Part shown: positions 1 through 64,000 of the stretch, piece by piece | Layout: each line of letters starts with the position of its first letter | How positions within the stretch are numbered: the stretch's first letter is position 1 | Assembly: GCA_001029735.1 (NCBI GenBank) | Contig: CP011213.1 | Span: forward strand, 396,613 to 460,612 | DNA: 64,000 nt | Origin: Berkelbacteria bacterium GW2011_GWE1_39_12 | GTDB lineage: Bacteria; Patescibacteriota; UBA1384; UBA12157 | Reading direction: 5' to 3' | The notes under the pieces: generated by a model | The model's database searches: none | What the model was told of the DNA's origin: nothing | The model's input: the letters and a program-made list of their open reading frames with translations, nothing else | Translations under genes and position numbers: made by a program

Positions 1-97
1 ACTGTCTATCATAGTTCTTCTCTAAACTTTCGATTTTTTTGAGTAAATCAGCGTCAGTCGAAAGCAATTTTCTTAACTTGATAAAAGTTCTGAATTG

Positions 98-442
98 TTA
101 GCTGATTTGGATATTAACAGCAATGGCGCGATCGGAATTTAAAACACTCGATAGCATCGCGATGCCGTGTTCTGTAAAAACATATGGTAAAGTTCGGCGT
201 CCACCTCTCCCTTTTGGACTGCTTGAGGTCGCAATTTGCGACTTCAAAACTATATCTTCTTCATTTGTTAATTTGAAAGCAAAATCTTCGGGAAATCTCT
301 TCTTATTCCTTTTAATTTGTTCATTTAATCTCTTCGTCGTCACTCCATAAAGCTTCGCCAAATCAGAATCGAGCATCACCTTTTGGTCGCGAATTAAGAA
401 AATCTTTTGTTCAATTAATTCTGCTAAAACGAGTTCTTTCAT
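98..442 (-). CDS. ORF6N-domain protein (phage/plasmid antirepressor-like DNA-binding domain)
   Basis: The 114-aa ORF contains the motif DLAKLYGVTTKRLNEQIKRNKKRFPEDFAFKLT, which is characteristic of the ORF6N domain. It lies immediately downstream of a tRNA gene. Confidence 0.55.
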   Translation of the reverse strand: MKELVLAELIEQKIFLIRDQKVMLDSDLAKLYGVTTKRLNEQIKRNKKRFPEDFAFKLTNEEDIVLKSQIATSSSPKGRGGRRTLPYVFTEHGIAMLSSVLNSDRAIAVNIQIS

Positions 443-490
443 AAGATTTATTTTTTATTAAAATTGAAGCCCACAGGATAATTGTCACAA

Positions 491-583
491 TGCGGAAGGG
501 GTGGGATTTGAACCCACGAGACCCTTGCGAGCCTACCGCTTTTCGAAAGCGGCGCAATCAACCGGGCTATGCGACCCTTCCGC
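491..583 (-). tRNA. tRNA-Ser (anticodon CGA), class II with long variable arm
   Basis: Minus-strand sequence GCGGAAGGGTCGCATAGCCCGGTTGATTGCGCCGCTTTCGAAAAGCGGTAGGCTCGCAAGGGTCTCGTGGGTTCAAATCCCACCCCTTCCGCA. It has a perfect 7-bp acceptor stem, anticodon loop TTCGAAA, a long variable arm and the T-loop GGTTCAAATCC. CCA is not encoded. Confidence 0.8.
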
Positions 584-597
584 ATTACAACAATTAT

Positions 598-816
598 TTA
601 ATCATTAAATAAATATTTAATTCTTTCTTTGCCTTTCCCTGATTTGAGAAACAATTCTTCTCGCAAAGCGTCTGTTTTATTAGTAAATGCCTCGTAATAA
701 ATGATATTCCAAGGACATCCGGATTTAGTCGAGGTTACTTTGCCTTGGTTATGCTCAGTGAACCTTTTTTTTGATATTTTCTGTACTACCCTTATAAAAC
801 TTGCCAGTCTTTTCAC
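598..816 (-). CDS. GIY-YIG nuclease family small protein (UPF0213-like), N-terminus degenerate or truncated
   Basis: The C-terminal two thirds (EHNQGK..SKSG.PWNIIYYEAF.NKTDALREE.FLKSGKG) match small GIY-YIG proteins. The N-terminal GIY/YIG strands are not recognisable. Confidence 0.45.
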   Translation of the reverse strand: MKRLASFIRVVQKISKKRFTEHNQGKVTSTKSGCPWNIIYYEAFTNKTDALREELFLKSGKGKERIKYLFND

Positions 817-844
817 TTTTTAATATATATACATAAAACATATC

Positions 845-960
845 TTAATTTCGCCAGCCCAAGGCTGGTCGTCCTCGGGACGAAAACCGGCGCAATTGGG
901 CCCGAGGCCCACCGGCCCTGGGCCGGCAACCGGGCTATGCGACCTCTCCGTAGCGAAGCG
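845..960 (-). repeat. GC-rich structured element copy 1: tRNA-Ser-like 5' segment followed by four GC triloop hairpins
   Basis: Minus-strand sequence GGAGAGGTCGCATAGCCCGGTTG, then the hairpins CCGGCCcagGGCCGG, GGGCCtcgGGCCC, CGTCCcgaGGACG and CCAGCCttgGGCTGG. GC is roughly 70% in an AT-rich context. It is homologous to positions 25081..25212 in the opposite orientation. Confidence 0.5.
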
Positions 961-1074
961 TAGGAGATGGCGCACAACGTTCTGCGTCAGCAGGTTGTTA
1001 TGCGACCTCTCCAAGGCCTGTTTGTCAAAACTATAAGACAGTTATTGGTCACATATGTAATATGCGACCTCTCC
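937..1074. repeat. Three direct copies of the 14-bp tRNA 5'-end fragment TATGCGACCTCTCC at an exact 62-bp period, separated by unique spacers
   Basis: Copies lie at 937-949, 999-1012 and 1061-1074. The reverse complement GGAGAGGTCGCATA corresponds to a tRNA acceptor 5' strand plus D-stem start. Confidence 0.6.
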
Positions 1075-1109
1075 ATCCTTCTCTTCTTTTAAGACGAGCA
1101 TAACGAAGT

Positions 1110-1565
1110 CTACTCTTTTGGCTTGATCTTAATAAATCTCATTGGCTCTTCACCTTCAGAGACAACCTCAACGCCTTCAAAATCAGTTAAGACAGTATGA
1201 ACAATTCTTCTCTCATAAGCATTCATCGGACGAAGATCTTGAGCGTATTTCGAGTTACGAACGTTTTCGGCGGTGGCCAAAGCTAATTCTTCCAATTCTT
1301 TTTCTTTATTCGCCTTGTAACCTGCTACATCAATTACAGCCGATACTCTCTCATCCATGGCTTTGTTTAACATCATTCTTATAACATATTGTAGCGATTC
1401 TAAAGTTTGACCAAATTTTCCAATCAACATGCCCGAGTCTTCGGACACAATATTGATGCGGATATTGTCTTTAACCTCAACCTCAACTTTTGCATTAGGA
1501 TCAATGAATTTTATAACTGACAAAACTAGTTCCTGCAGTTCTTTTTCAGACAATTTTTTTGGCAT
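1110..1565 (-). CDS. jag: Jag/KhpB-like RNA-binding protein (KH + R3H domains)
   Basis: Position immediately downstream of yidC. The C-terminal region has an R3H-like motif (YERRIVHTVL). Confidence 0.7.
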   Translation of the reverse strand: MPKKLSEKELQELVLSVIKFIDPNAKVEVEVKDNIRINIVSEDSGMLIGKFGQTLESLQYVIRMMLNKAMDERVSAVIDVAGYKANKEKELEELALATAENVRNSKYAQDLRPMNAYERRIVHTVLTDFEGVEVVSEGEEPMRFIKIKPKE

Positions 1566-2385
1566 TTTTTCTCCTCACTGTTACCTCTACCCCATGTTTT
1601 TTTGTGGTTTTAGGTTTATCAATTTCACTTTCAATTCTTTTTACATCGGATTCAATTTGCTTATTAACTTTTACTTTGTCCGATTTTTCTCTAAAGACAT
1701 ACCATTGTTGGCCAATAGTAAACAAGTTTGTAATTATCCAGTACAAAGGCAAAGCAGCTGGAAGTCTACCAGCAATAAAGACAGTGAAGATCGGCATTAA
1801 ATACATCATCTGCTTGCTCATCATGGCCTGCATATCAGGGCCTTTTTTCGGATCAGCAGCCTTGGTAATGCTTGGCATTAACTGTTTACTTTGAATAAAC
1901 TGCAAAATACCGGCAATGACCGGCAAAATATATTTATCTGGCTGGGCTAAATCTATGCCTAAAAAGACAGTCTTAATAAATTCAGGTCTTGGTGTAAAAT
2001 TATAAAGCATATCAAAGCGGTTTACGCTTAAACCGTCTTGAAAAACATAATAGAGCACAATTAATATCGGTAATTGAACCAATAAAGGAAGACATGAACC
2101 CAACGGATTGACTTTATTCTCCTTATAAAAAGCCATCTGAGCTTGAGCCAATTTTTCTTTCTGGCCCTTATATTTTTCGGCTAAAGCAGTTAACTCGGGC
2201 TGCAGATCTCTCATTTTCTTTTGTTGCCTGGCAGCGGAGAGCGAAGAAGGCAATAAAATTAATCGAATAATAACTGTTAGACCGATAATTGCCCAACCAA
2301 CATTATGATTCGGCACTAACCAAACCAAAAATATTAAAGCGTTAAAAAGTGGTTGGCGCAAAATTACATTAATAAGTTGTTTCAT
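1546..2385 (-). CDS. yidC: membrane protein insertase YidC (short form)
   Basis: A 279-aa multi-TM protein in the conserved rnpA-yidD-yidC-jag order. It has hydrophobic core motifs typical of YidC/Oxa1. Confidence 0.85.
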   Translation of the reverse strand: MKQLINVILRQPLFNALIFLVWLVPNHNVGWAIIGLTVIIRLILLPSSLSAARQQKKMRDLQPELTALAEKYKGQKEKLAQAQMAFYKENKVNPLGSCLPLLVQLPILIVLYYVFQDGLSVNRFDMLYNFTPRPEFIKTVFLGIDLAQPDKYILPVIAGILQFIQSKQLMPSITKAADPKKGPDMQAMMSKQMMYLMPIFTVFIAGRLPAALPLYWIITNLFTIGQQWYVFREKSDKVKVNKQIESDVKRIESEIDKPKTTKKHGVEVTVRRKNAKKIV

Positions 2386-2451
2386 ATATACTTTCTACTT
2401 TAATTTTGTCAGAAATCAAGCTCTGCTTATGAACTTTTGACTTTAAGCTTT

Positions 2452-2685
2452 TTACTTAACCGGGTCTTCCCCGCCTTCAGACCAAGGTGTGCAGCGCATA
2501 ATGCGGCGAAACCCAAGATAACTGCCTTTTACGACACCGTATTTTTCTACCGCGTCGTAAGTGTATTGACTACAGGTCGGGTGAAAGCGGCAAAAACCTC
2601 CAGGGTAAAAAGCTTTCATCGGGCCATGGTCAAACGATAGGGTTTTTTGGTAACCTTTGATAAGTTTCAAGGCGATCCACTTCAA
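2452..2685 (-). CDS. yidD: membrane protein insertion efficiency factor YidD
   Basis: A 77-aa protein with HPTCSQY and GFRRI..C.PW motifs of the YidD/haemolytic domain, between rnpA and yidC. Confidence 0.8.
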
Positions 2686-2717
2686 TTTCTTTGCCTCACT
2701 AGTTTAGCATAACAAAT

Positions 2718-3038
2718 TTATTTAACGTTTTGAAAAATTTTCTTGACGGTCGAATCAATCATCGCTTCATCCGGTAATTTTTTAAAACTAAAAATAAAAT
2801 CGTAATTGGTTTTTAAAAGCATCAAATTTTCAGTAATTGCTTCCGTAGTTTTTCTTTTTAAACGAGATCTGTTAACGGATTTTGCCACCACAGCTTTAGG
2901 AATAATCACCGCAAAGCGGCTATGTTTGGCAGTGTTCGGTAAAGTTCTTACCAATAAAAAATCCTCAAAAAAACGATTGGATTTTTTGTAAACTCGATCA
3001 ATTTCTCTCTTTTTTAACCGAAAAGATCTCGCAAGCAT
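2718..3038 (-). CDS. rnpA: ribonuclease P protein component
   Basis: A 106-aa basic protein downstream of rpmH with the RnpA-like motif (RLKKRE...FAVIIPKAV.KSV.RSRLKR). Confidence 0.8.
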   Translation of the reverse strand: MLARSFRLKKREIDRVYKKSNRFFEDFLLVRTLPNTAKHSRFAVIIPKAVVAKSVNRSRLKRKTTEAITENLMLLKTNYDFIFSFKKLPDEAMIDSTVKKIFQNVK

Positions 3039-3062
3039 TTAGTACCTACAAAATCACCTGTT

Positions 3063-3203
3063 TTAAGGTGTTAGTCTTTTTCTGCCTTTGGCGCGTCGTC
3101 TTTTTAAAACATTACGGCCGGCAGTAGTCGTCATTTTTAATAAAAATCCGTGGACTTTCCCTCTTGATGCTTTTTTTGGTTGATATGTTCTCTTAGCAGC
3201 CAT
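3063..3203 (-). CDS. rpmH: 50S ribosomal protein L34
   Basis: My own translation of the minus strand gives [46 protein letters not shown] (46 aa). This ORF is absent from the supplied ORF track, which has a length cutoff. Confidence 0.9.
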
Positions 3204-3285
3204 CTTACTCCTAATATTTATTCAGTAACTAAAAATAGTATACCTTTAAATTGCCTAAAAGTAAAGACTCGAGTCAATTCCCTTC

Positions 3286-4083
3286 TTACAAAACCTTTTC
3301 CGCTCCAAGCCACATTAGTTCAAAAGCCATTTTTTGCATTTGAGCGATATTAACATCTTCAATCAACAAGCCAAACAAACCGCTTTTATAGGTTGTGATA
3401 ATAACCTTATTGCCATAAATATGAACATCGGCCGAAAAATTATAATCGTCTTTAGGAACTAATCTTATTTCTCTAAGTTCTGTTTTGGCTTTGTCATGCC
3501 ACTCTTCTGATTCACGAGAAACTAAGGCAATTATTCGGGTTTTAATTCCTGCATCGATTCTTCTTTTAATATAATCGTCAACCCATTCTTTATCTAAATA
3601 CTGATACAGATTGATGATTGAGGTGTAATTTAAAATGTCCTTGCCTTCACGAATCGTGTCTTCATACATCTGTTTGATTTCTTCCGGACCTTGATAGAAA
3701 TAAACCTTCGGTCGTTCTTCCTGTGAATTAAATAAACTCATAAGCTGCGGCAAAGCTTCGGCAAAACGCTTTTCGCGTTCTTTTATCAAAGTAACTACGG
3801 TTTTTGGACTCTCCGCTAAATAAAAATACTTTTTACCCACTTTTGCTCTTTTTATTAATCCCTTGTTTTCTAAAGCGGGAATAATTTCATAAACAGTAGA
3901 GCGCTTCACTTTTGAATGTTTGGCGATTTCTAAAATTGTAGTTTTACCTAACTCTAAAGCCGCCAAATAAACATCGGCTTCTTTGTCATCTAGACCAGCT
4001 TCAATTAATAAATTGTTTAATTTTGTGCTTTGCATAAGATTTCCTGTTTTGTCGATTTTGTCGACATTATTTATATCTATCAT
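3286..4083 (-). CDS. TrmB-like winged-helix transcriptional regulator (paralog 1 of 4)
   Basis: N-terminal wHTH motif LIEAGLDDKEADVYLAALELGKTTILEIAKHSKVKRSTVYEIIPALENKGL. It is paralogous to the ORFs at 5382, 12742 and 56154. Confidence 0.55.
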   Translation of the reverse strand: MIDINNVDKIDKTGNLMQSTKLNNLLIEAGLDDKEADVYLAALELGKTTILEIAKHSKVKRSTVYEIIPALENKGLIKRAKVGKKYFYLAESPKTVVTLIKEREKRFAEALPQLMSLFNSQEERPKVYFYQGPEEIKQMYEDTIREGKDILNYTSIINLYQYLDKEWVDDYIKRRIDAGIKTRIIALVSRESEEWHDKAKTELREIRLVPKDDYNFSADVHIYGNKVIITTYKSGLFGLLIEDVNIAQMQKMAFELMWLGAEKVL

Positions 4084-4126
4084 ATATTATTATCTTTAAT
4101 TTGTCAACATATTAGTGTCGAAATAC

Positions 4127-4160
4127 TTGACAAAATCTTAATTATGTGCTACAATATGTT
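4127..4160 (+). promoter_or_regulatory. sigma70-like promoter (TTGACA-17-TACAAT) for the 4291 gene
   Basis: ttgacaaaatcttaattatgtgctacaat, followed by a leader of about 130 nt that contains GAACCTTAA motifs. Confidence 0.45.
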
Positions 4161-4290
4161 GTTACAAGATAAGGAAAGCAGACATGAACCTTAACAACTT
4201 GGTTTCAACCTCCTGAAGAACTCCATAAGGAGAGCTTTAGGAGAGTTGAACCTTAAAACGCCATTTTAGCCAGAAAAAGGAGAAAAAACA

Positions 4291-4698
4291 ATGAAAATCA
4301 TGAATCGCTTCACTTCTGCAGTAAATGTAGACTACACTCTTTCAGTTAAGGAAATGGGTAATCGGGTTGGTCTTCTTCTGGACACCATATTCGACAAAGA
4401 CGTTGACCTTGATGAGGTCGTGGTATCTGGCGATGAAAATGTCGAGATTGTCCTGATTGAAAATGAGATCGGGATGTCAACCTTTGAAATTCTGGATGAC
4501 ATTGATTCCTTGGGATATAGGGCCGCAAACATCATGGAAATGATGGCCTATGTTCTTAAAACTGATGAAGAATTCGTCGTTGCCTTGGGCACAGAGATTA
4601 ACGGTAAGTTCGGTATTTACTGGGATGATCACGCAACATTGGGTAACGCCGGTTTAAGTGGTTGGAAACGCTTTTACTTCGCAGCTGTTAAGAAATAG
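4291..4698 (+). CDS. hypothetical small acidic protein (divergent from TrmB-like paralog 1)
   Basis: A 135-aa ORF with RBS aaaaaggagaaaaaacaATG, a strong upstream promoter and a downstream terminator. Confidence 0.5.
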   Translation: MKIMNRFTSAVNVDYTLSVKEMGNRVGLLLDTIFDKDVDLDEVVVSGDENVEIVLIENEIGMSTFEILDDIDSLGYRAANIMEMMAYVLKTDEEFVVALGTEINGKFGIYWDDHATLGNAGLSGWKRFYFAAVKK

Positions 4699-4708
4699 CA
4701 GTAACATT

Positions 4709-4740
4709 ACCCCGTTCGAAAGAACGGGGTTTTTATTTTG
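4709..4740 (+). terminator. rho-independent terminator
   Basis: Hairpin ccccgttcGAAAgaacgggg followed by TTTTTATTTTG. Confidence 0.65.
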
Positions 4741-4804
4741 CTTTCATTCAAAGGTCAAATAAAAAAGGACCTGCATTTAACAAGTCCCGAAAATGTCTCG
4801 CAAA

Positions 4805-5242
4805 TCACTTAAGGCTAGTCCTCAATCGATCAAGCCGCTGCTGTTCTTTGTCTCTGGCACTATTATAGTCTTGGCACATCGACTCATACTCTTTGGCTTT
4901 ACGTTCCCATTGGTAAAAAGTCTTTTTGCTGACCAGTACCAGAACACCATTGTAACGGGTGCCGTCGATGTGACAAACAGCATCACGACCCTCAAGAGCA
5001 GTCACCACTAGTTTGCCTTCGCTAACATTAACATCACTGTCATTCGGCGCTAAACCTTTGCCGGCTAGCACAGTCGGACAAATTGATGAGTAACTGTAAT
5101 CAGTGCAAACACTAGCGATGTTAAAGTTGTTACCTGGCCTGATTAAACAGCCTTCATCTACAAGCCCTACTGTGATGGTACAGAGAAGAACAATAAAGAT
5201 AAGTAATTCTGGGATAGTGATATTGTTCCAAAACTGTCTCAT
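4805..5242 (-). CDS. putative pilin-like protein (prepilin-type N-terminal hydrophobic segment)
   Basis: N-terminus MRQFWNNITIPELLIFIVLLCTITVG resembles a class III signal peptide (ITIPE with Glu at +5). There is no canonical Gly before the cleavage site. Confidence 0.3.
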   Translation of the reverse strand: MRQFWNNITIPELLIFIVLLCTITVGLVDEGCLIRPGNNFNIASVCTDYSYSSICPTVLAGKGLAPNDSDVNVSEGKLVVTALEGRDAVCHIDGTRYNGVLVLVSKKTFYQWERKAKEYESMCQDYNSARDKEQQRLDRLRTSLK

Positions 5243-5381
5243 TTCGGTTCCCCCTTCTCCGATTTCTCAGATTTACAGCAAAATAATATCAGAAATGTGC
5301 CCATCTGTCAATTCAAGTCATGGCTATCAATAAACGATTAAATTATTTCTCGTTTCTTTTGCATAAATAAATCATATATAT

Positions 5382-6152
5382 TTATTTTTCGGGAATTTCC
5401 CAAAGTAAATTAAATCGAGATCTTTCTTCATCAGCTAAGGTTGAGTTCTCTATAACAGTCGCAAACGGCTCTTTTTCGCTATGCGCTATATAGGCAATTG
5501 ATTTACCAAAAATATTAACTTCGGTTTTTTGTTTGAATTTTTCTATCGGTAAGAATCTAGTTTCTCTTAACTCGGCATCGTCTCGCTCAACTATTTTTCT
5601 ATTATCCAAAGTATCTGGCAAAATAGCCCTTACTTTTATTTTCTTTTTAACCCTAGCTTTCAGATAATCTGCAATGAATTCCTGATAGGAAGTTTCCACT
5701 GCTACATTACCGTAAATTAAGATTTCTTCTTCTTTGCCCAAATCTAAGGTTAAATTATAAACCTCTACTACACCGGCTTTTCCCTCGTAAAGACGAACGT
5801 CTGGCTTAAACGATGATTTACTAGCCAATCCTTCTAGTTGATTTAGGGTTTTTGCGAGTTTTTCCTGTCGTCGATTAAATGCGGATAATAACTGCTTAGG
5901 TGACGAAACTGTATAAATGTGCCTTTTTCCGTCAAAAGTACTACTGGCATACCCTTTAAACATCAAATTATTCATTAGCACATAACAGGTTGGGCGCTTA
6001 ATGGCGCTTTTTATGGCAATATCCCAGATAGAGCTCGGCCCTAATTCAAGAGCAGCCAAATAAACCTGAGCCTCATTTTCATGAAGACCAACCCCCTCTA
6101 AACTTGATAAAATGTCGTCATTTGTTGTTGTCATAATTATTAACACTATCAT
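5382..6152 (-). CDS. TrmB-like winged-helix transcriptional regulator (paralog 2)
   Basis: N-terminal motif LSSLEGVGLHENEAQVYLAALELGPSSIWDIAIKSAIKRPTCYVLMNNLMFKG. The true start is probably the MTTTNDD methionine. Confidence 0.55.
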   Translation of the reverse strand: MIVLIIMTTTNDDILSSLEGVGLHENEAQVYLAALELGPSSIWDIAIKSAIKRPTCYVLMNNLMFKGYASSTFDGKRHIYTVSSPKQLLSAFNRRQEKLAKTLNQLEGLASKSSFKPDVRLYEGKAGVVEVYNLTLDLGKEEEILIYGNVAVETSYQEFIADYLKARVKKKIKVRAILPDTLDNRKIVERDDAELRETRFLPIEKFKQKTEVNIFGKSIAYIAHSEKEPFATVIENSTLADEERSRFNLLWEIPEK

Positions 6153-6353
6153 ATCATATTGACGATATTATGTCAATTTATACCATATATTTTCAATATA
6201 TCGCTATGATAATTAGAGTCATAACTATTGACAATTAGGCCAATTAGTGGTACAATAGCATGTTAGAAAGATGAGGAATCTGCTAACAGGTTAGAATCTG
6301 AACCTTAATAATCTAAAGGTGGCACCGATCCTTAACGTGGTGCGCGGAAAATA

Positions 6354-6776
6354 ATGAGTTTAATAAGCGAGTACGATGAGTTAGTTACAGGCAAAACGAT
6401 TTCTGTTGAATTAGAAAATAGCTCGTCAAGTGACAAAAAAACTATCAATGTCCATGTCGGAATTTACCGACCAAGCTGGCCGTACGGTGGCTTTTACAAG
6501 CAATACAGAAGATACCCCCATTGCACCGAGTATATCCTTTTTCGAATCTTCATTAAGATCGAAGATAACGTCTGGAGTGATGATTTATTTCCGACTGGCG
6601 GGGTCAAGCATGATCCTAAAAAAACTGCTGCCGAAAATTGGGTATCACAAGAAGAAGTATTAAATCAAGCAAGAGACAGGATGAATGAGATTGCGCAAAG
6701 TATACGTCAGGAGATTTCTCGTCTGTATATTGACGGCACCCCTCTTGTTAAATGGTTGCAAGAGAGACCTGAGTGA
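6354..6776 (+). CDS. hypothetical protein (first of two tandem genes with a repeated leader element)
   Basis: A 140-aa ORF. It is preceded by promoter ttgacaattaggccaattagtggtacaat and the leader element AGGTGGCACCGATCCTTAACGTGGTGCG. Confidence 0.4.
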   Translation: MSLISEYDELVTGKTISVELENSSSSDKKTINVHVGIYRPSWPYGGFYKQYRRYPHCTEYILFRIFIKIEDNVWSDDLFPTGGVKHDPKKTAAENWVSQEEVLNQARDRMNEIAQSIRQEISRLYIDGTPLVKWLQERPE

Positions 6777-6917
6777 AAGTTATAAGTGTATCGAATTATC
6801 GGGTTAGCCAATTCGGCTAGCCCCTCTTTCCCTGATCGGATTGCCGATTAGAAACGAGAGAATTGCACACCAAAATTTATAGGTGGCACCGATCCTTAAC
6901 GTGGTGCGTGGAGAAAG

Positions 6918-7199
6918 TTGCGAATACAAGAAAAACCGATCGGCACGTTCAAAGTAAAAAGATGTGCGTATATCGAGTATGGTGTGGAAATCCCTGGAGT
7001 GATACCAGGAACTGTAACAAGCGATGGTAATTTAGGAGTCACATTAGAAGGCTTTACTTTTTCTGAAAAATCCTCTGGTCACGATGATCCAAACGGTTAT
7101 TGGGTAGTATCTGGGTTTTCACCTGACAATACGAGTTGTGTGGCAAGTACTTTCGGCGACGAAAGGAAAATCCATCTATATGGATTAGAAAAAATATAG
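6918..7199 (+). CDS. hypothetical protein (second tandem gene, TTG start, same leader element)
   Basis: A 93-aa ORF. The same 28-nt element is repeated at 6883-6910 immediately upstream. A terminator follows. Confidence 0.35.
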   Translation: MRIQEKPIGTFKVKRCAYIEYGVEIPGVIPGTVTSDGNLGVTLEGFTFSEKSSGHDDPNGYWVVSGFSPDNTSCVASTFGDERKIHLYGLEKI

Positions 7200-7212
7200 T
7201 AGTTATTTTGCT

Positions 7213-7248
7213 CGGCTGGTTCTTAATTGAACCAGCCATTTTTTTATT
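7213..7248 (+). terminator. rho-independent terminator
   Basis: Hairpin gctggttcttaattgaaccagc followed by CATTTTTTTATT. Confidence 0.6.
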
Positions 7249-7253
7249 AAAAC

Positions 7254-7284
7254 AAGATTGCTTCGCTTACGCTCGCAATGACAA
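7254..7284 (+). repeat. palindromic element family A, half copy (AGATTGCTTCGCTTACGCTCGCAATGAC)
   Basis: It shares the right arm of the family-A element. Intergenic. Confidence 0.6.
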
Positions 7285-7290
7285 ACTCCT

Positions 7291-7375
7291 TTATCCCCAG
7301 TTTATTGACGCGCTGTGGATAACTAATTAATATAAGGTTAGAGTGGTTGTGGACAACTTCCCTGTGGACAACTCT
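7291..7375. promoter_or_regulatory. DnaA-box cluster upstream of dnaA
   Basis: TTATCCCCA at 7291, TGTGGATAA at 7314, TTGTGGACAA at 7347 and CTGTGGACAA at 7362. Confidence 0.6.
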
Positions 7376-7419
7376 AGACCTTTAGTAGATAGTGAGGACA
7401 GAAGTAGTTAAGGAGTGGT

Positions 7420-8811
7420 ATGAAAACCTTAGACGAGAAAGAAACTTGGCAAGCGGCGCTCGGCGAACTGGAAGTGGTTTTTTCCAAGGCTAATTATTCA
7501 ACTTGGTTTAAAGACACTTTCGTTTTAGAAATCGCTGAAGATGAGATTACGGTCGGCGTACCAAATGCCTTCACTAAAGAATGGTTGGAAAATAAATACC
7601 ACCCGCAGATTTTTGAAGTCTTAAAAAAGATTCACCCCAATTTGAAAAACGCGACTTATGCCGTCGCCACTAATTCCGCCCGGCAAGCGCCTAAAATCGA
7701 TAGTGCAGACAATTCAGATATTAATCTAAAACCGACACAAAGTTATACTCCGACTCAAATCCCTGTTGCCGACAAACCTCAACCCGCTTTCAATCTTAAT
7801 GCGCATTACTCTTTTGATAATTATGTCGTCGGTAATTCAAACCGTTTAGCCATGGCCACCGCTCAAGCGGTTGCCGCCAACCCGGGCACTGCCTATAATC
7901 CCCTGTTTATTTATGGCGGCGTCGGTTTGGGTAAAACCCATTTGGTTCAAGCCATCGGTAATGAAATTATTGCTAAAAGTCCTAAGAAGAAAATTGTTTA
8001 TGTTTCCTGTGAGAAGTTTACCAATGATTTTATTGCTTCGATATCGGATAAAAAAACGAATGAATTTAAGAAGATGTATCGCGATGCCGACGTTTTAATG
8101 GTTGATGATATCCAATTTATGGCTGGAAAAGAAGGGACTCAGGAAGAATTCTTCCATACTTTCAATGCGCTTCACCAAGCCAATCGGCAAATTGTTATAA
8201 CCAGCGATCGCGTGCCGAAAGCCATCCCGCAGCTCACTGACCGCCTTTCCTCGCGTTTTGGCATGGGAATGGTCGCAGATATCCAACCGCCTAATTTAGA
8301 GATGCGTCAGGCGATTTTAAGAAACAAATGTGCAGAAAAGCAGTGCAGTTTAACCGACGACGTAATCGATTATATCGCTCAAAATATTGAATCCAATATC
8401 CGTGAACTCGAAGGCGCGATTACCAGAATTCTTACTTATTCTCAGATGAACGATGTTTTACCTTCACTCGCCATAACCACTAAGGCCTTAGAAGATATTA
8501 TTTCCAATAAAAATAAAATTATTTCTGTGGAAAAGATGTTGCAGATGACAGCTGATTTTTTCAATATCACCACTGTCGATCTTATTTCCGCTAAAAGAAA
8601 TAAAGAATTAGTGAGACCCCGCCAGATTGTAATGTATTTAATGCGCCATGAAATGAGCCTTTCTTATCCTAAAATTGGCCAACATCTAAACAAGAAAGAC
8701 CATACGACAGTTATACACGGCGTGGAAAAAATCGAAAAAGAAATTGCACGCGATGTGGAATTGCATAAAGAGCTGACGGCATTAAAAGAAAAAATGCACG
8801 CATTCAATTAA
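7420..8811 (+). CDS. dnaA: chromosomal replication initiator protein DnaA
   Basis: A 463-aa protein with Walker A GGVGLGKTHL, an AAA+ domain and C-terminal DNA-binding domain IV. RBS aaggag upstream. Confidence 0.95.
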   Translation: MKTLDEKETWQAALGELEVVFSKANYSTWFKDTFVLEIAEDEITVGVPNAFTKEWLENKYHPQIFEVLKKIHPNLKNATYAVATNSARQAPKIDSADNSDINLKPTQSYTPTQIPVADKPQPAFNLNAHYSFDNYVVGNSNRLAMATAQAVAANPGTAYNPLFIYGGVGLGKTHLVQAIGNEIIAKSPKKKIVYVSCEKFTNDFIASISDKKTNEFKKMYRDADVLMVDDIQFMAGKEGTQEEFFHTFNALHQANRQIVITSDRVPKAIPQLTDRLSSRFGMGMVADIQPPNLEMRQAILRNKCAEKQCSLTDDVIDYIAQNIESNIRELEGAITRILTYSQMNDVLPSLAITTKALEDIISNKNKIISVEKMLQMTADFFNITTVDLISAKRNKELVRPRQIVMYLMRHEMSLSYPKIGQHLNKKDHTTVIHGVEKIEKEIARDVELHKELTALKEKMHAFN

Positions 8812-9110
8812 AAACTTGAAGAAAATGGCGTAGTTGTGGATAACTTGTGGATAACTTTAGAAATTTGCGTCTCACGTGTGGATAAGTAAGTTTATAAAGT
8901 TCCAATTTTCATCAAAGACTGACTTATACACACGTTTTCCCCCTGTTTATACACAGTTTATACCCCACTTTTCCACATGCAAAACACCCGTTAATCCCCA
9001 CAATCCACAGCCCTTATTATTACTGCCTTTTTTCTTCTTTAAGAATTATTAATATATAAGTGTGGATAAGTCCGGATAAATATTGAGCAAATAACAAAGA
9101 AAGGAATTAG
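8812..9110. other. oriC candidate: DnaA-box cluster plus AT-rich unwinding element between dnaA and dnaN
   Basis: Perfect TGTGGATAA boxes at 8835, 8846, 8877 and 9061. TTATACACA at 8925 and 8947, plus degenerate boxes at 8958, 8970 and 9002. AT-rich stretch at 9020-9060. Confidence 0.75.
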
Positions 9111-10217
9111 ATGATAGTTTCATGTACACAAGAGAATTTAGCTAAAGGATTAGGTTTAGTTGGACGATCAGTCGGAACGAGAACGACTTTACCGGTTTTA
9201 AATAATATTTTAATCAAAACAGAAAAAGGCCGGCTTAAACTTTCAGCCACAGACTTGGAAATTGGGATTCATACGTGGGTTGGCGCCAAGGTTGATGAAG
9301 AAGGAGCTCTGACAATTCCGGCCAAACTTCTATTGGATTATATTAATACCAATAATGATAAGACAATCGATTTTTCTGCCAAAGATTTAACTTTGCATTT
9401 AAAGTCGGAGCATTATAAGGCAAACATTAAAGGTATAGATGCGGCTGAATTCCCTCTTATTCCTGAAGTTAAGAAAGCGGAAAGCTTGGAAATTCCGGTA
9501 GCCAGCTTTTTAAACGCCATCACAAAAACTCTAATTTCGACGGCTTTAGATGAAAGTCGCCCGGTACTTGCCGGAGTCTTCTTTAAGGCCAAAGGTAACA
9601 CACTGAAAATGGTTGCGACTGATTCTTATCGCCTTTCAGAGCAAACAGTTATTTTAAATAAGAAGATTGATAATGAAGTTGTATTTATTGTGCCACAAAA
9701 AACTTTGGCTGAAGTTGGTAGAATTCTATCCAATGCCGGTGAAGTAGTTATAGTTTCTGCCGGGGAAAACCAGGTTGAGTTTAAATTAGGCGAAACAATT
9801 CTAGTTTCACGTTTAATCGAAGGTACTTTCCCTGATTATGAACAAATTATTCCAAAAACAGTGAAGACAACTGTAGTTGTGAAAGCCTCATTATTTTCTA
9901 ATGCGATTAAAATGGCGTCATTATTTGCCAGAGAATCTGCCAACAACATCAAGTTAAAAATTGAAGCACCAGACAAAGTTTCCGTTTTAGCTGTCTCCCC
10001 TCATTTGGGTGATAATACTTCAGAAATAACCGGTCAAGTTAGTGGCGAAGGAATTGAAATAGCATTCAATGCTAAATTTTTAAGCGATGTTTTAGCGGTG
10101 ATAAATTCGGAAAACGTTAAGTTGGAACTATCGTCAAACTTAGCAGCTGGATTGATTAAGGCTGAAAAAGACAATAACTTTCTCTATGTGATCATGCCGT
10201 TAAGAGTTGATGAATAA
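9111..10217 (+). CDS. dnaN: DNA polymerase III beta sliding clamp
   Basis: A 368-aa three-domain clamp in the conserved position after dnaA. Confidence 0.9.
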   Translation: MIVSCTQENLAKGLGLVGRSVGTRTTLPVLNNILIKTEKGRLKLSATDLEIGIHTWVGAKVDEEGALTIPAKLLLDYINTNNDKTIDFSAKDLTLHLKSEHYKANIKGIDAAEFPLIPEVKKAESLEIPVASFLNAITKTLISTALDESRPVLAGVFFKAKGNTLKMVATDSYRLSEQTVILNKKIDNEVVFIVPQKTLAEVGRILSNAGEVVIVSAGENQVEFKLGETILVSRLIEGTFPDYEQIIPKTVKTTVVVKASLFSNAIKMASLFARESANNIKLKIEAPDKVSVLAVSPHLGDNTSEITGQVSGEGIEIAFNAKFLSDVLAVINSENVKLELSSNLAAGLIKAEKDNNFLYVIMPLRVDE

Positions 10218-10240
10218 GAAAAATACTAAAATAATTACTA

Positions 10241-10320
10241 GTCATTGCGAGTGCAACGAAGCAATCTTGGAAACAATAGATTACCGCGCCTTTCAGACAC
10301 TTATCCACGGACGCAATGAC
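10241..10320 (-). repeat. palindromic element family A, full copy, intergenic, reverse orientation
   Basis: GTCATTGCGAGtgcaacgaagcaatcttgg...cacttatccacggaCGCAATGAC with terminal inverted repeats. It contains a DnaA-box-like TTATCCACG. Confidence 0.65.
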
Positions 10321-10349
10321 ATTAGTAATATTTTTCGACTAATATTTTT

Positions 10350-11420
10350 ATGAAAATTACCTCTCTTAAACTCGAAAACTTTCGTTCTTGGCCAGAATAT
10401 CATTTAGATCTTACTGATATTACTATTTTAATTGGTAAAAATGGCGTTGGTAAAACTAATGTCTTGGAGAGTCTATGGTTTTTAAGTAGTTCACGTTCTT
10501 GGCGGACTCGAGAAGAAATAGAATTGGTGAATTGGGGTAAAGAATATACCAGAATATCAGCCAAGATTGAGGTCGAAAATACACCTCATGATTTGGAACT
10601 ATTTTTTTCTAAAGGTTCACCTAATGTAAAGCCGGGCAAGCAACTAAAAATAGACGGTGTTAAAAAACGCCTGATTGAAATTGTCGGCGGCTTGCCTTCA
10701 GTCTTGTTTAGCCCAGAGACAATCGATTTGGTTTCCGGCGCGCCTGGCGCGAGAAGAAAATTCTTAGATATTCTCCTTTCGCAAACCGACAGACACTACG
10801 TCTTGGACTTAATAGAGTACGGCAAGGTTACCAAAGAGAGAAATAAGTTATTATTGCGGTTGAAAATGAAACGGGCGAAGCCCGATGAATTGGATTTTTG
10901 GGACAAAAAATTAGTTGAACTAGGCACCAGAATAATTAAACAAAGGTTAGAAGCAATTAAGTTTTTTAATAAGTATTTGAGTGAAACTTATCATAAGATT
11001 GCTAATAGCGACGAAGAATTAAAAATAAAATATCACCCGTCGGTTGACGAGGATCGCTTTATGGATATATTGGTCGCCGGTCGTGAAAGAGATATAGAAC
11101 AGAGCGCCACCAATTACGGGCCGCATCGAGATGACTTTGGCGTTTATTTGGGCGGGCGTAATATCGCCTCTTTCGGTTCACGCGGTGAATATAGATCAGT
11201 GGTTTTATCTTTAAAGATTTTAGAGCTCAAGTTTTTAGAAGAAAAAAGGGGTGAAAAACCCATTTTATTATTAGATGATATTTTTTCCGAACTCGATTCT
11301 GAACGCCGGATGCATTTAGCAAAGATTGTTCAGGATCAACAGACGATTATAACGACAACAGATATCGATCATATCGAAAAATCTTTGCGGACTAAGGCCA
11401 AGATTGTGGATATAAAGTAA
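10350..11420 (+). CDS. recF: DNA replication and repair protein RecF
   Basis: A 356-aa protein with Walker A GKNGVGKTN and the SMC-like signature LSGGE-like region (GGRNIASFGSRGE). Conserved position after dnaN. Confidence 0.9.
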   Translation: MKITSLKLENFRSWPEYHLDLTDITILIGKNGVGKTNVLESLWFLSSSRSWRTREEIELVNWGKEYTRISAKIEVENTPHDLELFFSKGSPNVKPGKQLKIDGVKKRLIEIVGGLPSVLFSPETIDLVSGAPGARRKFLDILLSQTDRHYVLDLIEYGKVTKERNKLLLRLKMKRAKPDELDFWDKKLVELGTRIIKQRLEAIKFFNKYLSETYHKIANSDEELKIKYHPSVDEDRFMDILVAGRERDIEQSATNYGPHRDDFGVYLGGRNIASFGSRGEYRSVVLSLKILELKFLEEKRGEKPILLLDDIFSELDSERRMHLAKIVQDQQTIITTTDIDHIEKSLRTKAKIVDIK

Positions 11421-11459
11421 ACAAAAAACCTGAAAGAATAAATCTCTCAGGTAATACGC

Positions 11460-11963
11460 TTAGCCGCTTTTTGCGGATTTATCGTCGAATATAAACATCT
11501 GACAACTTGGGTAATCAGATTTGTTTTCGATGGGAATTTCCGTGATGGAGCAGATTACTCTCTCTATTTCATCTTCGTTATCTATCTCCAGTTTGCCCAA
11601 GGTGATATCCTGAACCACTGGCCATCGATTGGTAAACAAAAGGCCGAGTTTGTCAGGGTTTTCTTCGGTGTGAGCGAGAAACTTGTGAACGCAGAAAACG
11701 TCGATAAGTTGCATAATTCGGTCGTCATCTTCGTAAGGACAAGTGCGGATATAGACCGTCTTAAGCAAACCGCTATCTCGCAGTTGTTTTAGATAAAAAG
11801 GATTTTTTCTCCAGCGACGAAAATGACGACTCTTGTGCGTGTCGCGATCGACCAGCTCTATTTGGAATGTCTTGTTTGTATCTGATTCATCAATACGTGG
11901 AGCAAAAAAGAAACACCCGATCTTTCTAAGCCAGCAAAACATCTTCAAATCCCCCTCCCTCAA
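11460..11963 (-). CDS. hypothetical protein (island gene)
   Basis: A 167-aa ORF. The likely start is the MFCWLRK methionine. The leader contains an AATCCTAGATAGATT motif. Confidence 0.35.
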   Translation of the reverse strand: MREGDLKMFCWLRKIGCFFFAPRIDESDTNKTFQIELVDRDTHKSRHFRRWRKNPFYLKQLRDSGLLKTVYIRTCPYEDDDRIMQLIDVFCVHKFLAHTEENPDKLGLLFTNRWPVVQDITLGKLEIDNEDEIERVICSITEIPIENKSDYPSCQMFIFDDKSAKSG

Positions 11964-12134
11964 AATCTATCTAGGATTATATATTATTTTGGCTGCCTGG
12001 TCAATCATGGTTGACTTCAATTATATTTTTATTTATAATCTGCTCAATTGGTGGCAATAGCGTCACCGACTCGGAAGGCTAATGGTGGCCCCGAGATTTT
12101 GCTCTAATAGCGGAGCAGAAGGATGGTTTAACAA

Positions 12135-12707
12135 ATGGGAAAAGCGACAGAAATGGATATTGTGGTTCAGCTTTTTGATAGGGTAAACAGTCATTTGATT
12201 GTCCCTAAAATCATGGATTTACGACGAGCTCTTAAGTTCTGTGATAAGGAAATTTCTCAGACCACTCTTGAGAAAATGATCGACAGTCTGATCTCAGAAA
12301 ATGTAATTTCTGGAAGAGATTTTGGTTTAGAGTTGAGGTCATACAGTATTCATGCTCATGCTGAGAATTCTGATCTGTGTGAAGATAAATTCGGACAACT
12401 TGTTAAGGCTTATGCCAAATGGCTTCATAGCCATACACAAGAATCTCATTCCGAAGAAACGTCTATGAAGCTCCTGATGTTGGCTATCTGGATTTACGAT
12501 CAGATTTCAAATGATGATGCTGGCATGGTGAATGAAATTCTGCGTAATCTTGTACCTAAACTTCATAGGACTGCTGTTGATCAAGTCTATCTAGATCTGA
12601 CAAAAAAGAATCATCCCGCGGCAGTTCCAATCGCCGAGGGTCTGGTGAAACTTATAGGCGTCAATAATTTGTTGACATCTCATTATGAGAAGAACTGTCC
12701 GTGCTAG
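12135..12707 (+). CDS. hypothetical protein (island gene)
   Basis: A 190-aa ORF with no recognisable domain. Confidence 0.35.
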   Translation: MGKATEMDIVVQLFDRVNSHLIVPKIMDLRRALKFCDKEISQTTLEKMIDSLISENVISGRDFGLELRSYSIHAHAENSDLCEDKFGQLVKAYAKWLHSHTQESHSEETSMKLLMLAIWIYDQISNDDAGMVNEILRNLVPKLHRTAVDQVYLDLTKKNHPAAVPIAEGLVKLIGVNNLLTSHYEKNCPC

Positions 12708-12741
12708 TGAATATCCCGCATCGAACTTTGTTGCGGGATTT

Positions 12742-13509
12742 TTAAATCTCTTCTTTCGATACCTTCCAAAGCTGTTCGAACCAGTTGCGCATGGATGTCG
12801 CGTATTCTTTGGAAGTGATAACAGTACCGAAGGACTCTTGGCTAGTGGTTATAATGGCGACATTGTCCTGATAGATCACAATATGAGCTGGACAGTCAAA
12901 ATCTTTGGGTGCAAATCTGTAAGTTCGGAAATCTTTTGGTTTAGGTTTGTTTATCTCGCCTTCTACTTCCCATTCCTTAACTCTAATTGAGCGAGATGGT
13001 ATTTTTTTATTTATGCGTTTTTCGATCCATTTTCTTAAATATTCTTCGCCGAAAACATCAGATATAGTGTTGGTATTGGCAACATACCAAATATTGTCTT
13101 TTTTTTCGTCAATTTCGAGCATTTCTTCGTAAATTAGCTTTATATCCTCACCTTTAAAGAAACGAACGTTGGGTTGGAAAGGCGAAATTTTATATTGCCG
13201 ATCGAGTTCTGGCAGATTCTTTTTTAATTCATCAATACTTTCATCGATATTCGCTTTTTCATTATTTAAAAGTGTAATTACTGTTCTAATGGGACGGGCT
13301 TGATAGCTTCGTCGAGTTTGATTGTCATTAATATTAATCAAGTTTTTCTCTCTTAAGCGTTCCAAAATATAAAAAACCGTCGTTCGCGGTAATTTAAGCT
13401 TACTGGCAACCGGCACGATGTGCGACTCGCCTATCTCTAAAAGGGCGAGATAGGCCTCGATTTCCTTATCTGAAAGGTTAAGTTGTTTTAGATAATTTCT
13501 GATGTCCAC
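12742..13509 (-). CDS. TrmB-like winged-helix transcriptional regulator (paralog 3)
   Basis: N-terminal motif LKQLNLSDKEIEAYLALLEIGESHIVPVASKLKLPRTTVFYILERLREKNLI. Confidence 0.55.
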   Translation of the reverse strand: MDIRNYLKQLNLSDKEIEAYLALLEIGESHIVPVASKLKLPRTTVFYILERLREKNLININDNQTRRSYQARPIRTVITLLNNEKANIDESIDELKKNLPELDRQYKISPFQPNVRFFKGEDIKLIYEEMLEIDEKKDNIWYVANTNTISDVFGEEYLRKWIEKRINKKIPSRSIRVKEWEVEGEINKPKPKDFRTYRFAPKDFDCPAHIVIYQDNVAIITTSQESFGTVITSKEYATSMRNWFEQLWKVSKEEI

Positions 13510-13598
13510 AATACTCCTAAACGTCTAAATGATTCGTCGACACTTATACTATACCACTATCTTATTAACAAGTAAATAGATATATAACGTCTAAAAGA

Positions 13599-13633
13599 CT
13601 TGACATTTGGGCTCGGTTGTGATACAATATCAT
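13599..13633 (+). promoter_or_regulatory. sigma70-like promoter (TTGACA-18-TACAAT) for the small-protein array
   Basis: cttgacatttgggctcggttgtgatacaat, with a leader of about 140 nt containing the CCTGTTTAACAGG palindrome. Confidence 0.45.
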
Positions 13634-13776
13634 GTAAAGAAAATTAGTTAAACCAGTTAATCAGGTTCACCAGACAGCCGGCACCTTAACAATTTGTTCA
13701 ACCTTCTGCCTACCTGTTTAACAGGTTGGTAGAAGAGTTGGATATAAAAAACACCAGTTAAAGGAGAATAAATCAG

Positions 13777-14139
13777 ATGATTCAGATAATCAAGATTAAC
13801 AAGGATTATGGCATCGTATGTTTTCCAGGTGAGACTTTCGAGGATTTCTATGCAATCAATACCCGTTTGAGTGCCGAGGGTTTTGGTCAAGATAAACGAA
13901 CATCCTATTCGGATTTCGGCGCCATACGGAAATATTACAGTTTTAATCGATTTAGATTCCGACAGCTTCTCGAGACTAGTAACCTGAAATGGGCGTGCGC
14001 ATCGAGTTTAGATGCAATCTGGCACTGGCATGGCGATGGACCCTTATGTATAAATCGCTACAGCCACGAAATCGGTAACTTCGAGCACGGGGTTTATGAT
14101 AGCTTCGGTGATCATAATGGCTTTCTTGTCCGACTCTAG
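13777..14139 (+). CDS. small protein family member 1 (VVWFP...RLTAEGFG...GFLVRL family)
   Basis: A 120-aa ORF. It is paralogous to the two following ORFs, with a shared N-terminal motif and the C-terminus GFLVRL. Confidence 0.5.
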   Translation: MIQIIKINKDYGIVCFPGETFEDFYAINTRLSAEGFGQDKRTSYSDFGAIRKYYSFNRFRFRQLLETSNLKWACASSLDAIWHWHGDGPLCINRYSHEIGNFEHGVYDSFGDHNGFLVRL

Positions 14140-14258
14140 ATCTTTATGATCTTTCGCCCGCCGCTTTTATGGCGTCGGGCGCTTCCTTCTGGATATCTAT
14201 CTAGGTATTCAGAAGAGTTGAAAAAACATTTCACTTTCAGAAAAGGAGAAAAATTCAG

Positions 14259-14618
14259 ATGATGAACGCTGTTGAAATGCAAATTGGTGAAAAGAAATAT
14301 GCGGTCGTTTGGTTCCCCGATGAGAAGATCGAGAACTTCTTGGCTGCCGATGTACGTCTTACCGCAGAAGGTTTCGATCCCGAACAGCGGGTCGGAGAAG
14401 ACGAAGTGGATGACGATATCCTTGAATCAGAGTCGTTTTGGGAACATAGCAGCGAGATTCCAGACGTTGTTTCAGCCAGCAAAACTGAAGAATTCTGTGG
14501 TTTTGAATTCGTGCACGGAGTAGCGCTTCATTGCTTCCCATATTTGGAATCATTTAGGACTTTCAGTCCGTCCGAAATTTACGATAAGGCGGAAATTTGT
14601 TACATTGTCCGGTTCTAG
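14259..14618 (+). CDS. small protein family member 2
   Basis: A 119-aa ORF containing YAVVWFPDEKIENF..RLTAEGFD. It is preceded by the conserved leader CGGGCGCTTCCTTCTGGATATCTATCTAGGTATTCAGAAGAGTTGAAAAAA. Confidence 0.5.
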   Translation: MMNAVEMQIGEKKYAVVWFPDEKIENFLAADVRLTAEGFDPEQRVGEDEVDDDILESESFWEHSSEIPDVVSASKTEEFCGFEFVHGVALHCFPYLESFRTFSPSEIYDKAEICYIVRF

Positions 14619-14726
14619 ACCTTATGGTCTCTCGCCCGTTCCTTCGTGGCACGGGCGCTTCCTTCTGAATATCTATCTAGGTATTTAGAAGAGTTGAAAA
14701 AATACATCGTATAGGAGAGTGTTCAG

Positions 14727-15071
14727 ATGGAGATGATAAAGCTTAACGATCAGTACGCGGTAGTCTGGTTCCCTAGAGAGTCATTCTACACACTCAAGTG
14801 TGTTGTAGTACGCCTGACTGCTGAAGGCCTTGGGCTAGAACAACTTACAGCTGTACCAGATTTGAATATCCTTAGGTCGTATTCTGACGACATTTGGCAG
14901 AAGTACCAGAAAGGCGAAGCTCCGGCTTCAATTTTCGCCACTACTATGCAAGGTAAAAAACGCCCCTATTGCACACCCTTTGTAAATGTTCACCCACAAC
15001 GTCGCAGGGTAAATACAAACTGGCTGACGATGCGCTTCAATGATTGCTGCGGCTTTCTTGTCCGGCTTTAA
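14727..15071 (+). CDS. small protein family member 3
   Basis: A 114-aa ORF containing YAVVWFPRESF..RLTAEGLG...GFLVRL. The same leader is repeated at 14650-14700. Confidence 0.5.
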   Translation: MEMIKLNDQYAVVWFPRESFYTLKCVVVRLTAEGLGLEQLTAVPDLNILRSYSDDIWQKYQKGEAPASIFATTMQGKKRPYCTPFVNVHPQRRRVNTNWLTMRFNDCCGFLVRL

Positions 15072-15087
15072 GTCGGCACAAACTTTT

Positions 15088-15117
15088 CCCCAGGTTAAAA
15101 CCTGGGGATTTTTTTAT
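15088..15117 (+). terminator. rho-independent terminator
   Basis: Hairpin ccccaggttAAAacctgggg followed by ATTTTTTT. Confidence 0.65.
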
Positions 15118-15230
15118 CTCATAAAGAGGCTTGACTAAAATCCCTTTAACTGGGATAATAGGCTGTCTTAAGTGAAAGAGATAAAGGGGGTGGGGACATA
15201 AAACAGTGCGACTTTCCTGGTTGCGTAAAG

Positions 15231-15986
15231 ATGATCGACGAACGAGCCAAGATGTGTGTGGATCATCAGTTGCTTTTACGCGACTACGATGAATTAGATC
15301 GGAACTTTATTCTTGAACATCTCAGGGGTTGTCACTACAGAACGTTAGCTACCTTTCTCGGGAAATCTCGGCAAACTTTTTGGGAGTATATTACAGTTGG
15401 TCGTCTCAAGACGATCGAGCCGGGATCTTTCATCGTTAGACCTGATTCGATGCTTTGGGCAATTGACTTGGTAAGAAACTGGGTTTGTGTCGACCGCAAG
15501 TTGATGGCGCTTACCGAGTACAAGAAGTATGAAGCCTTTTTGAAACTTGTTCGTGATGAAAAGTTTGGCGAGACTCGAGAATATCTCAACGGCTCGCTTG
15601 CTATTCATAAATCTCAGATTTCACTGATTGCTGAGAGGTGTCGGAAGATTCGTCTTGCCAATTCAAATAACAATGGTATGACAACGAAGAAGTATTTGCG
15701 CAAAGGCGAGATGAGTCCGCCGATGGCAGCGAAGAAGCTGCGCTGTTTGGAGAAAGAGATTCGTCACTGGATGAAAACAGGAGATCTTAAGTACTCCAGG
15801 CGCGGAGAAGGCAATATCAAGTGGCATATTATCAGGCAAAACGATTTCTGGTTGTTTGTGAAACTTGTTGCTGACGGAACAAAGAAAGACGCCTCGACAG
15901 AATTTATCGATCAGTGCAGGCGTGCTTACAAAGATTATCAAATCAGCATTCCTAACGTCATAAAGATGGTTATGAAAAAGAGCTAG
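15231..15986 (+). CDS. hypothetical protein with C-terminal excisionase/MerR-like HTH
   Basis: A 251-aa ORF. The C-terminal segment MTTKKYLRKGEMSPPMAAKKLRCLEKEIRHWMKTGDLKYSRRGEGNIKW resembles the HTH_17 excisionase-type DNA-binding domain. Confidence 0.35.
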   Translation: MIDERAKMCVDHQLLLRDYDELDRNFILEHLRGCHYRTLATFLGKSRQTFWEYITVGRLKTIEPGSFIVRPDSMLWAIDLVRNWVCVDRKLMALTEYKKYEAFLKLVRDEKFGETREYLNGSLAIHKSQISLIAERCRKIRLANSNNNGMTTKKYLRKGEMSPPMAAKKLRCLEKEIRHWMKTGDLKYSRRGEGNIKWHIIRQNDFWLFVKLVADGTKKDASTEFIDQCRRAYKDYQISIPNVIKMVMKKS

Positions 15987-15987
15987 G

Positions 15988-16017
15988 CTCCGAATCAATA
16001 TGGTTCGGAGTTTTTTA
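15988..16017 (+). terminator. rho-independent terminator
   Basis: Hairpin ctccgaatcaatatggttcggag followed by TTTTTTATTT. Confidence 0.6.
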
Positions 16018-16034
16018 TTTATATAAGGTTTGTT

Positions 16035-16316
16035 ATGATGGCAGCGATGGATCATATCAATAAACATTTCGACCACATACCCAAATATTTCAGGCTCCAA
16101 AAACCGCTGCAAGCGGCCGATGTTTGTGGTAAGGCGCGTGAACTAGCCGATGGTCAATACGACGTAATCTCATTCAATGACGGGCTTCTGACGCTTAGCA
16201 CTACGTCATCAGCTGCCGCTTCTAATTTAAGAATGAAAACTTTTGAAATACAAAATGAAATCAACGAAAAATTAGGCAAAGAACTCGTTAAAAAAGTGAG
16301 AATTAAGATACAATAG
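16035..16316 (+). CDS. DUF721/DciA-like protein (dnaA-recF neighbourhood protein)
   Basis: A 93-aa ORF with a motif resembling DUF721 proteins that normally follow recF. Here it is separated from recF by a 4.6-kb insertion. Confidence 0.45.
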   Translation: MMAAMDHINKHFDHIPKYFRLQKPLQAADVCGKARELADGQYDVISFNDGLLTLSTTSSAAASNLRMKTFEIQNEINEKLGKELVKKVRIKIQ

Positions 16317-16321
16317 TCCTT

Positions 16322-16378
16322 AAAGTCGAAAGTTCATAAAGTCGAAAGTCGAAAGTCGAAAGTCGAAAGTCGAAAGTC
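16322..16378. repeat. tandem heptamer repeat (GTCGAAA)x5 with flanking AAAGTC motifs
   Basis: aaagtcgaaagttcataaagtcgaaagtcgaaagtcgaaagtcgaaagtcgaaagtc. Confidence 0.8.
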
Positions 16379-16480
16379 TATCAAGTTTATAAGCGAAGCT
16401 TGCAAAGCCAAATGCTTTATAAAGTCTTGATTAAACCAGAAAGAATCTTAGAAATTTCAATAGATTTATTATAGATTAAA

Positions 16481-16762
16481 TCAAACTCTTTTTTTATCTA
16501 TATACTTTAGTTCAAGCGCTAAATATAACATCGATCTTACTTCACCGCACGATCCTTTAGAAATATATAAAAACTTTTTAAACTCTTTATCTCCCATTCG
16601 TTCATAGCCTTCGGCAATATTATTCATAACAGAAACACTGGCCCTGTTAATTTGGTCTTTGAATGAATAGTCCTTAATACAGCTAAAATTTCTATAACTT
16701 AGTAATGTTAATTCTTTTGCTTTTTGCCAAGCAATTATATCTTCAAACTTTTCTATCTTCAT
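16481..16762 (-). CDS. four-helix-bundle protein (23S rRNA intervening-sequence protein family)
   Basis: A 93-aa ORF with IAEGYER...DKEFKKFLYISKGSCGEVRS, typical of the TIGR02436 family. Confidence 0.65.
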   Translation of the reverse strand: MKIEKFEDIIAWQKAKELTLLSYRNFSCIKDYSFKDQINRASVSVMNNIAEGYERMGDKEFKKFLYISKGSCGEVRSMLYLALELKYIDKKRV

Positions 16763-16809
16763 TTGCTCTTTATGACTTTATAGACTTGATGGACTTTATA
16801 AACTTTGTC

Positions 16810-19320
16810 CTAATACGCCACGTGAACTTGAGCCCAAGATTCCGGCATAGCGAATAGGCCATAGTTTGCCGGCCTGGTTTTGCCGTATAAAGCATTTAAG
16901 ATTGAACTAAACGGTATGACGTCGCGTTCTTTTGAATATGTAATTAACTGCGTAACTCTATAGGTGCTGGTATTGCCTTTGTCGTAGGGAAATTTCAATA
17001 ACTCGGCAATGACTTGATGAACTTTTTTGCGTGCTTCTGGTTGATAAACCGAATAAAATACTCTCGGATCAGTTGAGGTTGATTCATCAGACTCGGCGCT
17101 TACATGTGTGACTGTTGGTTTGCTGTCTTGCCATGTGACTTTGATTGGAATAGCTTTTTTGCCGGCAGGCTGGCCCGGAAGGCCAGTACTGACGAGGCCA
17201 CCTTCACAGCGCAATCTTAACATTTCATTGTCACCGCCGAAGAAACCGCCAAAACCGCCAATATTTCCTAATAATCCATCACTTAAGCCAGCGAAATTAC
17301 TAAACTGGTCTAGGTTTAAATTATCTGTCAAAGCTCCTGTAACTTGATCAAATCCTGTGTTGATGCCGCCTAAATAATCATTAAGGCTATCCAGACCACC
17401 GATCTGAGAGATACTATCAAGATTGGTAAATTGTTCAAGCGCGGAATTAATGGTATCAATTTGCGCGTTTAGCCTATCAATATCACTGTTGATATTATCG
17501 ATGTTGCTTTGCAGGTCGGCAGTTATTTGATCCATCTTAGTTTGCAAATTAGTAATAACCGTTCCCACACCGGTAATTTGGATTAAGGAAGTATTTAATT
17601 TTTTGGTTAAGTCGTCGAGCTGTCGATTATATTCAGCCTTTTGTTCCGGAGTCAAAGAACTATTATTAACAGCTGTTCGAAAAGTCTCAATTTTTGGTTT
17701 CACTGTATCCATGTTTTGGGTATATTGATTGATTCTGTCACTGTCTTGCTGGAGAGTGTTTTGTAAATCACCTACATTATTTGTTGTGTCGTTAACTTCA
17801 TTCCTTTCATTTTGGCTTAAGGAATCAATGTTTATTTGATTCAATTGATTCAATAAATCTTGAGCTGATCCGCTTAGATCTGAAAACAGACCGCTTGTCG
17901 TGAAATCTCTGCCTGTCGGTGCTCCGTCTGCTCCCGAAACGTTATCTGGTAAGCCATCGGAGTAATAAACCACATCGTTCATTGGAGGAGTTCCGTTTGC
18001 ACCACTGCAAATATCTCTGTTTGGTTCTAATGATTTATAAACAAAATCGATTTCAGCGACATCTGAAGCCAATCCATCTTTATGTGCAGAAACATTGTTC
18101 GTTAGTTGAGAATCTCGTGCTGCTCCGGATTCCGGATCATTAGGCATATCTTTATACCCAGAAATGATATGGCTGGTGCCAATGCGAAGATGTCTATCTG
18201 ATAAATACTTTAGCGCTTGGAGTAGGCGGTAGTCTGCATTACCTTCATTAACATAGGTCTTGTCTTCACTATTTAAGTAATCAAATTTATGAAAACCAGC
18301 TGCATTAATTACGCCTGCCATACCGCCGGCAGCGGCAGAATTGATTTCTTTTATTTCCGATACATAAGTGCTTCCTGCAGTTGCCTTGGTTGGGTAGGTT
18401 TTTCCAAAATAACCGTTTTGAGCGCTACAGGCGAGACCAATAAAAATAAGCATTAGAACAATAAAAATAGCTAAACAGATAAGTAAAACTGGCCAGCCGA
18501 AAAAACCTACTACTGCGGCTAACGCCGCTTCTAAAGCTTCAGAGGTAGCAGTCAAAGCTGCTTTTGCCAACACTTTAGCTCCTTGTTGGATGCCTTGTTG
18601 AGCTGCTTTTTCCCCAACTTTTTCAGCTCCTTCTTTTACTAATTCGTCTTTAGCTTTGCTTTTGGCCGCGTCGCTTGCGCCAATATTAACTTTTTTATTT
18701 TGAAAATTTTCATCTAGTGATGGGCTGATATCACTCTTTCCTTCTACGGGACCTGGTTTTTCGCCTTCAGGGGTTTTTTCGCCCTCACCTTTTTCTTCGT
18801 TTTTCTCCGTATCTGGTTTTTCTTTATCTGATTCTTGTTCTTTCTTGTCTTCGGCTTCTTTTTCGTCTTTATCTTTATCTTCCTTTTTTTCCTCTTTTTT
18901 GCCGGTCTGATTTTCTCCTTGAGATTCTTCTTGTCCTTGATCAGTTTGTTCTTCTCCTGGGTAGCTAACCGTTGGTTTGTTGCCAGGTTGGGTTTCTTTT
19001 GTGTCGACCCCGCTACCTGTGCCAGTAGATCCTGTACCACTGCCGGATATTCCGGCGCTAGAAGTTCCTCCCCCGCCAGATTGGTTTTCAGGCTGGGTGT
19101 TTCCGTCACTGAATGATCTTTCAGACTTTTGCTGTGGGATTACAACAGGTTTGATATTTTTAACATCTTGTGCCGGCTGGCCTGCGTTTTCCTTTTTTGA
19201 ATCTTTAACCGGAGTCTTGTATTTATCTGAAGATTTTCCGGCAGAAGATTTGTATTTAGAACTGGTTTCTTGCTCTGTTGTTTTTTTAGTTTCTTTTTCT
19301 TCTGAAAATTTATATTTCAT
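16810..19320 (-). CDS. large membrane-anchored protein, putative T4SS-associated cell-wall hydrolase (PrgK-like architecture)
   Basis: An 836-aa protein with a K/E/G-rich disordered N-terminus of about 280 aa, a single TM helix and an SxHxxGxAxD motif (SAHKDGLASDV) reminiscent of M15 peptidases. Coiled-coil follows. It is the last gene of the VirB4 operon. Confidence 0.35.
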   Translation of the reverse strand: MKYKFSEEKETKKTTEQETSSKYKSSAGKSSDKYKTPVKDSKKENAGQPAQDVKNIKPVVIPQQKSERSFSDGNTQPENQSGGGGTSSAGISGSGTGSTGTGSGVDTKETQPGNKPTVSYPGEEQTDQGQEESQGENQTGKKEEKKEDKDKDEKEAEDKKEQESDKEKPDTEKNEEKGEGEKTPEGEKPGPVEGKSDISPSLDENFQNKKVNIGASDAAKSKAKDELVKEGAEKVGEKAAQQGIQQGAKVLAKAALTATSEALEAALAAVVGFFGWPVLLICLAIFIVLMLIFIGLACSAQNGYFGKTYPTKATAGSTYVSEIKEINSAAAGGMAGVINAAGFHKFDYLNSEDKTYVNEGNADYRLLQALKYLSDRHLRIGTSHIISGYKDMPNDPESGAARDSQLTNNVSAHKDGLASDVAEIDFVYKSLEPNRDICSGANGTPPMNDVVYYSDGLPDNVSGADGAPTGRDFTTSGLFSDLSGSAQDLLNQLNQINIDSLSQNERNEVNDTTNNVGDLQNTLQQDSDRINQYTQNMDTVKPKIETFRTAVNNSSLTPEQKAEYNRQLDDLTKKLNTSLIQITGVGTVITNLQTKMDQITADLQSNIDNINSDIDRLNAQIDTINSALEQFTNLDSISQIGGLDSLNDYLGGINTGFDQVTGALTDNLNLDQFSNFAGLSDGLLGNIGGFGGFFGGDNEMLRLRCEGGLVSTGLPGQPAGKKAIPIKVTWQDSKPTVTHVSAESDESTSTDPRVFYSVYQPEARKKVHQVIAELLKFPYDKGNTSTYRVTQLITYSKERDVIPFSSILNALYGKTRPANYGLFAMPESWAQVHVAY

Positions 19321-19354
19321 TTTTCCCTTAAAACGTGTCAGCTTTAATTAATCT

Positions 19355-20386
19355 CTACAAAACTTTTTTGTAAAGATTGTTACCCGAAGTAAAATATAGA
19401 GTTTTACTGTCAGATGTAACCATTAGATTTGTAGCTGAAATATCATCGCTGCTTCTTATCTTTAGTTTGGAAGGTTTGTTTGTATCTAAGTTAATGATTT
19501 GAAATAAATCGCTGTTTCCATATGGTCTTGACGCGGTATACACAGAGTTATTTTTTGCTGAATAAACCGCTTTATCAACACTAGAGGCTGGTAGTAGACC
19601 AGTTATTTTTTTAGATTTTGTGTCTAATAGGCTTAGTCCAGGATTTGCTGATTCGGAAGTTGTGCCATCTATCAAAAATTTGTTTGTAAGTATATTTGTT
19701 ATATCGCCTAAATAGTATTGATCGGCTATTTCAATTTGTTTTTTGGTTTCAGTAGACAATAAGTAAATAATTGCCTTAAATGTTTCGGAAGGAATATTGT
19801 AATAAACTAAATTTTTATTATCTGCCCAACCAATTTGAGCGTTTTCATATTCGATATCAGTTATAATTGATTCGCTGTTTCCATCTGGGTTAGACGTAGC
19901 AATCCAGTCTGCATCGTCTAAATTCCAGTCAAGGTAATGATAGGCAATTTTCTTACTATCAGGAGACCAGCTTACGTTCAATATATTATCACTTAGCTTT
20001 TTTACCTCTTGTTTAGTATCTAAATTAATAAGAAATGTATGATGATCCGCTGCATTCGAAGGATTTTCTGTTTTAATCAGTGCCATTGATAAGTCAGGGG
20101 AATAAATAATATTGTTCGTATCTTTAAATGAAAGCTTCACTATTGTTTCAATCGAGTTTTTTTTAAGATCCCATTTTTTTATCGAGTTACTGGTATTACT
20201 GTAATAGTAAATAGATTGATTGTCCTGTAATAATTTGGGAAAAAAAACTTTTTCATTATTAGGATTATTTATAAGTGCCACCTTGTTTACGTTATTGCGC
20301 CAAATAGTTAAAATAATCGCTGCTATAAGCAATGCAATTAAAATAATTCCTATGATGATATAAGATTTATTAATCTTTGTTGGCAT
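19355..20386 (-). CDS. membrane-anchored beta-propeller protein with PD40/TolB-like repeats
   Basis: A 343-aa protein with an N-terminal TM helix and repeated YSPD/WSPDSKKIAYHY motifs. Confidence 0.45.
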   Translation of the reverse strand: MPTKINKSYIIIGIILIALLIAAIILTIWRNNVNKVALINNPNNEKVFFPKLLQDNQSIYYYSNTSNSIKKWDLKKNSIETIVKLSFKDTNNIIYSPDLSMALIKTENPSNAADHHTFLINLDTKQEVKKLSDNILNVSWSPDSKKIAYHYLDWNLDDADWIATSNPDGNSESIITDIEYENAQIGWADNKNLVYYNIPSETFKAIIYLLSTETKKQIEIADQYYLGDITNILTNKFLIDGTTSESANPGLSLLDTKSKKITGLLPASSVDKAVYSAKNNSVYTASRPYGNSDLFQIINLDTNKPSKLKIRSSDDISATNLMVTSDSKTLYFTSGNNLYKKVL

Positions 20387-20419
20387 AATGACTCCTGTTA
20401 ATATTATAACGGTTGGTGT

Positions 20420-21121
20420 TTATGTTTCTGTAGAGCTAGCACAATCCCGTGTTGGTCGGTATAAACCATAAAATCTACTGCCACGGCCGCCGCCAAAGAC
20501 ATTGTAAGTGCTGACATGAGGACCTCCGCCGGAACCACCTGATTCATAAATTATTTGTTTGGTGCCGCTTTCTCCTCCGAATAATACAATATGGGAAAAA
20601 GGTGTTTTTTTGGCAGGCCCAGAGGCACTTCCCATACCAAACAGTAAAAAATCACCTGGTTGCCATAGTGTTTTGGCTTGTGCTTGTGTTGTAGCTATCC
20701 TTTGGAAACTACTTGAGGAAGCAAAAGAAACAGTATACAAACAAGTGTTCATTGGAAGTAGTCCAGCATCGCGATAAACACGACTTGCATATCCTGTGCA
20801 ATCCATATAAGTGACACCCGCTGCTCCTTTACTATTTGCGGGACCACACCTTCCCCCTTCCTGACTGTATCTAATTCCCTTATTCAAATATGTGCGGGCA
20901 GCAGTGATAACATCGCTGCATCCACCAGCGACAATCGGTGCATCAGTTTCTTCTGACGAACCGCCCGGGCTCGATGAGCCTGATCCGCTGCCAGTTCTAT
21001 CACCTATCATTGCTGCCGCTGTTACCATCATAATAATCAAAATAAACGCCATAGCGACAACCGCTATTAAAATCCAAACAACTCCGCGGTCATAATGAAT
21101 TTTAAGTTTTATTTTATTCAT
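20420..21121 (-). CDS. CHAP/NlpC-P60-type peptidoglycan hydrolase
   Basis: A 233-aa protein with an N-terminal TM helix, the Cys motif YMDCTGYASRVY and His in SHIVLFGG, typical of CHAP amidase/peptidase. VirB1-like role in a T4SS context. Confidence 0.55.
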   Translation of the reverse strand: MNKIKLKIHYDRGVVWILIAVVAMAFILIIMMVTAAAMIGDRTGSGSGSSSPGGSSEETDAPIVAGGCSDVITAARTYLNKGIRYSQEGGRCGPANSKGAAGVTYMDCTGYASRVYRDAGLLPMNTCLYTVSFASSSSFQRIATTQAQAKTLWQPGDFLLFGMGSASGPAKKTPFSHIVLFGGESGTKQIIYESGGSGGGPHVSTYNVFGGGRGSRFYGLYRPTRDCASSTET

Positions 21122-21130
21122 ATAAATAAT

Positions 21131-23230
21131 CTAAACACCTGGTGTCTGAAGTTGGCCGGTTTGACCGTTTGCTTCGTCTTCTTCCTTTTCTTCAGTATTC
21201 TTCTTGGTTTGCATTTCCATTAATTGTTTTGGATCAGTTGTAATCATCTGATCCTCCGTATAAGAAGCGATAACCTTGATGGCAACATGATTTAGGCCGG
21301 CAAAAAATAGTCCTTCTCCAACCTCGCACTCAAGCAGTAAAAATTTTTCGCCTTCAGTTAAGCCGAAAACTTGAGCGATTTTTTCAACTGAAGACGGGGA
21401 CTGCTTCATAAGAAGCTGCATGGAAGAGTTATTAATAACTGATCGGCCATACTTTGAATCCAAAAAGTCTTCTACATCTTGTGAAATAATGGTTAAACCA
21501 AGGTAATATTTACGTCCACGTTTGGCTAAGGCATAAAGGAATTTACCGGAATCTTCGTATTGCATCATCCACCAAGCCTCATCAATAACTAGCATTCGTC
21601 GGCGAATGTTGAAACGCACTCTTTGCCAGATATAATTCAAAATCATATACATACCGATTGGGCGAAGAGCGTCTTCAAGATCACGAACTGAAAAGACAAT
21701 AAAACCGTTATCCAAGTCAAAGTTAGTCGGTTGATCAAATAAACCCTTAAAAGTACCTTCGGTATATTTCGAAAGCTTTTTGACCATACTTTCAGTTCCT
21801 GTCATATTTTGTAAAACTTGTTGAAGATCGGAAAGTAGTGGTGGCTGGTTACTGTGTGTAGCAGGATCGACAGTAATGTCTTTTAAGGCATATACTTCAT
21901 ATAAAGCCTTTTCCAAGACTGCGTCTTCTTCCGGTGTAACACCACTCATCATTAAAGACAATAACCCTGAAAGCATTGTGATATTAGAGCGCAGAATGTC
22001 CTCGCCGTTACCTTCAGAAGCGGCGCTTTTACCGGCTTTTGGTAAATCAAACGGATTGATGCGTTTATCGGAGTTCAGGGCAATGTTTAAATAGTTACCG
22101 CCAACTGCCTCACAAAGGTTTTTATACTCATTTTCAGGATCAATTACAATTGCGTCTGAGCCGAGCATTAAATATCTTAAGATCTCGAGCTTAATAGCGT
22201 AAGATTTTCCCGAACCGGATTTTGCAAAAACAACTGAGTTAGCATTTTCCAAATTAAATCTATCAAATAATATTAAAGAGTTATTATGACGATTTAGGCC
22301 ATAAAGAATTCCCTCGTTACTGGAAAGTGTTGTAGAAGTAAACGGAAAAGTCGTGGAAAGAGAAGCGGTATCTAAGTTGCGTAAGATTTTGAGTTCATCG
22401 ATAGCCATCGGTACGGTTGAAGTAAAGGTGTAAATTAGCATTCCGCCCAAAGTCGATTCCAGCTGTTCAGTAATGGTATTTAATTCCTCTTCATTTTTAC
22501 CGTAAATGGTAAAGTATAAGCCAAATTGAAAAATACGCATTTCTCCTCGTTGCAAGGTATTTCTGAGTTCTTCGATATTCTGTATTGCCGTCTCTAGTTC
22601 TGGGTTTCGCACCAAGCCTTTTTCTTGTTCAATGGCAAGTGAAGATTGGAGCTGGCCGGCTTTCTTGCGTAGTTGAGTCATCATTTCTTTGGAACCGATC
22701 GGATGAATAAACATGGAAATATCTAAAGTAATATCATAGTTAATGATCGGTGCTAGCCAGTTAGTCTGAACATAACTTGGGTATGTGAAGACAAAGAGTG
22801 TTCGTGCCAGCATGTTTCCCAGTCGGATATAGTTTGGTTTAACCTCTAGCGCTGCCGGTGCAATAATATCTAATACCGAAGTCATGCCTTGTTGATAAGT
22901 TTGCTGAGGGATTGCCATTTGCATAACTCCTGTCTGTGGAATGGCTACCGGTCTGCCAGCCGCGGCCATTTGATTGGTGGCTGCATAGTTATTATTCACC
23001 GGGATTGGTCTAGGTGGCATTTGATTTGCAACAGGAGGCCTATTGGCCATAGCAGGACTCGCCGTCATTGGTTCAGGTTGAATTACCTGGTTAGACTGCT
23101 GATTGTTTTGTGCCGCCCCGGGCGTTCTTGGCAGCAATTGATCCATCATGTTTTGGGCAGGATTAATTTGAGTTGCTCCGTTTGGCACAGCTTGTTGGTT
23201 AGCCCCTGGTTGTACGTTTGTTTTGTTCAC
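21131..23230 (-). CDS. virB4: VirB4/TrbE-family conjugation ATPase (Gram-positive type) with Q/N/P-rich N-terminal extension
   Basis: A 699-aa protein with Walker A FAKSGSGKSY and Walker B LVIDEAWW, plus a VirB4 N-domain (YIRLGNMLARTLFVFTYPSYV). The first ~130 aa are low-complexity Q/N/P. Confidence 0.85.
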   Translation of the reverse strand: MNKTNVQPGANQQAVPNGATQINPAQNMMDQLLPRTPGAAQNNQQSNQVIQPEPMTASPAMANRPPVANQMPPRPIPVNNNYAATNQMAAAGRPVAIPQTGVMQMAIPQQTYQQGMTSVLDIIAPAALEVKPNYIRLGNMLARTLFVFTYPSYVQTNWLAPIINYDITLDISMFIHPIGSKEMMTQLRKKAGQLQSSLAIEQEKGLVRNPELETAIQNIEELRNTLQRGEMRIFQFGLYFTIYGKNEEELNTITEQLESTLGGMLIYTFTSTVPMAIDELKILRNLDTASLSTTFPFTSTTLSSNEGILYGLNRHNNSLILFDRFNLENANSVVFAKSGSGKSYAIKLEILRYLMLGSDAIVIDPENEYKNLCEAVGGNYLNIALNSDKRINPFDLPKAGKSAASEGNGEDILRSNITMLSGLLSLMMSGVTPEEDAVLEKALYEVYALKDITVDPATHSNQPPLLSDLQQVLQNMTGTESMVKKLSKYTEGTFKGLFDQPTNFDLDNGFIVFSVRDLEDALRPIGMYMILNYIWQRVRFNIRRRMLVIDEAWWMMQYEDSGKFLYALAKRGRKYYLGLTIISQDVEDFLDSKYGRSVINNSSMQLLMKQSPSSVEKIAQVFGLTEGEKFLLLECEVGEGLFFAGLNHVAIKVIASYTEDQMITTDPKQLMEMQTKKNTEEKEEDEANGQTGQLQTPGV

Positions 23231-23937
23231 TATTTTGCCTCTCCTGATTTTGCGGCTTCTTCTGGATTTAAGACTGCACTTTCAACGACTTGTGAAGTAA
23301 GATTATCAATCTGAGTGAGTTTTTCTTTACTTGATTCCTCGGGATTATATATTCCGTAAAGCAATTCAATAATTTGTTGGCTGCCTAATTGAGCACAGCG
23401 GATACCGATTGAACCGAGGCCACTTTCAATCACTTGAATCCTTTGAACCAGTTCTTGTTTGTAAGTTTCAAATTCTTGCATTGTGATTTTGGGGGTTTCA
23501 TTCTTAGCGGCGCTCTGACTCATTTTTGGTGGCGCAGCAAAAGAGATACAGACATAAAATTTCTTATCCATAATATTGGCTATATTAATCAGGCGCCCGA
23601 CAAAATCGATATAATCTAAGGTTTGCACTCTAAGTAATTCATTAGTTTGAACTTGCCCAATTTTCTTTAAAGAAGCAAGATAATTGGAAAGATCAAGTTT
23701 TTTTGATTGCATCATTATTTGAATCGGAAATTCTAAAGAGTTCAAGAAATTTTGATATGCAAAAATAATAGCCGTTTGTTCTTGCTCGGACTTTAAGGCA
23801 AAGTTGATTGAACTTACCATTAAAATCGCCCGAAGTTCTCCGGTTTTGGTGATGATGATTCCGTCATGAATTTCTGCAAATTTCAGAATTTCTTGAGTGC
23901 TACTTACCTGCGGTTGGGGGTTGCCCCATATTCCCAA
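23230..23937 (-). CDS. hypothetical T4SS-associated protein (weak resemblance to a VirB4 N-terminal domain)
   Basis: A 235-aa protein translationally coupled to virB4 (ATGA overlap). It contains DGIIITKTGELRAILMVSSINF. Confidence 0.3.
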   Translation of the reverse strand: MGIWGNPQPQVSSTQEILKFAEIHDGIIITKTGELRAILMVSSINFALKSEQEQTAIIFAYQNFLNSLEFPIQIMMQSKKLDLSNYLASLKKIGQVQTNELLRVQTLDYIDFVGRLINIANIMDKKFYVCISFAAPPKMSQSAAKNETPKITMQEFETYKQELVQRIQVIESGLGSIGIRCAQLGSQQIIELLYGIYNPEESSKEKLTQIDNLTSQVVESAVLNPEEAAKSGEAK

Positions 23938-24484
23938 CTTGTCCTCCTTGACCCTGGCCCTGTCTCGGCGCCTGGGTTTTTTGTTCTCCCATTCCTTGTT
24001 GAATCAATTTCTCGAAATTATTAGTAATTCTGCCAAAATTTTGCTGCTCTTGCTTGCCCAATGGCCCTGTATCTAAAGTATGCGCTAATTTTTCTAAATC
24101 ACTTTTCTCAATTTTTTTAGGCTGAACATATACTTCGCTTCTGACTTTTTTTGGTGGCTCAATTAAAACTGTTGATCTAAATCCGACTTTTCGCCAGAAT
24201 CTTGTCTTTGGATGAGTGTAGTAGTAAATGCCGGCTTTTATAAAATGCGATAATGGCTGATCTTGGATTTTAACGAAGGCCATGCCAAGACTTACGATGC
24301 TAATCGGTAAGGCTAAAATAACAAAGATTCCAGTACTTTTGGTGCCGATTGATTGAAATAAAATATAGACAATCAAGCCGCCGCCCAACAGGTAAAGAAA
24401 TTGCACTAAAGTGAGCGGTCCGACAATCTTGTCTTCGAGATCGATATTTTGCGGAACTTTAAATTGCAAGACCCCTCCATACAC
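23900..24484 (-). CDS. PrgI/VirB3-like small membrane protein
   Basis: A 194-aa protein. The N-terminus MYGGVLQFKVPQNIDLEDKIVGPLTLVQFLYLLGGGLIVYIL matches the PrgI family pattern with two TM helices. First gene of the operon. Confidence 0.45.
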   Translation of the reverse strand: MYGGVLQFKVPQNIDLEDKIVGPLTLVQFLYLLGGGLIVYILFQSIGTKSTGIFVILALPISIVSLGMAFVKIQDQPLSHFIKAGIYYYTHPKTRFWRKVGFRSTVLIEPPKKVRSEVYVQPKKIEKSDLEKLAHTLDTGPLGKQEQQNFGRITNNFEKLIQQGMGEQKTQAPRQGQGQGGQVGNMGQPPTAGK

Positions 24485-24571
24485 TTAAACCAAACGGAAA
24501 ATAAAATTCCGTCACTTTTATAATATCACAATTTCAAAATGTGTGTAGAGGCAAAAAATATGTAACTATAT

Positions 24572-24600
24572 TGACAAATCGGTTTATTTCTTGTATACTG
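24572..24600 (+). promoter_or_regulatory. sigma70-like promoter (TTGACA-16-TATACT)
   Basis: ttgacaaatcggtttatttcttgtatact upstream of the 24669 ORF. Confidence 0.5.
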
Positions 24601-24668
24601 AACCAAGAGATTTTAGGAACTTCAGAATCCGGATGTTCACTAACGAACATATGAAAAGGAGAGCGTGT

Positions 24669-24983
24669 ATGAGAGAAGTTGTTGCGATTGAAATTGGCGT
24701 TACAGGTTTTGGTAAGATAAGCCTCAGCCGGCCAAGGGTGATCAAAGCTGATTTTCAAGTATTGCTCAATGAATTAGGCGGAGGCCGCCGTTGGAGCCAA
24801 GCTGCGATATTATCTGAAAACACTGATCTTGACGTGGCAATGTGGTACGTCATAGGCGCCAACATGACCGAACTGTCGGATGAGCCTGAAATTCAAAAGG
24901 CGATTGAGGAAGGCAACCCGATTTGTATTGGGTTCCCAGGTGAAGACTTTTACTTTGTCTTCCCGATTAAAGAGGAAGGTTAA
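24669..24983 (+). CDS. hypothetical small protein
   Basis: A 104-aa ORF with RBS aaaaggagag. Its C-terminus ICIGFPGEDFYFVFP resembles the N-terminal motif of the 13777 family. Confidence 0.45.
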   Translation: MREVVAIEIGVTGFGKISLSRPRVIKADFQVLLNELGGGRRWSQAAILSENTDLDVAMWYVIGANMTELSDEPEIQKAIEEGNPICIGFPGEDFYFVFPIKEEG

Positions 24984-25003
24984 GAACCTGCTGACCAGCT
25001 TAC

Positions 25004-25027
25004 AACCGGATTTAGATCCGGTTTTTT
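25004..25027 (+). terminator. rho-independent terminator
   Basis: Hairpin aaccggatttagatccggtt followed by TTTTTT. Confidence 0.6.
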
Positions 25028-25030
25028 AGT

Positions 25031-25064
25031 AAAAAAAACCGCTCTTATTTATTTTGAAGAGCGG
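25031..25064 (-). terminator. rho-independent terminator of the atp operon
   Basis: Minus-strand hairpin ccgctcttcaaaataaataagagcgg followed by TTTTTTTT. Confidence 0.6.
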
Positions 25065-25080
25065 TCAGACTCATTCTTAG

Positions 25081-25212
25081 CAAGGTCGCATACGTCCGCC
25101 CAGGCTCTGTGACTTGATTGACTTCGACTATCTTGTCGGTGATGTTTTTTGCGGGCAATTTTGAGGTGCAAGAGGGCTTTTTTCGGCCCAAGGCCGACCA
25201 GCCTAGGGCTGG
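25081..25212 (+). repeat. GC-rich structured element copy 2 (inverted relative to 845..960)
   Basis: It starts AAGGTCGCATACGTCCGCCCAGG and ends TTTTCGGCCCAAGGCCGACCAGCCTAGGGCTGGC. Both termini align to copy 1. Confidence 0.5.
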
Positions 25213-25641
25213 CTAACGATGCTTTCTTTGTCTATTAGCTATCTTTAAGTGTAACAATGCCTTCTCCAGAGCTGCAGAGGCTTCCGCAACTTCTATATCA
25301 TCTTCGGCGTTTTCGAGTTTTTGCTTGGCTTTATTCTTCGCTTCTTCAGCGGCAATTTCGTCAATACGCTCGGAACGAACGGCGCTATCGGACAGCACTT
25401 TAACCACATCGTTATTAATTTCCACAAAACCACCCATTGAAGCCAGGTGAATTTCTTCCGATTCGCCCTTTTCCGCCAGTTGGCGGATTATTATTTCGCC
25501 GGGCGAAAGAATTGTAACCAGCGGTTCATGTCCGGCCAAAATGCCAATTTCCCCATTTAAAGTCGGTAACAAAACTTCGTGAGCTTTGCCCTCATAAATG
25601 GTTTCTTCTGGAGTGATTAATTTAAAGTCAAATAGTTTCAT
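25213..25641 (-). CDS. atpC: F0F1 ATP synthase subunit epsilon
   Basis: MKLFDFKLITPEETIYEG... is a typical epsilon N-terminus. The ORF track's start at 25656 lies inside a palindromic element. Confidence 0.8.
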   Translation of the reverse strand: MKLFDFKLITPEETIYEGKAHEVLLPTLNGEIGILAGHEPLVTILSPGEIIIRQLAEKGESEEIHLASMGGFVEINNDVVKVLSDSAVRSERIDEIAAEEAKNKAKQKLENAEDDIEVAEASAALEKALLHLKIANRQRKHR

Positions 25642-25651
25642 AATGTAAATT

Positions 25652-25717
25652 GTCATTCCGGACTTGATCCGGAATCTATTCTAGATCCTGAATCCTGCAA
25701 TGGCCGGTTCAGGATGA
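25652..25717. repeat. palindromic element family B (GTCATTCCGGA...TCCGGAATCTAT...TTCAGGATGAC)
   Basis: A 66-bp element in the atpD-atpC intergenic region. Confidence 0.6.
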
Positions 25718-25728
25718 CATTGTAAATG

Positions 25729-28006
<2,278 letters not shown>

Positions 28007-28035
28007 TTGTATCTTTCTGTAATTATAACTCTTTT

Positions 28036-28103
28036 GTCTTTCCGGACCGGTTGGTAAACAGGATCCGGAATCTATCATATGGATCCTGAATCATGTTCAG
28101 GAC
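28036..28103. repeat. palindromic element family B copy, between a duplicated atpG 5' end and the real atpG start
   Basis: gtctttccggaccggttggtaaacaggatccggaatctatcatatggatcctgaatcatgttcaggac. A second MPNTKEI-coding segment lies at 28098-28118 (minus). Confidence 0.55.
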
Positions 28104-28140
28104 TTCGATTTCTTTTGTATTTGGCATTGATTTTCTTGGT

Positions 28141-28209
28141 GTCATCCCGAGCTTGCCGAGGGATCTAGATTCGAGATTCCTCCACTCGCTATTGCTCGGT
28201 CGGAATGAC
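28141..28209. repeat. palindromic element (GTCATCCCGAG...CGGAATGAC)
   Basis: A 69-bp element with terminal inverted repeats in the atpA-atpG intergenic region. Confidence 0.55.
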
Positions 28210-28281
28210 ATTTACTCTTGACTACTTGGTTGACTTGTGATAACATTTATTCGAATTTGGATATCAAGCAGGAGGAAGAAA

Positions 28282-28539
28282 ATGATAGTTGTTCTGAATA
28301 TTGTGAAGTATCTTTCGTTCTTGATCACAGGGCTTTGTGCAATAGCGGGCGTAATGTTTATTGCAACTGCGCCACTCACTCTTGGTGTGTCAGTTCATAT
28401 AGCTAACATTGCCAAGGCCATTTGCATTATCTTTGTCTCTTCGCTGGCTCTGGCTTTCCTCTCAAGCAATCTGATTGACTGGTTACAGAGAAGATATCGG
28501 ATGAACAACGGCCAGATTCAAATTATGGTTCAACGCTAG
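28282..28539 (+). CDS. hypothetical small membrane protein embedded antisense within the atp operon
   Basis: An 85-aa ORF with two predicted TM helices and RBS aggaggaagaaaATG. It is flanked by palindromic elements. Confidence 0.3.
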   Translation: MIVVLNIVKYLSFLITGLCAIAGVMFIATAPLTLGVSVHIANIAKAICIIFVSSLALAFLSSNLIDWLQRRYRMNNGQIQIMVQR

Positions 28540-28597
28540 GATTCATTAGCGCTTGAAGTTTCTACTTCCGGCGCTTTTTTAAATTGCCAAAACTTTT

Positions 28598-28674
28598 GTC
28601 ATTCCGGAAAGAAAGGGTTTCTTATCCGGAATCTATTGGATCCCGGATACTGTTTGCTAACCGGTCCGGGATGA
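28598..28674. repeat. palindromic element family B copy
   Basis: gtcattccggaaagaaagggtttcttatccggaatctattggatcccggatactgtttgctaaccggtccgggatgac. Confidence 0.6.
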
Positions 28675-28677
28675 CAG

Positions 28678-30207
28678 CTATGCTTTGTCTATTCCCTTGG
28701 TATTTTCTTTTAAAAACGCTGTCAACTTCTCTTCACACTTTTCATCAATTACTCCTGAATCAGAAATACTTTTTAAAACATCGGCGATTTCGCCCTTGGC
28801 TTTAGTCGATAAAGTCTTTTCTAAAGCGCTGATTTCGGAAACTTCATAACTATCAAAATATCCATTCGTAACGGCATATAAAGTAATAACCTGTTCGGCA
28901 ACTGGAATCGGTTGGTTGTTCACTTGTTTTAAGACTTCGGTAATTCTGCGGCCTCGTTCTATCTGGCGCTTAGTATCTGCATCCAAATCAGATGAAAACT
29001 GAGCAAAAGCTTCCAGTTCTCTGAACTGTGCCATTTCCAACTTCAATTTACCGGCAATCTTTTTCATGGCTTTGATCTGAGCGGCGCCGCCGACACGGGA
29101 AACGGAAAGGCCGGCGTTTAAAGCAGGGCGAATACCTTTGTAAAACAAATCGTTCTCTAAAAATATCTGACCATCGGTAATAGAAATAACGTTGGTTGGA
29201 ATATAAGCGGAAATGTCCCCTGCCTGGGTTTCAATAATCGGAAGAGCGGTAAGTGAACCGCCGCCATTCTCTTTATTTAATTTGGCTGCGCGTTCTAATA
29301 GGCGAGAGTGTAAATAGAAAATATCGCCTGGGTAAGCTTCGCGGCCTGGCGGGCGACGGAGCAGCAAAGAAATCTGTCTATAAGCCCATGCATGCTTACT
29401 TAAATCATCGTAAACGATCAATGCGTCCCGACCATTGTCGCGGAAAAATTCGCCCAAACTAGCGCCCGCGTAGGGTGCCAAATAGGCAAATGAGGCTGGA
29501 TCGGAAGCGCCGGCTAAAACGACAATTGAGTTATCCATCGCTCCAGTTTCTTCAAGTGTATTGATTAATTTAGCGACCTTAGATTCTTTCTGACCGATGG
29601 CAACATAAATGCTAATGACTGGATCTTTGCCTTCTTCTTTGGCAATTTTGGTTTGATTAATAATCGCATCGATAGCAATCGATGTCTTTCCCGTGCCACG
29701 GTCGCCAATAATGAGTTCTCTTTGGCCACGGCCAATTGGCACAATGGAATCGATGGCTTTAATACCAGTTTGCAAAGGCGTATTGACGCCTTCTCGGGTA
29801 ATAACGCCGGGGGCAATCTTTTCAATTGGCGCCATAAGATCAGTTTTTATCTCACCCTTACCATCGAGTGGTTGGCCTAAAGGATTTACCACGCGACCGA
29901 TCATGGCTTCACCGACTGGGATTTCCAAAATCTTACCAGTAGATTTAACTGTTGAACCGGCAATGATTTTTTCAGTTTCGCCTAGTACAATAGCGCCGAC
30001 AGTGTCGCGCTCAAGGTTTAAGATCACACCGAAGACGTCTGTTCCTTCGAACTCAATCATTTCCATGGACTTGGCTTGGCTTAGACCATAGATTTTGGCC
30101 ACACCGTCGCCGATTTCAGTGACAACGCCGGTTTGTTCCAAACTCTGCTCATCGGAAAGATTTTCGATTTTCTTTTTGATTTCTTCTAAAATTAAGTCGG
30201 TATTCAT
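28678..30207 (-). CDS. atpA: F0F1 ATP synthase subunit alpha
   Basis: Walker [12 protein letters not shown] and a conserved alpha subunit sequence. Confidence 0.95.
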
Positions 30208-30321
30208 TTTACTCCTAGTTTATAAAGTCAAAAGTCCTTAAAGTCTGTAAAGTACATGGAAACTTTTGATAGTAAAACACCTCGTACTTTAAAAACTTTA
30301 TAGACTTTATGACTATTTAAG

Positions 30322-30819
30322 CTAACTTACTAATTTTTTAAGCTTTGATTGGAAGCTATTATCGTAACTTAACCCGTCGATCTCGACAATGACTCCTCCC
30401 AGAAGTTCTGGGGAAACTCGGCTTTCCAAAACTACCGGGACGGACATTTTAATTTCTAAATCATTTTCTAAGTTTTCAATCTCTTCGTTTGATAGAGCGC
30501 TACTAGAAGTAACTAATCCGCTCAAAGCCGTTTTTTCATCACGTAGAATTTTTTTAAATTCGTTAACAATTTTGCTGAAATTTTTCAATCCGTTTTCTTC
30601 AGTTAGAAAAATTAAAAAATTTAATGTATTTTTGTTAAAATTTTCAGAAAAAAGTTCATTTACGATTGTCTTCTTCTTATCGATAGATAGTTTCGGATTA
30701 AACATCATCTTTTTAAATGAGTTTAAGGCGAAAACTTTTTCCAGCATCATCAACTCGATTAATCCATCCTTGGATTTCTCGGTGTAAGAATCGGCTAATT
30801 GTTTTGGTGTGTATGACAT
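30322..30819 (-). CDS. atpH: F0F1 ATP synthase subunit delta (OSCP)
   Basis: A 165-aa protein with the C-terminal LLGGVIVEIDG motif, in operon position. Confidence 0.75.
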   Translation of the reverse strand: MSYTPKQLADSYTEKSKDGLIELMMLEKVFALNSFKKMMFNPKLSIDKKKTIVNELFSENFNKNTLNFLIFLTEENGLKNFSKIVNEFKKILRDEKTALSGLVTSSSALSNEEIENLENDLEIKMSVPVVLESRVSPELLGGVIVEIDGLSYDNSFQSKLKKLVS

Positions 30820-30830
30820 AATTTGGTTTT

Positions 30831-30903
30831 GTCATCGCGAGGAGTGAAAACGACGCGGCGATCCTTCAAGATTGCTTCGCTCGTTTCATTTGCTCGCAAT
30901 GAC
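30831..30903 (+). repeat. palindromic element family A, full copy, atpF-atpH intergenic
   Basis: gtcatcgcgaggagtgaaaacgacgcggcgatccttcaagattgcttcgctcgtttcatttgctcgcaatgac. A further half-like copy ends at 30985 (ttcgctcaggatgac). Confidence 0.65.
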
Positions 30904-30999
30904 GCTCTAAAATTTCTTCGATGCTTATCTAAAGCATCTTTTTGCATTTTCAAAGATCTTCGACTTCGCTCAGGATGACACTCACAACTTTATGTCTTA

Positions 31000-31491
31000 C
31001 TACTTTTTCTCATATTCGCTAGTAGCTTCTTCTAATGCCGATTTTTGCATCTCTGGCGATACTTTTTCTTTCAAAATCTTTTCTGTGGCCAAACCAACTA
31101 AACCGATAATATCTTTTTGCAAAGCTTCTTTGGCGGCTTCCTTTTCTTGATTAATGGCAATTTTAGCTTTAGCAATTTCTTTTTCTGCTTGACTCTTGGC
31201 CAAAGTGACAATTTCTTCTTTTTGCAAAGTGGCAGCCTTGTTTCCTTCTTCAATAATCTTAGCTGATTTTTCTTCAGCTTGATTGATTATTTCTGTTACC
31301 CGTTTTTCCGTACTGGCTAAATTTTCTTCAATCTTCTTGGCATTTTCTAAACTTTCCGCAATTTTCTTGCGGCGTTCTTCCAGCATGTTGACCAAGGGCT
31401 TATAAGCAAATTTGGTCAAAATAAAAAGAAGAATCAAAAAATTGATAATTTGGCCGATAAAAAGTTTTAAATCGATACCTAATGCTTCCAC
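31000..31491 (-). CDS. atpF: F0F1 ATP synthase subunit b
   Basis: An N-terminal TM helix followed by a long charged helix. Confidence 0.8.
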   Translation of the reverse strand: MEALGIDLKLFIGQIINFLILLFILTKFAYKPLVNMLEERRKKIAESLENAKKIEENLASTEKRVTEIINQAEEKSAKIIEEGNKAATLQKEEIVTLAKSQAEKEIAKAKIAINQEKEAAKEALQKDIIGLVGLATEKILKEKVSPEMQKSALEEATSEYEKK

Positions 31492-31530
31492 GAATTCTCC
31501 TAAAAGTCGCTTTTTAAGCGAAATTGCTGC

Positions 31531-31761
31531 TTAAGCAATAAATTTCAAAATCAAAGCGATAACCAAAGCATAGACTGCGATGGCTTCGGCAAAAGCGGCC
31601 ACTAAAATCATCGAGCTTTGAATTTTTGGAGCGGCTTCAGGGTTTCGTCCGATGGCTTCCATAGCTTTTGCTCCGACTAAACCGATGGCAATAGCTGGGA
31701 CTGCGCCGCCGATAGCGATTGTGCCGGCAACGGCTAATAATTTCATTGATTCTGCGTCCAT
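31531..31761 (-). CDS. atpE: F0F1 ATP synthase subunit c
   Basis: A 76-aa hairpin proteolipid with GLVGAKAMEAIGRNPEA. Confidence 0.85.
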   Translation of the reverse strand: MDAESMKLLAVAGTIAIGGAVPAIAIGLVGAKAMEAIGRNPEAAPKIQSSMILVAAFAEAIAVYALVIALILKFIA

Positions 31762-31791
31762 TTGAATCCTTTCTTTCTCTTATTTTATATT

Positions 31792-32610
31792 TTAACCTCG
31801 ACTAAAACCAAATTTTTCTGGAATAAGGCCATCTTTTTCCTCGACTTTTTCCTGCGCTGTTTGTTCTGAATGATCTTCATGAACTATAGTTGCGGTTTGC
31901 AGGAAAACGGCGGTTAGCATTGAAAAGACCAAGGCCTGAATAAATCCGACAAACAGTTCCAGTCCATAAAACGGAATGGCGGCAATAACCGGAACCAAAA
32001 AGGAGATAACCATGAGCAAAACGGAGCCTGCAAAAATATTACCGAAAAGTCGAAAAGCAAATGAGATAATGCGGGAAAGTTCTGAAACGGCTTCTAAAAA
32101 TCCTACAAAAAAATCTATTGGTCCTTTAAAGTTAATAAATTTTTTGAAATAACCTATTCCTAAATGGCGGATACCGTAAATTTGAACTGTGACAATCGAG
32201 ATAACGGCTAGTGCAAAAGTCGTATTTAAGTCAGCAGCCGGTTGACGGAACAATGGAACAAGAATATGGTGGCCTTCTTCGTTGATCTCGTTTAATCCGA
32301 TAGATTCGAATCCTGGGACTAAGCCGATCCAGTTGGCAAAAATTACAAAAATAAATATGGTAGCTACCAGTGGTAAAAATTGAATCGCCTTTTTACGGTT
32401 CTGAGTGATGCCTTCGATCATAGCCAAAATGGCTTCGACGACGAATTCGCAAATATTTTGCAATTTGCCAGGAGTATTAGAGAGTTTTTTACTGACTCTA
32501 ATTGCGATAGCGCAAAGAAAAATTACTACAATCCAAGTAACCAACATCGAATTGGTGATGGCAATTGGACCGATTTCAATAATTTTTTCAGCGGCAAGTG
32601 AAATATGCAT
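31792..32610 (-). CDS. atpB: F0F1 ATP synthase subunit a
   Basis: A multi-TM protein with the conserved Arg region ISFAFRLFGNIFAG. Confidence 0.85.
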   Translation of the reverse strand: MHISLAAEKIIEIGPIAITNSMLVTWIVVIFLCAIAIRVSKKLSNTPGKLQNICEFVVEAILAMIEGITQNRKKAIQFLPLVATIFIFVIFANWIGLVPGFESIGLNEINEEGHHILVPLFRQPAADLNTTFALAVISIVTVQIYGIRHLGIGYFKKFINFKGPIDFFVGFLEAVSELSRIISFAFRLFGNIFAGSVLLMVISFLVPVIAAIPFYGLELFVGFIQALVFSMLTAVFLQTATIVHEDHSEQTAQEKVEEKDGLIPEKFGFSRG

Positions 32611-32861
32611 AAGATATTCAAAAGTCCATAAAGTTAAAGGCGAAAAGTTTAGAAAAGAAAAAATAAAAGGCTGATTTGACAGTCTTTTTAATTTTCCAGC
32701 CCAAATATATCACAACTGAAAAAAAGATCAACCCTACCATTTTTTTGTGCACGGTTAGAATAGTCGTAAAGTTCATAAAGTCATAAAGTTATAAAGTCGG
32801 AAGCCCCCAGGAAAAAATCTTGCCTTACAGACTTTAAAGACTTGATAGACTTTAGACTAAT

Positions 32862-32890
32862 TATTAAAAACCCGCTAATAATAGCGGGTG
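32862..32890 (-). terminator. rho-independent terminator
   Basis: Minus-strand hairpin cccgctattattagcggg followed by TTTTT, downstream of the 32898..33308 gene. Confidence 0.55.
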
Positions 32891-32897
32891 AGTTGGA

Positions 32898-33308
32898 TTA
32901 GCTGATTCTTTCAAAGTGGTATGGATCTTCATCATCTTGTAGATACATTTCAAAAGAGATATCTGGGGCATGCAGTTCGTGCCATTGCCTGGCTTTTCCC
33001 AGAGTTTCGAGATGCTTTTTTTTCTCGTCCTCTGGTTTGAGGCCCGGAAAGTGTAATGGGAAAGCTTTGCAAGTCAGGTGATCGATCAAGATGTATCTTT
33101 TCACACCTGCATCACGTGCGGTTTTGAGTCGGTCAAGCAGAGCGGGCTCACAAGCCAGCTTAGCGTATTGAAGTGAAGCCCCTGCTTCTGAAACCTGATA
33201 AGCACCTTCAGCGCCAATGGAAATCAAAAAGTGCTCCAGGGGTTTTTCATACTTCCCGCCTGGACGATACCTTGGGTCCATACAAATTTTGACCATTACA
33301 TGTGCCAT
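32898..33308 (-). CDS. hypothetical protein
   Basis: A 136-aa ORF with no recognisable domain. Confidence 0.35.
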   Translation of the reverse strand: MAHVMVKICMDPRYRPGGKYEKPLEHFLISIGAEGAYQVSEAGASLQYAKLACEPALLDRLKTARDAGVKRYILIDHLTCKAFPLHFPGLKPEDEKKKHLETLGKARQWHELHAPDISFEMYLQDDEDPYHFERIS

Positions 33309-33415
33309 CTTTTACCTCCGTGCAGCCGAATCAAAAACGCCGCTCGCGACGAATTAATGTTTGATGAGTATATTTTTATACCACAAATAAATAATTGTCA
33401 AGTTTTGAAGCTATT

Positions 33416-34378
33416 TTATCGAGTTCTTTTAACACGAATCAGGCCGCCAAGAGGGATTATCTTTATACCTTTTTTCTCAATCTCGTCAAGAAAAAGGTTA
33501 AGACCAAGAGAATCAGAGGAAATATGGCCTGCGATCACAACATTCAAGTGATTTTTACTGGCTTCATCGCGGCTTTCGTCTTTAATATGCATTCCAATAA
33601 TTGTGCCGATGCCAGCTTTCACAAGTTCAGGGTAAACCTCTTTGCTGCCTGAAGTACCGCCTGTGATCTCGCTTGCGACAATTCGACCAGTGTGGTTTTC
33701 TGGAGAACCGGCGAAAATCATTGGGCCGGCATTATTTTTTGTTGCTTCTTTGTATTCAGGAATAGTCTTAAGGAGATCAATCAATTCTCCGACTGTGTCT
33801 GGATTTTTTTTATTCACCAAGTCTTGAAGAAACTGAAAAACCAGATTGTCGCATGGTGTGTGAAGATTCATGTAAGCAATGTCGGCAAACCTTGCAGCAT
33901 CAACTGGTCTCATGTGGTTAACTGGAGAGAGGGATCGACCGACTTGTTGAATGCGATCTCTCATCACGCCTTCAGCGACGTTGATTGGGACACCGTATGA
34001 CGCCATCATTTCAGCTTGCATGTGCATTACTTCATCGAGAGCGGCAAGCGCCTTGCCGACAGGATGGTGGGTGATAATTAAATCGATATCTGAGTTCATA
34101 GCGGCGATTAAGGCGATTTCGGCTTCTTCGACATCGATACCGACCGCTATTGTTTTTACCTTTTGCTTCTCCTTATTAAAATGAATTCTACTATCGGCAT
34201 AAGGATTGGTTAATCGTTCAGTGTCAAAAAGAGCCTTGTCTCCGCCAGCTGGCGTATTTGACAATTTTTCGTATTTTTTCTTTTCCCCATCAAGCCATCT
34301 TTTAACACCAGCTTTGCCTCGAGGGTCTGCATTGATACCTGTTTTTATTGCTAAATCGTATATTTCTTTTATTGACAT
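33416..34378 (-). CDS. Nif3-like dinuclear metal centre protein (YqfO/YbgI family)
   Basis: A 320-aa protein with the ITHHP motif and a C-terminal GHISSD-type metal-binding segment. Confidence 0.45.
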   Translation of the reverse strand: MSIKEIYDLAIKTGINADPRGKAGVKRWLDGEKKKYEKLSNTPAGGDKALFDTERLTNPYADSRIHFNKEKQKVKTIAVGIDVEEAEIALIAAMNSDIDLIITHHPVGKALAALDEVMHMQAEMMASYGVPINVAEGVMRDRIQQVGRSLSPVNHMRPVDAARFADIAYMNLHTPCDNLVFQFLQDLVNKKNPDTVGELIDLLKTIPEYKEATKNNAGPMIFAGSPENHTGRIVASEITGGTSGSKEVYPELVKAGIGTIIGMHIKDESRDEASKNHLNVVIAGHISSDSLGLNLFLDEIEKKGIKIIPLGGLIRVKRTR

Positions 34379-34491
34379 TTTTATCCTTTACTATTCAAGA
34401 GCTATTATGAACTTTTTTTTGTTTTATTTCAAGATTTTTTATACAAAACGACCCCGGAATTAATACTCCGGGGTCGAATTGATGGTTTTTG

Positions 34492-36039
34492 TTAAGCCGT
34501 CTCGCCGGCTTGTTCTGCGCTGTCCAGCGCTTGCTGGATGCGCCTCCTTAAAGCCAGAACTTCGGCTTTTCTGAGGCCGAGGTTTTGCTGAACACGGCCG
34601 CGATCTTTGTTCCTCCCAGTTGCATCAAGGAAGCCGTGTGGCGAAAGACCTGCTTTCTCAAGAAACTCTGCGTCGTCTCTTTCAAGACCGAGCTTCAAGC
34701 CCATCTCCAGCGGAGATGAGACAATTGATTCCTCATTGTTGGCAGGAGGTTCTGTCGATCCTGCAACTGGCTCTTGTTTCTCCTCCTCCTTTTTGCCAAT
34801 CGGGAAAAGTATTGCAGCCAAGTCTTGAATTGCCTTCTCATCGAGATCATACTCTTCCAAGAAGGACTTCAGCTCGTCTGTATTTGAAGCCACAGTCAAT
34901 AGCTCATTGACTGAGTTGATGCCAGCATCAGCGAGCTGATTGATAACGTCTTGTACCGCGTCGTCCTCGGCAAGAGACTGATTGACAGGTGCCGTTTGAT
35001 CCTCAGCCTGCACAGTAACTGTATCATCAGCTATTTGATCTGTCTGAGCTTCAGCGACGATCCCGTCTGATTTGTCCAATGCGAATTTGGCTTCAATGTC
35101 GCCGAGAATGCCATCGCATTCTTTGATAACGGCGACCATCTGCTCGATCATGATTGGATGACCTGTATTTTGCCTGCTGATGATCATCCTTGTCAAGTTA
35201 CGACCATTGAATGCTCTAGTACCAGCCGCTTCACAGGCTGCTCGTAGATCAGCAAGCGTTTTTTCAAAGACGAGTAAACCACGTACCGCCTTGCCGGAAA
35301 ACTCTGCCCAACTAAGGATATATGCGACTTGCTCTTCTGTTGGCTCATAGCCGACCTGTCGAGCGATCTTGGAGATTAGCTCTCTCTTCGTCTCTCCTGT
35401 TCTTTCTCGAAAGTCGGCTCTCCTCCGACTAAGTTCGTCGGATGCCTCGTTGTTGCCGCCTGCTACAGGCGTTTCCGTGTCTATAGGTACTGAAGTTTCG
35501 GTCTTCAGCTTACGCAGAGATTCCAGCGCCCACTCGTCGGTGTAGTCGGGGCAAACCGACAGATCTCTTGCCTGATCTTCAGAGAGATTGTAGCCGATTC
35601 CAATTGCCAGTTCCCGAAGCATCTGCAGACGTTCATTCCGAACTTCTTCTTCTGCAGATATCTGCATTGAAGAATCAGACGTGGGAGCGGGTTCTTCGTC
35701 TGTTTCCACTGAAACCGGCTCCTCTGGGAGCTCTATCACTGGTTTCTCTATGGTTTCTACTAATGTTGTTTCAGGCACTGTTGTAACAACGGTTTCGACA
35801 GGTGCTTCGACCTTAAAAGTCTCCACTACCTTTTCCGCAGCTTCGACTCGATTGCCAAGAACTGCAGCCGCATGGCGGGCGCAAGCATTAATAATATCGA
35901 CTGATGAACTACCAGCCTGAGCAGTCTTAGACTCCACCGAAGCGGCGTTCCCTCCGACTCTGATAACTGCAACGGCGCTGCCGCGAGTTACATAGGTTTT
36001 GGTGCCGTTCCGATTGTTGACGATCAGTAGCTCTGACAT
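34492..36039 (-). CDS. hypothetical acidic protein encoded by GC-rich DNA (probable foreign origin)
   Basis: A 515-aa ORF. GC is visibly higher than neighbouring genes (about 55% by eye), with long spurious ORFs in other frames. Confidence 0.4.
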   Translation of the reverse strand: MSELLIVNNRNGTKTYVTRGSAVAVIRVGGNAASVESKTAQAGSSSVDIINACARHAAAVLGNRVEAAEKVVETFKVEAPVETVVTTVPETTLVETIEKPVIELPEEPVSVETDEEPAPTSDSSMQISAEEEVRNERLQMLRELAIGIGYNLSEDQARDLSVCPDYTDEWALESLRKLKTETSVPIDTETPVAGGNNEASDELSRRRADFRERTGETKRELISKIARQVGYEPTEEQVAYILSWAEFSGKAVRGLLVFEKTLADLRAACEAAGTRAFNGRNLTRMIISRQNTGHPIMIEQMVAVIKECDGILGDIEAKFALDKSDGIVAEAQTDQIADDTVTVQAEDQTAPVNQSLAEDDAVQDVINQLADAGINSVNELLTVASNTDELKSFLEEYDLDEKAIQDLAAILFPIGKKEEEKQEPVAGSTEPPANNEESIVSSPLEMGLKLGLERDDAEFLEKAGLSPHGFLDATGRNKDRGRVQQNLGLRKAEVLALRRRIQQALDSAEQAGETA

Positions 36040-36177
36040 TATTTCTTCCCCTTTCTCGACGATTGACTTTAGATTGTTTAGTTACTTCATTGGAAAATGA
36101 ATACAGGTTACTTTATCACATTTTTATTGACAAGTCAAGAGGTAAGGCGCAAAATTAATATGTAATAAAGGAGGCAA

Positions 36178-36540
36178 ATGGACTCTTCAAACTTTAAGTT
36201 AATGTCAGAAGACGAAATTAAAGATGTGTTGGACAAAGATCTTCTTGACCTATTGGATGCACAGGGAATTTCTGAAGAACAAAAAACCGAGTTCTATCAA
36301 AAAATGACCCAAGCGATTCAAAACCGCGTGATTATTCGTATCGATAACAGATTAAATGATAGTGAAAGAGAACAGTGGCTTGAATTGATCGATAAAAATG
36401 ACCATAAAGAAATGGAAGATTTTTTGAAGTCAAAAAATATTGAAGTCGCTAAATTGATTGTCGAAGAGGCGATTATTTATAAAATGCAATTAATGAGCTT
36501 GTATAAACAAGTTGAAAGTAAAAAGTCCGTAAAGTCGTAA
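36178..36540 (+). CDS. hypothetical protein
   Basis: A 120-aa ORF with promoter TTGACAAGTCAAG... and RBS aaaggagg. Confidence 0.4.
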   Translation: MDSSNFKLMSEDEIKDVLDKDLLDLLDAQGISEEQKTEFYQKMTQAIQNRVIIRIDNRLNDSEREQWLELIDKNDHKEMEDFLKSKNIEVAKLIVEEAIIYKMQLMSLYKQVESKKSVKS

Positions 36541-36629
36541 GCAAAGCTTGATTTCTGAAGAAATTAAAGGGAAAAATATGGCTAAACATGAGTTTAGCGC
36601 GGAATTTTCTGAAAATACAGAGGAGAAAT

Positions 36630-38609
36630 ATGAGTCCAGAACATGGTGATGGAGACAGAGATTTTATAGCGCCTCAAACCGGCGGGGAAGACACTCAGCC
36701 GAGGCGTCGTTTTTGGGATCGTTTTCGTCGAAACATACCAGAAGAACGTGATGAATCGGAAAATGAAGAAGAAAATCAGGCAAGAGAGCTTTTACCTATT
36801 ACCGAAAGATCTGAAGAAGAATCCAATGAAATTGATGGACGTGAACCAACCGATTGGCGTGATTTGCAAGAAATGATTCAATCCTACGATGCAGAAGGTT
36901 GGCGTGAACGCGGTTTATTGCAAATTTATGGAGAAGGAAGGCTTGCCGGACTTAATGAATTTATGGATGGAGAGCGCGATTTTAACGTTGATTCAGAAGA
37001 CGGGCGGATTCGCCATGATGGTTTTACCAAGTTAAAGGAATTTGGCCGCAAAACCCTTGGCACTCTCGTAAATAAGAAAAACCTTGGTGGGGCAGTGGCT
37101 TTAGCCGGAGTGGCAGTCGCAACAGGAGGCGTCGGCGCACCAGCAGCCTTGGCTTTAGCCGGCGGCGCTATCGGACGAGGGGTGGTTGAAGCTTGGCACT
37201 CGATAAACGGTGAAGAACGTCAATTAAGAGAAGAGCGTGCCGCTTTCTCATTTGAACAATATAATAGATTATTAGAGATAGCTAACTCGATCAACGAAGC
37301 TGTTGATCCTCAAGAAAAAATTTATCGTCAAGAGTCTTTGGTTCGTTATTACAACCTATCAAATCTGGAGCTAGACCGATATACAGATCGGATCTTAGAA
37401 GTTAAAGAAAATTGGAATCGAAAAAGAAATGCTGGTCAATTTATTGGAGCGATTGCGGGGGGAGTAGCAGGAGTAGCTGGGACCTGGCAAAATCTTGCCG
37501 AAAAGGCGCTGACAATGGATTTAGATGGAAATGGCGTTTCTCATGCTGTGGAGAAGGTGAACGGAGTTTGGCATTATCTCTACAATAGCCAGCAAGAAAT
37601 CGCGCAAGCTGTCCAGCAAGGAGCGCATATAGCGCAATCTAACGCCGGGTATGCCGCTCATGCGGTAAGTGCAGGAGCAAATGTCGGTATGCAGGTTGCA
37701 ACAGAAGCGGCTAAAAATTTAGCGGTTGAAGCGGGTAGAGTAGCTGCGGTTTTTGGTGGAATGATTGTTGGTAGATTCTTGGATAGAAATGACGTGAAAA
37801 AAGAGCAAGATAAATTTGATGATCAGGTGGATGAGAGAGGCGTTTTAGATCCAATGGCTCAGCCAGAAACGCCTAATCCGGAACAAGAGCAAGGTGGAGG
37901 ACACTTATTCTTAGAATTAAACGAGAATACTGCGCCAACGCCTCCTGTTAATCTTAACCCTCCTACCGTGCCACAACCGGAATCTGGCGGGGGCGGGGGA
38001 AGAGGTTCGTTTATTGAAATGGGTGAGGCTAATGAGCCTCAGCCTGGACAATTATGGAAGCTTGATGGCACACCAGGTTTGTTAAGGATAATTGACATTG
38101 ATCCGGCTGTAGGGACGGCCAGAGTAGAACTTTTAAATGATAATGAAACACCTATGACATTTGGAGGACAGCCTGTCGAACAAAATATAGATCCAAATGA
38201 TCTATTGGGGCATGGACATCGGTATGAATCTCCGCCTGTAATCGTTTCTCCAAGCCATTCAGAAGCAACCGCTCCATTACAGCATCCTGAGGTTGAAACG
38301 CCGGAAGAGGCGGCCTTAGCGGCGTCTACGGATGTCCAATTTGAACAATCGGGACAAGGATCGGAAGATGACGCTCCTGAAAGGATTCTTGACCCAGTCG
38401 GAGGAACAATGAAATATAATATTGTTAGCGCCGACAGAATGCCTGACAGGTTAAGAGAGCTTAATATTCCAAGTAAATTTCATATTTTTGGACCTATTAA
38501 TAGGACTAGAGATAGCAAAATTCAGCTGAAAGATATGAATGATTCGAATCGTGTAGTGACAATTACTCGAGCAGATTGGGATGAGTTGTATCCTGCGCTC
38601 GGAAAATAA
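36630..38609 (+). CDS. hypothetical large protein with Gly/Ala-rich hydrophobic segments
   Basis: An ORF of about 660 aa from the internal Met (RBS aggagaaat). It contains GGAVALAGVAVATGGVGAPAALALAGGAIG. Confidence 0.4.
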   Translation: MSPEHGDGDRDFIAPQTGGEDTQPRRRFWDRFRRNIPEERDESENEEENQARELLPITERSEEESNEIDGREPTDWRDLQEMIQSYDAEGWRERGLLQIYGEGRLAGLNEFMDGERDFNVDSEDGRIRHDGFTKLKEFGRKTLGTLVNKKNLGGAVALAGVAVATGGVGAPAALALAGGAIGRGVVEAWHSINGEERQLREERAAFSFEQYNRLLEIANSINEAVDPQEKIYRQESLVRYYNLSNLELDRYTDRILEVKENWNRKRNAGQFIGAIAGGVAGVAGTWQNLAEKALTMDLDGNGVSHAVEKVNGVWHYLYNSQQEIAQAVQQGAHIAQSNAGYAAHAVSAGANVGMQVATEAAKNLAVEAGRVAAVFGGMIVGRFLDRNDVKKEQDKFDDQVDERGVLDPMAQPETPNPEQEQGGGHLFLELNENTAPTPPVNLNPPTVPQPESGGGGGRGSFIEMGEANEPQPGQLWKLDGTPGLLRIIDIDPAVGTARVELLNDNETPMTFGGQPVEQNIDPNDLLGHGHRYESPPVIVSPSHSEATAPLQHPEVETPEEAALAASTDVQFEQSGQGSEDDAPERILDPVGGTMKYNIVSADRMPDRLRELNIPSKFHIFGPINRTRDSKIQLKDMNDSNRVVTITRADWDELYPALGK

Positions 38610-38697
38610 GTGTTTTTATTTAGCAAAAGAGCCAATCTGTAAAGACTGGCTCTTGTTGTGTCCGGCTTTTCGCCGGGATGGTTTTCAGTAACCTATG

Positions 38698-39657
38698 TTA
38701 CATTGTGGTTGCATTTATTCTCATCAGTTCTTGAAATTCTTGAACTGTGAGATTGATCGGACGCGCAGGCTGCTGTTCCTGCTGGGTTGTGGCCTGCTGG
38801 TTAGGATCAACTGGGTCTCCGTTGGAGGAGCATACCATCTTGAATCCTTCGGCGTTATGGGAGCAATCCACTGTTACGTTCCGACCTGCAGTCGGACCGA
38901 ACTGCTTCATACAATCGAATGCTCGGCCAGCATTCTCGTCTCGGAGGCGGGCTGCTTCGATGGCTGCAGCATCAAGCCTATCGTTTCTGGCTCTTTCTGC
39001 GTCAGCGGCTGCTGTTTCGCGGGCAATTCTGTCAGCCCTCTCAATTTCGGCGGCTGCTGCATTTGCTTGTCTAACGCGTTCAGCCTCTGCAGCTACGGCG
39101 GCAGCGGCTCGATCTGCTTCGATGGCGACGTCGCGTCGAGCTCGCTCAGCTTCCGCTGCTGCACGCTCGGCGTCTCGTCGATCACGTCGACTCTCCGCGG
39201 CACGCCCACCCATTGCCACAAGGGCAACGAGGGCGACAATACCGAGTGCCCCGAGGAGACCGTATAGGGCATAGATACCCCAGATTGGGTCCACTGGTTT
39301 CTCCTTCTCCACCGTTTTCACAACGGTGACTGTTTTTGTCGCCGGCTTCTTCGCTGGCGCATGATAATACCGTTTGGTCTGTGCCGCTCTAACAGTTTTT
39401 GTCCTATAGACAATTTTTGTGGGACTGTTGACAGTCACAGATTGACTCTGAGACTGACTCATAACAGGAGCCCTCGGCGCTTCAACGGTTACCGGCTTTG
39501 TGTAAGTGTAGGCACTCTGTGCCTGTCCATCTACCACACAGCCGTCGTCATTGCTCGGTACTGTCCCGACATTGAACATTTCGCCGGCCAGTACGGGGCT
39601 AACCAGGAGAGAGGCCATTATAATGGCCAGAACTACCAGAGTAACTCGGAATTTCAT
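38698..39657 (-). CDS. secreted/membrane-anchored Ala-Arg-Glu-rich repeat protein encoded by high-GC DNA
   Basis: A 319-aa protein with a signal peptide, a TM helix (GIYALYGLLGALGIVALVALVAMGG) and ERARRD/AAAEAER repeats. GC is about 60% by eye, and two overlapping long antisense ORFs are typical of high-GC DNA. Confidence 0.45.
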   Translation of the reverse strand: MKFRVTLVVLAIIMASLLVSPVLAGEMFNVGTVPSNDDGCVVDGQAQSAYTYTKPVTVEAPRAPVMSQSQSQSVTVNSPTKIVYRTKTVRAAQTKRYYHAPAKKPATKTVTVVKTVEKEKPVDPIWGIYALYGLLGALGIVALVALVAMGGRAAESRRDRRDAERAAAEAERARRDVAIEADRAAAAVAAEAERVRQANAAAAEIERADRIARETAAADAERARNDRLDAAAIEAARLRDENAGRAFDCMKQFGPTAGRNVTVDCSHNAEGFKMVCSSNGDPVDPNQQATTQQEQQPARPINLTVQEFQELMRINATTM

Positions 39658-39805
39658 CAGATATCTCCTCCTTATTGATCACAAATACGTCACATTCGAT
39701 ATATAACCCTAAAAGGGATAATACGGTATTGACTCTTCAGTTGTTCAGGTTCAAATAAGGCATTTAACCTCATCCTATCTTGAAACATCCCAGTATACCA
39801 AAAAA

Positions 39806-39845
39806 TGACTCAAATGTCAAGTGTTTTGAGTCATTCTAAGTGAGC
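39806..39845 (-). terminator. rho-independent terminator
   Basis: Minus-strand hairpin aatgactcaaaacacttgacatttgagtcatt followed by TTTTT. Confidence 0.55.
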
Positions 39846-39852
39846 TATAGTA

Positions 39853-40959
39853 CTAAAGCATTCGTTGTCTGTTTTCGAGTTCAGTGCTTGCTTGTCTTAG
39901 ACGAGATCCTATTTGCCAAATTGGATGATCACTATCAACACTGTCCCTAGATAATTCATTAGTTGCGTTTCTTAATCGATTAATAAAATGCATCGCATCT
40001 TCCAAAATTGCGCCGACCATTTCCCAATTATGTTGTAATTGTTCGCTCGAGTCAGCTAATCTTTGTTGTGCTATGTTAGTTTCATCGTCTTCGATTGCCT
40101 TGTTAACTGATCGAAGCTTTCCAGCTTCATCAATAATATTTAATAAGCGATTATTTAGCTTGCCGATATATTCTTCGTTGAATCTTTGCAAAGGTCGATA
40201 CCATGGTTCGTTTGGTGAGATATCAGTCGAAATAGTCCGAAGACGAGCAGATATGTTTCGCAAATCCTCAGCCAATTCTCGATTTTTTACCATTTTTTCA
40301 GTTATTGTTTGCTGGTCTAATAAAACGTCTTTTGTTTCTTCAGGTTCTTCTTTTTCTTCTTGAATCGCTTCTTCGGTAGATGTTTCTGCCGCAACATCTT
40401 CTGGCATAATTAGTGTTTCGGCGACGGGTGGTTCTTCTGCCTCTGCCGGCTCTTCTGCGGCGGCAGGATTTGTTAATTCATCGGTTTGTGTAGATGATTC
40501 AATCTGCGGTTGATCCGCCGTACTAGACGGTGTCTCCGGTGTCAATTTTTCCTTATTTTGTCTTAAGGTAGTAATTATCGCTTGAACCTCTTTTCGCCAC
40601 AAACTATAACGATCTTTTACCTCTGCAATCTGTTTTTTTGCCCACGCTTCGTTGTCGTCCTGAAAATTTATTTCTTTACGGCGCTTATACTCCGCTCGAA
40701 TATCGTCAACATCTTGCCTTTCTTCGTCTCGATACTGCTCAATTAAGCCTCGCTGCTTATTGATTCTGTCATCTAGTAAGGCGGCTTTTGCGTTCATGTC
40801 TAATTCCGGATTTGCCAAATAAGCGTCAATTTTTCTTTGCGCTTCTTCACGAACATAATCTAATTCTTGCTCCTCAGTTTTAGGCTGCTGCTCCTCTTGG
40901 GCTGGCATTTTAGTTTCTTCGTTTCCACCTTCAACCGATTGTATTTCTTGCGTATCCAT
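39853..40959 (-). CDS. acidic coiled-coil protein (T4SS-cluster 2 member)
   Basis: A 368-aa E/Q-rich protein with predicted long helices and no enzymatic motifs. Confidence 0.35.
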   Translation of the reverse strand: MDTQEIQSVEGGNEETKMPAQEEQQPKTEEQELDYVREEAQRKIDAYLANPELDMNAKAALLDDRINKQRGLIEQYRDEERQDVDDIRAEYKRRKEINFQDDNEAWAKKQIAEVKDRYSLWRKEVQAIITTLRQNKEKLTPETPSSTADQPQIESSTQTDELTNPAAAEEPAEAEEPPVAETLIMPEDVAAETSTEEAIQEEKEEPEETKDVLLDQQTITEKMVKNRELAEDLRNISARLRTISTDISPNEPWYRPLQRFNEEYIGKLNNRLLNIIDEAGKLRSVNKAIEDDETNIAQQRLADSSEQLQHNWEMVGAILEDAMHFINRLRNATNELSRDSVDSDHPIWQIGSRLRQASTELENRQRML

Positions 40960-41787
40960 TTACAAATGAATTACTTCAACCAAATGAGTAGCAATTGCTG
41001 AAAGCAAATCCTCATCTGAATTAATTTGAGTATTTTTTTTCTTAATCTCCAATGTTATTTTCATTGCTCGTTCGGATTTAGTAATGATTTCTGTAATCAC
41101 ACCCAAATTCTTTTTTTCCTTAAACGTGTTTAACTGCATGGATGTTCGGCCGCATCTACCCATAAAAATAATTGCTTCATCCATAACTTTTGGATTCGGT
41201 TGTGTACCCTTTGATAGCAACGCTTCATATTCTTTCTGCATTTTAACCGAGATCTTTGCTTCTTCAGCCAATAAAGCGTTAATTTGATCAGGAATCAATT
41301 TTAAGAAAAATTTTACATCGTTTTCATAGTTAAACGCGTCGTACTCAGCTAAAACTGCCTTAAGTGACAACGTAGCATTGTATACCTTACCGGCACGACC
41401 ATGGTAATCCGCATAATCAAAATCTTTCGGTAATTTTGCTTCGGGTAAAACTGTTTGGATTTGTTTTAAGATAGGTTCTGGTTTTCCTGTCTGATCTTCG
41501 GCTATAAATTCAATTATTTTCTCATTTTGTTCTTTAGTAAGTTTTTTTGGAGCTGGCCCATTTTGGATTTCTTCGGGAATAAAATCATCAGCGATTAAGG
41601 AACCCAGAAGCATGACATCGCCATCGATTGCTCGATCAAAAACATCGTTGAAATAATCTTCTTTTTTATATTTTTTAATGATTTCATCGTACGGTAAATC
41701 AAGAAGCTCATTTAACAGCTCTTCGTTTCTTTTATTGTAATTCTTGTCGTAGTCCTGATCAGGTTGTAAATTGGTATGGTTGTTCAT
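40960..41787 (-). CDS. hypothetical protein (T4SS-cluster 2 member)
   Basis: A 275-aa ORF contiguous with the neighbouring genes (ATG/TAA junction). Confidence 0.35.
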   Translation of the reverse strand: MNNHTNLQPDQDYDKNYNKRNEELLNELLDLPYDEIIKKYKKEDYFNDVFDRAIDGDVMLLGSLIADDFIPEEIQNGPAPKKLTKEQNEKIIEFIAEDQTGKPEPILKQIQTVLPEAKLPKDFDYADYHGRAGKVYNATLSLKAVLAEYDAFNYENDVKFFLKLIPDQINALLAEEAKISVKMQKEYEALLSKGTQPNPKVMDEAIIFMGRCGRTSMQLNTFKEKKNLGVITEIITKSERAMKITLEIKKKNTQINSDEDLLSAIATHLVEVIHL

Positions 41788-44573
41788 TATTTATTCTCCG
41801 TCCATTCGTGCTCACCGACTGGGCGTTGGCGCCCTAATCTCGATCCGGCGCTATTTGAAAGTTGAAGCGCTGGATCTTCTTCGGCTTGTGTAAGATAACG
41901 GTCTACAAAATCTTTAGCTGCTGTTGAATCTGGGCCGGAACCTTTTACTTGAAGTTTTGTGAAGTCGATTCCTTCCAAAGCTTTTTCTTGATCAGGTCCT
42001 AAACCATTCCAGGCAGCTTTTTTATCTGGTTCAGACATAGCATCCCAGTTGACGCCTTGGGACTTCATATACTGCTTTGCTATTTCCATTTCTACGTATG
42101 GTTTATACTTATCACTCATTGAATCAATACTTTTTTTCGCCGCCGAGGATTTAAATTTGCCTCTTCCAGCCCCTGTCATAAGATCGTTAAATCCGTTAAT
42201 CGTTTCTAGACCAGCCGCATCACCATGTCTCGCCGATTTCATAACACTATGAATTGCTCCTAGCTGAACTATTGATGCTCTTGCCGCTGCTTCGGTACTT
42301 TTATGTGTATTACCGGTTAGCATATTATGCATATCTTGTTGATTTCCTCTGGCTTCGCCAGTCCCGTAGCTACCTTTTTTAACATCTTCAATCAATTGCT
42401 TTGGTGAGTTTGAAATTTCTTGTACATGAATTTCGTCTGCTATGTCAGGATTGATAATTTTTTGTCGTCGACCAGCCAAGTTGTTCGATAGATATCTTTT
42501 TTTATATTCAACATTATTTCCTAGATTCGATCTAACAAATGTCGCCCTTTCGACCATTTGATCAGCTTTAAATTTAGCCTCATCTCTTTCTGCCTGTGTT
42601 TTTGTCATATCGGCTGAATCTGCTCGGTGAATTCTTTCTTGCGCATCTAGTGAATTTGCCATATCGTCGCTATATGTGGCATGTGTTGTTTCAAATTCAG
42701 TTGCTTTAGCTTCGAAATGCTTGGCGGCCCTTTCCAGCCCTTCTCGTTTTCTTTGATCTCTCTCAGTAGTTGCTTTAAATCTTAACTGTTCTGCCGATTC
42801 TCTTGCTTCTGCATAATTGACCTTTTTGGTTGTCCCGGGTGCTAATTGTGTACCATCGAGATCGTATTCAGCATCAATGCCGACAGCATTAGGGCCGTCG
42901 TTGATTTCTTTAACAAAAGTCCTTAAATCGACATTTCTTCTTAAATCTCTTTCGGCCATAACCTGCGCATCTTGTCCGGCACGTTTTGCCAGTCGTTCCT
43001 TAAGCATTGTCAGCCGATTATCTTGTTCAAGATAACGGTTTTTTACATCCATGGCGGTAGTTGGTCTTCCGTCAGGATTGGCATTTCCGCTTAAGTCATA
43101 AATCTGATGAAGTTCGGCTGGTGTTAAATTATTAAATGCGCCTTCTCTAATCACTGCTTCAGTATTTCCTTTTGATTGTTCTAGTTGATTTTTAGCAAAT
43201 TCAACCTCTTTTTCTCTTAATTGTTGGGTGATAGCTTGGTGGCTATCGACTGGTCCTCGTGCTTCAATTTCAGCATTTGCTTCTTCTCTTTCAATACCGC
43301 CGGCAGCATTAATAGAATCAAGTTTTTCTCGGCCAATATCCGCTCTATGCTGTTGGATATACATGCCGATCTGAGTTTTAATAGTGGAATCTAATCTGCC
43401 CTTTGCGCGTTCTAGTGCTTTTTCGTTTTCGGCAAAATCTGCATGTCGTGTTCTTACCTCTCCTTCGCGATCAGTTAATTGAGTGTCTCGGCGATTTTTA
43501 TAATTGGCAATCAATCCTTCTTCGTTCTTTCTGCCACGATCCATCCAAGCACCAACCCTAGTATTTCCTAGTCCGACTCCCCATGCGCCCTTGGCAAGAT
43601 CTTTCTTTCTCTGAATGTTTTCGTCAATTGGCTTTCTTAAATAACCATCTTTTTTGGTACCAGTGACGTATTGCCCAAATTTACTCCAAGCGCCCATCAC
43701 ACCGCCGCCAAGTTTGAACGGGACAACAGCGGCCATATACAATACGCCACAAACAGCAAATTGGGCCGAAATACTGTAAGGGCCGCCGCTTATAGTTGCG
43801 CAGTTGCCCTGACCGATTTGGCCCGCTGCCCAGAGTAAAAACATTACAACCGGGCCCATAAATGTCCATTTTAAAAACCAGCTCCACCATTGTTTAAAAA
43901 CAGTTTGAGTTGGTGGAAAGGCATACATGATAAAGGCGACTGGAGCTACAGCGACACAAAGGAAAATAACAAATTTTCTAATCCAAAGTAAGAATGCCAA
44001 AATAAAAACAGCAATCATGGTGGCTACAAGAGTTAAAATAACGACAATTAAGCCGCCGGCGACTACGCCCTCTGGATTCGAAAGTAATAGGAAATATATT
44101 TGATTGCTACTCAATTGAAAACCCATGCCACAAAGCAGATTCTCAGTTAAACCCCTTGCATCTTGAGCAAAAGTGTTGGTCAAAACCTGAGCGGCGTCAA
44201 CAATCATTCTGCAAATCAGCAGGCTAAAGTTGGCCATAATAATGCCGATAATTAATAAAGGCAAAGATTTTTTAATGGCATATGTGTCGTACTGCAAGTG
44301 GGTGATGTTAACAGTGGCAACAAATATTAGCATTGCTATAACTACGACGTTAGCTAAAGAAAGTGCTATTCGCCAAATATTAAAAATCCATTGAGTGTCA
44401 GGGGAACCTGGGCTAGTTAAGTCTTCGTGCAAAGTTTGAGCGTGGCTTAAACCAAATGAAGGCGTTAAATGTTGGAAATGGCCAAACAAAAATAAGCCAA
44501 CAATAACAAAGAGGGCAGAAAGAAATCCGGCTAAAATAATTTTATCTTTTTTGGTCATCGTTTGTATTACCAT
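41787..44573 (-). CDS. VirB6/TrbL-like polytopic membrane protein with long hydrophilic C-terminal domain
   Basis: A 928-aa protein. The N-terminal ~330 aa have 6 or more TM helices in TrbL/VirB6-like spacing, followed by a ~600-aa charged coiled-coil tail. Confidence 0.5.
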   Translation of the reverse strand: MVIQTMTKKDKIILAGFLSALFVIVGLFLFGHFQHLTPSFGLSHAQTLHEDLTSPGSPDTQWIFNIWRIALSLANVVVIAMLIFVATVNITHLQYDTYAIKKSLPLLIIGIIMANFSLLICRMIVDAAQVLTNTFAQDARGLTENLLCGMGFQLSSNQIYFLLLSNPEGVVAGGLIVVILTLVATMIAVFILAFLLWIRKFVIFLCVAVAPVAFIMYAFPPTQTVFKQWWSWFLKWTFMGPVVMFLLWAAGQIGQGNCATISGGPYSISAQFAVCGVLYMAAVVPFKLGGGVMGAWSKFGQYVTGTKKDGYLRKPIDENIQRKKDLAKGAWGVGLGNTRVGAWMDRGRKNEEGLIANYKNRRDTQLTDREGEVRTRHADFAENEKALERAKGRLDSTIKTQIGMYIQQHRADIGREKLDSINAAGGIEREEANAEIEARGPVDSHQAITQQLREKEVEFAKNQLEQSKGNTEAVIREGAFNNLTPAELHQIYDLSGNANPDGRPTTAMDVKNRYLEQDNRLTMLKERLAKRAGQDAQVMAERDLRRNVDLRTFVKEINDGPNAVGIDAEYDLDGTQLAPGTTKKVNYAEARESAEQLRFKATTERDQRKREGLERAAKHFEAKATEFETTHATYSDDMANSLDAQERIHRADSADMTKTQAERDEAKFKADQMVERATFVRSNLGNNVEYKKRYLSNNLAGRRQKIINPDIADEIHVQEISNSPKQLIEDVKKGSYGTGEARGNQQDMHNMLTGNTHKSTEAAARASIVQLGAIHSVMKSARHGDAAGLETINGFNDLMTGAGRGKFKSSAAKKSIDSMSDKYKPYVEMEIAKQYMKSQGVNWDAMSEPDKKAAWNGLGPDQEKALEGIDFTKLQVKGSGPDSTAAKDFVDRYLTQAEEDPALQLSNSAGSRLGRQRPVGEHEWTENK

Positions 44574-44998
44574 TCATCGCCACTACTGTCACCGTCGGTC
44601 GTATCTGCTACTGGAGGAGTAGGTGTAGGGGTAGGTGTAGCTCTGGTTGGGTCTGAATCAGTTATTGGCATAGTGGGACATGCACGGCTAGGATCTCCTT
44701 CTTTACACAAACCAAGAGCAGGGTAAAGAACTTTACCGATTACCCAGCCAATCATTGTGGCTTCCCAGTCAATAATCGTACATTGCATGTTGCAAATGGC
44801 GTTCCTGATGTTGTCGTCAACTTTCCACCACCAAGTGCCTCCAGGGCATTTGTCTTTACAGATATCAGTTACCTCTCCTGCTTGGGCTTTGGCGATTTTA
44901 GGGGTTTGTAGAACAGTGCCAAAAAAAGTAACAAAAAAGAAAGAAAGTACCAAAATAAAGGAAGTGGCGGTTCTAACTTTTTTTGAGTGCATATTCAT
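44567..44998 (-). CDS. small Cys-rich exported/membrane protein with Pro-Thr-rich tail (possible pilin-like T4SS component)
   Basis: A 143-aa protein with a signal peptide, 6 Cys, one TM helix and a PTPTPTPP tail. First gene of cluster 2. Confidence 0.3.
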   Translation of the reverse strand: MNMHSKKVRTATSFILVLSFFFVTFFGTVLQTPKIAKAQAGEVTDICKDKCPGGTWWWKVDDNIRNAICNMQCTIIDWEATMIGWVIGKVLYPALGLCKEGDPSRACPTMPITDSDPTRATPTPTPTPPVADTTDGDSSGDEW

Positions 44999-45127
44999 TA
45001 AGAAGCCCTCCTTTAATTGGCTTTTCTTTATATTTCGGAATAATGAAATTCAGCGATTTGCAATAAGCAAATCTATATTTCGGATTACGGAAATCAGCTA
45101 AGTAAATTTATTGTATCATCAAACAAT

Positions 45128-47323
45128 TCATTTTGGCCAATGTGCGGTGATCAATTGTTCTTCGTTGACTAACCCATTTTCTTTCAAATTTTGCCAAATT
45201 TTCTCGGTCACAAAAGGCATGAATGGGTGAAGCAGTTTAAGAGTAGTCTTTAAAGTGTAAAGTAAAATGTATAAAGTATTTTCTTTCAACTCTGGCGTAT
45301 CAACTTGGTTTTTACTTGCTTCTATATAAATGTCTGCAAAATCGTGCCAAACAAAATCGTATAAGTCATGGGCGGCTTGGCCAAAGCGAAAGTTATCCAA
45401 ATTTTCATCTGTCGACTTAATCACTTCATTTAATCGAGATAATATCTGCTTATCTGCTTCGGTTTTTGGCGCTAACTTGTCATTGCGAGAAGCCGAAGGC
45501 GACGCGGCAATCCAGTCATTATTAGAGATTGCTTCGCTGTTGCTCGCAATGACCATGTTATCTATTTGCATCATGGTGAACCGGGCAATATTCCAAACTT
45601 TATTGGCAAATTTTTGAGCGGCTAAAATAGCTGCTTCATCAAATTTCAGATCTTGAGTCCCAGTATTGATGTACATTAGACCAAATCGGGTAGCATCTGC
45701 TCCATATTTGTCGATCAAAAGTAGAGGATCAACCCCTGTGCCGAGCGATTTACTCATACGCTTACCTTCTTTATTGAAGACGGTTGGATGAATATAGACT
45801 TGAGAAAATGGTTTTTCTTTCATTAGCTCTAATCCGGAGAAAATCATTCGAACAACCCAAAGCATATTAATATCTCGAGCGGTACTTAAAATGGTGGTAG
45901 GATAGAAATAGGAAAGATCGTTTAATTTGTCATCGCAAGATTGCTTCGCCTGTTGGCTCGCAATGACATCCTTTGAGGCGCCGCCCAGAGGGCTCTGCCC
46001 GGCGGGCCAACCCAGAGTGGCAAAAGGCCACAAGGCAGATGAAAACCAAGTATCCAAAACATCTGTCTCGCCTTCGATTGGAATAGTGTGCCCCCACCAA
46101 ATTTGTCGGGAAATGCACCAGTCACGAATATTATCCATCCAGTCGATATATACTTTTTTCCATCGATCAGGAGTAATTTTTATCTCATCATTTTTGATCG
46201 CTTCGAGGGCCGGCTTGATCAATTCCGACATTTTTAAGAACCATTGCTTTGATGGTTGAGGCTCGATCTCTCTGTTACAACGATAGCAAACACTTAAATT
46301 GTTGGTGATATCTTCTTCTTTTTCCAGTAAGTTTTCTTCTTTTAGCCATTCAACTATTTTTTCCCTTGCCTCTTTGGCTTTTAACCCTTCATATTGGCCG
46401 GCCTCTTTGGTCATTTTCCCATATTGATTGATAACTTTAACTATATCTAAGCCATTTTTTTCGGCCATTTCATAATCAACCAGTGAGTGGGCAGGAGTTA
46501 CTCCAACGGCGCCGGTACCAAAAGTCATGTCAACATTTCGGTCGCCGATAACTCTTATCTCTCGTTTTACACCAGCAAAGTTAACTGTGAAAGTTTTATC
46601 AATGTATTCTGCATATCTTTTGTCTTTTGGATTCACAGCTACACCAGTATCACCCAGTTTAGTTTCTGGTCTGGTAGTGGCAATCGAGATCGGAAAATCA
46701 TTATCATATTTAAAGTAATACAGCTTGGCGGGTTGTTCTATATATTCAACTTCAATATCGGAAAGGGAAGTTTGGCAGCGCACGCACCAGTTAATAACGC
46801 GTTCGCCTTGGTAGATCCAGCCTTTGTCGTAATAATGTTTAAAAGCGGTTTTAACGGCTTCGGTATAACCTTCGTCCATAGTGAAACGTTGTCTTGACCA
46901 GTCACACGAACAGCCCATTTTTTTAAGCTGATCGATAATAATATGGCCTTTTTCGTCAACCCATTGCCATATTTCTTTTTCAAATTCTTCCCGTCCAAGT
47001 TCTTGGCGGGTTTTACCTTCTTTGGCTAACTTTTTTTCCACCACGTTTTGAGTGGCAATACCAGCATGATCGGTCCCAGGAATCCAAAGGGTGGGAATTT
47101 GCTTCATTCGAGCACGACGGATTAAAATATCTTGAATCGTATTATTGAGCGCATGACCCATATGAAGAGAACCAGTCACATTTGGTGGTGGAATGCATAT
47201 AACAAAAGGGACGACAGAAACGTCAGAGGCAATAGGTTTAAAGGCACCAGACTTTTCCCATAACGAATATATATCCGCTTCGGTTTCTTTCGGATTGTAT
47301 GATTTGGCTAATTCTTCTTGCAT
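45128..47323 (-). CDS. valS: valine--tRNA ligase (short form) with two in-frame palindromic-element insertions
   Basis: HIGH-type motif PPNVTGSLHMGHA and KMSKS. 731 aa. Confidence 0.9.
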   Translation of the reverse strand: MQEELAKSYNPKETEADIYSLWEKSGAFKPIASDVSVVPFVICIPPPNVTGSLHMGHALNNTIQDILIRRARMKQIPTLWIPGTDHAGIATQNVVEKKLAKEGKTRQELGREEFEKEIWQWVDEKGHIIIDQLKKMGCSCDWSRQRFTMDEGYTEAVKTAFKHYYDKGWIYQGERVINWCVRCQTSLSDIEVEYIEQPAKLYYFKYDNDFPISIATTRPETKLGDTGVAVNPKDKRYAEYIDKTFTVNFAGVKREIRVIGDRNVDMTFGTGAVGVTPAHSLVDYEMAEKNGLDIVKVINQYGKMTKEAGQYEGLKAKEAREKIVEWLKEENLLEKEEDITNNLSVCYRCNREIEPQPSKQWFLKMSELIKPALEAIKNDEIKITPDRWKKVYIDWMDNIRDWCISRQIWWGHTIPIEGETDVLDTWFSSALWPFATLGWPAGQSPLGGASKDVIASQQAKQSCDDKLNDLSYFYPTTILSTARDINMLWVVRMIFSGLELMKEKPFSQVYIHPTVFNKEGKRMSKSLGTGVDPLLLIDKYGADATRFGLMYINTGTQDLKFDEAAILAAQKFANKVWNIARFTMMQIDNMVIASNSEAISNNDWIAASPSASRNDKLAPKTEADKQILSRLNEVIKSTDENLDNFRFGQAAHDLYDFVWHDFADIYIEASKNQVDTPELKENTLYILLYTLKTTLKLLHPFMPFVTEKIWQNLKENGLVNEEQLITAHWPK
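45479..45553 (+). repeat. palindromic element family A, full copy, inside valS in frame
   Basis: gtcattgcgagaagccgaaggcgacgcggcaatccagtcattattagagattgcttcgctgttgctcgcaatgac. It encodes VIASNSEAISNNDWIAASPSASRND. Confidence 0.75.
45929..45967 (+). repeat. palindromic element family A, short copy, inside valS in frame
   Basis: gtcatcgcaagattgcttcgcctgttggctcgcaatgac. It encodes VIASQQAKQSCDD. Confidence 0.7.
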
Positions 47324-47466
47324 AATTTTAACTTCACAATTTATCGCTTAAAATTTCCGCGCAAATCTCTGATTTGCTATAAGATTATTTTATCAGAACT
47401 CTAACTGCTTGACAATGTGACTTTTAACTTGGTAAAATTTGCTCGTCTGAGAAAGGGGGAAGTCTT

Positions 47467-47742
47467 GTGTGTAGAAAAATCGTTCGTAATGACTTCGAAT
47501 CTATCTTTGTCCGGTTATTGAAGGACGGCGATGCTGACATTATCATTTCCCAGCATTTCGATCGGCAAACAGATTTTTATTGGTGTCATATAACCTTTCG
47601 GTTGGAAAATGATGCTGAAGAAATCGAAAAGCAAACCAGTTGGAAAGTTTCAGAAAAACGCGGCGAATTTTCTTGCCTCTTTGCCGAACTAAGCGAAGAT
47701 GATATTCGCCGTAAGCTCAACGAGATTGGTTACAATTCATGA
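47467..47742 (+). CDS. hypothetical small protein
   Basis: A 91-aa ORF with promoter TTGACAatgtgacttttaacttggTAAAAT, RBS aaagggggaag and a terminator hairpin at 47750-47790. Confidence 0.3.
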   Translation: MCRKIVRNDFESIFVRLLKDGDADIIISQHFDRQTDFYWCHITFRLENDAEEIEKQTSWKVSEKRGEFSCLFAELSEDDIRRKLNEIGYNS

Positions 47743-47835
47743 AAGAACTATCGACTCCTCGGATTTCCTAGGAGTTTTTTATAAGGCAGATCTTGCCAGT
47801 AAGGCTAAAATCGAGCAAGACATAGTAAACAGAAA

Positions 47836-48909
47836 CTACAGCTTTAAGTTCGAATCGGCATTGATATTTTCGAATGTCGTATATTTTGACTTGTCCATAT
47901 AAGCGGCGGCAAGGCCGACCATGGCGGCATTGTCGGTACTCAAAACAATCGGGGGGACATGAAAACTGACTTTTTCGTCATCGTGAGGCCAAAGGCCGTG
48001 GCGATCTATTGACGGATTGAGAGATTGCTTCGCCGAAGCTCGCAATGACATTACGGCTTTTTGCATCTGTTCCCTTAACTCTTTGTTAGCGGAAACTCCG
48101 CCACAGAGGCAAATCGATTTTGGTTGGTATTCATATGCTGCCCTAATAGTTTTGTTAATCAAAATATCAACTACAGTTTGTTGAAAAGAAGCGGCGATAT
48201 CTTTTTTATTTTTCTCAGAAAGCTCACCCATTTTTTTAGTTTCATTTAATACGGCAGTTTTGAGCCCTGAAAAACTAAAGTTATAATCTTTTCGGTCGGT
48301 CATCGCTCGAGGAAAATTAAAGGCTTTCGGATCGCCTTCTTCGGCCGCTTTTGATATAGCCGGTCCGCCCGGGTAGCCTAACCCTAATAAATTTGATATT
48401 TTATCGAACGCCTCGCCCGCGGCATCATCTAAAGTTTCGCCAAGAGGTTTGATCTTATCGTAATCCTCCATTAAGACTAGACCGGTATGTCCGCCAGAAA
48501 CGATTAAAAAGAGAGCGGGGAATTGGGGGTGTGGCTCTTCTGCCCAGTTTGAGTAAATATGTCCGAGCCAGTGGTTAATGCCAATAATAGGTTTATTTCT
48601 GGCAAAGGCGTAAGTTTTGGCAAAGTTAACACCAACAAGAAGGGATCCAATCAGACCGGGGCCAACTGTGACAGCAACTAAATCCGGATCAATGCCATTT
48701 AGTGCCTCCTCCACGACAGGTATAATCTTTTCGGCATGAGCTCTTGAAGCTTTCTCTGGAAAAACACCACCAAATTCCTTATGAATGTCGATTTGTGAAG
48801 CAATTACATTCGATAAAATACGGATACCGTTTTCTCCGCCCGCTGGCGGATTTTCAATGACCGATGCGGCTGTTTCATCGCAGCTGGATTCTATGGCTAA
48901 AATATACAT
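47836..48909 (-). CDS. tsaD: tRNA N6-adenosine threonylcarbamoyltransferase TsaD (with in-frame element-derived insertion)
   Basis: N-terminus MYILAIESSCDETAASV and HxxGH motif GHIYSNW. 357 aa. Confidence 0.9.
   Translation of the reverse strand: MYILAIESSCDETAASVIENPPAGGENGIRILSNVIASQIDIHKEFGGVFPEKASRAHAEKIIPVVEEALNGIDPDLVAVTVGPGLIGSLLVGVNFAKTYAFARNKPIIGINHWLGHIYSNWAEEPHPQFPALFLIVSGGHTGLVLMEDYDKIKPLGETLDDAAGEAFDKISNLLGLGYPGGPAISKAAEEGDPKAFNFPRAMTDRKDYNFSFSGLKTAVLNETKKMGELSEKNKKDIAASFQQTVVDILINKTIRAAYEYQPKSICLCGGVSANKELREQMQKAVMSLRASAKQSLNPSIDRHGLWPHDDEKVSFHVPPIVLSTDNAAMVGLAAAYMDKSKYTTFENINADSNLKL
48020..48049 (+). repeat. palindromic element family A, half copy, inside tsaD in frame
   Basis: gagattgcttcgccgaagctcgcaatgac. 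It encodes MSLRASAKQSLN in an inserted loop near the TsaD C-terminus. Confidence 0.65.
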
Positions 48910-49012
48910 ATTTATTCCTAGGTATGGGATTGACTTTTCTTCTTAAATTCATTAATATTAAACCATAATTTCTGCCGGTTGAACAGGGCAGAAGGATAAG
49001 GGGGGAGACTAG

Positions 49013-49915
49013 ATGAAGCCATTAAGGATTGGCACGCTGGCAACGGCTGGAGATTACGGAGCACAGGAGGTTATTAAGGCAGCAATTTTGGCATCTCGTT
49101 ACTGCTCGCCCAGTAATGACTTCGATCTGGTGGTTTATGCCAAGAAGGGCAGCTCAGAAGGTTTTTCCATGGATGACATGGGTCGGATCGCATATTACGA
49201 AACCGGTAATACTGACACCTCGGAAATAAGGGCGGCTTTCGAAGCTCTGAGACGAGGCGACATTAATGCGATCGTTACTCCAAAGAATAGCCATGACTTA
49301 ATGGCCATGGCTAAGAACTACATGAACCCGGATATTGAACGGCCGGGATTGATTGGCGGCTTTCCGACAATGGGTGGGATTCGTTATGTTACAGATATTG
49401 GCGCCACATCTCGTGTAGATGATCCAAAAGTCTTTGCCGGCTTGGCTGAACTTGGCCGTGACTATTTGATCAGACATTGTGGTATAGCCTCACCGAGAAT
49501 CGGTCTGCATAATATCTCGACTGAGCATGCCTATCCGACGCTTCAGCGAGCCTACGAATTACTCGATGGTTTTCCTGGTTTTGTCGGCTACGCCGAGCCT
49601 GCTAAATTTTGGGCAGGTGAAATAGACCTTCTGCTCATAGACGGATTTGGCGGAAACTCTAAGCTTAAGGATTTCGAGAGAATCGGCCTGATGACAGTAT
49701 CGATGTGTGCAGATGCTTTGTCAAAGGCCGGTTACTTTGATGCTGCTAAAGCATTGCCCGGTATCATGAAGGCCAGACTAAGCTATGATTCTTATCTCAT
49801 CAGCCTTCTTTTAGGTCCGGGTTGGGTCTTTCGTACACACGGCAACTGCAAAGCCGAACAATTGGCAAAGGCATTTGCCATGGCCGTCAAGCATCCTATC
49901 CAAGAACCGTACTAA
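49013..49915 (+). CDS. plsX: PlsX-like phosphate acyltransferase family protein
   Basis: A 300-aa protein. IGLHNISTEH...DLLLIDGFGGNSKLK matches the PlsX/phosphotransacylase core (LLN.G.E..KG / DGFTGN). Confidence 0.5.
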   Translation: MKPLRIGTLATAGDYGAQEVIKAAILASRYCSPSNDFDLVVYAKKGSSEGFSMDDMGRIAYYETGNTDTSEIRAAFEALRRGDINAIVTPKNSHDLMAMAKNYMNPDIERPGLIGGFPTMGGIRYVTDIGATSRVDDPKVFAGLAELGRDYLIRHCGIASPRIGLHNISTEHAYPTLQRAYELLDGFPGFVGYAEPAKFWAGEIDLLLIDGFGGNSKLKDFERIGLMTVSMCADALSKAGYFDAAKALPGIMKARLSYDSYLISLLLGPGWVFRTHGNCKAEQLAKAFAMAVKHPIQEPY

Positions 49916-49986
49916 AATGCATTTTATCGCGCGTCTATTTAGGCGCGTTTTTCATTAGGAGAAAATTATAGTAAAATGTAGTTACG

Positions 49987-50922
49987 ATGAAATCCTTATT
50001 ACAAACTAAAGCATGGGCTGATTTTCGTGTTACTCAGGGTTGGCAGGCCGACAATGTCGATGGTGTTTTTGTGCTGTCGCGCGACTTGTTTTTAGGTAAA
50101 ACATTTCTATACTCACCTGAAGTGAATTTTTCTGAAATTAAAAATATTGAAAATTTTGTAGAAAATATTAAAAAAATTGCCAATCCGCCAGCTGGCGGAA
50201 AAAACTCCATATTTTTTAGGTTGGAAATCTTAGAAGAAAAAGATATAAAAATTATTGAAAAATTAAAGGAAAATGGCTTTATTAAAGCTTTTGAAGAAGT
50301 TCAACCAGAATGCCGGCAGGTAATTGATATTTCCGGAACCGAGGAAGAAATCTTTTCCGCAATGAAAGAAAAGGGTCGCTATAACACGCGTATTGCTCAA
50401 AAGAAGGGTGTTACGGTTGAATCAAGTAGTAACGTCGATGAATTTTACCGTTTGTTTAAAGAGACGGCTGATCGTGATGGTTTTTCGATTCGGCCAAAAA
50501 GTTATTTCCAAAAGTTGCTTGACAATCTCGGCGTTAACGGGTACGCTGAGCTACTGGAAGCTAGGTTTGAAGGTAAAGTAATTGCGGCTGAAATAGTTAC
50601 GTATTTTGATGAAACAGCTAGTTATCTTTATGGTGCTTCAGGTAATGAATTTCGCAATGTGATGGCTCCCTATCTCATTCACTTTGAAGCCATGAAAAAA
50701 GCCAAAGCCAAGGGCTGCAAATATTACGATTTGCTGGCAGTCGCTCCCGAAGGTGTCGAGCATTCTGTCCTGGCGGCAGACGTTCACAAATATGCTGGCA
50801 TTTCCAGATTCAAAAGACAATTCGGTGGTCGCACGGTGGAAATAACCGGCGGCTATGATTTTGTTTTTCAACCTTTTTGGTATAAATTATTTAAATTTTT
50901 AGAAAAAATTAGAAGAAAGTAA
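49987..50922 (+). CDS. FemAB-family peptidoglycan interpeptide-bridge aminoacyltransferase
   Basis: A 311-aa protein containing RYNTRIAQKKGV and YLYGASGNEFRNVMAPYLIHFEAMKKAKAKGCKYYDL, a FemABX GNAT-like fold. Confidence 0.65.
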   Translation: MKSLLQTKAWADFRVTQGWQADNVDGVFVLSRDLFLGKTFLYSPEVNFSEIKNIENFVENIKKIANPPAGGKNSIFFRLEILEEKDIKIIEKLKENGFIKAFEEVQPECRQVIDISGTEEEIFSAMKEKGRYNTRIAQKKGVTVESSSNVDEFYRLFKETADRDGFSIRPKSYFQKLLDNLGVNGYAELLEARFEGKVIAAEIVTYFDETASYLYGASGNEFRNVMAPYLIHFEAMKKAKAKGCKYYDLLAVAPEGVEHSVLAADVHKYAGISRFKRQFGGRTVEITGGYDFVFQPFWYKLFKFLEKIRRK

Positions 50923-52235
50923 TGAAAGATCAACTACGTAAAATTTTACCGCCGTCGGTCATTCTTTGGTCGCATAAACTCCGAGGTATGCTGGCCGCTG
51001 CTATTTATGGCAATCCGGCTCAAAACCTGAAAATTATTGGTGTTACTGGAACTAACGGTAAAACTACAACCTGCAACATGATTGCCAAAATTTTGGAAAA
51101 AGCCAATTACAATGTTGGATTGGCTTCAACCATTAACTATAAGATTGGCGACAAGGAATGGGATAATAAGACAAAGATGACCAATGTCTCGCCTTTTGGT
51201 TTGCAGAAATTTCTAAAAGAATGTGTTAAGGCCGGTTGCCATTGGGTTGTTTTGGAAACAAGCTCTCATGGAATTGCCCAGTATAGAAATTACGGCATTG
51301 ATTATGATGTCGCGGTCCTCACCAACGTCACTCATGACCATTTAGATTATCACAAGACGTTTGAAGAATACCGCAATGTTAAGGGTAGAATGTTTTCTTC
51401 TGGTAATTCGATAAATATTATCAACGCTGATGACATGAAAACGGCAAAATATTTTTATGATTTACCGAGTCGAAAAACCTATACTTATGGCACGGATCAG
51501 CCAGAAAACGGTCATATTACTAAACCAGAAATTTTGGGCAAAAAAATATTGCTTGAGCCTTCGAGTTCTTTGGTTAGTGTTGTGACTCCGATTGGTCAAG
51601 TCGCTTACGAACTAAAATTGCCTGGCATGTTTAATATCTATAATGCTTTGGCAGCGACGGCCGTTGCAGTGGCCTTAAATATCCACCTGAGCGTCTGTAA
51701 GCAAGCTTTAGAGTCAATCGAAAGTATCCCCGGACGCATGGAAAAAGTCGACGTTGGACAGTCTTTTACGGTCTTAGTTGATTACGCCCATACGCCGGAT
51801 GCTTTGGAAAAGATCTTTCAAACCTTGCAGATGGCCAAGCGGGCAAGAATCATTTCCGTCCTTGGTTCTTGCGGCGATAGAGACAAAACCAAGCGCCCAA
51901 TTTTAGGAGCGCTGGCAGGAAGGTTTGCTGACGTTGTTATCGTAACCAATGAAGATCCTTACACAGAAGACGCTTCCAAGATTATTGAAGAAGTCGCTTC
52001 CGGTGTGCCGCGTGGCGCCGACCCTAAAAAACCGAAAGTTTCAGGAGAAAATTTCTTTAAAATTTATGATCGCAAAAAAGCTATCGCTAAAGCAATTAAT
52101 ATGGCTTATAAAGACGATATTGTTCTAATAACTGGCAAAGGTGCCGAGGAATGTATGGTTGTTGGTAATGAAAAAATCCCTTGGTCGGATAGAAAAATCA
52201 CTAAAGAACTCTTACTCAAACGTATTAACGGCTAA
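50922..52235 (+). CDS. murE: Mur ligase, MurE-like (UDP-MurNAc-tripeptide synthetase)
   Basis: GVTGTNGKTTT P-loop and DYAHTPDALEK motif. 437 aa. Confidence 0.65.
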   Translation: MKDQLRKILPPSVILWSHKLRGMLAAAIYGNPAQNLKIIGVTGTNGKTTTCNMIAKILEKANYNVGLASTINYKIGDKEWDNKTKMTNVSPFGLQKFLKECVKAGCHWVVLETSSHGIAQYRNYGIDYDVAVLTNVTHDHLDYHKTFEEYRNVKGRMFSSGNSINIINADDMKTAKYFYDLPSRKTYTYGTDQPENGHITKPEILGKKILLEPSSSLVSVVTPIGQVAYELKLPGMFNIYNALAATAVAVALNIHLSVCKQALESIESIPGRMEKVDVGQSFTVLVDYAHTPDALEKIFQTLQMAKRARIISVLGSCGDRDKTKRPILGALAGRFADVVIVTNEDPYTEDASKIIEEVASGVPRGADPKKPKVSGENFFKIYDRKKAIAKAINMAYKDDIVLITGKGAEECMVVGNEKIPWSDRKITKELLLKRING

Positions 52236-52303
52236 GTCTATCTTAATCTGATTTATTCTGATATGATGACCTCGAAAGAGACACGAGTCTGGGGGGGTGT
52301 ATT

Positions 52304-53695
52304 TTGAAAATCGAAAAAATCGCACTAGTAGAGCCAGTTGGCGTAGACTGGTTCAATATTTACGCCCTGACCCGGATGCCGAGAGGTATTCCGCTCTTGG
52401 CGGCAATCTTGCGGCAAACTGGCTATCAGGTCGATTGTTATGTTGGATCGATCAAGAAGATCAAACTGAAAGATTTGATGCAATATGATGTCATCGGGTT
52501 TAGTGCGATCAGTTGCACAATTTACCCCACTCATGACATGATCCGTAAACTTATCGACATGGGATTTGTCGGCAAGATCATTGTTGGCGGACCACATGCT
52601 ACTGTTTTACCTGCGGAATCAATAATCACAGGAGCCGATGTAGTTGTCCGGAACGAAGGTGACAAAGCCTTACTAGAAGTGATCGCTGCTTTCGAATCAG
52701 GATCTGATCTTGGTAAAATCGCAGGTATTCACTGGTGGGACGGTGAAACGATTCGATCTACACCGAATCGGCCGTTTCTGACCGAGCAAGAATTGTCTGA
52801 ACTACCATTTCCAGCGTTGGACAGTATTGTCGGCCTGGAACGCATGAATCTTGTACCAATCACATTCAGTCGCGGCTGTCCTTATCAATGTGAATTTTGT
52901 GGCGTAGCCGGCATGTATGGCTCAAGATATCGTTGTACAACCGTCGAATGGCGTGTGGCTCAAGTCCGAAATCTCAAAGAGAATTACCCGGAGATATGGG
53001 CAACGACAGCCATTTTCTTTACCGATGATAATCTTTTCGGTACTCCTAGGAGCCGAGAAGTTACCATCGAATTCCTCAACCGGCTGGTTGCAGAGGATTT
53101 GGTCCCTCCAATGGGCTTTGTCTGTCAGATAAGAGTAGCTGATGCAACTCCTGAAATTGCGGCTCTTTTCAAAAAGGCAAATTGTTGTTTAGTTTGTATG
53201 GGCATCGAATCAGCGGACGATAAAGCCCTGAAGCTTCTCAACAAAGAACAGACGGCTGAAGATATTAGAGTCGGTCTCGCCAATCTTCACGCCGAGGGTT
53301 TGAATACCTTGGCGATGACGATCGCTGGAACGGATGAAGATACATTTTGGTCTTTCTGGCGTAGTATTCGGCAGCTGACTAAATGGGGAATTACTTATCT
53401 CCAAGTTCTGAATCTAGTCCCCTTGGTTGGCACGCCGATGACCAAACGTTTCATGGCTGAAGGCCGGAAGTGTTGTGAGAACTATGATCGTCACAATGGT
53501 ATGCACGTGACAATCAAGCCTAAGAAGATGAGCCGATTTGGCGTTTGGGCCTCGCTCTATCTTGTCTGCTTCGGCTGGTTCTATGGACGATTGTTACTGA
53601 AGCCGAGCTTCAAATACCGCAAGTTGATATGGGTTGGTGCTCTTCAGGAATTGAAGCGTCCATGGGAGATTATCAGAAATAGATTCAGGCGATAG
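52304..53695 (+). CDS. B12-binding domain radical SAM protein
   Basis: An N-terminal cobalamin-binding-like domain and radical SAM CxxxCxxC (CPYQCEFC). 463 aa. Confidence 0.7.
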   Translation: MKIEKIALVEPVGVDWFNIYALTRMPRGIPLLAAILRQTGYQVDCYVGSIKKIKLKDLMQYDVIGFSAISCTIYPTHDMIRKLIDMGFVGKIIVGGPHATVLPAESIITGADVVVRNEGDKALLEVIAAFESGSDLGKIAGIHWWDGETIRSTPNRPFLTEQELSELPFPALDSIVGLERMNLVPITFSRGCPYQCEFCGVAGMYGSRYRCTTVEWRVAQVRNLKENYPEIWATTAIFFTDDNLFGTPRSREVTIEFLNRLVAEDLVPPMGFVCQIRVADATPEIAALFKKANCCLVCMGIESADDKALKLLNKEQTAEDIRVGLANLHAEGLNTLAMTIAGTDEDTFWSFWRSIRQLTKWGITYLQVLNLVPLVGTPMTKRFMAEGRKCCENYDRHNGMHVTIKPKKMSRFGVWASLYLVCFGWFYGRLLLKPSFKYRKLIWVGALQELKRPWEIIRNRFRR

Positions 53696-53716
53696 CGTCG
53701 AGAGGGGGTTTACGAA

Positions 53717-54031
53717 ATGTCTCTACCGGAAATAACACCAGAACAACTTGCCAAGGCATATATCTTGGCACATCCTGCGAGAGTCATGATCATCCAATAT
53801 TTAAGGTCGAAAGGTGAATCCTATACGGCCAAGATTGCGGCTGAGACTGGGCTCAAAGAACATGTTGTCGCTTTTCATCTCTCTGTGCTTTTCGAGCATG
53901 AGTTTGTGACAAGAAGGTATGGCCCGTCTGAAAAGCCTATCAGAATTGTCTGCATCTTCAAGCTCGAAAGTGAAAAAGTCGTCGAGGCGTTTACGCCGTT
54001 GTATCTAATGCTGACGGCAAAACGTTCATAA
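53717..54031 (+). CDS. ArsR-like winged-helix transcriptional regulator
   Basis: A 104-aa protein with an HTH segment IIQYLRSKGESYTAKIAAETGLKEHVVAFHLSVL. Confidence 0.45.
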   Translation: MSLPEITPEQLAKAYILAHPARVMIIQYLRSKGESYTAKIAAETGLKEHVVAFHLSVLFEHEFVTRRYGPSEKPIRIVCIFKLESEKVVEAFTPLYLMLTAKRS

Positions 54032-54132
54032 CTATCAAGGTTGGTAAAACCCATATGGGTGATAAGCCAGCCTTTTTTATTTGACAAATATTTTTTTATG
54101 AACTTATAGTTGACTAGGAATGAATATCAGAA

Positions 54133-54964
54133 GGGGGAAAATATGTTTTCATATGTTGTTCAGCTGATTATCATCCTGGCAGTGTTTTTTGTGGCAACCA
54201 AGATTGATTTTGGGATCAACCACAGATCCGAAAAGGAAAAGCCGTCGGTTGGCCGTTTGGTTTACTGGATCGTCATCATCTTTTTAGTATTTACACTCCT
54301 TTTGACAATGTCGATCTATATCTTAACCCACCATGTTAGTTTCCTTCCCTCGGTTTTAATGGTAACAAACTGGTTGATCACTTATTTCCTTTTCAAGTTC
54401 GGATTAACTGTCTTAAAGCCAGGATGGCGACCGATTGTAGCGATATTATCGGCGTCACTGATTCTAGCCATGGAGTTAAGATTTCCGCATCACTGGCTGA
54501 TGATAAATCTTTCGTCGGCCATAATGTGCGCATTCTTTCTTGTTTTCTTCAAGAGAATTAGCTTCTGGCAAACTATTGTTATCGCTATTGGCTGTACCGC
54601 TTACGATGTTTGGGCAGTGTGGGGTACTCAACAAATGTTGACGCTTTCCAAATATAGCCAGGGTTTGCAAACGGCAATCTCGGTGCCAACCGGCGCAAAC
54701 TCGCTGTTTCAGCTAGGTGCCGGCGACATTATTTTTCCAGGCTTGGCTGTCATGATGGCGATAAACTTCGCCAGAAAGGTTCAGAAGCCACTTCTTGCCT
54801 ATGCTGCGCTTACAGGTTATGCAATCGGTTACTTTTTAACGGTTTTGGCCGTAATAATAACCGGCAATCCACAACCGGCAACAATCTATCTGTTCCCTTC
54901 GATTTTCGCTCTCTTCCTGCTAGCCGCAAGGAGAGAAAACGTATTGAGATCTATTTGGCCTTAA
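54133..54964 (+). CDS. signal-peptide-peptidase/presenilin-like intramembrane aspartyl protease (A22 family)
   Basis: A polytopic membrane protein with YD (CTAYDVWAVW), GxGD (LGAGDIIFPG) and a PAL-like motif (QPATIYLFP), in the order and spacing of SPP/PSH proteases. RBS gggggaaaatATG. Confidence 0.45.
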
Positions 54965-55043
54965 CGAGATAGCCTGCGAAAGCAGGCTTTTTTAAACATA
55001 TAAAAACCCCAGGAATTTATCCCTGGGGTTTTATTAGAAAGAG

Positions 55044-55472
55044 TTAGCCGAGTACTCTGACTAGGCTAACAAGAAGTCGAACAGATGGATCGTACTCCAT
55101 TTGTTCGGGAGGGCAATCAGAATTGAAAAACTTCGACTCCAGATATGCAATGACCGCCTCCTTCTCGTCTGGAGAAATCTGCTTGCGCATCAAGAAGTAG
55201 TCGTTGATGATGCGTCGTTCGAGTTTTGACGTCCAGAAGATCGAGAAGATACTGAGGATTCCACCTGTCCCAACGATTGTGAATGCAACCGCTGCACTTA
55301 CTAGATGAGCGATTGTTAAGGATTGGGCGACTACAAGTGAAACCATAAGCGTGCCGACGGTTATATTTGGGAACAGGCTTGATACTGTCTGCTGGTGTTT
55401 CCGGTAAACCTTCTCGGCATCTGGTGAAATCGTCTTAATATCTTTTAGTAGAGCTTCCTGATTAACTTTCAT
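55044..55472 (-). CDS. hypothetical small membrane protein (tandem paralog-like pair, gene 2)
   Basis: A 142-aa protein with two TM helices. It is preceded by a conserved leader shared with the 55563 gene. Confidence 0.35.
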   Translation of the reverse strand: MKVNQEALLKDIKTISPDAEKVYRKHQQTVSSLFPNITVGTLMVSLVVAQSLTIAHLVSAAVAFTIVGTGGILSIFSIFWTSKLERRIINDYFLMRKQISPDEKEAVIAYLESKFFNSDCPPEQMEYDPSVRLLVSLVRVLG

Positions 55473-55562
55473 TTCTGTCTCCTTAAGAATTTATTTTCAC
55501 CGCTTGAAACTCTTTAAAAGGAGTCTCGAGGGTAAGCCCCAGGAGCAAATCCTGGGGCGAAA
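55473..55562 (-). promoter_or_regulatory. conserved structured leader (hairpin + AAGCGGTGAAA motif), copy 2
   Basis: Minus strand: CCCCAGGATTTGCTCCTGGGGCTTACCCTCGAGACTCCTTTTAAAGAGTTTCAAGCGGTGAAAATAAATTCTTAAGGAGAC. Confidence 0.4.
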
Positions 55563-55853
55563 TTAAGGTATGCAGATAATATCGTCAGGAATTAACCTGT
55601 CGAGAAAGCTTGCATATCCTTTTGCCAGCCAGTCACCTTCTTTGCCAAGTTTCAGGCTAGCAAGATGAAAGATAGTTGTTCCGATCAATATAATCGAAGC
55701 AATGGCCCATACTGCCGAATGATGTTCTAGAAACATAGCGACGGTGAAAACCGTCACAAAGCTTCCCACCCATTCAGGGCAGATCAGCCATACAATCGGG
55801 AAATACAGTACTACCTTTACTATTCTTTTCAATGTTATTAAGAAGGATCTCAT
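55563..55853 (-). CDS. hypothetical small membrane protein (gene 1 of pair)
   Basis: A 96-aa protein with 2-3 TM helices. Confidence 0.35.
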   Translation of the reverse strand: MRSFLITLKRIVKVVLYFPIVWLICPEWVGSFVTVFTVAMFLEHHSAVWAIASIILIGTTIFHLASLKLGKEGDWLAKGYASFLDRLIPDDIICIP

Positions 55854-55990
55854 CTGTTATCTCCACAGTGTATTTCACCGCTTCAAATCCTTTGAAAGGG
55901 ATCTGAAGGGTGAACCCCTGAACCTGTTATCAGGTAAGGGGCTAACCTGGCATCCACCAGGTTCGGACAACTTATTAAGGTTCAAACCTG
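55854..55990 (-). promoter_or_regulatory. conserved structured leader, copy 1, containing GAACCTTAATAAG and CTGATAACAGGTTCAGG motifs
   Basis: Minus strand: ...GGTTTGAACCTTAATAAGTTGTCCGAACCTGGTGGATGCCAGGTTAGCCCCTTACCTGATAACAGGTTCAGGGGTTCACCCTTCAGATCCCTTTCAAAGGATTTGAAGCGGTGAAATACAC... Confidence 0.4.
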
Positions 55991-56153
55991 TAAATCCTTA
56001 TCTTGACTACCTATTGTAACACAATATTAGCCATTTGTCAAGTATTAGTGACGATAATTGATCATTATATAATTCTTTATATTTATCATATTGACAAGGT
56101 AAATTAGGCATTGTATACTGTATATAGTCGTAGATTAGTGACGAAAGGACTGT

Positions 56154-56882
56154 ATGGACATCAATTCAACCTTAAAAGACCTCGGTTTAGACGAAAAAGA
56201 GATCAATATTTACCTAGCTACCTTGGAACTGGGCGAATCCACGGTTTTGCCGATTGCCAAAAAAGCCGGTTTAAAACGAACCTATTGTTACGATATCTTA
56301 TCCTCTCTTCAGCAAAAGGGCCTGGTTTACTATCAGGAGAAAAACAATCGCCGCCGCTATATTGCCGAAGATCCGAAAAAATTAGAAGAAATTGCTAAAA
56401 ATCGTTTAAGAAATTTAGCCAGTATTTTACCTGAATTAAAATCTCTCTATAATCGCTCTGCTTCCAAGCCAAAAGTCCGTTTTTACGAAGGTAAAAGTGG
56501 TTTAATTGAGGTCTATGAAATGTTTGCTAAGGCTAAATCATTTGATGCGATCGCCTCGCCAAACCATATAACCGAAAATTTAGGCGATTATTTTAAGAGC
56601 TTTGCCGACAGAGTAATTATGAAGAAACTGAAAATCAGAGAACTCGTAACTGGCGATGGCCAAGATATCGAGTACGTCAAAAAATACAAAAAACCTTTTC
56701 AAGAAGCGAGAATATTACCACAAGGAGTCGTTCTCGACACAGATATTGTGATTTTTGAAGATAATTTAGCTTTAATTTCTTATGAAAAAGACGTGCATGC
56801 CGTTTTATTGCAAAACTCCTCAATCGTAAAAACCCATAAGGTTTTATTTGAACTTTTATGGAGTAATGCAAGAAAGCTCTAA
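56154..56882 (+). CDS. TrmB-like winged-helix transcriptional regulator (paralog 4)
   Basis: N-terminal motif LKDLGLDEKEINIYLATLELGESTVLPIAKKAGLKRTYCYDILSSLQQKGLV, with promoter TTGACAAGG...TATACT upstream. Confidence 0.55.
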   Translation: MDINSTLKDLGLDEKEINIYLATLELGESTVLPIAKKAGLKRTYCYDILSSLQQKGLVYYQEKNNRRRYIAEDPKKLEEIAKNRLRNLASILPELKSLYNRSASKPKVRFYEGKSGLIEVYEMFAKAKSFDAIASPNHITENLGDYFKSFADRVIMKKLKIRELVTGDGQDIEYVKKYKKPFQEARILPQGVVLDTDIVIFEDNLALISYEKDVHAVLLQNSSIVKTHKVLFELLWSNARKL

Positions 56883-56921
56883 CCCTTTATCTATTTAATA
56901 AACCTGGTAGAATATGAATAT

Positions 56922-57830
56922 ATGATCAAGAACAGATTTGTTTTAATTGATGCTTTTGCCCTAATTTTCAGAGCATATTATGCTTTACCGCCTTCAATGA
57001 CTTCAGATGGACACCCGGTTCAGGCGGCTTACGGGTTCACTTCCGCTCTTCTTTCCGCTATCAGAACCTTGGAGCCGGAATATTTGGCTGTCGGCATGGA
57101 CTTACCTAAACCAACCAAGCGTCACGCTGATTTTGTCGAATACAAAGCCCACCGAGCGGCGGCTCCTGAGGATCTTTCGGCTCAAATACCATATGTGAGG
57201 GACGTTTTAAAAACTATGAATGTTCCCTGTTTTGCTGTAGAAGGCTACGAGGGTGAAGATGTTTTAGCGACAATTGTTGCCAAAACCAAGCCTCAACTTC
57301 CTGATGAAAAGTTCGAATTTATATATGTGACAGGCGATATGGATCTGTTGCAATTGATTGACGAACAATCCAAAGTTTATTCGATGGCCAGGGGAGTTAC
57401 GCTCGCGCAAATGTACGATATCGCGAAGGTAAAAGAACGATATGGTTTGAAACCTTCGCAATTTGTTGATTTCAAAGCTTTAAAAGGCGACGCTTCAGAC
57501 AATATTCCAGGAGTGCCGGGAATAGGCGAGAAAACGGCATCAAAACTTATTATAGAAAATGGAAGTTTAGATAAAATTTATGAAAATATTGAACTAATTA
57601 GTGGAAAAGTTCATACCTTATTAAAAGAGAACAAGGAACAGGCATATTTAAGTCAAAAATTAAGCAAAATTGTTGACGATGCCCCACTCGAGTTCAAACT
57701 TTCTGATGCTAAGATTCATCATTACGATCAGAAAAACACTATTGCTCTATTTAACAGGTTGGGTTTCAAATCCTTAATTGCCAGGTTGCCAAAGGAAGAA
57801 AAGCCTGAACCTCAACCGAAATTATTTTGA
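56922..57830 (+). CDS. 5'-3' exonuclease (Pol I N-terminal nuclease domain / FEN-like)
   Basis: N-terminus FVLIDAFALIFRAYYALPP, with the GDASDNIPGVPGIGEKTA helix-hairpin-helix motif. 302 aa. Confidence 0.8.
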   Translation: MIKNRFVLIDAFALIFRAYYALPPSMTSDGHPVQAAYGFTSALLSAIRTLEPEYLAVGMDLPKPTKRHADFVEYKAHRAAAPEDLSAQIPYVRDVLKTMNVPCFAVEGYEGEDVLATIVAKTKPQLPDEKFEFIYVTGDMDLLQLIDEQSKVYSMARGVTLAQMYDIAKVKERYGLKPSQFVDFKALKGDASDNIPGVPGIGEKTASKLIIENGSLDKIYENIELISGKVHTLLKENKEQAYLSQKLSKIVDDAPLEFKLSDAKIHHYDQKNTIALFNRLGFKSLIARLPKEEKPEPQPKLF

Positions 57831-57888
57831 TTTAAAAACCCACGATTTCTCGTGGGTGCACTGATCTCCTCCTTGATACGTTTCTTTC

Positions 57889-58932
57889 CTATAGACGGAA
57901 TAGAATCGCTGACAAGGTAAGTCCGGCTCCGAACCCAACCATGATTCCGTAGTCCCCGACGGTGATTGCGCCAGAATCCTTGGCTTCGCTAAGCGCAATG
58001 GGAATGGACGCTGATGAGGTGTTACCGTAAAACTCCACATTCATGAAGATCTTTTCTTCTGGTATGCCCAAGCTTCTAGCAATTGGCTTACGGATTCTAC
58101 CGTTTGCTTGGTGCGGCAGAATCAGGCCGACATCCGAAAGGCGAATCACATGCTGAAATTGTTGTGTCCAGCCAGGCTCATTTGCCTTAATAATCGTTTC
58201 GAGTATCAGATTAGGGATTTCCGATAGAACGAATTCATGAATTTTCGTTCCCTCCATCCACGCGTCCATTAGGACGTCGTCTGACCATGTATGCGTGCCA
58301 AGTCGCCGACTTACTGCCATCTGAGCCATTTCAGGAATGGATTTGGCGATAGAGCAGATAATCCCGGTTTCTTCATTCGTGTCTATCTTCTCTAGAAGTA
58401 CACAGCCGGCGCCGTCGCCCCAGATATCCCAGTTTATTGTTGTAGTACTGGCAAGTCGGGAGCCAATGGCGTCTGCTCCGATAACCAATCCATAACGGTA
58501 TTTCTTCTCGTCGAGAAGTCTGGATTTGACCACGTTCATACCATATATTGCGCTTGTGCACGCCGCTAAGATATCAAAGGCCTCAATATTAGGGCCTCCA
58601 ACCTTTTCTAGAATCGTGCAAGCGGTCGATGGAAACGCGGTTTCCGGGGTCGATGTGCCGACACACAGTATGTCGATATCGTCCCAGTCTAAGCCAGCCT
58701 TTCTCAAAGTGTCTTCTGCAGCTAGTCTTCCCATATCTGAAATATTCTGGTCAGCCGCCATACGGCGTCTTTCTTTTATACCTATAGTTTTGAAGATTAT
58801 CTCTTCGGTTAGGGGCTTATGGCTGCTTGTTTCTGTGACACCATTTTCCGCCAAAGTTCTCAAAGCTTCTTCATTGTTTAGAACACAAGGCGGTAAATGC
58901 TTGCCCGCTTCCGCGATTCTCACTCTTTCCAT
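57889..58932 (-). CDS. fabH: 3-oxoacyl-ACP synthase III
   Basis: Active-site Cys region LAACTSAIYG and C-terminal GFGAGLT. 347 aa. Confidence 0.85.
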   Translation of the reverse strand: MERVRIAEAGKHLPPCVLNNEEALRTLAENGVTETSSHKPLTEEIIFKTIGIKERRRMAADQNISDMGRLAAEDTLRKAGLDWDDIDILCVGTSTPETAFPSTACTILEKVGGPNIEAFDILAACTSAIYGMNVVKSRLLDEKKYRYGLVIGADAIGSRLASTTTINWDIWGDGAGCVLLEKIDTNEETGIICSIAKSIPEMAQMAVSRRLGTHTWSDDVLMDAWMEGTKIHEFVLSEIPNLILETIIKANEPGWTQQFQHVIRLSDVGLILPHQANGRIRKPIARSLGIPEEKIFMNVEFYGNTSSASIPIALSEAKDSGAITVGDYGIMVGFGAGLTLSAILFRL

Positions 58933-59052
58933 CTGTTATCTCCTGGTTGTCAAGATTGCGCTGAATACCCGCATAATACCCCTATTTCCTTCAGTTGTCA
59001 ATTAAAAAACCCTTCGATATTAGGCGAAGGGTTGATAACAATCTCTGGCGTG

Positions 59053-59478
59053 TTATTGAGTCTTGGTCAGAGTGAACGTGAACTTCATGTCGGCGACTTC
59101 TTGATCGTCGTCGTAAATTTTGCATTCGGCCTTGCCGGCCGTAGAGCGCAATCTTACGATCTCTGATTCAATCCTTAGTACTGCACCTGGCCTGATAGGG
59201 CGACGGACGCGGAATCGCTCAATTCCAGAGAGCGATGGTAATAGTCCACGCAGTTCTTTACGTCGGACAGCGATTTGACCTGCTGACTGAGCCATAGCTT
59301 CGATCAGGAAGATGGCAGGGCATATCAAATTGCCGGGAAAATGATCTTGAGCGGCGAGAATTTCTCGACCAGTGTAGGTGAACTCGGTTGTGATCACCTG
59401 ACTTTCCGTTATTCCCAGGATTTTTGAAATCATCCTGAAGAAAGGTCCATGGGCTAGAATAACTTTTAATCTCTGCAT
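59053..59478 (-). CDS. fabZ: 3-hydroxyacyl-ACP dehydratase
   Basis: Hot-dog fold with the FPGNLICPAIFLIEAMAQ motif. 141 aa. Confidence 0.8.
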   Translation of the reverse strand: MQRLKVILAHGPFFRMISKILGITESQVITTEFTYTGREILAAQDHFPGNLICPAIFLIEAMAQSAGQIAVRRKELRGLLPSLSGIERFRVRRPIRPGAVLRIESEIVRLRSTAGKAECKIYDDDQEVADMKFTFTLTKTQ

Positions 59479-59558
59479 TGCAACCTCCTGCTTTCAGTTG
59501 TTGGCAAGCCAACTCAATATGATACTATAATGATAGATAGAAATCAACCGAGGATGAA

Positions 59559-60533
59559 ATGATTATTTTCTTTTATGGACAAGATTCTTACAGATTAGCG
59601 CAAAGTGAAAAAAAACTGAAAGAGAAATTTATTTCAGCTTCTCTTGGTGATACAAATTTGGCTGTGCTAGATGTCAAGAAGCTAACTTTCGATGAATATA
59701 TTCGCCAGATATTGGCCATGCCTTTTCTTTCCAAAACTCGTTTGGTTATTGTTGAAAATATTTTATCGGAAGCAAAGAAAGAACTTCAGGAAAAAATCGG
59801 TGAAGTCTTAAACAAAGTGCCCGAATCAACAGTATTGCTTTTTACGGAGACGGCGCCGGATAAGAGACTTAGCCTTTTCAAGAAACTGGTAAAAGTCGAT
59901 AAGGTTCAGGAATTTCTGCCCATGGAAGAAATTCAAATTAAACGCTGGATTAAATCAGAGACAGAGGCCAAGGGCGGGGAGATTGATTCAGCTTCAATTA
60001 ATCTCTTGTACGAAAGTGTCGGTGGTGATTTATGGCGGCTATCGAACGAGCTTGATAAATTAATCACTTTTAACCATAAAATTACGACCGGAACAATTGA
60101 GCTTTTGGTTCAATCGCAGGCACAGAAAGATATCTTTCGTTTAGTCGATGCCTTGGGCAATAAAAATCTTAAAAAAGCTTTAAATGAGTTAAACCAATTG
60201 CAACATGCTGGCGAAAACGAAATTTATATATTTTCGATGATCTGTTATCAATATCGTAATTTATTGATCGTCAAAGATCTGCAAGACAGGCTTCACAGTT
60301 CTAATGCTTATCCTGCCAGCGGGCAAGCATGGGCGATTCAAAAAGAAGCGGGGATGAACCCGTACGTGGTCCAAAAGACCTTGGCACAATGCGGAAATTT
60401 TACGTTCGATGAACTCAAGAATTCGTATGATACTCTGTTAGACTTTGATCACAAACTAAAGACTGGTAAAATAGGAAAAGAAGCGGCTTTAGCATTGCTA
60501 GTAGTCAAACTGAGTTTGTCGCGGAATTTCTAA
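59559..60533 (+). CDS. holA: DNA polymerase III delta subunit
   Basis: A 324-aa protein with delta-subunit-like organisation (LFKKL...KRW.. motifs). Typical short CPR/Firmicutes HolA. Confidence 0.65.
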   Translation: MIIFFYGQDSYRLAQSEKKLKEKFISASLGDTNLAVLDVKKLTFDEYIRQILAMPFLSKTRLVIVENILSEAKKELQEKIGEVLNKVPESTVLLFTETAPDKRLSLFKKLVKVDKVQEFLPMEEIQIKRWIKSETEAKGGEIDSASINLLYESVGGDLWRLSNELDKLITFNHKITTGTIELLVQSQAQKDIFRLVDALGNKNLKKALNELNQLQHAGENEIYIFSMICYQYRNLLIVKDLQDRLHSSNAYPASGQAWAIQKEAGMNPYVVQKTLAQCGNFTFDELKNSYDTLLDFDHKLKTGKIGKEAALALLVVKLSLSRNF

Positions 60534-60594
60534 TGCTATTAGAAATATAGCCAAATTTTGCAGTAAATAAGAGCTTGATTCTGAAGAATTAAGG

Positions 60595-62112
60595 GTGGGG
60601 ATGAACAATTTTGCTTTAATTAAAGCGCTGTTACACGGTGTGGACTTCTATTGGAAGAAGTTTTTTGTTCTTTCGTTATTTTTGGTAGCGATTTTTGGTG
60701 GCTATTTTTTCTTGAAAAACTCAAACGTCTCACAGGCAGCCACCGACTTTTCAGATACGCCAGAATTTTCATTAATTCAAAGTAAAAGCATTAATATTGA
60801 AGTATTACCAAACGGTAAAGTTCTCTCCGACGGTAAAAATATCTCTGACACTTTAAAGATTTTTTCTGATCACGATGAACTCAGAATCATTTTACTAGAT
60901 AGCCCGGGTGTTTTCATCCAAGATTTAACGGCCAAAGTAAAATTACCCAGGTCATTTCAGAAAAATGAAGTAGAGCAAATTACCTATGCGGTTCACGGTG
61001 TTGGTTCGTACCGAAACTATATTCAAGATGATCGAGTACTCGTTTATGAAGCCAGTGATATTACAACATCTTCAACCCTGACGATCGTGACCAAGTTTCC
61101 CAAAGATATGATTAAGCCGTCGCTGAGTAAAAATATTGCTTACAATATTTCTTCAGTTTCTGCCAAGTCATATCTAATTTTAGCGGTAATTTTACCTCTT
61201 GCCACTTTGATCGTTACTTTATTTATGCTTTTAAAGAGAAGGAAAGACCAAATCATATCTCTAAATGTAGATCCAAACGATAAAATGCCAGCCGAAGTTT
61301 CGCCGGCGGTGGTTGGAGTCTTGATTGATGGCCAGATTGGTTCGAGGGAAATCGCGGCTACGTTAATCAGTCTGGCGGAAAGAAAATATATTTTTATCAT
61401 TAAAAAAACGGATGGATTTACATTTGGTAAAAGAAAAAGTTTTGACAGTCCGGAATTAGAACCGTTCGAGAAAGTTTTGCTTTCGAAAATATTTACCGAA
61501 AATTATAAGAGTACTAAGGACGATGTGGAAATGAGAGTGGGACACCATATCTTCTCACGCAAGATGGCTCAGGTTTTTCTTGGTGTCTATGATGAAGCGA
61601 CAAATGCAGGATACTTTATTAGTAATCCTGCTTCAGTTCATCGCCGCTGGCGGTTGACAGGCATTGGACTCTTTTTCCTGTCACTGCTTGGTTTTATCCA
61701 AAGCGCTTTTTATGCGCCTGACCCAAAATTTACTTTGCTTTTTTGGGTTGGTTCTATGGCGGCCGCATCTGTGATTGTAAAAATTTCGGGTATGATGCCA
61801 GCGAGGTCAAGTGAAGGTAGTCGAGCTTTAAAACCATGGATGGCTTTTAGAAAATATTTGAAAATGAAAGATGACTTTCCGCCAAACCAGCTTGCGTCCA
61901 GTATCTATATGAAAAATCTATCGTTGGCTATTGTTTTCGGGGTAGAAGACGCATGGGCTAAAAGGTTTATGAAAGAAAACTTTTCTAAGCCTGATTGGTA
62001 TGAGTCGGAGGATCCATCACCAACCTTAGAAGCATTTATCGGTGGCTTGTATCCTTTAATCTCCTTTGTCGGCACTCTTTTAGCTAATTCGCACGAACCA
62101 ACTGTGGAATAA
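60595..62112 (+). CDS. hypothetical membrane protein (DUF2207-like topology)
   Basis: A 505-aa protein with an N-terminal TM helix, an extracytoplasmic domain of about 170 aa, then 3-4 C-terminal TM helices. Confidence 0.35.
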   Translation: MGMNNFALIKALLHGVDFYWKKFFVLSLFLVAIFGGYFFLKNSNVSQAATDFSDTPEFSLIQSKSINIEVLPNGKVLSDGKNISDTLKIFSDHDELRIILLDSPGVFIQDLTAKVKLPRSFQKNEVEQITYAVHGVGSYRNYIQDDRVLVYEASDITTSSTLTIVTKFPKDMIKPSLSKNIAYNISSVSAKSYLILAVILPLATLIVTLFMLLKRRKDQIISLNVDPNDKMPAEVSPAVVGVLIDGQIGSREIAATLISLAERKYIFIIKKTDGFTFGKRKSFDSPELEPFEKVLLSKIFTENYKSTKDDVEMRVGHHIFSRKMAQVFLGVYDEATNAGYFISNPASVHRRWRLTGIGLFFLSLLGFIQSAFYAPDPKFTLLFWVGSMAAASVIVKISGMMPARSSEGSRALKPWMAFRKYLKMKDDFPPNQLASSIYMKNLSLAIVFGVEDAWAKRFMKENFSKPDWYESEDPSPTLEAFIGGLYPLISFVGTLLANSHEPTVE

Positions 62113-62231
62113 TCTATTCTGTAAATACAGCTGTCCTTTCTAGGCAAGTTTTTTATTTTGGTATGTCAAAAGTAGCCTCTTAGAATAATTGATAACAAAA
62201 AAACGTCAATTGGTCGGTTTTTTATTGCTAA

Positions 62232-62867
62232 TTAAAAAGTGTAGTGTTGGATAACGCCGACTTGATTGAATGGCCAAATGATTAACCAACCTTTGCCAAT
62301 CAAGAATCTCTTATCGGCTATACCCCAGACGCGAGAATCAGAAGAGTTTGGTCGGTTGTCTCCCATCAAAAAGTAATCACTGCCGCGAAGAGTACGATTC
62401 ACGTTTGGCATGGTTAGCATTTCTGTTGGTAAATAAGGTTCATCTAATTTCTTACCGTTTAAGAATACTTCACCGTCTTTAATGGCTATTGTATCTCCAG
62501 GGATTCCTATAATTCTTTTTATATATTTTTTATGAACCGGGTCGCCGGGAAATTTTAGAACAACAACATCGCCGCGCTCAGGGTTACCAAAAATATATTG
62601 CCAACGATTAGCAATCACGGTTTCACCGGTATGAAAGTTTGGTTCCATGGAAACTCCGTCTACAATAAAGACGGTGGCGACAAAAAAGTGAATCAAGCAA
62701 AAAAAGATGACAACAGCAATCAGCCATTTAGTTAATTCATAAAAACAGCCTGCCCCATAGACGGCTTTTTCTTCGAGTTCAGCTTTCTTTTCGCTTTTAA
62801 AAGCGCTATTTGCGCTTTCAGAATTTATGGCATTATCGATGCTTGAATCGGTTTGTTTGTTTTCCAT
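62232..62867 (-). CDS. lepB: signal peptidase I
   Basis: VDGVSMEPNF (SMEP box) and the KRIIGIPGDTI and GDNRPNSSDSR boxes. 211 aa. Confidence 0.85.
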   Translation of the reverse strand: MENKQTDSSIDNAINSESANSAFKSEKKAELEEKAVYGAGCFYELTKWLIAVVIFFCLIHFFVATVFIVDGVSMEPNFHTGETVIANRWQYIFGNPERGDVVVLKFPGDPVHKKYIKRIIGIPGDTIAIKDGEVFLNGKKLDEPYLPTEMLTMPNVNRTLRGSDYFLMGDNRPNSSDSRVWGIADKRFLIGKGWLIIWPFNQVGVIQHYTF

Positions 62868-62934
62868 ACCCTCCTTGAGTAAGTAAACAGTAATTTATAA
62901 TTTAGAAAATTTCCGAGGACGTCAGTCCTTTTTG

Positions 62935-63267
62935 CTACTTTTTAGCAGGAGCCTTTTTTGCAGCAGCTTTAGGAGCGGCCTTTTTTTCAGGAGTAGCAGC
63001 TTTTTTCTCAACCTTTGCTTCCGCTTTTTCAGCTTTGGCTTTGGTGGTGCTAAATTTTTTGCTTAAAGCAGATTTTAAACGAGCAGCTTTATTTTTGTGA
63101 ATGACACCGGTTTTGGCGGCTTTGTCGATGGTTGAGACAGCCGAGTTAACAGTTTTTTCATCAACATTCTTCAAAGCTTTGCTTAAAGCGACTTTTGTTT
63201 TCAAATTTTGTGCTTTTTTCACCCGAGAAACCTTCAATGATTTCTTGGCAGATTTAGTAATTGGCAT
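62935..63267 (-). CDS. rpsT: 30S ribosomal protein S20 with Lys/Ala-rich C-terminal extension
   Basis: MPITKSAKKSLKVSRVKKAQNLKTKVALSKALK is typical of S20. Promoter TTGACAAGG...TATATT on the minus strand upstream. Confidence 0.75.
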   Translation of the reverse strand: MPITKSAKKSLKVSRVKKAQNLKTKVALSKALKNVDEKTVNSAVSTIDKAAKTGVIHKNKAARLKSALSKKFSTTKAKAEKAEAKVEKKAATPEKKAAPKAAAKKAPAKK

Positions 63268-63529
63268 TTGTTTTCTTTCTAACCCTGAGCGTAGTCGAAG
63301 GGCTTTGATTCAATTTAGTATTGATATCCTCACTTTATCATAATATTGAACCCTTGACAAGGCTTGGCTAAGTTGCTATATTTGTTTGTTAACTATAGAT
63401 TAAAGAACCGCAAACAAATTTACTTTTAAGTTATATTGTTGTTGATATTAATCGGAAAAGCCGACAAACAAATTCGCTCTTGCTATTATTGCTTGTTGAT
63501 ATTAAAATCAGCTACTAACTAAAACCCAG

Positions 63530-64000
63530 GAAATACTAATGGATAGGCCAATGGCCTGTCGCGGAAATTGCGGAGCAATTATGGAACTTACGCCAAAACA
63601 GCAAACAATCGAATTGTTAAAAGGCGCTCAGAGCGTATTGCTTTTAACTCATGAAAATCCCGACGGAGATGCTCTCGGTTCTATTTTGGCGCTTCAAATG
63701 GTTTTAACCAAGCTCGGCAAAGAAGCTACCGCTGTTGTTACAGATCCGATTCCAGGAGTTTACCAGTTCTTACCAGCCAAAGAATGTATTAAAACCAGTT
63801 TTTCCGGTACAAAAGACTTTATTATCACAGTCGACACGACTAAAACTAAAGTCGATAAAATGGGCTATAAGAACTTGCCTGAAGAAAACAAACTCAATAT
63901 TGTAATTACTCCAACAAAAGGCGCTTTCTCGGTTGAGGATCTATCTTTCAACCATGGCTCTTTTAAATATGATTTAGTTATCGTCCTAGATTCGCCTGAC
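63530..64000 (+). CDS. DHH-family phosphoesterase (NrnA-like), 5' partial, runs off the window end
   Basis: RBS aggaaa. The HENPDGDALGS DHH motif is present. The open frame continues to position 64000 without a stop. Confidence 0.6.

Follow-up and report, generated by a model that had tools for sequence, protein, structure and literature searches.

Layout of the jag to tRNA-Ser(CGA) interval

The interval from a jag/KhpB-like gene to a tRNA-Ser(CGA) gene in this Berkelbacteria genome (Patescibacteria/CPR) comprises 590 bp. It is part of the window, by which we mean the whole stretch of 64,000 nucleotides that was analysed. The features of the locus, together with a solitary hairpin found elsewhere in the window, are as follows.

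1110..1565, minus strand: jag/KhpB-like gene (KH + R3H), the upstream boundary of the locus and its synteny anchor (rpmH-rnpA-yidD-yidC-jag)
1013..1074, minus strand: unit A, 62 nt, a 14-mer, its complement and a 34-nt tail with TATAGT and TTGACA
950..1012, minus strand: unit B, 63 nt, member of a family termed B-type, based on fold, family matches and a covarying pair
927..949, minus strand: copy C, nt 1-23 of a displaced tRNA (GGAGAGGTCGCATAGCCCGGTTG), 5' end of the former resident allele, based on the repeat scan and comparison with locus L089
897..926, no strand assigned: HP2a (minus-strand sequence CCGGCCCAGGGCCGG + TGGGCCTCGGGCCCA), within the displaced tRNA's D loop, from the hairpin scan
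884..896, minus strand: nt 24-33 of the displaced tRNA (ATTGCGCCGGTTT), repeat family D4, aligned to the intact tRNA
854..883, no strand assigned: HP2b (minus-strand sequence TCGTCCCGAGGACGA + CCAGCCTTGGGCTGG), in the anticodon loop, separating nt 33 from nt 34
849..853, minus strand: CGAAA, nt 34-38 (anticodon CGA, A37 and A38), where the displaced tRNA resumes after HP2b
598..841, minus strand: GIY-YIG gene, single domain, about 80 aa, pseudogene, ATG at 841-839, stop at 598
492..581, minus strand: intact tRNA-Ser(CGA), start at 581, acceptor strands GGAAGGG/CCCTTCC, based on ARAGORN, Rfam RF00005 and sequence comparison
25183..25212, no strand assigned: solo HP2 (TCGGCCCAAGGCCGA + CCAGCCTAGGGCTGG), abutting the atpC stop codon, from the hairpin scan

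The intact tRNA-Ser(CGA) was called at 492/493-581 on the minus strand by ARAGORN and Rfam (RF00005, 50.4 bits). Except for this tRNA, Rfam returned nothing, either for the region at E up to 10 or for the whole window at gathering thresholds. A promoter and terminator scan of positions 400-1200, a type of scan that is uninformative for CPR genomes, gave no promoter-like site and one weak terminator-like site. The 14-mer GGAGAGGTCGCATA, corresponding to tRNA nt 1-14, occurs in exactly three copies on the minus strand (1074-1061, 1012-999 and 949-936), and the start of the intact tRNA (581-568) matches it with 2 mismatches. At up to 2 mismatches we found 5 matches where 0.24 were expected, a number reached in none of 100 shuffles. 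The three tRNA 5'-fragment repeats proposed in an earlier note on this DNA are therefore real. The regularity claimed for them also stands, but the spacing is 62 and 63 nt and not exactly 62. That note had further considered that the repeats might vanish on re-assembly. Since the sequence of the locus is identical in three other assemblies (ERZ27254731, ANAN16/SAMN03203003 and JGI 3300025010), they are no assembly artefact.

Copy C, previously taken for an 18-nt fragment of a tRNA 5' end, is such an end but extends much further. It covers nt 1-38, the 5' half of a tRNA-Ser allele that formerly resided here, broken into nt 1-23, 24-33 and 34-38 by two copies of HP2, a 30-nt double hairpin with two 6-bp stems and 3-nt loops. 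What had been described as a GC-rich hairpin array indeed consists of GC hairpins, but it resolves into these two defined elements at 897-926 and 854-883. Locus L089, the closest relative, carries GGAGAGGTCGCATAGCCCGGTTGATTGCGC unbroken after unit A and lacks HP2a; copy C minus HP2a equals the start of the L089 tRNA in 30 of 30 nt. The L089 sequence (SRR22388067) stops at tRNA nt 30 and is hence silent on the presence of a cassette there. Many intact tRNA-Ser genes begin with GGAGAGGTCGCATAG, so that the intact counterpart sought in relatives exists, and together with L089 these genes corroborate the earlier proposal that the fragments derive from a different tRNA-Ser allele. The acceptor difference invoked for that proposal holds at two positions of GGAGAGG, although the intact strand reads GGAAGGG from 581 and not GCGGAAG. 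The intact tRNA differs coherently from the copy C allele on both strands of the acceptor and anticodon stems, and is thus a separate full-length allele. Judging from the sequence, it is most likely the allele brought in by the cassette described below. The window contains neither a CCTCTCC acceptor strand nor a second T-loop motif, that is, no 3' partner for copy C.

The GIY-YIG gene had been regarded as truncated. We found it to be full length, from ATG 841 to the stop at 598, with a +1 frameshift: one extra A in the A8 run at 765-772 splits it into two frames, the C-terminal one being a 72-aa ORF (598-816). With A7 in place of A8 the protein aligns over its full length with homologues of 80-85 aa (65-74% identity, query coverage 98-100%). 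Residues 1-72 match PF01541 with 49.4 bits against a cut-off of 22.6, and among solved structures UPF0213 BH0048 and EF2693 come closest (E about 5e-4). No DNA-binding domain was found; the whole protein is a catalytic domain of about 80 aa (PF01541 only), and a search of NCBIfam gave no family above cut-off. Among 29 family members Y3/Y5, Y16, G18, R27, H31, N32 and E62/E63 are invariant, and the window copy keeps these residues despite the frameshift. Because the frameshift splits it, this copy is probably inactive. The same frameshift is reproduced in the 3 other assemblies (L001-L003).

The solo HP2 at 25183 matches the HP2 copies of L045 and L052 at 100% identity; read as its reverse complement, it equals the HP2 of L037. 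About 90 nt from this element (25183..25212) lies AGGTCGCATA.

A GIY-YIG gene, hairpins and tRNA genes across Patescibacteria

The GIY-YIG family is large: grouping at 50% identity gives 4,886 clusters whose E is 1e-10 or lower. We analysed 80 unbiased Patescibacteria loci from GTDB species genomes. A tRNA gene, mostly tRNA-Ser, follows the GIY-YIG gene on the same strand after 2-125 nt in 77 of them, and the three exceptions are contig ends. Over all copies the partners were Ser-GCT (26), Ser-TGA (22), Ser-CGA (17), Ser-GGA (8), Tyr (4) and Cys, Asp and Glu (1 each). A canonical HP2 was located at most 120 nt upstream of the gene in 81/85 GIY copies, with variant hairpins in the other 4. Conversely, 238 kb contained 81 perfect HP2s, of which 73 precede a GIY ATG by no more than 110 nt and the remaining 8 lie in tRNA-loop contexts. 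The GIY-YIG gene and the GC hairpins are the core of an element and no incidental neighbours. HP2 is free of stop codons, which inflates GIY-YIG ORF calls by 20-40 codons; the longer predicted forms of the protein are such upstream extensions through HP2. The stems of HP2 covary, with double changes in 9 of 12 pairs and a score of 0.447 compared to 0.141 for shuffles and at most 0.088 for slid controls, all in hairpin sets that were chosen for being hairpins. Literature searches combining GIY-YIG with tRNA, Patescibacteria/CPR or hairpin returned no description of an association with tRNA genes.

The position of HP2 is specific. In those copies whose flank could be matched, HP2 occupies an unpaired position within a copy of the 5' part of the following tRNA, namely at nt 8/9, in the D loop, in the anticodon loop or in the T loop. 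Junctions were found at tRNA nt 12-14 (43 copies), 21-23 (5), 34-36 (9) and 58 (1), with a further class at 8/9. The 6 nt behind HP2 continue the tRNA exactly in 33/57 copies and with one mismatch in another 15, and the upstream tRNA fragments end 5-13 nt past HP2. In 31 of 76 loci the direct repeat reaches at least 10 nt into the tRNA leader. Three loci (L019, L049 and L074) have HP2 on both sides of the GIY gene, and in the same loci the split resident tRNA has kept both halves. The nearest GIY relative is associated with the same isoacceptor in only 36 of 80 cases, which points to switching of tRNA partners. A recent local duplication was considered for the GIY copies within L020, L023 and L029 and was rejected, as these copies are just 41-60% identical. 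Viral contigs contained only 3 weak GIY relatives (32-43% identity), and the cassette is therefore not typically phage-borne.

A comparison of filled and empty sites was possible for L004 and L088, two loci whose Jag proteins are 90.7% identical. The empty locus L088 consists of jag, 7 nt and an intact tRNA-Ser(CGA). In L004 the first 33 nt of the L088-type tRNA are unchanged up to the junction with a HP2, which is homologous to HP2b and lies at the same tRNA position. Behind it the tRNA sequence resumes as in the window, here with CGAAAAC, and then come the GIY gene (locus positions 2079-2318), a different tRNA-Ser(CGA) and a T-arm remnant with another HP2. Close relatives thus show a presence/absence polymorphism with a precise junction at the same site. 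The earlier note had suggested looking for such a polymorphism and had proposed repeated integration and excision at the tRNA gene; insertion events at the gene are borne out by this pair of loci, while the integrase type of event is not. We conclude that copy C, HP2a, HP2b, the GIY-YIG gene and the tRNA in the window are a decaying copy of a phylum-wide cassette.

Units A and B upstream of copy C

Neither the GIY gene nor HP2 is present in units A and B. The sequences between the repeats had been called unique; however, the A and B spacers each hold a complement of the 14-mer, and the units are consequently hairpins. In unit A nt 5-14 of the 14-mer pair with ATATGTGACC over 10 bp with one G-T. 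Unit B has the order 14-mer, ACAAC and a small hairpin (CTGC-TGAC-GCAG), followed by GAAC, a stretch imperfectly complementary to the 14-mer (GTTGTGCGCCATCTCC) and a tail of 13 nt, and its predicted fold has -27.4 kcal/mol (z -4.85). Unit A is kept in L089 with 91.9% identity, compared to 72.6% for the neighbouring jag coding DNA, whereas unit B is missing there. Units of this kind are also missing in L088 and L090. Unit A is the older one and common to the sister lineage; unit B is lineage-specific and belongs to a conserved family. The period of 62-63 nt is read as module size and nothing more.

A unit of the 14-mer plus 44-58 nt abuts an intact tRNA-Ser in about 24 metagenome loci, and two metagenome loci carry tandem 14-mer units of 63 and 62 nt. 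L091, L097 and L099 had been candidates for such loci and were discarded, since they hold an unrelated 57-58-nt tandem repeat in which the 14-mer occurs by chance. In loci chosen for carrying the exact 14-mer twice, the B-type family stands upstream of Ser-GGA, -TGA, -GCT and -CGA and of Arg-GCG genes, with arms that match the downstream tRNA. In L110 the B-type core precedes tRNA-Arg(GCG) and both arms match tRNA-Arg; once, in L114, the core has non-tRNA arms. A regex scan for B-type cores, a small sample, recovered the known set together with one tRNA-Arg case and one case with non-tRNA arms. Most B-type loci are without a GIY gene. The inner hairpin, a variable part that MAFFT aligned poorly, shows compensatory changes between the orthologous loci L102 and L111, and pair 16-45 covaries (GC 7, CG 4, AU 1). 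On the tRNA strand a U-G pair is conserved among the members, three of which have cUUCGg tetraloops. The earlier note had also asked whether the repeats form one structured RNA; the compensatory changes speak for this in part as far as unit B is concerned, but not for the array as a whole.

We read A and B as products of a similar insertion that would have duplicated the 5' end of the tRNA, and possibly they have been retained as structured, useful leader elements. The conservation of unit A and the G-U pairs and cUUCGg loops seen in the family of unit B fit a functional RNA better than a scar.

Origin of the locus and relation to known systems

Taken together, we think it rather likely that the locus represents three stacked tRNA 5'-end duplications from small hairpin-bearing elements, and that the cassette acts like a homing-type selfish element. 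For the target and activity of the nuclease, the repair route and the capture of a promoter, we infer the following course. The nuclease would cut a naive tRNA gene in a loop, probably while the gene is single-stranded and folded, and repair would copy HP2, the GIY-YIG gene and the tRNA out of a cassette-bearing donor. The resident 5' part would persist upstream as a dead remnant reaching as far as the break, the tRNA behind the cassette would keep the cell viable, and the captured tRNA promoter would drive transcription of the nuclease gene. In the window, a GGAGAGG-type tRNA-Ser(CGA) would have received the cassette at nt 33/34, and the GGAAGGG allele would have arrived with it. Later the nuclease would have been lost by the frameshift, and a second HP2 would have been gained in the D loop. 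Several points count against this course. Site-specific cutting of a tRNA gene would be unusual for a protein of 80 aa that has no DNA-binding domain. Classical homing avoids leaving a target, but here the intact downstream tRNA stays a potential one. The tRNA nucleotides between HP2 and the GIY ATG, as well as the extension of the repeat into the leader, are unexplained by a simple insertion at the break.

A different view of units A and B, and maybe of the pseudo-tRNA/HP2 leader too, is that they are functional cis-acting RNA structures in the tRNA-Ser precursor. A mimic of the tRNA 5' end would pair with an anti strand that could otherwise pair with the real 5' end; this pairing would control folding of the tRNA, its processing by RNase P or its level, and the repeats would be held by selection. 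The high conservation of unit A relative to jag DNA, the strong fold of unit B, the compensatory changes in the inner hairpin and at pair 16-45, the conserved U-G pair and the cUUCGg tetraloops all argue for it. So does the conservation of the B-type in sequence and structure before Ser and Arg-GCG genes, with arms always matching the tRNA and mostly at loci that lack a GIY gene. However, the distribution is patchy, as seen from L089, L088 and L090, and no Rfam family, terminator or U-tract was found. A core with arms re-tailored to tRNA-Arg, or with non-tRNA arms as in L114, is more readily understood if the target supplies the arms upon insertion. Furthermore, copy C, HP2 and the GIY-YIG gene are left unexplained by regulation in cis, and we regard it as an unlikely account of the locus.

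That islands or prophages with an integrase repeatedly integrated and excised site-specifically, leaving att-like tRNA fragments, is very unlikely and largely refuted. tRNA genes are classical integration sites, the fragments derive from another tRNA allele, and two independent contigs (L001 and L002) end shortly downstream of the tRNA, with contig ends at 432 and 216 of the window, although such contig breaks prove nothing by themselves. Attachment-site duplications of integrases normally involve the 3' part of a tRNA, but the repeats here are the 5' end (nt 1-14/38) upstream of the gene, and between them lie 48-49 nt of hairpin and no island remnants. A flanking integrase had been suggested as a check, yet nothing recombinase-like was found among the called genes and Pfam lists of related loci. 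The downstream ORF6N gene, cited before in support of mobile-element traffic, is syntenic in relatives with and without the cassette and hence says nothing on such traffic. Across the phylum, such fragments are accompanied by a GIY-YIG gene and HP2 and not by an integrase. A split or intron-containing tRNA, with copy C as 5' exon and the HP2/GIY-YIG region removed at the RNA level as in a group I intron with a homing endonuclease or in split tRNAs of the Nanoarchaeum type, would account for HP2 lying exactly in tRNA loops with tRNA sequence resuming behind it. GIY-YIG genes are typical passengers of group I introns, and L019, L049 and L074 have a matching 3' part downstream behind another HP2. 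We nevertheless find this scarcely plausible: neither a group I intron nor another Rfam family is present in the window, the noncoding DNA is far too short for a ribozyme core, the window lacks a 3' half for copy C, and the upstream fragments end shortly past HP2. As an intact tRNA with the same anticodon always follows, a spliced product is unnecessary. A CRISPR-like or other spacer-acquiring mini-array of tRNA-derived repeats, as had been offered before, could also be suggested by the three exact 14-nt copies, their period of 62-63 nt and the dissimilarity of the sequences between them. This idea has practically no chance of being correct and is in practice refuted, because the repeat is just 14 nt long (at least about 23 nt for CRISPR), each supposed spacer holds the complement of its own repeat, the spacer of unit A is conserved in the sister lineage (92%) and that of unit B belongs to a conserved structured family. 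A blastn-short search of the window and the related loci for a source of the unit A spacer gave only chance matches of 9-13 nt among the matches listed, no cas-like genes were seen near the locus, and copy C simply runs on as tRNA.

With insertion of hairpin-bearing elements as the preferred reading, we tentatively propose, at somewhat less than even confidence, that Patescibacteria harbour undescribed tRNA-gene parasites consisting of a bare GIY-YIG protein and the 30-nt HP2, and a second undescribed family of mimic-anti hairpins before tRNA-Ser and tRNA-Arg. If true, the parasites would enter via single-stranded loops, mainly of the class II tRNAs Ser and Tyr, and the cell would survive by the duplicated 5' part or by a replacement tRNA that the element supplies. 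The arms of the mimic-anti hairpins would be copied from the target tRNA, and the structure of folded tRNA-gene DNA would guide mobility without integrase, transposase or DNA-binding domain. A very common small CPR gene, annotated as 'hypothetical GIY-YIG', would gain a biological context as part of a minimal selfish cassette on tRNA genes, which would reshuffle tRNA-Ser alleles between lineages and leave pseudo-tRNA fragments and GC hairpins in AT-rich, streamlined genomes. The mimic-anti units raise the possibility of tRNA precursor leaders able to pair with the 5' end of their own tRNA. The cassette family could be a source of compact structure- or site-specific nucleases. For annotation, tRNA finders can be misled by pseudo-tRNA pieces, as in L074, and such repeats may break assemblies; L089 ends inside the tRNA.

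Among known systems, integrase islands and prophages resemble the cassette in that a tRNA is the target, an intact tRNA is regenerated and a partial copy marks the other junction. In contrast, the cassette has no integrase, duplicates the 5' and not the 3' part, measures about 0.3-0.4 kb and has loop junctions marked by HP2. In the mtDNA of Allomyces, studied by Paquin, Laforest and Lang, a mobile endonuclease ORF reportedly supplies a replacement segment while the old part becomes a pseudogene, and short GC-rich double hairpins are said to act as mobile insertions in that AT-rich genome. Since this is a eukaryotic organelle with a protein-coding target, the resemblance is a lead only.

The free-standing homing endonuclease SegB, encoded within the tRNA gene cluster of phage T4, is a GIY-YIG enzyme whose site includes the T-psi-C stem-loop motif of tRNAs, and SegB homing moves the nuclease gene with neighbouring tRNA genes and replaces the tRNA region of the recipient (PMC2330249). 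The GIY-YIG gene among tRNA genes and the replaced tRNA region are reminiscent of L004 compared with L088. SegB, however, has two domains, comes from a phage and acts on duplex DNA during co-infection, without a hairpin or pseudo-tRNA fragment, whereas the protein of the cassette consists of the catalytic domain alone and is found in cellular CPR genomes.

Ssn proteins are single-domain GIY-YIG nucleases that cut ssDNA beside hairpin repeats flanking their own genes; they bind the NTS/SRM hairpin as ssDNA, and the cut falls a few nt to its 5' side (Chenal et al., 2025; PMC11893778). The SRM motif (HGTCWY..YYVSBRH..WNVSBRG..RNCYNB) had 1 match in 43 kb of GIY flanks and none in the window, and the HP2 consensus does not fit the hairpin part of the motif. 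HP2 also differs in being a double hairpin that is associated with tRNA loops and with duplication of the 5' end of a tRNA, and the Ssn paper mentions neither tRNA nor Patescibacteria (PMC11893778). The solved structures nearest to the cassette protein are UPF0213, and Ssn was compared by its published description. On the other hand, both proteins are minimal single-domain GIY-YIG proteins (80-94 aa, with about 90-100 aa expected of Ssn members), and in both cases short GC-rich hairpin repeats border the gene in an arrangement like that of an IS, as L019, L049 and L074 show with an HP2 on either side. Solo copies of the hairpin are found elsewhere in the genome too, as at 25183 of the window. 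The cut position of Ssn matches the position of the tRNA/HP2 junction. If the reading of the cassette given above holds, the idea behind Ssn, a tiny nuclease with its own hairpin repeat, would extend to the loops of folded tRNA-gene DNA.

The tRNA-Ser locus

The window starts in the origin region of the Candidatus Berkelbacteria (Patescibacteria/CPR) genome, with the gene order dnaA ... rpmH-rnpA-yidD-yidC-jag. ARAGORN and Rfam recovered only one tRNA in the 64 kb, a tRNA-Ser(CGA), and the window reaches only 491 nt beyond it on the downstream side. The 14-mer GGAGAGGTCGCATA, which corresponds to nt 1-14 of a tRNA-Ser of the GGAGAGG type, is found exactly three times. The intact tRNA starts with GGAAGGGTCGCATA and differs from it at two positions. 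Allowing up to two mismatches, we obtained 5 matches to the 14-mer compared to 0.24 expected by chance. The region is 100% identical in three other assemblies, each from different samples. We conclude that the three-repeat tRNA locus is real and non-trivial. Its features are listed below; HP2 denotes a 30-nt GC-rich double hairpin.

Features of the tRNA-Ser locus
1074-1061, 1012-999 and 949-936, minus strand: the three occurrences of the 14-mer
1074-1013, tRNA strand: unit A, consisting of the 14-mer, three bases, ATATGTGACC and a 34-nt tail
1012-950, tRNA strand: unit B, consisting of the 14-mer, ACAAC, a 4-bp hairpin, GAAC and GTTGTGCGCCATCTCC
949-841, tRNA strand: copy C, consisting of tRNA nt 1-23, HP2a, nt 24-33, HP2b, CGAAA, seven bases and the GIY-YIG ATG
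926-897: HP2a, a 30-nt double hairpin between tRNA nt 23 and 24
883-854: HP2b, a second double hairpin after tRNA nt 33 and before CGAAA
841 (ATG) to 598, minus strand: GIY-YIG gene, frame shifted by one extra A in the run 772-765
581-492, minus strand: intact tRNA-Ser(CGA)

An earlier note had described three repeats with a 62-bp period; the three copies are exact, but their start-to-start spacing is 62 and 63 nt. Copy C, read there as a short tRNA fragment, does carry the tRNA 5' end but extends to the anticodon loop, the CGAAA behind HP2b being the anticodon plus A37 and A38. The GIY-YIG gene, noted there as truncated, is complete but frameshifted: with A7 in the run, it encodes a product (…STENIKKRFTEHN…) that agrees with the family consensus at each residue. 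In this genome the frameshift has probably inactivated the nuclease. Pfam recognises a GIY-YIG domain (49.4 bits) and the protein comprises nothing else; UPF0213 proteins are the closest solved structures. Sixteen bases past the stop codon of the gene begins the intact tRNA-Ser, whose acceptor strand is GGAAGGG instead of the GCGGAAG given previously. The GIY-YIG gene and the GC hairpin array, which had been listed as side features, are the centre of the locus.

Downstream of the tRNA lies an ORF6N-domain gene (98-442, minus strand, 118.8 bits), formerly taken as support for mobile-element traffic. It occupies the same relative position in three related loci (L004, L088 and L090) and is a conserved neighbour that gives no sign of a recent mobile element. 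Three independent contigs end in or just past the tRNA locus (L001 at window position ~432, L002 at ~216 and L089 at tRNA nt 30), hinting toward strain variation or a repeat-induced assembly break nearby.

A hairpin and GIY-YIG cassette ahead of tRNA genes

We aligned 29 homologues of the GIY-YIG protein and searched GTDB with one genome for each species. The 80 loci that this search yielded were all Patescibacteria-type MAGs. In 77 of them a tRNA follows the GIY-YIG gene on the same strand after 2-125 nt, and the other three are contig ends in which tRNA 5' sequence is still visible. Partner tRNAs are Ser with all four anticodons, some Tyr, and single Cys, Asp and Glu. A canonical HP2 was present at most 120 nt upstream in 81 of 85 GIY-YIG gene copies, the remaining four having variant hairpins. 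Conversely, 73 of the 81 perfect HP2s in the 238 kb scanned lie within 110 nt upstream of a GIY-YIG start codon, and every one of the other eight is in a tRNA-loop context. With 4,886 clusters (50% identity; E of 1e-10 or better), the family is a large one, and viral contigs essentially lack it.

HP2 is a pair of adjoining hairpins whose stems are 6 bp and whose loops are 3 nt long (consensus YCNGCC-CRA-GGCNGR + YCNGCC-TNG-GGCNGR). The stems show compensatory changes, with double changes in 9 of 12 pairs, and the covariation score was 0.447 compared to 0.141 for shuffled and at most 0.088 for slid controls, in a set that was selected for hairpin formation and for which nearly all loci qualified. 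Pairing is almost purely Watson-Crick. Since the reverse complement of an HP2 is another HP2, the structure can form on either DNA strand.

HP2 sits at unpaired positions of a copy of the tRNA 5' part. In 59 of 78 copies the ten bases ahead of it correspond to the tRNA downstream (41 exactly). Past it, the tRNA sequence resumes over six bases, without mismatch in 33 of 57 copies and with a single mismatch in another 15. The junction falls after tRNA nt 12-14 (43 copies), 21-23 (5), 34-36 (9) or 58 (1), with a further class at 8/9. From HP2 to the GIY-YIG start codon the median distance is 17 nt. In 31 of 76 loci the direct repeat takes in 10 nt or more of the tRNA leader, and the duplicated leader is often the whole spacer from the GIY-YIG stop codon to the tRNA.

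L020 carries three tandem GIY-YIG genes (1178-2163) with a mutual identity of only 42-44%, one of them preceded by AT-rich double hairpins (GAAATTGCATAGCAATTTC, AAATTTGCATAGCAAATTT) replacing the GC-rich type. L023 has two cassettes, at Ser-TGA and Ser-GCT, that are 60% identical, and in L029 a second GIY-YIG copy (2700-3006) lies directly ahead of tRNA-Glu. GIY-YIG ORF calls are frequently stretched by 20-40 codons upstream, to 102-119 aa compared to ~80 (L004 2001-2321, L005 2001-2309 and many family entries), because the GC-rich HP2/pseudo-tRNA region is free of stop codons; the added N-terminal stretch is probably spurious. In L074 (2612-2732), the second tRNA-Ser(GCT) called by ARAGORN is in fact a resident tRNA interrupted in its D loop (nt 4-12, HP2, nt 13 to end), part of the hairpin having been taken as acceptor. 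Hence, HP2 can mislead tRNA finders.

A third HP2 in the window stands alone (TCGGCCCAAGGCCGACCAGCCTAGGGCTGG, 25183-25212), immediately against the stop codon of atpC (25213..25656, minus strand). L045 and L052 have an HP2 of exactly this sequence, and L037 has one that equals its reverse complement. On the plus strand, roughly 90 nt from the hairpin, AGGTCGCATA (25086-25095) is a 10-nt match to the 14-mer, and behind it comes a degenerate half-hairpin (CGTCCGCCCAGG). The place may be a second cassette site in decay, one with neither tRNA nor GIY-YIG gene.

Probable allele replacement and the units upstream of the tRNA

L004 and L088 are contigs from one sample with Jag proteins 90.7% identical. 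L088 has jag, 7 nt and an intact tRNA-Ser(CGA) that starts GGTGGGGTGGCAGAGTGGCCGAATGCGCCGGTTT and continues CGAAAACCGG. L004 keeps exactly the first 33 nt of this tRNA, followed by HP2, CGAAAAC, the GIY-YIG gene and a quite different tRNA-Ser(CGA). Beyond the second tRNA lies a T-arm/acceptor remnant (…CCTCTCCG) with HP2 in the T loop, and homology to L088 resumes only afterwards. The layout indicates that the resident 3' half was replaced, and the remnant that a piece of an earlier host's tRNA travelled with the cassette. In L049, L019 and L074 the resident 3' part is still found downstream, behind a second HP2, and L090 is another empty site. In only 36 of 80 cases do a GIY-YIG gene and its nearest relative share the isoacceptor at which they sit. 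The filled L004 and the empty L088 bear out the proposed insertion history at the tRNA and provide the presence/absence polymorphism between relatives that had been suggested for comparison.

In L004 (2440-2497) and L010 (1530-1585), the T arm and acceptor 3' strand of another tRNA lie just downstream of the intact one, with HP2 exactly in the T loop (GGTTC-HP2-GAATC). The acceptor strand of the L004 remnant, CCTCTCC, could pair with the GGAGAGG of the window.

The closest relative of the window locus, L089 (Jag 75.8% identical), has jag, unit A and then GGAGAGGTCGCATAGCCCGGTTGATTGCGC, where the contig ends. Consequently, unit A is older than the split of the two lineages, and unit B and HP2a originated within the lineage of the window. 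Copy C represents the 5' half of the former resident, a tRNA-Ser(CGA) of the GGAGAGG type. The present tRNA-Ser differs from it on both strands of the acceptor stem (GGAAGGG/CCCTTCC) and of the anticodon stem (CCGCT/AGCGG). These coherent two-stem differences mark a separate allele, confirming the earlier suspicion of a foreign one. The simplest account is that the cassette brought the present allele with it, as in L004. L004 shares both the nt 33/34 junction and the HP2b sequence; the GIY-YIG proteins of the two loci are 75% and the Jag proteins 67% identical.

Units A and B each combine a copy of the tRNA 5' end with a nearby complement. In unit A, nt 5-14 of the 14-mer pair with ATATGTGACC over 10 bp including one G-T, and the tail includes TATAGT and TTGACA. 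Unit A is 91.9% identical between window and L089, compared to 72.6% for the adjoining jag coding DNA. In unit B, GTTGTGCGCCATCTCC is an imperfect complement of the 14-mer plus AC, and the fold reaches -27.4 kcal/mol (z = -4.85; 0 of 200 shuffles as good). A metagenome scan for two 14-mers 40-60 nt apart returned 28 loci. In ~24 of these, an intact tRNA-Ser (GGA, TGA, GCT or CGA) is immediately preceded by a unit made of the 14-mer and a further 44-58 nt, and all but one lack the GIY-YIG gene. In L094 and L098 two units, 63 and 62 nt long, stand in tandem, with the period seen in the window. The unit B design (14-mer, A(C/G)AAC, small variable hairpin, GAAC, 14-mer complement, ~10-nt tail) recurs in ~13 loci. 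Its inner hairpin compensates between orthologous loci (CTGT…ACAG in L102, CTGC…GCAG in L111), pair 16-45 covaries (GC 7, CG 4, AU 1), three members have cUUCGg loops, and the tRNA strand keeps a conserved U-G pair. In L110 (1200-1252), a B-type core precedes tRNA-Arg(GCG), GCACCCATA + ACAACC-TGGC-TTT-GCCA-GAAC + GCTATGGGTAC, with arms that are tRNA-Arg nt 1-9 and their complement. Taken together, these findings show that random scars do not account for A and B. Either the units are modules that built their arms from the target when they inserted and were retained afterwards or, as the main rival explanation, they are functional leader structures.

Related structures were seen elsewhere. The tandem units of L094 (4798-4922) and L098 (9913-10037) precede tRNA-Ser(CGA) and are of a type unlike those of the window (tRNA nt 1-24, a small GC hairpin and CAACCGGG, which is complementary to the D-loop portion). 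Partial 5' duplicates with hairpins also lie upstream of tRNA-Arg genes in L072, L073, L104 and L033. In L114 (~position 100, minus strand), a B-type core (AACC-TCATC-AGAAG-ATGA-GAAC) adjoins the 3' end of an opposite-strand tRNA, and its 10-nt arms (CTAATTTCAG/CTGAAATTAG) are unrelated to any tRNA 5' end; the core may thus be a small palindromic element of a more general kind. In L091, L097 and L099, a tandem repeat of 54-58 nt (…CGACCTCGGAGAGGTCGCATATTGGTAGAACCGCATTGG…), with the 14-mer inside a palindrome and no tRNA nearby, appears unrelated to the tRNA-Ser units.

A candidate mechanism and known systems

Integration and excision by an integrase, as well as a spacer-acquiring mini-array, had been offered as readings of the repeats. 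Neither found support: the integrase-island, CRISPR and also group I intron readings each fail their own defining features. In open-access papers and bioRxiv preprints we found no description of the GIY-YIG/tRNA-Ser/hairpin link in CPR bacteria or of units such as A and B.

Ssn nucleases are single-domain GIY-YIG proteins whose genes are flanked by hairpin repeats; the enzymes bind these repeats and cleave ssDNA a few nt to the 5' side of the hairpin (PMC11893778). T4 SegB is a GIY-YIG homing enzyme that recognises the tRNA T-psi-C motif and takes neighbouring tRNA genes along (PMC2330249). Beyond the observed cassette anatomy, tRNA association, loop positions, covariation and filled and empty alleles, we infer a four-step mechanism by analogy with these enzymes. 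The CPR enzyme would cleave a loop of folded, single-stranded tRNA-gene DNA, and donor-templated repair would copy HP2, the GIY-YIG gene and a tRNA. The 5' part of the resident tRNA would be left behind, and the captured tRNA promoter would drive transcription of the cassette. Use of this promoter would account for the fixed orientation of the cassette ahead of the tRNA. While the published SRM motif does not match HP2, the cassette would work much like the Ssn/SRM pair. Similarly, although its protein has no DNA-binding domain, it would behave like a free-standing homing endonuclease gene.

Follow-up and report, generated by a model that had tools for sequence, protein, structure and literature searches.

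Four TrmB-like regulators, each paired with candidate private operators and a divergent cargo unit, in a Berkelbacteria window

The window discussed here is a stretch of 64,000 nt from the candidatus Berkelbacteria (Patescibacteria) genome GW2011_GWE1_39_12, whose owner is a tiny bacterium of the candidate phyla radiation. Four genes for TrmBL2-like regulators (R1 to R4) lie in it, and the same order occurs around each of them: a strong promoter diverging from the regulator, followed by a long leader, the cargo and a terminator. The genes, together with the promoters found by a promoter scan, are the following.

3286..4035 (-), R1, TrmBL2-like regulator, Pfam TrmB match; probable start M17 at 4035, longest ORF from 4083
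4107-4102 (TTGACA) and 4084-4079 (TATGAT) (-), R1 own promoter
4127-4155 (+), cargo promoter 1, TTGACA-17-TGcTACAAT
4291..4698 (+), cargo 1, 135 aa, without Pfam/NCBIfam match; terminator-like hairpin 4709-4730
5382..6134 (-), R2, TrmBL2-like regulator, Pfam TrmB match; probable start M7, longest ORF from 6152
6176-6171 (TTGACA) and 6153-6148 (TATGAT) (-), R2 own promoter
6228-6256 (+), cargo promoter 2
6354..7199 (+), cargo 2, a 140-aa gene (6354-6776) and a 93-aa gene (6918-7199); terminator-like hairpin 7214-7237
12742..13509 (-), R3, TrmBL2-like regulator, GTG start, Pfam TrmB match
13576-13571 (TTTACT) and 13553-13548 (TATAGT) (-), R3 own promoter
13600-13628 (+), cargo promoter 3
13777..15071 (+), cargo 3, three paralogous genes of 120, 119 and 114 aa (starts 13777, 14259, 14727); terminator-like hairpin 15087-15108
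56154..56882 (+), R4, TrmBL2-like regulator (Pfam TrmB match, AlphaFold2, Foldseek)
56091-56119 (+), R4 own promoter, TTGACA-17-TATACT
56041-56013 (-), cargo promoter 4
55044..55853 (-), cargo 4, genes of 96 aa (55563-55853) and 142 aa (55044-55472); terminator-like hairpin 55032-55003

The original prediction had called the four regulators TrmB-like, and both sequence and fold agree. The longest ORFs (3286-4083(-), 5382-6152(-), 12742-13509(-) and 56154-56882(+)) all match the Pfam TrmB helix-turn-helix PF01978 (E 5e-15 to 7e-11), and the proteins are paralogues along their full length, with 30-32% identity; a fifth TrmB-like paralogue was looked for in the window and none was found. The AlphaFold2 model of R4 (pLDDT 92) has its best Foldseek matches in TrmBL2 (5bpd/5box) and TrmB (3qph); it matches TrmBL2 over the full length (E 3.5e-14), and its C-terminal domain matches the PLD-fold proteins Nuc and NucT. 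The layout is a winged helix-turn-helix, a coiled coil and a phospholipase-D-like (PLD-like) domain without the catalytic HKD motif. R1 is 100% identical to the public 249-aa entry [quoted passage not shown], and its true start is probably M17 (ATG at 4035, 249 aa), in agreement with the public annotation.

The strong promoter predicted opposite each regulator is present in all four cases as a near-consensus TTGACA-17-TGnTACAAT with a TG extension, each scoring 11/12 and ranking among the top-scoring matches of the stretches scanned, and the small genes lie at the positions foreseen for them. If transcription starts about 7 nt past the -10 element, the leaders of arrays 1 to 4 are about 129, 91, 142 and 153 nt long, and each array ends in a hairpin resembling an intrinsic terminator. 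All 13 distinct orthologous loci that were inspected one by one, from three of the four paralogue clades (all but R2), keep the pairing of regulator and divergent unit.

Cargo is the variable part. The cargo genes of the window gave zero matches to Pfam and NCBIfam, the cargo-3 family has just 12 matches among 1.84 billion representatives, and the cargo 4 pair, judged by inspection, consists of small, strongly hydrophobic, predicted membrane proteins. Among 92 downstream ORFs, 69 are singletons, and the homology between the window and locus L081 ends about 20 nt 5' of the start codon. Promoter and leader form a conserved platform, and the cargo at orthologous loci is mostly unrelated. The description of the units as small-protein arrays fits the window, where one to three small genes follow each promoter, but it is too narrow, as R3 orthologues (85-56% identity) drive a B12-binding radical-SAM gene of 476-534 aa. 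Near R1 orthologues, a different radical-SAM-like gene lies immediately 3', on the regulator's own strand.

A repeat search revealed one pair of boxes, O1 and O2, in each intergenic region (4050/4116, 6130/6218, 13520/13586 and 56044/56134).

4050..4066, O1 of R1, perfect palindrome TGTCGA-TTTTG-TCGACA, just downstream of R1 own promoter (repeat search, promoter scan)
4116..4132, O2 of R1, TGTCGA-AATAC-TTGACA; right half = cargo promoter 1 -35 hexamer
6130..6145, O1 of R2, GTCATAATTATTAACA, covering the transcription start of R2 own promoter
6218..6233, O2 of R2, GTCATAACTATTGACA, 88% identical to R2 O1; right half = cargo promoter 2 -35 hexamer
13520..13539, O1 of R3, AACGTCTAAATGATTCGTCGAC, just downstream of R3 own promoter; conserved in L117-L120
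13586..13605, O2 of R3, AACGTCTAAAAGAC-TTGACA; right half = cargo promoter 3 -35 hexamer
56128..56144, O1 of R4, CGTCACTAATCTACGAC (- strand reading), just 3' of R4 own promoter
56036..56054, O2 of R4, TCGTCACTAATAC-TTGACA (read on the - strand), a GTCA-N8-TGAC palindrome; right half = cargo promoter 4 -35 hexamer

In every cassette O1 lies just 3' of the regulator's own predicted -10, and O2 abuts or overlaps the cargo -35. O2 is an imperfect palindrome, composed of a clade-specific left half, a spacer of 5-8 nt and a right half T(T/C)GACA that is the -35 hexamer itself. In R3, O1 and O2 are unequally spaced, so the second half-site of this regulator is uncertain.

These boxes persist in relatives. 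R1 orthologues retain TG(T/C)CGA palindromes, with TGTCGCTTTCACCGACA and TGCCGATTTTATCGGCA (loci L122 and L126) where R1 has O1. R3 orthologues of 85-67% identity retain AACGTCTAAA in O1, and their O2 carries AACGTCTAAA in L117 and L119 and the variant AACGTCGAT in L118 and L120. The R4-type O1 (CGTCA-N7-ACGAC) was found in 25 of 32 R4-type loci, and the footprint over 20 such loci holds 1.5-2.0 bits at the CGTCA core against about 0.1-0.5 bits farther upstream. Among distant Patescibacteria, a box with a conserved TG stands at a fixed distance 5' of a divergent TTGACA in most of the 23 loci scanned, and in several (e.g., L004, L032 and L046) a matching box is visible near the regulator start. 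The recognition helices are constant, or nearly so, inside a clade and different across clades: RSTVYE(I/L) for R1, RPTCYVL for R2, RTYCYDIL for R4, and RTTV(F/Y)YIL for those members of the R3 clade that retain the box.

The leaders and the spacers between cistrons contain a second set of elements.

4185..4197 (+), shared leader motif M1 in leader 1, TGAACCTTAACAA, BoxA-like candidate RNA element
4204..4250 (+), leader 1 hairpin P2, type A, UUUCAAC-CUCCUG ... UAGGAG-A-GUUGAA; fold z = -5.0, covariance-model match 81.8 bits
4248-4259 (+), second M1 copy in leader 1, GAACCTTAAAAC
6299..6311 (+), M1 in leader 2, TGAACCTTAATAA
6310..6351 (+), array 2 pre-cistron hairpin GCACC-GATCCTTAACGT-GGTGC with a CCTTAAC loop; repeated at 6874-6915 ahead of cistron 2, 90%
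13680..13692 (+), M1 in leader 3, GGCACCTTAACAA, then TTTG
13697..13742 (+), leader 3 hairpin P2, type A; TAACAGGTT is the 3' side of the apical stem; compensatory changes relative to L117
14176-14226 and 14652-14702 (+), array 3 hairpin elements ahead of cistrons 2 and 3, 96%
55971..55984 (-), M1 in leader 4, TGAACCTTAATAA
55873..55918 (-), array 4 pre-cistron hairpin, type B, CACCCTTCAGATCC...GGATTTGAAGCGGTGAAA; repeated at 55495-55540 ahead of cistron 2, 78%; fold z = -5.8

The statement that all four leaders contain GAACCTTAAYAA was slightly overstated: the motif is exact in three (4186, 6300 and 55983-55972), and leader 3 has GCACCTTAACAA at 13681, with one mismatch. The companion motif TAACAGGTT does occur in leaders 2, 3 and 4 (6284, 13719 and 55929-55921), in leader 2 within a small hairpin (6284-6292) ahead of M1. 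Both are enriched above background: GAACCTTAAYAA, allowing one mismatch, has 5 matches against 0.88 expected (0 of 100 shuffles reach 5), and TAACAGGTT has 6 against 0.98, three of them outside the leaders. With the motifs enriched and the pairing kept, neither of the two objections that the original prediction had named against itself holds. The shorter ACCTTAA occurs 12 times in the window, 5 of them within the four leaders, and a relaxed M1 pattern, itself built from the motif as seen in the window, places 12 of its 39 matches in promoter-proximal leaders against 0.95 expected. M1 never lies on the antisense strand, and it follows the -10 by 5-92 nt.

The leaders fold well as RNA (z = -3.2 to -5.8). 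P2 was compared across 6 homologous leader sequences, which include some close relatives: 90% of it is paired, 7 pairs are compensatory, and its covariation score of 0.347 exceeds that of shuffles (0.183; none of 500 reaches it) and of slid controls (at most 0.126). The covariation proposed as a check for RNA structure was seen here. The 5' hairpins of orthologues covary as well (CGAUGAG/CUCAUCG, CAAUGAGA/UCUCAUUG and ACGAUAGA/UCUAUCGU). The predicted repeats before cistrons were recovered as three pairs (90%, 96% and 78%), far above chance; tandem duplication of the paralogous genes largely accounts for those of array 3, and the type B hairpin of array 4 is retained in L081, to within about 20 nt of the start codon. 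The most likely role of such hairpins would be to determine the stability, processing or translation of the mRNA.

On balance we lean towards reading the window as four copies of one self-contained expression cassette. The original prediction had left a dedicated regulon or a multi-copy module as its two options: the module is indeed there four times, but a single regulon joined by the leader motifs finds no support, as a private, operator-like box pair lies outside the leader at each regulator, and the shared motif is strand-specific, non-palindromic and variable in its distance from the promoter, thus behaving as an RNA element. Since boxes and recognition helix are constant within an orthologue clade and differ between clades, co-varying clade by clade, the pattern points to autoregulated repressors of separate specificity, and the four paralogues, differing in both helix and operator, would be four insulated switches. 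Judged from sequence, it is likely that each regulator acts through private operators on both promoters.

The sign of this control is a closer matter. O2 is centred at about -41 relative to the cargo start, the classical position of a class II activator, and activation through O2 would suit this geometry. The right half of O2, however, is the -35 hexamer, so a bound regulator would exclude sigma region 4 and keep the cargo genes silent, and O1, which spans roughly +1 to +20 relative to the promoter that serves the regulator gene, would mediate autorepression. Repression seems the better bet, with fair confidence, over activation. It would then be released by some signal that the PLD-like domain presumably senses.

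The shared motif, (U/C)G(A/C)ACCUUAAYAA, probably acts as RNA and not as a TrmB operator, given its restriction to the sense strand, its variable promoter distance and its place between a 5' hairpin and a covarying one. It would work in the mRNA as a single-stranded element flanked by the 5'-terminal hairpin and at least one long covarying hairpin. A tentative further step, for which the odds are somewhat below even, is that the motif, which resembles an anti-termination signal already known, is a BoxA/Nus site. M1 would then most likely serve NusB/NusE (S10) as a loading site of BoxA type, and loading would keep the long untranslated leaders and spacers transcribed despite premature, Rho-type termination. 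BoxA elements have been documented in mRNA and CRISPR leaders (PMC5725501, PMC7665894). M1 agrees with the published consensus GYTCTTTAANA (PMC5725501) at 8 of 11 positions, differing at positions 2 and 3; this consensus is gammaproteobacterial. The BoxA contacts G2, C5 and Y6 (PMC3177189) are present in most M1 copies, with G2 absent in some (L086, L088 and L083). In the window, single sites resembling E. coli BoxA at 3-4 mismatches are not above chance (7 sites where 4.6 are expected, and 37 where 26.7 are), so the case rests on an independently conserved motif that resembles BoxA, the chance of which by accident is roughly estimated at 0.001-0.02. A search of the DNA at hand for nusB gave no match. 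Position 6 is C in Aquifex and U in E. coli (PMC3177189), and the CCUU core is common to Aquifex BoxA and M1. In the rrn BoxA region, the E. coli rrsH leader (TGCTCTTTAACAATTTA) and leader 3 (GGCACCTTAACAATTTG) are identical at 13 of 17 positions. The TrmB-divergent leader of L078 has a perfect GTTCTTTAAAA, and L040 and L075 have GTTCCTTAAAA.

The regulators under study are four paralogous TrmB-like proteins, referred to as R1-R4, each of which faces a divergent transcription unit. The leader, array and cargo genes of these units carry the number of the regulator from which they diverge, and L-numbers denote related loci that were fetched with the regulator homologues.

3286-4035 (-), regulator R1
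5382-6134 (-), regulator R2
12742-13509 (-), regulator R3
56154-56882 (+), regulator R4

All four proteins possess the TrmB winged helix-turn-helix (HTH) domain that the original prediction had assigned to them, with scores of 42-55 bits against Pfam PF01978 (gathering cut-off 25.6). They align with each other over their full length with 30-32% pairwise identity, and a profile built from R1-R4 found no fifth TrmB-like copy in the window. R4 was modelled with AlphaFold2 using 31 orthologues (pLDDT 92), and Foldseek placed the model closest to TrmBL2 (5bpd/5box, E 3.5e-14, full length, about 260 columns), with TrmB (3qph) at E 1.9e-10. The predicted structure has the overall TrmB/TrmBL2 fold, in which a coiled-coil helix is followed by a PLD-like domain; this C-terminal domain resembles the PLD-fold nucleases Nuc (1byr) and NucT (6ehi) in the same search, and no HxK motif was seen around the conserved His215 of the R4 clade. 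The R proteins are 242-265 aa long, compared to about 340 aa for TrmB, and their scores against the NCBIfam models of TrmB and TrmBL1 are 26-38 bits, with cut-offs of 600-650 and an alignment confined to residues 1-155; the TrmBL2 model likewise scores far under its cut-off. The name TrmB-like is correct at the family level, and the label of a sugar-sensing TrmB is not supported.

The strong promoter that was said to face each regulator is present in all four cases as TTGACA-17 bp-TACAAT preceded by TG. These cargo promoters, i.e., those that drive the genes of the divergent units, match the consensus at 11/12 positions plus the TG extension and are among the top scorers of a consensus scan of the regions. 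The predicted promoters of the regulators themselves match at 9-11/12 positions, which gives putative divergent -35/-10 pairs of the sigma-70 type with 17-bp spacing on both strands. In addition, each of the four intergenic regions contains one pair of related boxes, named O1 when located by the regulator's own promoter and O2 when overlapping the -35 of the cargo promoter.

Paired boxes in the four regulator-cargo intergenic regions
R1: O1 TGTCGATTTTGTCGACA at 4050; O2 TGTCGAAATACTTGACA at 4116
R2: O1 GTCATAATTATTAACA at 6130; O2 GTCATAACTATTGACA at 6218
R3: O1 AACGTCTAAATGA at 13520; O2 AACGTCTAAAAGA at 13586
R4: O1 TCGTCACTAAT at 56144-56134 (-); O2 TCGTCACTAAT at 56054-56044 (-)

In every case the 3' end of O2 is the -35 of the cargo promoter, and when O2 is read as a palindrome its right half is TTGACA itself (GTCA-N8-TGAC for R4 and TGTCGA-N5-TTGACA for R1). 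O1 always lies directly downstream of the predicted promoter that points into the regulator gene. The starts of the longest ORFs of R1 and R2 (4083 and 6152) are probably too far upstream and should be replaced by M17 (4035), where the public annotation of R1 also begins, and M7 (6134), respectively; with these starts the O1 boxes land in the 5' UTR or at the start codon.

The boxes are retained among orthologues. The CGTCA core has 1.5-2.0 bits in 20 R4-type loci; over the 16 nt upstream of it, the information in the same loci is about 0.1-0.5 bits at most positions and as much as 1.0 at three of them. CGTCA-N7-ACGAC stands beside the regulator start in 25 of 32 R4-type loci. The R3 orthologues with at least 67% identity retain O1 as AACGTCTAAA, and their O2 is AACGTCTAAA in L117 and L119 and AACGTCGAT in L118 and L120; in an orthologue with 56% identity, the box and the recognition helix have both diverged. 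Orthologues of R1 retain TG(T/C)CGA...TCG(A/G)CA palindromes. The recognition helix is nearly constant within a clade and different between clades, namely RSTVYE(I/L), RTTV(F/Y)YIL (that of the R3 orthologues that keep the box) and RTYCYDIL. In most of 23 loci of distant Patescibacteria, the divergent TTGACA is preceded at a constant distance by a box that has a conserved TG, and in several a matching box is visible near the regulator start, as in L004 with TGTCTA-N6-TAGACA and TGTCTT-N6-TTGACA.

Judged from the sequence, these boxes are better operator candidates than the leader motifs: they sit outside the leader, are specific for each paralogue, occur on both promoters and are conserved in orthologues. 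We infer that the R proteins would bind them as homodimeric repressors, with autoregulation via O1 and occlusion of the -35 of an intrinsically strong cargo promoter via O2, in which case the four paralogues would constitute four insulated switches. Because the cargo promoter matches at 11/12 positions plus TG and one half-site coincides with its -35, repression is more likely than activation.

Two motifs had been predicted in the leaders, GAACCTTAAYAA in all four and AACAGGTT in three. Three leaders contain the first exactly, and the fourth contains it with a single mismatch (5 occurrences in the window versus 0.88 expected); the second was found as TAACAGGTT in three leaders, with 6 window matches versus 0.98 expected. 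Both motifs are therefore strongly enriched over the background, an enrichment on which the original prediction had made itself depend. The shared motif, hereafter M1, can be written as (U/C)G(A/C)ACCUUAAYAA, and a relaxed pattern, which was derived from the motif itself, has 12 matches in promoter-proximal leaders versus 0.95 expected. M1 is found on the transcribed strand only and is not palindromic; its promoter-proximal copies are 5-92 nt from the -10, and the copy of L126 is farther downstream. It occurs twice in leader 1, as GATCCTTAAC within the hairpin loop before each cistron of array 2, and directly before the SD sequence in L114, L121 and L126. Being non-palindromic and common to cassettes with differing regulators, M1 points to an RNA element that would be read by a common host factor.

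In the predicted folds, M1 flanks a small 5'-terminal hairpin on its 3' side; the 5' strand of this hairpin is the conserved block AAGAURAGG, and most of the leader copies are unpaired between this hairpin and a second, long hairpin. The 5' hairpin covaries in more distant orthologues (CGAUGAG/CUCAUCG, CAAUGAGA/UCUCAUUG and ACGAUAGA/UCUAUCGU). In six homologous leaders of the R1, R3 and R4 types, the long hairpin after M1 shows 90% pairing, and in seven of its base pairs both partners have changed. Its covariation score of 0.347 compares with 0.183 for shuffled controls (none of the 500 reached it) and with no more than 0.126 for slid partners; TAACAGGTT is the 3' half of an apical stem, ACCUG-loop-CAGGU. 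A covariance model of M1 plus hairpin detected extra weak copies, all of them in TrmB loci of the Berkelbacteria type, and had no hit among 57 distant loci; the exact leader motifs are absent from 80 distant Patescibacteria loci except L018. The 6-mers TTAAAA and AACAAA are enriched in the distant leaders, an enrichment confounded by the AT-rich composition of non-coding DNA and therefore not used as evidence.

Similar sequences occur elsewhere in the window. ACCTTAAAAC at 3055-3070 (-) lies 31 nt upstream of rnpA, inside a small hairpin between rpmH and rnpA, and ACCTTAA has three leader-located copies outside the four main leaders (at rnpA, in the second-copy region of leader 1 and upstream of 55044). 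Back-to-back near-consensus promoters (11/12 each) without a TrmB gene are present at 11976-12039, where the gene driven on the - strand encodes 167 aa and that on the + strand 190 aa; on the + side, the leader ends with GGTTTAACAA directly before the ATG.

The statement that a further element is repeated before the internal cistrons of the arrays was borne out (repeat families D6, D11 and D12). There are three types of element, each of which is a hairpin 10-30 nt upstream of the SD sequence.

Hairpin elements before the cistrons
Type A: CUYCUG...CAGRAG-A-GUUGAA-A-rich; arrays 1 and 3
Type B: CACCCUUCAGAUCC...GGAUUUGAAGSGGUG-AAA; array 4 and L081
Type C: GCACC-GAUCCUUAACGU-GGUGC; array 2

The repeats of array 3 are 96% identical between tandem paralogues, so that duplication explains them. 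The genes flanking the elements in arrays 2 and 4 have no detectable kinship, which means that the element itself is conserved or travels with the cistron. In both array 3 and array 4, the cistron ahead of the element is closed by a G+C-rich hairpin. This layout suggests either segmental processing or stabilization of the mRNA, or boundaries of cassettes.

The regulator family has 527 tblastn-confirmed matches in species-representative genomes; the 80 best of these are nearly all labelled Patescibacteria/CPR or unclassified bacterium, with few other bin labels, and none of the 80 exceeds 41% identity to R1. Orthologues from metagenomes have identities of 68-40% for R4, 85-44% for R3 and 82-32% for R1. 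A phage or mobile-element origin was rejected, as IMG/VR contained no relatives of the regulators. The pairing of regulator and divergent unit, proposed as a conserved feature, is present in all 13 distinct orthologous loci that were fetched individually, which belong to the R1, R3 and R4 clades. The idea that the units consist of one to three small genes applies to the window, in which each unit is made of a leader of about 91-153 nt, then 1, 2, 3 and 2 small genes for units 1-4, and an intrinsic-terminator-like hairpin. It does not extend to the R3 orthologues of L118-L120, where the small genes are replaced by a B12-binding radical-SAM gene of 476-534 aa.

The exchange of cargo is well illustrated by the R4 unit of the window and that of L081, the locus of a 68% orthologue. 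The two are near-identical from the -35 through the pre-cistron hairpin, apart from one extra hairpin in the window copy, and the similarity is gone about 20 nt before the start codon. When 92 ORFs from downstream of R4-type regulators were compared (BLASTP 1e-4), 69 proved to be singletons. The small proteins of the window have no convincing match in Pfam and NCBIfam, the cargo protein of L081 has none in Pfam, and the family of the three array-3 paralogues has 12 relatives among 1.84 billion cluster representatives in a profile search. A Pfam batch with 46 downstream ORFs of at least 80 aa returned methyltransferase, carbamoyltransferase and 5'-3' exonuclease domains, which are typical of larger enzymes, as output for the batch and not for individual ORFs. 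Because the module is conserved and its genes vary between loci, promoter and leader appear as a conserved platform with a replaceable cargo.

Other genes near these modules were recorded as well. R1 orthologues (L127-L129) have a different, faintly radical-SAM-like gene of 474 aa immediately downstream of the regulator, and the window has an apparent radical-SAM gene at 52304-53695 (CxxxCxxC, translation read by eye), 2.4 kb from R4; the 104-aa protein after it is, on visual inspection, HTH/ArsR-like. In some R4 orthologue loci, namely L081 (1755-2225), L086 and L108 (1847-2170), the first cargo genes have CheY-receiver-like N-termini by eye (MEKLRILVIDDK...), in contrast to the hydrophobic, membrane-like cargo 4 of the window.

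As to the host factor, M1 may be a BoxA-type site, at which NusB/NusE (S10) is loaded for rRNA antitermination, an assignment made tentatively from the sequence and given a little less than an even chance. The leader of E. coli rrsH (TGCTCTTTAACAATTTA) and leader 3 (GGCACCTTAACAATTTG) are identical at 13 of 17 positions. The gammaproteobacterial BoxA consensus is GYTCTTTAANA,(PMC5725501) and the window copies match it at 8/11 positions, or 9/11 if the C of Aquifex is allowed. Nucleotides G2, C5 and Y6 of BoxA are structurally critical, and position 6 is C and not U in Aquifex;(PMC3177189) most M1 copies retain G2, C5 and Y6, and the CCUU core of the leader motif is of the Aquifex type. Furthermore, BoxA drifts between phyla and acts in the leaders of mRNAs and CRISPR arrays.(PMC5725501, PMC7665894) The TrmB-divergent leaders of distant Patescibacteria contain GTTCTTTAAAA in L078, which is a perfect match, and GTTCCTTAAAA in L040 and L075.

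M1 is also placed as BoxA is, on the sense strand of a transcribed leader, adjacent to a hairpin and mostly single-stranded in the predicted folds (the array 2 copies being in a loop). Like the BoxA of rrn operons, lambda nut, the suhB 5' UTR and CRISPR leaders, it is a single-stranded motif of about 12 nt beside a hairpin; like the rrn elements, it shows the order boxB hairpin then boxA and the core CYUUAANAA; and like the BoxA of CRISPR arrays, it precedes a long untranslated or poorly translated RNA.(PMC7665894) Unlike published BoxA sequences, positions 2-3 of the consensus (GYT) are here GAA or GCA, and M1 is sometimes located in a hairpin loop (array 2) or immediately ahead of the SD sequence. 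Such a site would make sense here, as the leaders are untranslated over 90-150 nt and the spacers over about 90-140 nt, and RNA of this kind is a target of Rho. Single window sites with 3-4 mismatches to the E. coli BoxA are as common as expected by chance, and this statistic was dropped as evidence. The 5' end of a 16S gene was absent from the window and from the 129 fetched Patescibacteria loci (L107 has a 16S fragment without the leader), Rfam found no rRNA gene in the window, and phmmer with an approximate E. coli NusB query found no nusB match in the 64-kb window or the fetched loci. At 3690-4923 (-) of L107, a locus from a distant relative, about 1.3 kb from the TrmB orthologue, the 16S 3' end is followed by a terminator and then by a protein-coding gene; this 16S gene is accordingly not linked to a 23S gene.

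Alternatives to repression via private operators concern both the direction of regulation and the site that is bound. The centre of O2 at about -41 would also suit class II-type activators that touch sigma region 4 and alpha and still autorepress at O1, and activating members do exist in the TrmB family, since TrmBL1 and Halobacterium TrmB activate as well as repress. However, the near-consensus cargo promoters need no activator, and the identity of the right half of O2 with the -35 hexamer implies that regulator and sigma compete for the same bases, so that activation is rather unlikely. A different proposal, which follows on from the dedicated regulon or multi-copy module of the original prediction, is that the leader motifs GAACCTTAAYAA and AACAGGTT tie the four units into a single regulon, as DNA operators common to the four paralogues or as part of a cross-regulated network. 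The motifs are indeed common to all four units and strongly enriched, and leaders 2 and 4 hold AGGTT and AACCT, which can combine into short inverted repeats. This proposal is not supported: M1 is a sense-strand-only, non-palindromic motif at 5-92 nt from the -10, AACAGGTT is the 3' side of covarying apical stems, and the palindromic boxes on both promoters are specific for each paralogue and kept in orthologues. The recognition helices of the paralogues also differ, which argues against a common site, and a shared operator in the leaders is very improbable.

The main alternative to the BoxA reading of M1 is a pure stability and translation element that acts without Nus. Here, a 5'-terminal hairpin and an SD-like AAGAUAAGGA would guard the 5' end of the mRNA against decay, ACCUUAAC would serve as the hairpin's 3' strand or as a cis anti-SD, and the pre-cistron hairpins would be processing or stabilizer sites. 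STAB-SD elements and 5' stabilizers are established in Gram-positive bacteria and provide a precedent; as in STAB-SD and ompA/ermC-type stabilizers, the leaders have a hairpin at the 5' terminus and AAGAUAAGGA a few nt from the predicted transcription start. Moreover, GAUAAGG can pair with CCUUAAC, the 5' hairpins of orthologues covary on the same GAUGAG strand, and the intercistronic regions have paired 3' and 5' hairpins. Nevertheless, the 3' strand is conserved far beyond the need for pairing, with an A-A mismatch kept and a 5' partner that varies; the conserved block runs into the unpaired AAYAA(UUU), and in L114, L121 and L126 the motif has no partner. Unlike 5' stabilizers, the leaders have a sequence-conserved, unpaired 3' flank and a motif that recurs away from the 5' end, and the stability element is considered unlikely, if by no means negligible. 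A switch that senses a ligand or protein, either riboswitch-like or a translational operator for a cargo protein, would account for leaders that are long and structured, with strong fold z-scores and covariation. A known riboswitch was rejected, because at gathering thresholds Rfam reported only one tRNA in the window and no leader match, and at E up to 5 it reported, for all four units, terminator-like stems at the array ends only. The hairpin is also simple, with neither a multi-stem junction nor conserved loops, no alternative terminator/antiterminator pairing was found, and the cargo behind the same leader is unrelated between loci, which fits neither a metabolite-specific switch nor autoregulation by the cargo; such a switch is thus improbable. 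Attenuation by a leader peptide (MNLNN...) that opens with the motif would be compatible with leader 1, where AAGGA-N8-ATG-AAC-CTT-AAC opens a 10-codon ORF, and with leader 4, where TTG-AAC-CTT opens one of 36 codons. An in-frame start stands beside the motif in only 4 of 12 cases, with none in leaders 2 and 3 or in L081, L086, L088 and L117, and the changes downstream of the motif keep hairpins and not codons; a conserved leader peptide is largely refuted by these counts and has hardly any probability left. Finally, the arrays resemble integron cassettes in that a single strong promoter serves small, highly variable genes that lack promoters of their own, have no kinship across orthologous loci and match no family, with imperfect RYYYAAC...GTTRRRY-like hairpins between them (GTTCAAC ... 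GTTGGAT in leader 3). The bases of these hairpins are like the R''/R' cores of attC, bulged base included, and the homology breakpoint falls right after the hairpin. Two findings led to the rejection of recombination of this kind: there is no integrase or tyrosine recombinase beside the window units or in 13 distinct related contexts, and the element lies on the wrong side of the genes, 5' of every cistron including the first and missing after the last, where a terminator is found instead. The genes of array 3 are moreover tandem paralogues, and types B and C lack attC-like cores, which leaves an integron origin scarcely credible.

The design that emerges introduces no new principle: it varies the classical divergent layout of autoregulated repressor and operator, as well as the promoter occlusion of the TrmB family. 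Like TrmB, TrmBL1 and TrmBL2 of Thermococcales and haloarchaea, the R proteins have an N-terminal winged HTH (PF01978), a coiled coil and a PLD-like domain, and their putative operators overlie core promoter elements and consist of short inverted half-sites around an AT-rich spacer, comparable to the TGM motif of TrmB, TATCAC-N5-GTGATA. Unlike archaeal TrmB, they are bacterial (Patescibacteria), lack the sugar-binding subdomain and do not govern a global sugar regulon; they also apparently differ from TrmBL2, described as a sequence-non-specific chromatin protein by the title of its PDB entry. Within the family, they stand apart by their number of insulated paralogues, each of which has an operator of its own, fused to the sigma-70 -35, and one adjacent unit of variable, unannotated genes. 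TetR-tetA and MarR- and ArsR-type modules share with them the divergent target and the intergenic operators over both promoters, as well as the proposed combination of autorepression and target repression. These modules belong to other protein families, however; here the consensus -35 itself serves as operator half-site, several copies of the module occupy a small genome (roughly 0.9 Mb or more, judging by a 915-kb contig), and the targets are unrelated between most orthologous loci. What appears to be new is a half-operator that is fused with the consensus -35, as a rule that holds across the family in CPR bacteria, the multiplication into insulated paralogous switches in a genome of that size, and a conserved promoter-leader platform, possibly Nus-dependent, ahead of replaceable genes without a known family.

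Bacteria of the candidate phyla radiation are mostly uncultured and, to our knowledge, their gene regulation is largely unstudied; in the literature searched, nothing relevant was found on TrmB in Patescibacteria/CPR, NusB in CPR and Berkelbacteria transcriptional regulators. The predicted operators of four paralogues, each with its recognition helix, provide a small recognition code, and [variable half-site]-N5-8-TTGACA is possibly a general rule in distant members of the 527-match family. The modules also flag genes under tight private control, mostly small proteins without a known family, as candidates for conditional functions. If M1 is a BoxA, Nus-factor antitermination of protein-coding operons would be extended to CPR and would offer a handle on Rho/Nus biology. 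A broader, speculative and rather improbable view is that of a Patescibacteria-wide "plug-in" platform that combines a duplicating TrmBL2-like repressor/-35-palindrome cassette with a Nus/BoxA leader and a gene-swap hairpin. If so, every new paralogue would create a new insulated switch, the PLD-like domains would each respond to a signal of their own, the hairpins before the cistrons would act as boundaries of the cassettes, and the swapped genes without a known family could be host-interaction, defence or stress genes of episymbionts. Such a platform would then be a main mode of regulation in genomes otherwise thought to be regulator-poor.

The window has a G+C content of 40.8% and includes rpmH-rnpA, dnaA, dnaN and recF, identified from their translations. 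The R1 and R2 modules lie between rpmH-rnpA and dnaA (2718-11420), and R3 follows soon after recF, so that three of the four cassettes cluster in the neighbourhood of replication-origin genes. Several repeats were also noted. An intergenic palindromic family (GTCATTGCGAG...GCGACGCGGCAATC) that resembles a REP or MITE element (families D3, D5 and D9) occurs at 7253-7288, 27365-27442, 45479-45559, 45953-45973 and 48020-48049. In relatives, a different MITE-like repeat, TTGTCATCCTGAACTTGTTTCAGGATC, is found in the TrmB intergenic regions of L094, L097, L103 and L119 and is inserted even in the leader hairpin of L083/L087. The short palindrome CTCCGCCAGCTGGCGGATT occurs four times in the window (25466, 26980, 34235 and 48829; family D2), and a tandem heptamer, (AAAGTCG)n, is located at 16338-16371, just past the 93-aa ORF that follows array 3 (family D13).

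Follow-up and report, generated by a model that had tools for sequence, protein, structure and literature searches.

Hairpin-forming repeats lying in frame within essential genes were known earlier from Rickettsia and some Proteobacteria, and the genomes of the Candidate Phyla Radiation (CPR), smaller than 1 Mb, generally count as streamlined. Two described systems come closest to the repeats reported here. CGTC-tagged REPs, reported from five phyla in a survey whose text does not name the CPR, form head-to-head dimers, have intragenic in-frame copies, and include the Rickettsia palindromic elements (RPEs) RPE-4 and RPE-6 and the Neisseria repeat dRS3; the intragenic in-frame dimers encode 20 to 30 aa, some of them in tRNA synthetases (PMC3733652, Di Nocera 2013). 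In the second system, the site-specific single-stranded-DNA nuclease (Ssn), with homologues in Neisseria and Wolbachia, binds a hairpin and cuts just upstream of its GTC tag, acting on single-stranded DNA (ssDNA) only (PMC11893778, Chenal 2025). The Neisseria target, NTS (CGTCATTCCCGCGMAVGCGGGAATCYRG), is seldom intragenic (2% in N. meningitidis 8013), and in Neisseria Ssn/NTS has been shown to restrict transforming ssDNA; Ssn-related motifs (SRMs) adjoin 71% of ssnA homologues, and the CPR is unmentioned in the paper (PMC11893778).

We analyzed a 64-kb stretch (the window) of the 915-kb genome of Berkelbacteria bacterium GW2011_GWE1_39_12, in which a preliminary description had listed seven copies of a palindromic repeat, family A. 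Its statement of knowing no described equivalent is superseded by the CGTC-tagged REPs catalogued in 2013 and the SRMs and GIY-YIG nucleases characterized in 2025. That the seven copies form one family is borne out by both the motif count and the covariance model. The motif GTCATTGCGAG, with at most 1 mismatch, is present at all seven positions first listed and has 10 matches in the window against 0.82 expected, a number reached in 0 of 100 shuffles. A covariance model trained on units of other genomes detected 11 units with E < 0.01, which make up seven elements, and its scan of the window gave nothing convincing beyond family A. Doublets account for four of the seven elements, and a fifth (45929-45967) combines a unit with the stub of a second.

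A family-A unit spans about 26 to 37 nt and consists of a 5' Y-GTC tag, a 5-bp stem (ATTGC/GCAAT), an internal loop, an inner hairpin, a C, and a short tail, the 3' end reading GCAAT followed by C plus T/C-N. Among 12 unit starts in the window, TGTC occurs seven times, CGTC three times, and AGTC and GGTC once each; elsewhere, units mostly begin with CGTC or TGTC. The internal loop is conserved (GA / G-A-A, also GTG and GCG), while the inner hairpin varies in sequence between copies with its pairing kept. Across 143 distinct units from loci that had been selected on the protein rather than the motif, P1 is paired in 99% and P2 pairs covary (GC 82 / AU 14 / CG 9; CG 94 / UA 8); the observed covariation score was reached in 0 of 500 shuffles, and slid controls collapsed. 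Compensated stems (ATCGC/GCGAT) are found inside the window as well. Single units, each with its own internal hairpin, are common, and head-to-head doublets of 70 to 110 nt are the usual arrangement. Intact doublets are predicted to fold as DNA hairpins (z -4 to -5.5), and such folding models indicate that they can form one long hairpin or a cruciform in ssDNA.

A covarying hairpin could also mark a structured RNA element, such as a terminator, mRNA stabilizer, or processing site, maintained for a role in the transcript, an explanation that for intergenic copies is compatible with the one we prefer below. It agrees with the crowding of the atp operon spacers and with the position of many CGTC REPs just downstream of ORFs, for which an RNA role has been proposed (PMC3733652). 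However, no RNA family was returned by Rfam for the window, for 12 motif-rich loci, or in a permissive search of the atpG copy; family-A copies are present in both orientations, also within coding sequence; Ssn does not bind RNA (PMC11893778); and the copy in tsaD has been kept in frame though its fold is lost. We therefore regard this alternative as unlikely. A hammerhead-like reading of GUC...GAG-helix-CGAA was rejected on inspection, there being no CUGAUGA core.

Three copies are intergenic. A single unit at 7254..7282 (minus strand), about 140 nt upstream of dnaA, carries the motif and has a model E of 1.3e-05. The copy at 10241, whose reported position stands and whose extent is refined here, is an 80-nt doublet (10241..10320) in the dnaN/recF spacer with a degenerate second unit (model E 3.3e-05 and 0.42). 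A 73-nt doublet at 30831..30903 in the atpF/atpH spacer (model E 1.3e-06 and 3.4e-05) has the compensated stem ATCGC/GCGAT in its first unit and a DNA fold z of -2.3. No target-site duplications or excision footprint are visible at the window copies. The atp operon spacers are rich in copies. They also hold four further doublets of a second family akin to family A (GTCATTCCGGA...TCCGGAATC and its variants), at 25651-25720, 28035-28100, 28141-28209, and 28597-28677. The variant doublet at 28141..28209 in the atpA/atpG spacer (GTCATCCCGAG...GGGATC / GATTCC...CGGAATGAC; model E 0.062 and 10) falls midway between family A and the ATTCC-stem family. For annotation, these hairpin repeats yield false N-terminal extensions and spurious small ORFs, exemplified by a 326-aa AtpG call.

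Four copies had been described as read through in AtpG, ValRS, and TsaD, and the translated ORFs indeed give the quoted peptides with no stops. The gene atpG (ATP synthase gamma; 27098..28006, minus strand) probably has its true start at MPNTKEIR (28006) and contains one insert, a 72-nt inverted doublet in frame at 27365..27436 (minus strand; model E 1.4e-07 and 5.2e-07). On translation it encodes 24 aa, residues 191-214 of the 302-aa AtpG, opposite an 18-aa gap in the best solved orthologue. The doublet is predicted to form a long DNA hairpin (z -5.0 / -5.5), and in the AtpG model pLDDT falls below 50 at residues 191-216 only. This loop is apparently where chloroplast gamma has its extra insert.

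Two inserts are found in valS (valyl-tRNA synthetase, 731 aa, the short CPR form; 45128..47323, minus strand). A 75-nt inverted doublet in frame at 45479..45553 (minus strand; model E 2.8e-09 and 3.4e-06) encodes VIASNSEAISNNDWIAASPSASRND, residues ~593-617, a segment that is a gap in T. thermophilus ValRS and is missing from most relatives; its DNA fold z is -4.25, and pLDDT is below 50 at residues 594-615 of the ValRS model. The other, 39 nt in frame at 45929..45967 (minus strand; model E 6.2e-06), is an internally deleted copy, in which a whole unit is joined to the final 9 nt of another, and encodes VIASQQAKQSCDD. It sits in the LGWP/DLxxFYP linker, a stretch of 4 aa in relatives without the insert, and pLDDT is below 50 across residues 434-476 of this region of the model.

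In tsaD (tRNA t6A transferase; 47836..48909, minus strand), the position given initially was right, and what had been described as a 30-nt half is a full 73-nt inverted doublet, decayed but in frame, at 47977..48049 (minus strand; model E 4.9e-06 and 0.0019). It encodes (V)MSLRASAKQSLNPSIDRHGLWPHDD, and its second unit has diverged (GATCGCCACGGCCTTTGGCCTCACGATGAC). TsaD is ~22 aa longer than T. maritima TsaD at the insert, and its loop measures 59 aa, where 94 of 136 relatives have 36-38 aa; P0241, the closest relative, has kept only the first unit. The hairpin is now unstable (z -0.41). A relative with 71% identity has the copy too: it is old, and at least some intragenic copies are therefore fossils.

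Compared with solved orthologues and with most close relatives, all four intragenic copies are insertions, as the preliminary description had proposed. Its proposal that they lie in loops holds for AtpG and ValRS, the two proteins modeled, where the inserts sit in low-confidence model loops. Their in-frame position could be taken to mean that the segments are native protein, or they might be assembly artifacts; the chance of either is close to nil, given the DNA-level identity among copies in unrelated genes, the absence of the segments from orthologues, and the presence of the same proteins in separate assemblies. AtpG, ValRS, and TsaD recur unchanged, with their inserts, in three to six contigs from several sources and under two NCBI accessions each (AKM82295/HBO60886, AKM82297/HBO60888, and AKM82278/HBO60869). 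The inserts are not an assembly artifact, and the host ORFs are read through without stops, as had been stated. The loops of all three proteins hold different copies in related lineages, and whole elements distinguish the spacers of close relatives, indicating turnover; DNA of P0006 served for comparison in place of the empty-site relative P0005. Intact doublets have four of six frames stop-free. The recurrently hit sites, among them the AtpG loop and the ValRS LGWP/DL linker, are natural insertion-tolerant sites.

Family A had been taken for a lineage-specific selfish repeat, but the exact pattern of 17 conserved bases was found at at least 120 loci in many phyla. Among the matches listed are isolates of Bradyrhizobium, Sphingomonas, Pedobacter, Hymenobacter, Mucilaginibacter, and Helicobacter rodentium and MAGs of Chloroflexota, Nitrospirota, Planctomycetota, Oscillospiraceae, Cyanobacteria, and Patescibacteria. 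Outside the window, at least 31 exact doublets were counted in 138 occurrences among the matches listed, and many more have a degenerate mate. ORF clustering of 120 motif-bearing loci among the matches listed gave mostly unrelated housekeeping families and no recurrent transposase, a GIY-YIG protein at three loci being the only nuclease family to cluster; in L081 and L066, two inverted units exactly bracket the GIY-YIG ORF.

Since this protein was seen in only three motif-bearing loci, a reverse test was run from the protein side, in which 80 metagenome loci were chosen by GIY-YIG protein similarity alone and the 200 nt around the gene were searched for an 11-mer, with up to 2 mismatches allowed. 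The 11-mer was present near the gene in 78 of the 80 loci, where ~9 were expected by chance, and on both sides in 66; the covariance model gave 279 matches with E < 0.001 in 182 kb of these loci. The ORF is nested in an inverted pair at 29 of 80 loci and lies between doublets at 21 of 80. The partner is a single-domain protein of 96-99 aa with Pfam GIY-YIG only (E 6e-18), and its nearest solved relative is the UPF0213 protein BH0048 (E 1.8e-06). Neither the 64-kb window nor the few CPR loci examined contained an Ssn-type gene of the family-A-associated subfamily. The only GIY-YIG ORF of the window (610-838) was rejected as the partner, being frameshifted, without family-A flanks, and of another subfamily, whose intact homologues adjoin tRNA-Ser genes; in L121, the closest relative, the small ORFs that lie between family-A doublets were likewise rejected as not GIY-YIG.

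Like a REPIN mobilized by a RAYT, an IS200/IS605-like tyrosine transposase, family A has two inverted hairpin units and a spacer as the likely mobile unit, and in both a small nuclease gene, thought to recognize ssDNA, is flanked by its own repeats. However, REPIN/RAYT combines a GTAG tag with an HUH tyrosine transposase and family A combines a Y-GTC tag with a GIY-YIG nuclease, the clustering above recovered no recurrent transposase, and the 2013 survey linked no RAYT to CGTC repeats (PMC3733652); membership in that system is very unlikely. Short dispersed copies with inverted termini might also suggest a classical MITE descended from an insertion sequence that has a DDE transposase and terminal inverted repeats, an origin we consider extremely unlikely: target-site duplications were not seen, single units with their own covarying hairpin are common, and the enclosed gene encodes a 96-aa GIY-YIG protein, no known IS-family transposase.

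We conclude that family A is a member of the widespread CGTC-tagged REP/SRM superfamily, its doublets probably being Ssn-dependent non-autonomous derivatives and its copies persisting where loops tolerate them. The short doublets would derive from a hairpin-nuclease-hairpin unit and would spread by a single-strand mechanism dependent on the nuclease. In this Berkelbacteria genome, copies have landed in spacers and genes, those surviving in essential genes being of whole codons, with a stop-free frame, in a loop tolerant of extra residues; these would be translated and persist as disordered loop insertions of 13-25 aa, decaying slowly, and the family may still be active in this genome. Ssn nucleases are not known to catalyze transposition. 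A bolder version, which we entertain only tentatively, is that the doublets are the non-autonomous form of an autonomous element of ~0.4 kb, among the smallest known, in which a 96-aa Ssn-type nuclease between bipartite hairpins drives HUH-independent single-strand cutting and insertion, crosses phyla, and rewrites the same CPR surface loops. If so, it would be a steady source of new loop sequence in ATP synthase gamma, ValRS, and TsaD of streamlined CPR genomes.

The repeats might instead be Ssn target sites with a host function, either control of incoming or exposed ssDNA or a recombination signal, that multiply by recombination, gene conversion, or replication slippage, with intragenic copies being accidental. 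This is possible, if not what we favor: restriction of transforming ssDNA is the only experimentally shown role of Ssn/NTS (PMC11893778), the window copies show no target-site duplication, and conversion between copies could also place different copies in the same loops. Against it, 29 of 80 loci have a hairpin-gene-hairpin layout like that of an insertion sequence, the same 17 conserved bases recur at many unrelated sites in widely different phyla, and close relatives' spacers differ by whole elements.

Three aspects seem new: the stem variant missed by the published search motif, its occurrence in the CPR, and the different copies in the same AtpG, ValRS, and TsaD loops of related lineages. 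In-frame hairpin repeats in essential genes are now extended to the CPR. The stem variant, which is very common, almost always adjoins one GIY-YIG subfamily and may explain some Ssn homologues reported without flanking motifs; it also provides a new candidate hairpin-nuclease pair for ssDNA tools.

Family A resembles SRM/NTS (dRS3)-Ssn in its 5' (C/T)GTCAT tag, hairpin, and AATC plus short tail and in its dispersed copies, numbering hundreds, across many phyla and flanking a single-domain GIY-YIG gene of ~94-98 aa on one or both sides. The SRM stem is a plain ATTCCCGC, whereas that of family A is ATTGC with a GA/GAA internal loop and a variable second helix; the published SRM motif, HGTCWYN(0-2)YYVSBRHN(0-5)WNVSBRGN(0-2)RNCYNB, has no match in the window or the family-A consensus, and the NTS control matches. 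A full-text literature search for the motif and its parts returned unrelated primer sequences only.

With the CGTC REPs (CGTC-1 to -4), family A shares an unpaired 5' CGTC tag (TGTC or CCTC allowed), a stem starting A-T, A-T and then a short unpaired tail, a predominance of dimers, and in-frame intragenic singles and dimers of 7-30 aa, including in tRNA synthetases. The peptide patterns are alike (VIPAKAGIQ...DSRLRGND in CGTC REPs versus VIASEAKQS...SAPRND in family A), and the family-A peptides are absent from the 2013 list of intragenic REPs (PMC3733652). CGTC REPs have simple 8-9-bp stems and 4-5-nt loops, a design that the second family of the window (GTCATTCCGGA-CTTGA-TCCGGAATC) fits, whereas the family-A hairpin is bipartite. 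The RPEs, especially RPE-4 and RPE-6, differ in host (Rickettsiales versus Patescibacteria) and stem sequence, and the classic RPE-1, of 100-150 bp, forms a longer family of its own. RPE-4 and RPE-6 are CGTC-4 and CGTC-1 elements, a tie to family A that rests on the classification in PMC3733652. The RPE-like behavior first noted for family A is thus upheld: like RPEs, its copies are palindromic, insert in frame at tolerant sites in conserved proteins as short loop peptides, and leave the gene intact.

The 11-mer GTCATTGCGAG (up to one mismatch) matches 10 positions in the window, a count attained in no shuffle out of 100; 0.82 matches would be expected. Its companion motif AGATTGCTTCGC is found without mismatch at six reported positions and with one mismatch at 10256; at up to two mismatches, its count in the window is no higher than in shuffles. 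The family A unit, ~26 to 37 nt long, opens with a pyrimidine and then GTC, has a 5-bp stem (ATTGC/GCAAT) and an internal loop that is conserved (5' arm, GA; 3' arm, GAA, GTG, or GCG), carries an inner hairpin that varies in sequence and length and is closed by a G-C pair, and ends with C and a short tail. The majority of the elements are head-to-head doublets, in which a unit is followed by a spacer of 3 to 60 nt and a reverse-complement unit. Doublets lie in atpG (27365-27436), valS (45479-45553), and tsaD (47977-48049; second unit diverged), in the atpF/atpH spacer (30831-30903), and in the dnaN/recF spacer (10241-10320; mate degenerate). A unit with a 9-nt stub of a second unit lies in valS (45929-45967), and a single unit is located upstream of dnaA (7254-7282). 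The neighborhoods are a replication-origin gene set (dnaA, 7420-8811; dnaN, 9111-10217; recF, 10350-11420) and an atp operon running from 25213 to 31491 (atpC, D, G, A, H, and F). Intragenic lengths, given for intact doublets, are 72, 75, and 39 nt, with four of six frames open; the intergenic copies are 73, 80, and 29 nt long.

A covariance model trained on 22 family A units from other genomes identified 11 units in the window at E < 0.01, with no other convincing match. The copies form one family, as had been proposed from the sequence. Covariation was analyzed in an alignment of 143 distinct units from 80 loci picked by protein similarity rather than by motif. The outer stem was 99% paired and the inner pairs covaried (GC 82, AU 14, CG 9; CG 94, UA 8), counts that are biased towards structure because the alignment was fitted to the covariance model; 0 of 500 shuffles reached the covariation score, and pairing dropped to ~20% in slid controls. 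Intact doublets are predicted to fold as long DNA hairpins (z of -4.3 to -5.5), and the tsaD copy has lost the fold (z of -0.4). Family A forms a single family whose single-strand hairpin is conserved.

Reading of the sequence and translation of the three host ORFs reproduced exactly the peptides quoted in the preliminary description, with no stop codons. Sequences of AtpG, ValRS, and TsaD with the inserts are recorded in three to six contigs from several independent sources, and the inserts thus cannot be ascribed to an artefact in a single assembly. Alignment to orthologues bore out the view that the segments are insertions, since they are absent from the best solved AtpG orthologue, from Thermus thermophilus ValRS (both segments), and from most TsaD relatives. 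In AtpG, an 18-residue gap in the best solved orthologue lies opposite an 18-residue insert stretch, and the loop is short (PFQPDEGATCKTDRANFKFEP) in five relatives with 64 to 74% identity. Three different copies occupy this loop in the window, in P0002 (the closest relative, 89%), and in P0007; they sit at slightly shifted positions and are read in different frames (VIASEAKQS..., CHCEQS...DRHVVNTPRDD, and RHSEMVTEES..., respectively), and DNA comparison identified three distinct elements. The insert (residues 191 to 216) is the sole low-confidence segment of the AlphaFold model of AtpG (mean pLDDT, 84.5). Alignments to chloroplast gamma chains are interrupted at the insert point, at query residue ~188, and we infer that this loop is where the chloroplast gamma chain has its own extra insert.

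Among 120 relatives, the ValRS base length is ~680 aa, and the LGWP-DLxxFYP linker is 4 aa long in those without an insert; full family A doublets occupy it in three proteins (P0123, P0195, and P0197), and other CGTC-type copies (SHPEQSEGS...ILRSTQND) occupy it in three more (P0141, P0165, and P0178). The second insert site follows the same pattern, and both inserts are covered by low-confidence segments of the ValRS model (residues 434 to 476 and 594 to 615). At 59 aa, the window's TsaD loop is longer than in 94 of 136 relatives, where it spans 36 to 38 aa. P0241, the closest relative (71%), has AVMSLRASAKQS in common with the window but is missing the second unit, and a protein from a separate lineage (P0248) has several family A units in the same loop. 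The segments are thus insertions located in loops, and the same loops hold different copies in relatives.

Several other repeats touch these proteins. In the database, AtpG is 326 aa long, its start placed 24 codons upstream of the conserved MPNTKEIR; a repeat copy that has decayed encodes this extension (28007-28078; MIDSGSCLPTGPERQKS...), which is probably untranslated. Beside the short valS copy, a small imperfect palindrome, CCCAGAGGGCTCTGCCC (45968-46000), encodes GQSPLGGAS in the same ValRS linker as the 39-nt family A copy. The window has five copies of the palindrome CCGCCAGCTGGCGG (flanks, CT...ATT), all of them within ORFs: in atpC (25473-25486), atpD (26987-27000), ORF 33416-34378 (34242-34255), tsaD (48836-48849), and ORF 49987-50922 (50185-50198). 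In TsaD, the palindrome contributes PPAGGEN to a loop that in most relatives has 7 aa fewer, and similar NPPAGG/NPPTGG peptides are found in ValRS of other Candidate Phyla Radiation (CPR) bacteria. The CPR ValRS relatives P0123 to P0209 range from 679 to 805 aa, with three exceptions of ~960 to 1040 aa that have a long N-terminal extension. The length differences stem from many lineage-specific low-complexity inserts in few loops (e.g., ...SKIKNQN..., ...LEIRNSDLEIYVG..., and ISNFQFPISK), a pattern which suggests that several further repeat families colonize coding sequence.

The window also contains a second family of the published CGTC/SRM type, GTCATTCCGGA-loop-TCCGGAATC, with variants GTCATCCTGAA... 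and GTCATCCCGGA..., which is nearer than family A to the published form. Four of its doublets lie in atp operon spacers (25651-25720, 28035-28100, 28141-28209, and 28597-28677). The atpA-atpG spacer is 670 nt long and packed with elements in the window versus 56 nt in the closest relative, and the latter's atpH/atpA spacer holds a doublet that is absent from the window. Near-identical direct repeats are present at 14176-14226 and 14652-14702 (96% over 51 nt), upstream of small ORFs 14259-14618 and 14727-15071, and at 6310-6351 and 6874-6915 (90% over 42 nt); shared leaders or duplicated cassettes are possible readings of these repeats. ACTTTAAAGACTTGATAGACTTTA is found in three spacers (16775-16798, 30286-30309, and 32831-32854), with a related tandem, AAAGTCGAAAGTC, at 16338-16371; both motifs may signal promoters or terminators.

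Searching a single genome per species for GTCATTGCGAG-N8-20-GCAATC yielded at least 120 loci. The matches listed include isolates of Bradyrhizobium, Sphingomonas, Pedobacter, Hymenobacter, Mucilaginibacter, and Helicobacter rodentium and metagenome-assembled genomes of Chloroflexota, Nitrospirota, Planctomycetota, Oscillospiraceae, Cyanobacteria, Zixibacteria, Armatimonadota, and Patescibacteria; family A is therefore not lineage-specific. No Rfam family matches it. Clustering of ORFs at motif loci among the matches listed revealed a GIY-YIG protein of ~96 aa in three, and in two loci (L081 and L066) its gene sits exactly within the spacer between two inverted units. The decisive test is the reverse one, in which 80 metagenome loci were retrieved by similarity to the GIY-YIG protein only. 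The 11-mer (up to two mismatches) was found within 200 nt of the GIY-YIG ORF in 78 of the 80, and on both sides in 66, when ~9 loci with a match would be expected by chance according to our own calculation. The covariance model gave 279 matches at E < 0.001 in the 182 kb of these loci; 29 loci have the ORF enclosed by an inverted pair, and 21 have it flanked by a doublet on each side. In other genomes, linkage of family A to a small GIY-YIG gene is near-obligatory.

In the window, no family-A-type nuclease gene was found. Its only GIY-YIG ORF, a single-domain ORF of ~80 aa (610-838, minus strand) with a frameshift in an A8 run, was rejected as the partner: it belongs to another subfamily, whose intact homologues lie directly upstream of tRNA-Ser. 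The ORF itself is immediately upstream of tRNA-Ser(CGA) (492-581); before it come small hairpins rich in GC and three pieces that resemble tRNA 5' halves (GGAGAGGTCGCATA...). Intact homologues number 256 proteins, and among the 120 of these listed, the named ones all come from Patescibacteria or unclassified bacteria; in two other lineages, they occupy the same tRNA-Ser-adjacent position (L205, 1501-1921; L206, 1501-1836). The 492-1090 region has the appearance of a homing-type element associated with tRNA-Ser genes. Short hairpins rich in GC (GCCAGCCCAAGGCTGG, GGGCCTCGGGCCC, and CGTCCTCGGGACG) recur at 850-925 and 25180-25216 and are also located upstream of the GIY-YIG genes that L205 and L206 carry next to tRNA-Ser.

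GIY-YIG proteins of this kind bind hairpins of this type in single-stranded DNA and cut upstream (PMC11893778). The doublets are probably miniature derivatives of a hairpin-nuclease-hairpin unit, moved by that unit; selection would then retain solely in-frame, stop-free copies in tolerant loops, and the retained copies would later decay, as in tsaD, or lose an internal part, as in valS (39 nt). We hold this mechanism below full confidence, given the lack of a family-A-type nuclease in the window and the different subfamily of its only GIY-YIG ORF; to our knowledge, transposition driven by Ssn, the single-domain GIY-YIG nuclease, has never been demonstrated. The tiny nuclease may itself be the mobilizing enzyme.

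The repeat observation is confirmed and extended. The view that the family is undescribed is wrong: close relatives are already published as CGTC-tagged REPs and as SRM/Ssn. Di Nocera et al. (2013; PMC3733652) defined CGTC-tagged REPs, with a CGTC or TGTC tag, in five phyla; their stems begin A-T, A-T, the tail is short, and they occur chiefly as head-to-head dimers; the authors knew of no dedicated transposase. In-frame intragenic copies are listed, some in tRNA synthetases, with dimers encoding 20 to 30 aa. The same work places Neisseria dRS3 and Rickettsia RPE-6 and RPE-4 in the superfamily. The likening of the in-frame copies to Rickettsia palindromic elements was right. Chenal et al. (2025; PMC11893778) reported that SsnA, a 94-aa single-domain GIY-YIG nuclease acting on single-stranded DNA only and on one strand only, binds the Neisseria NTS hairpin CGTCATTCCCGCGMAVGCGGGAATCYRG and cuts just upstream; related motifs (SRM) flank 71% of ssnA homologues, across phyla, in a motif-gene-motif layout likened to an insertion sequence. 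Within the library searched, we found no paper naming Patescibacteria or Berkelbacteria that also mentions REP or RPE repeats. What seems new in family A is the stem variant and the host phylum, Berkelbacteria bacterium GW2011_GWE1_39_12 being a CPR member. While the stem differs from that of SRM, and the published degenerate SRM motif has no match to family A, the two share the Y-GTCAT...AATC-plus-tail frame, the dimer habit, and the type of neighboring gene.
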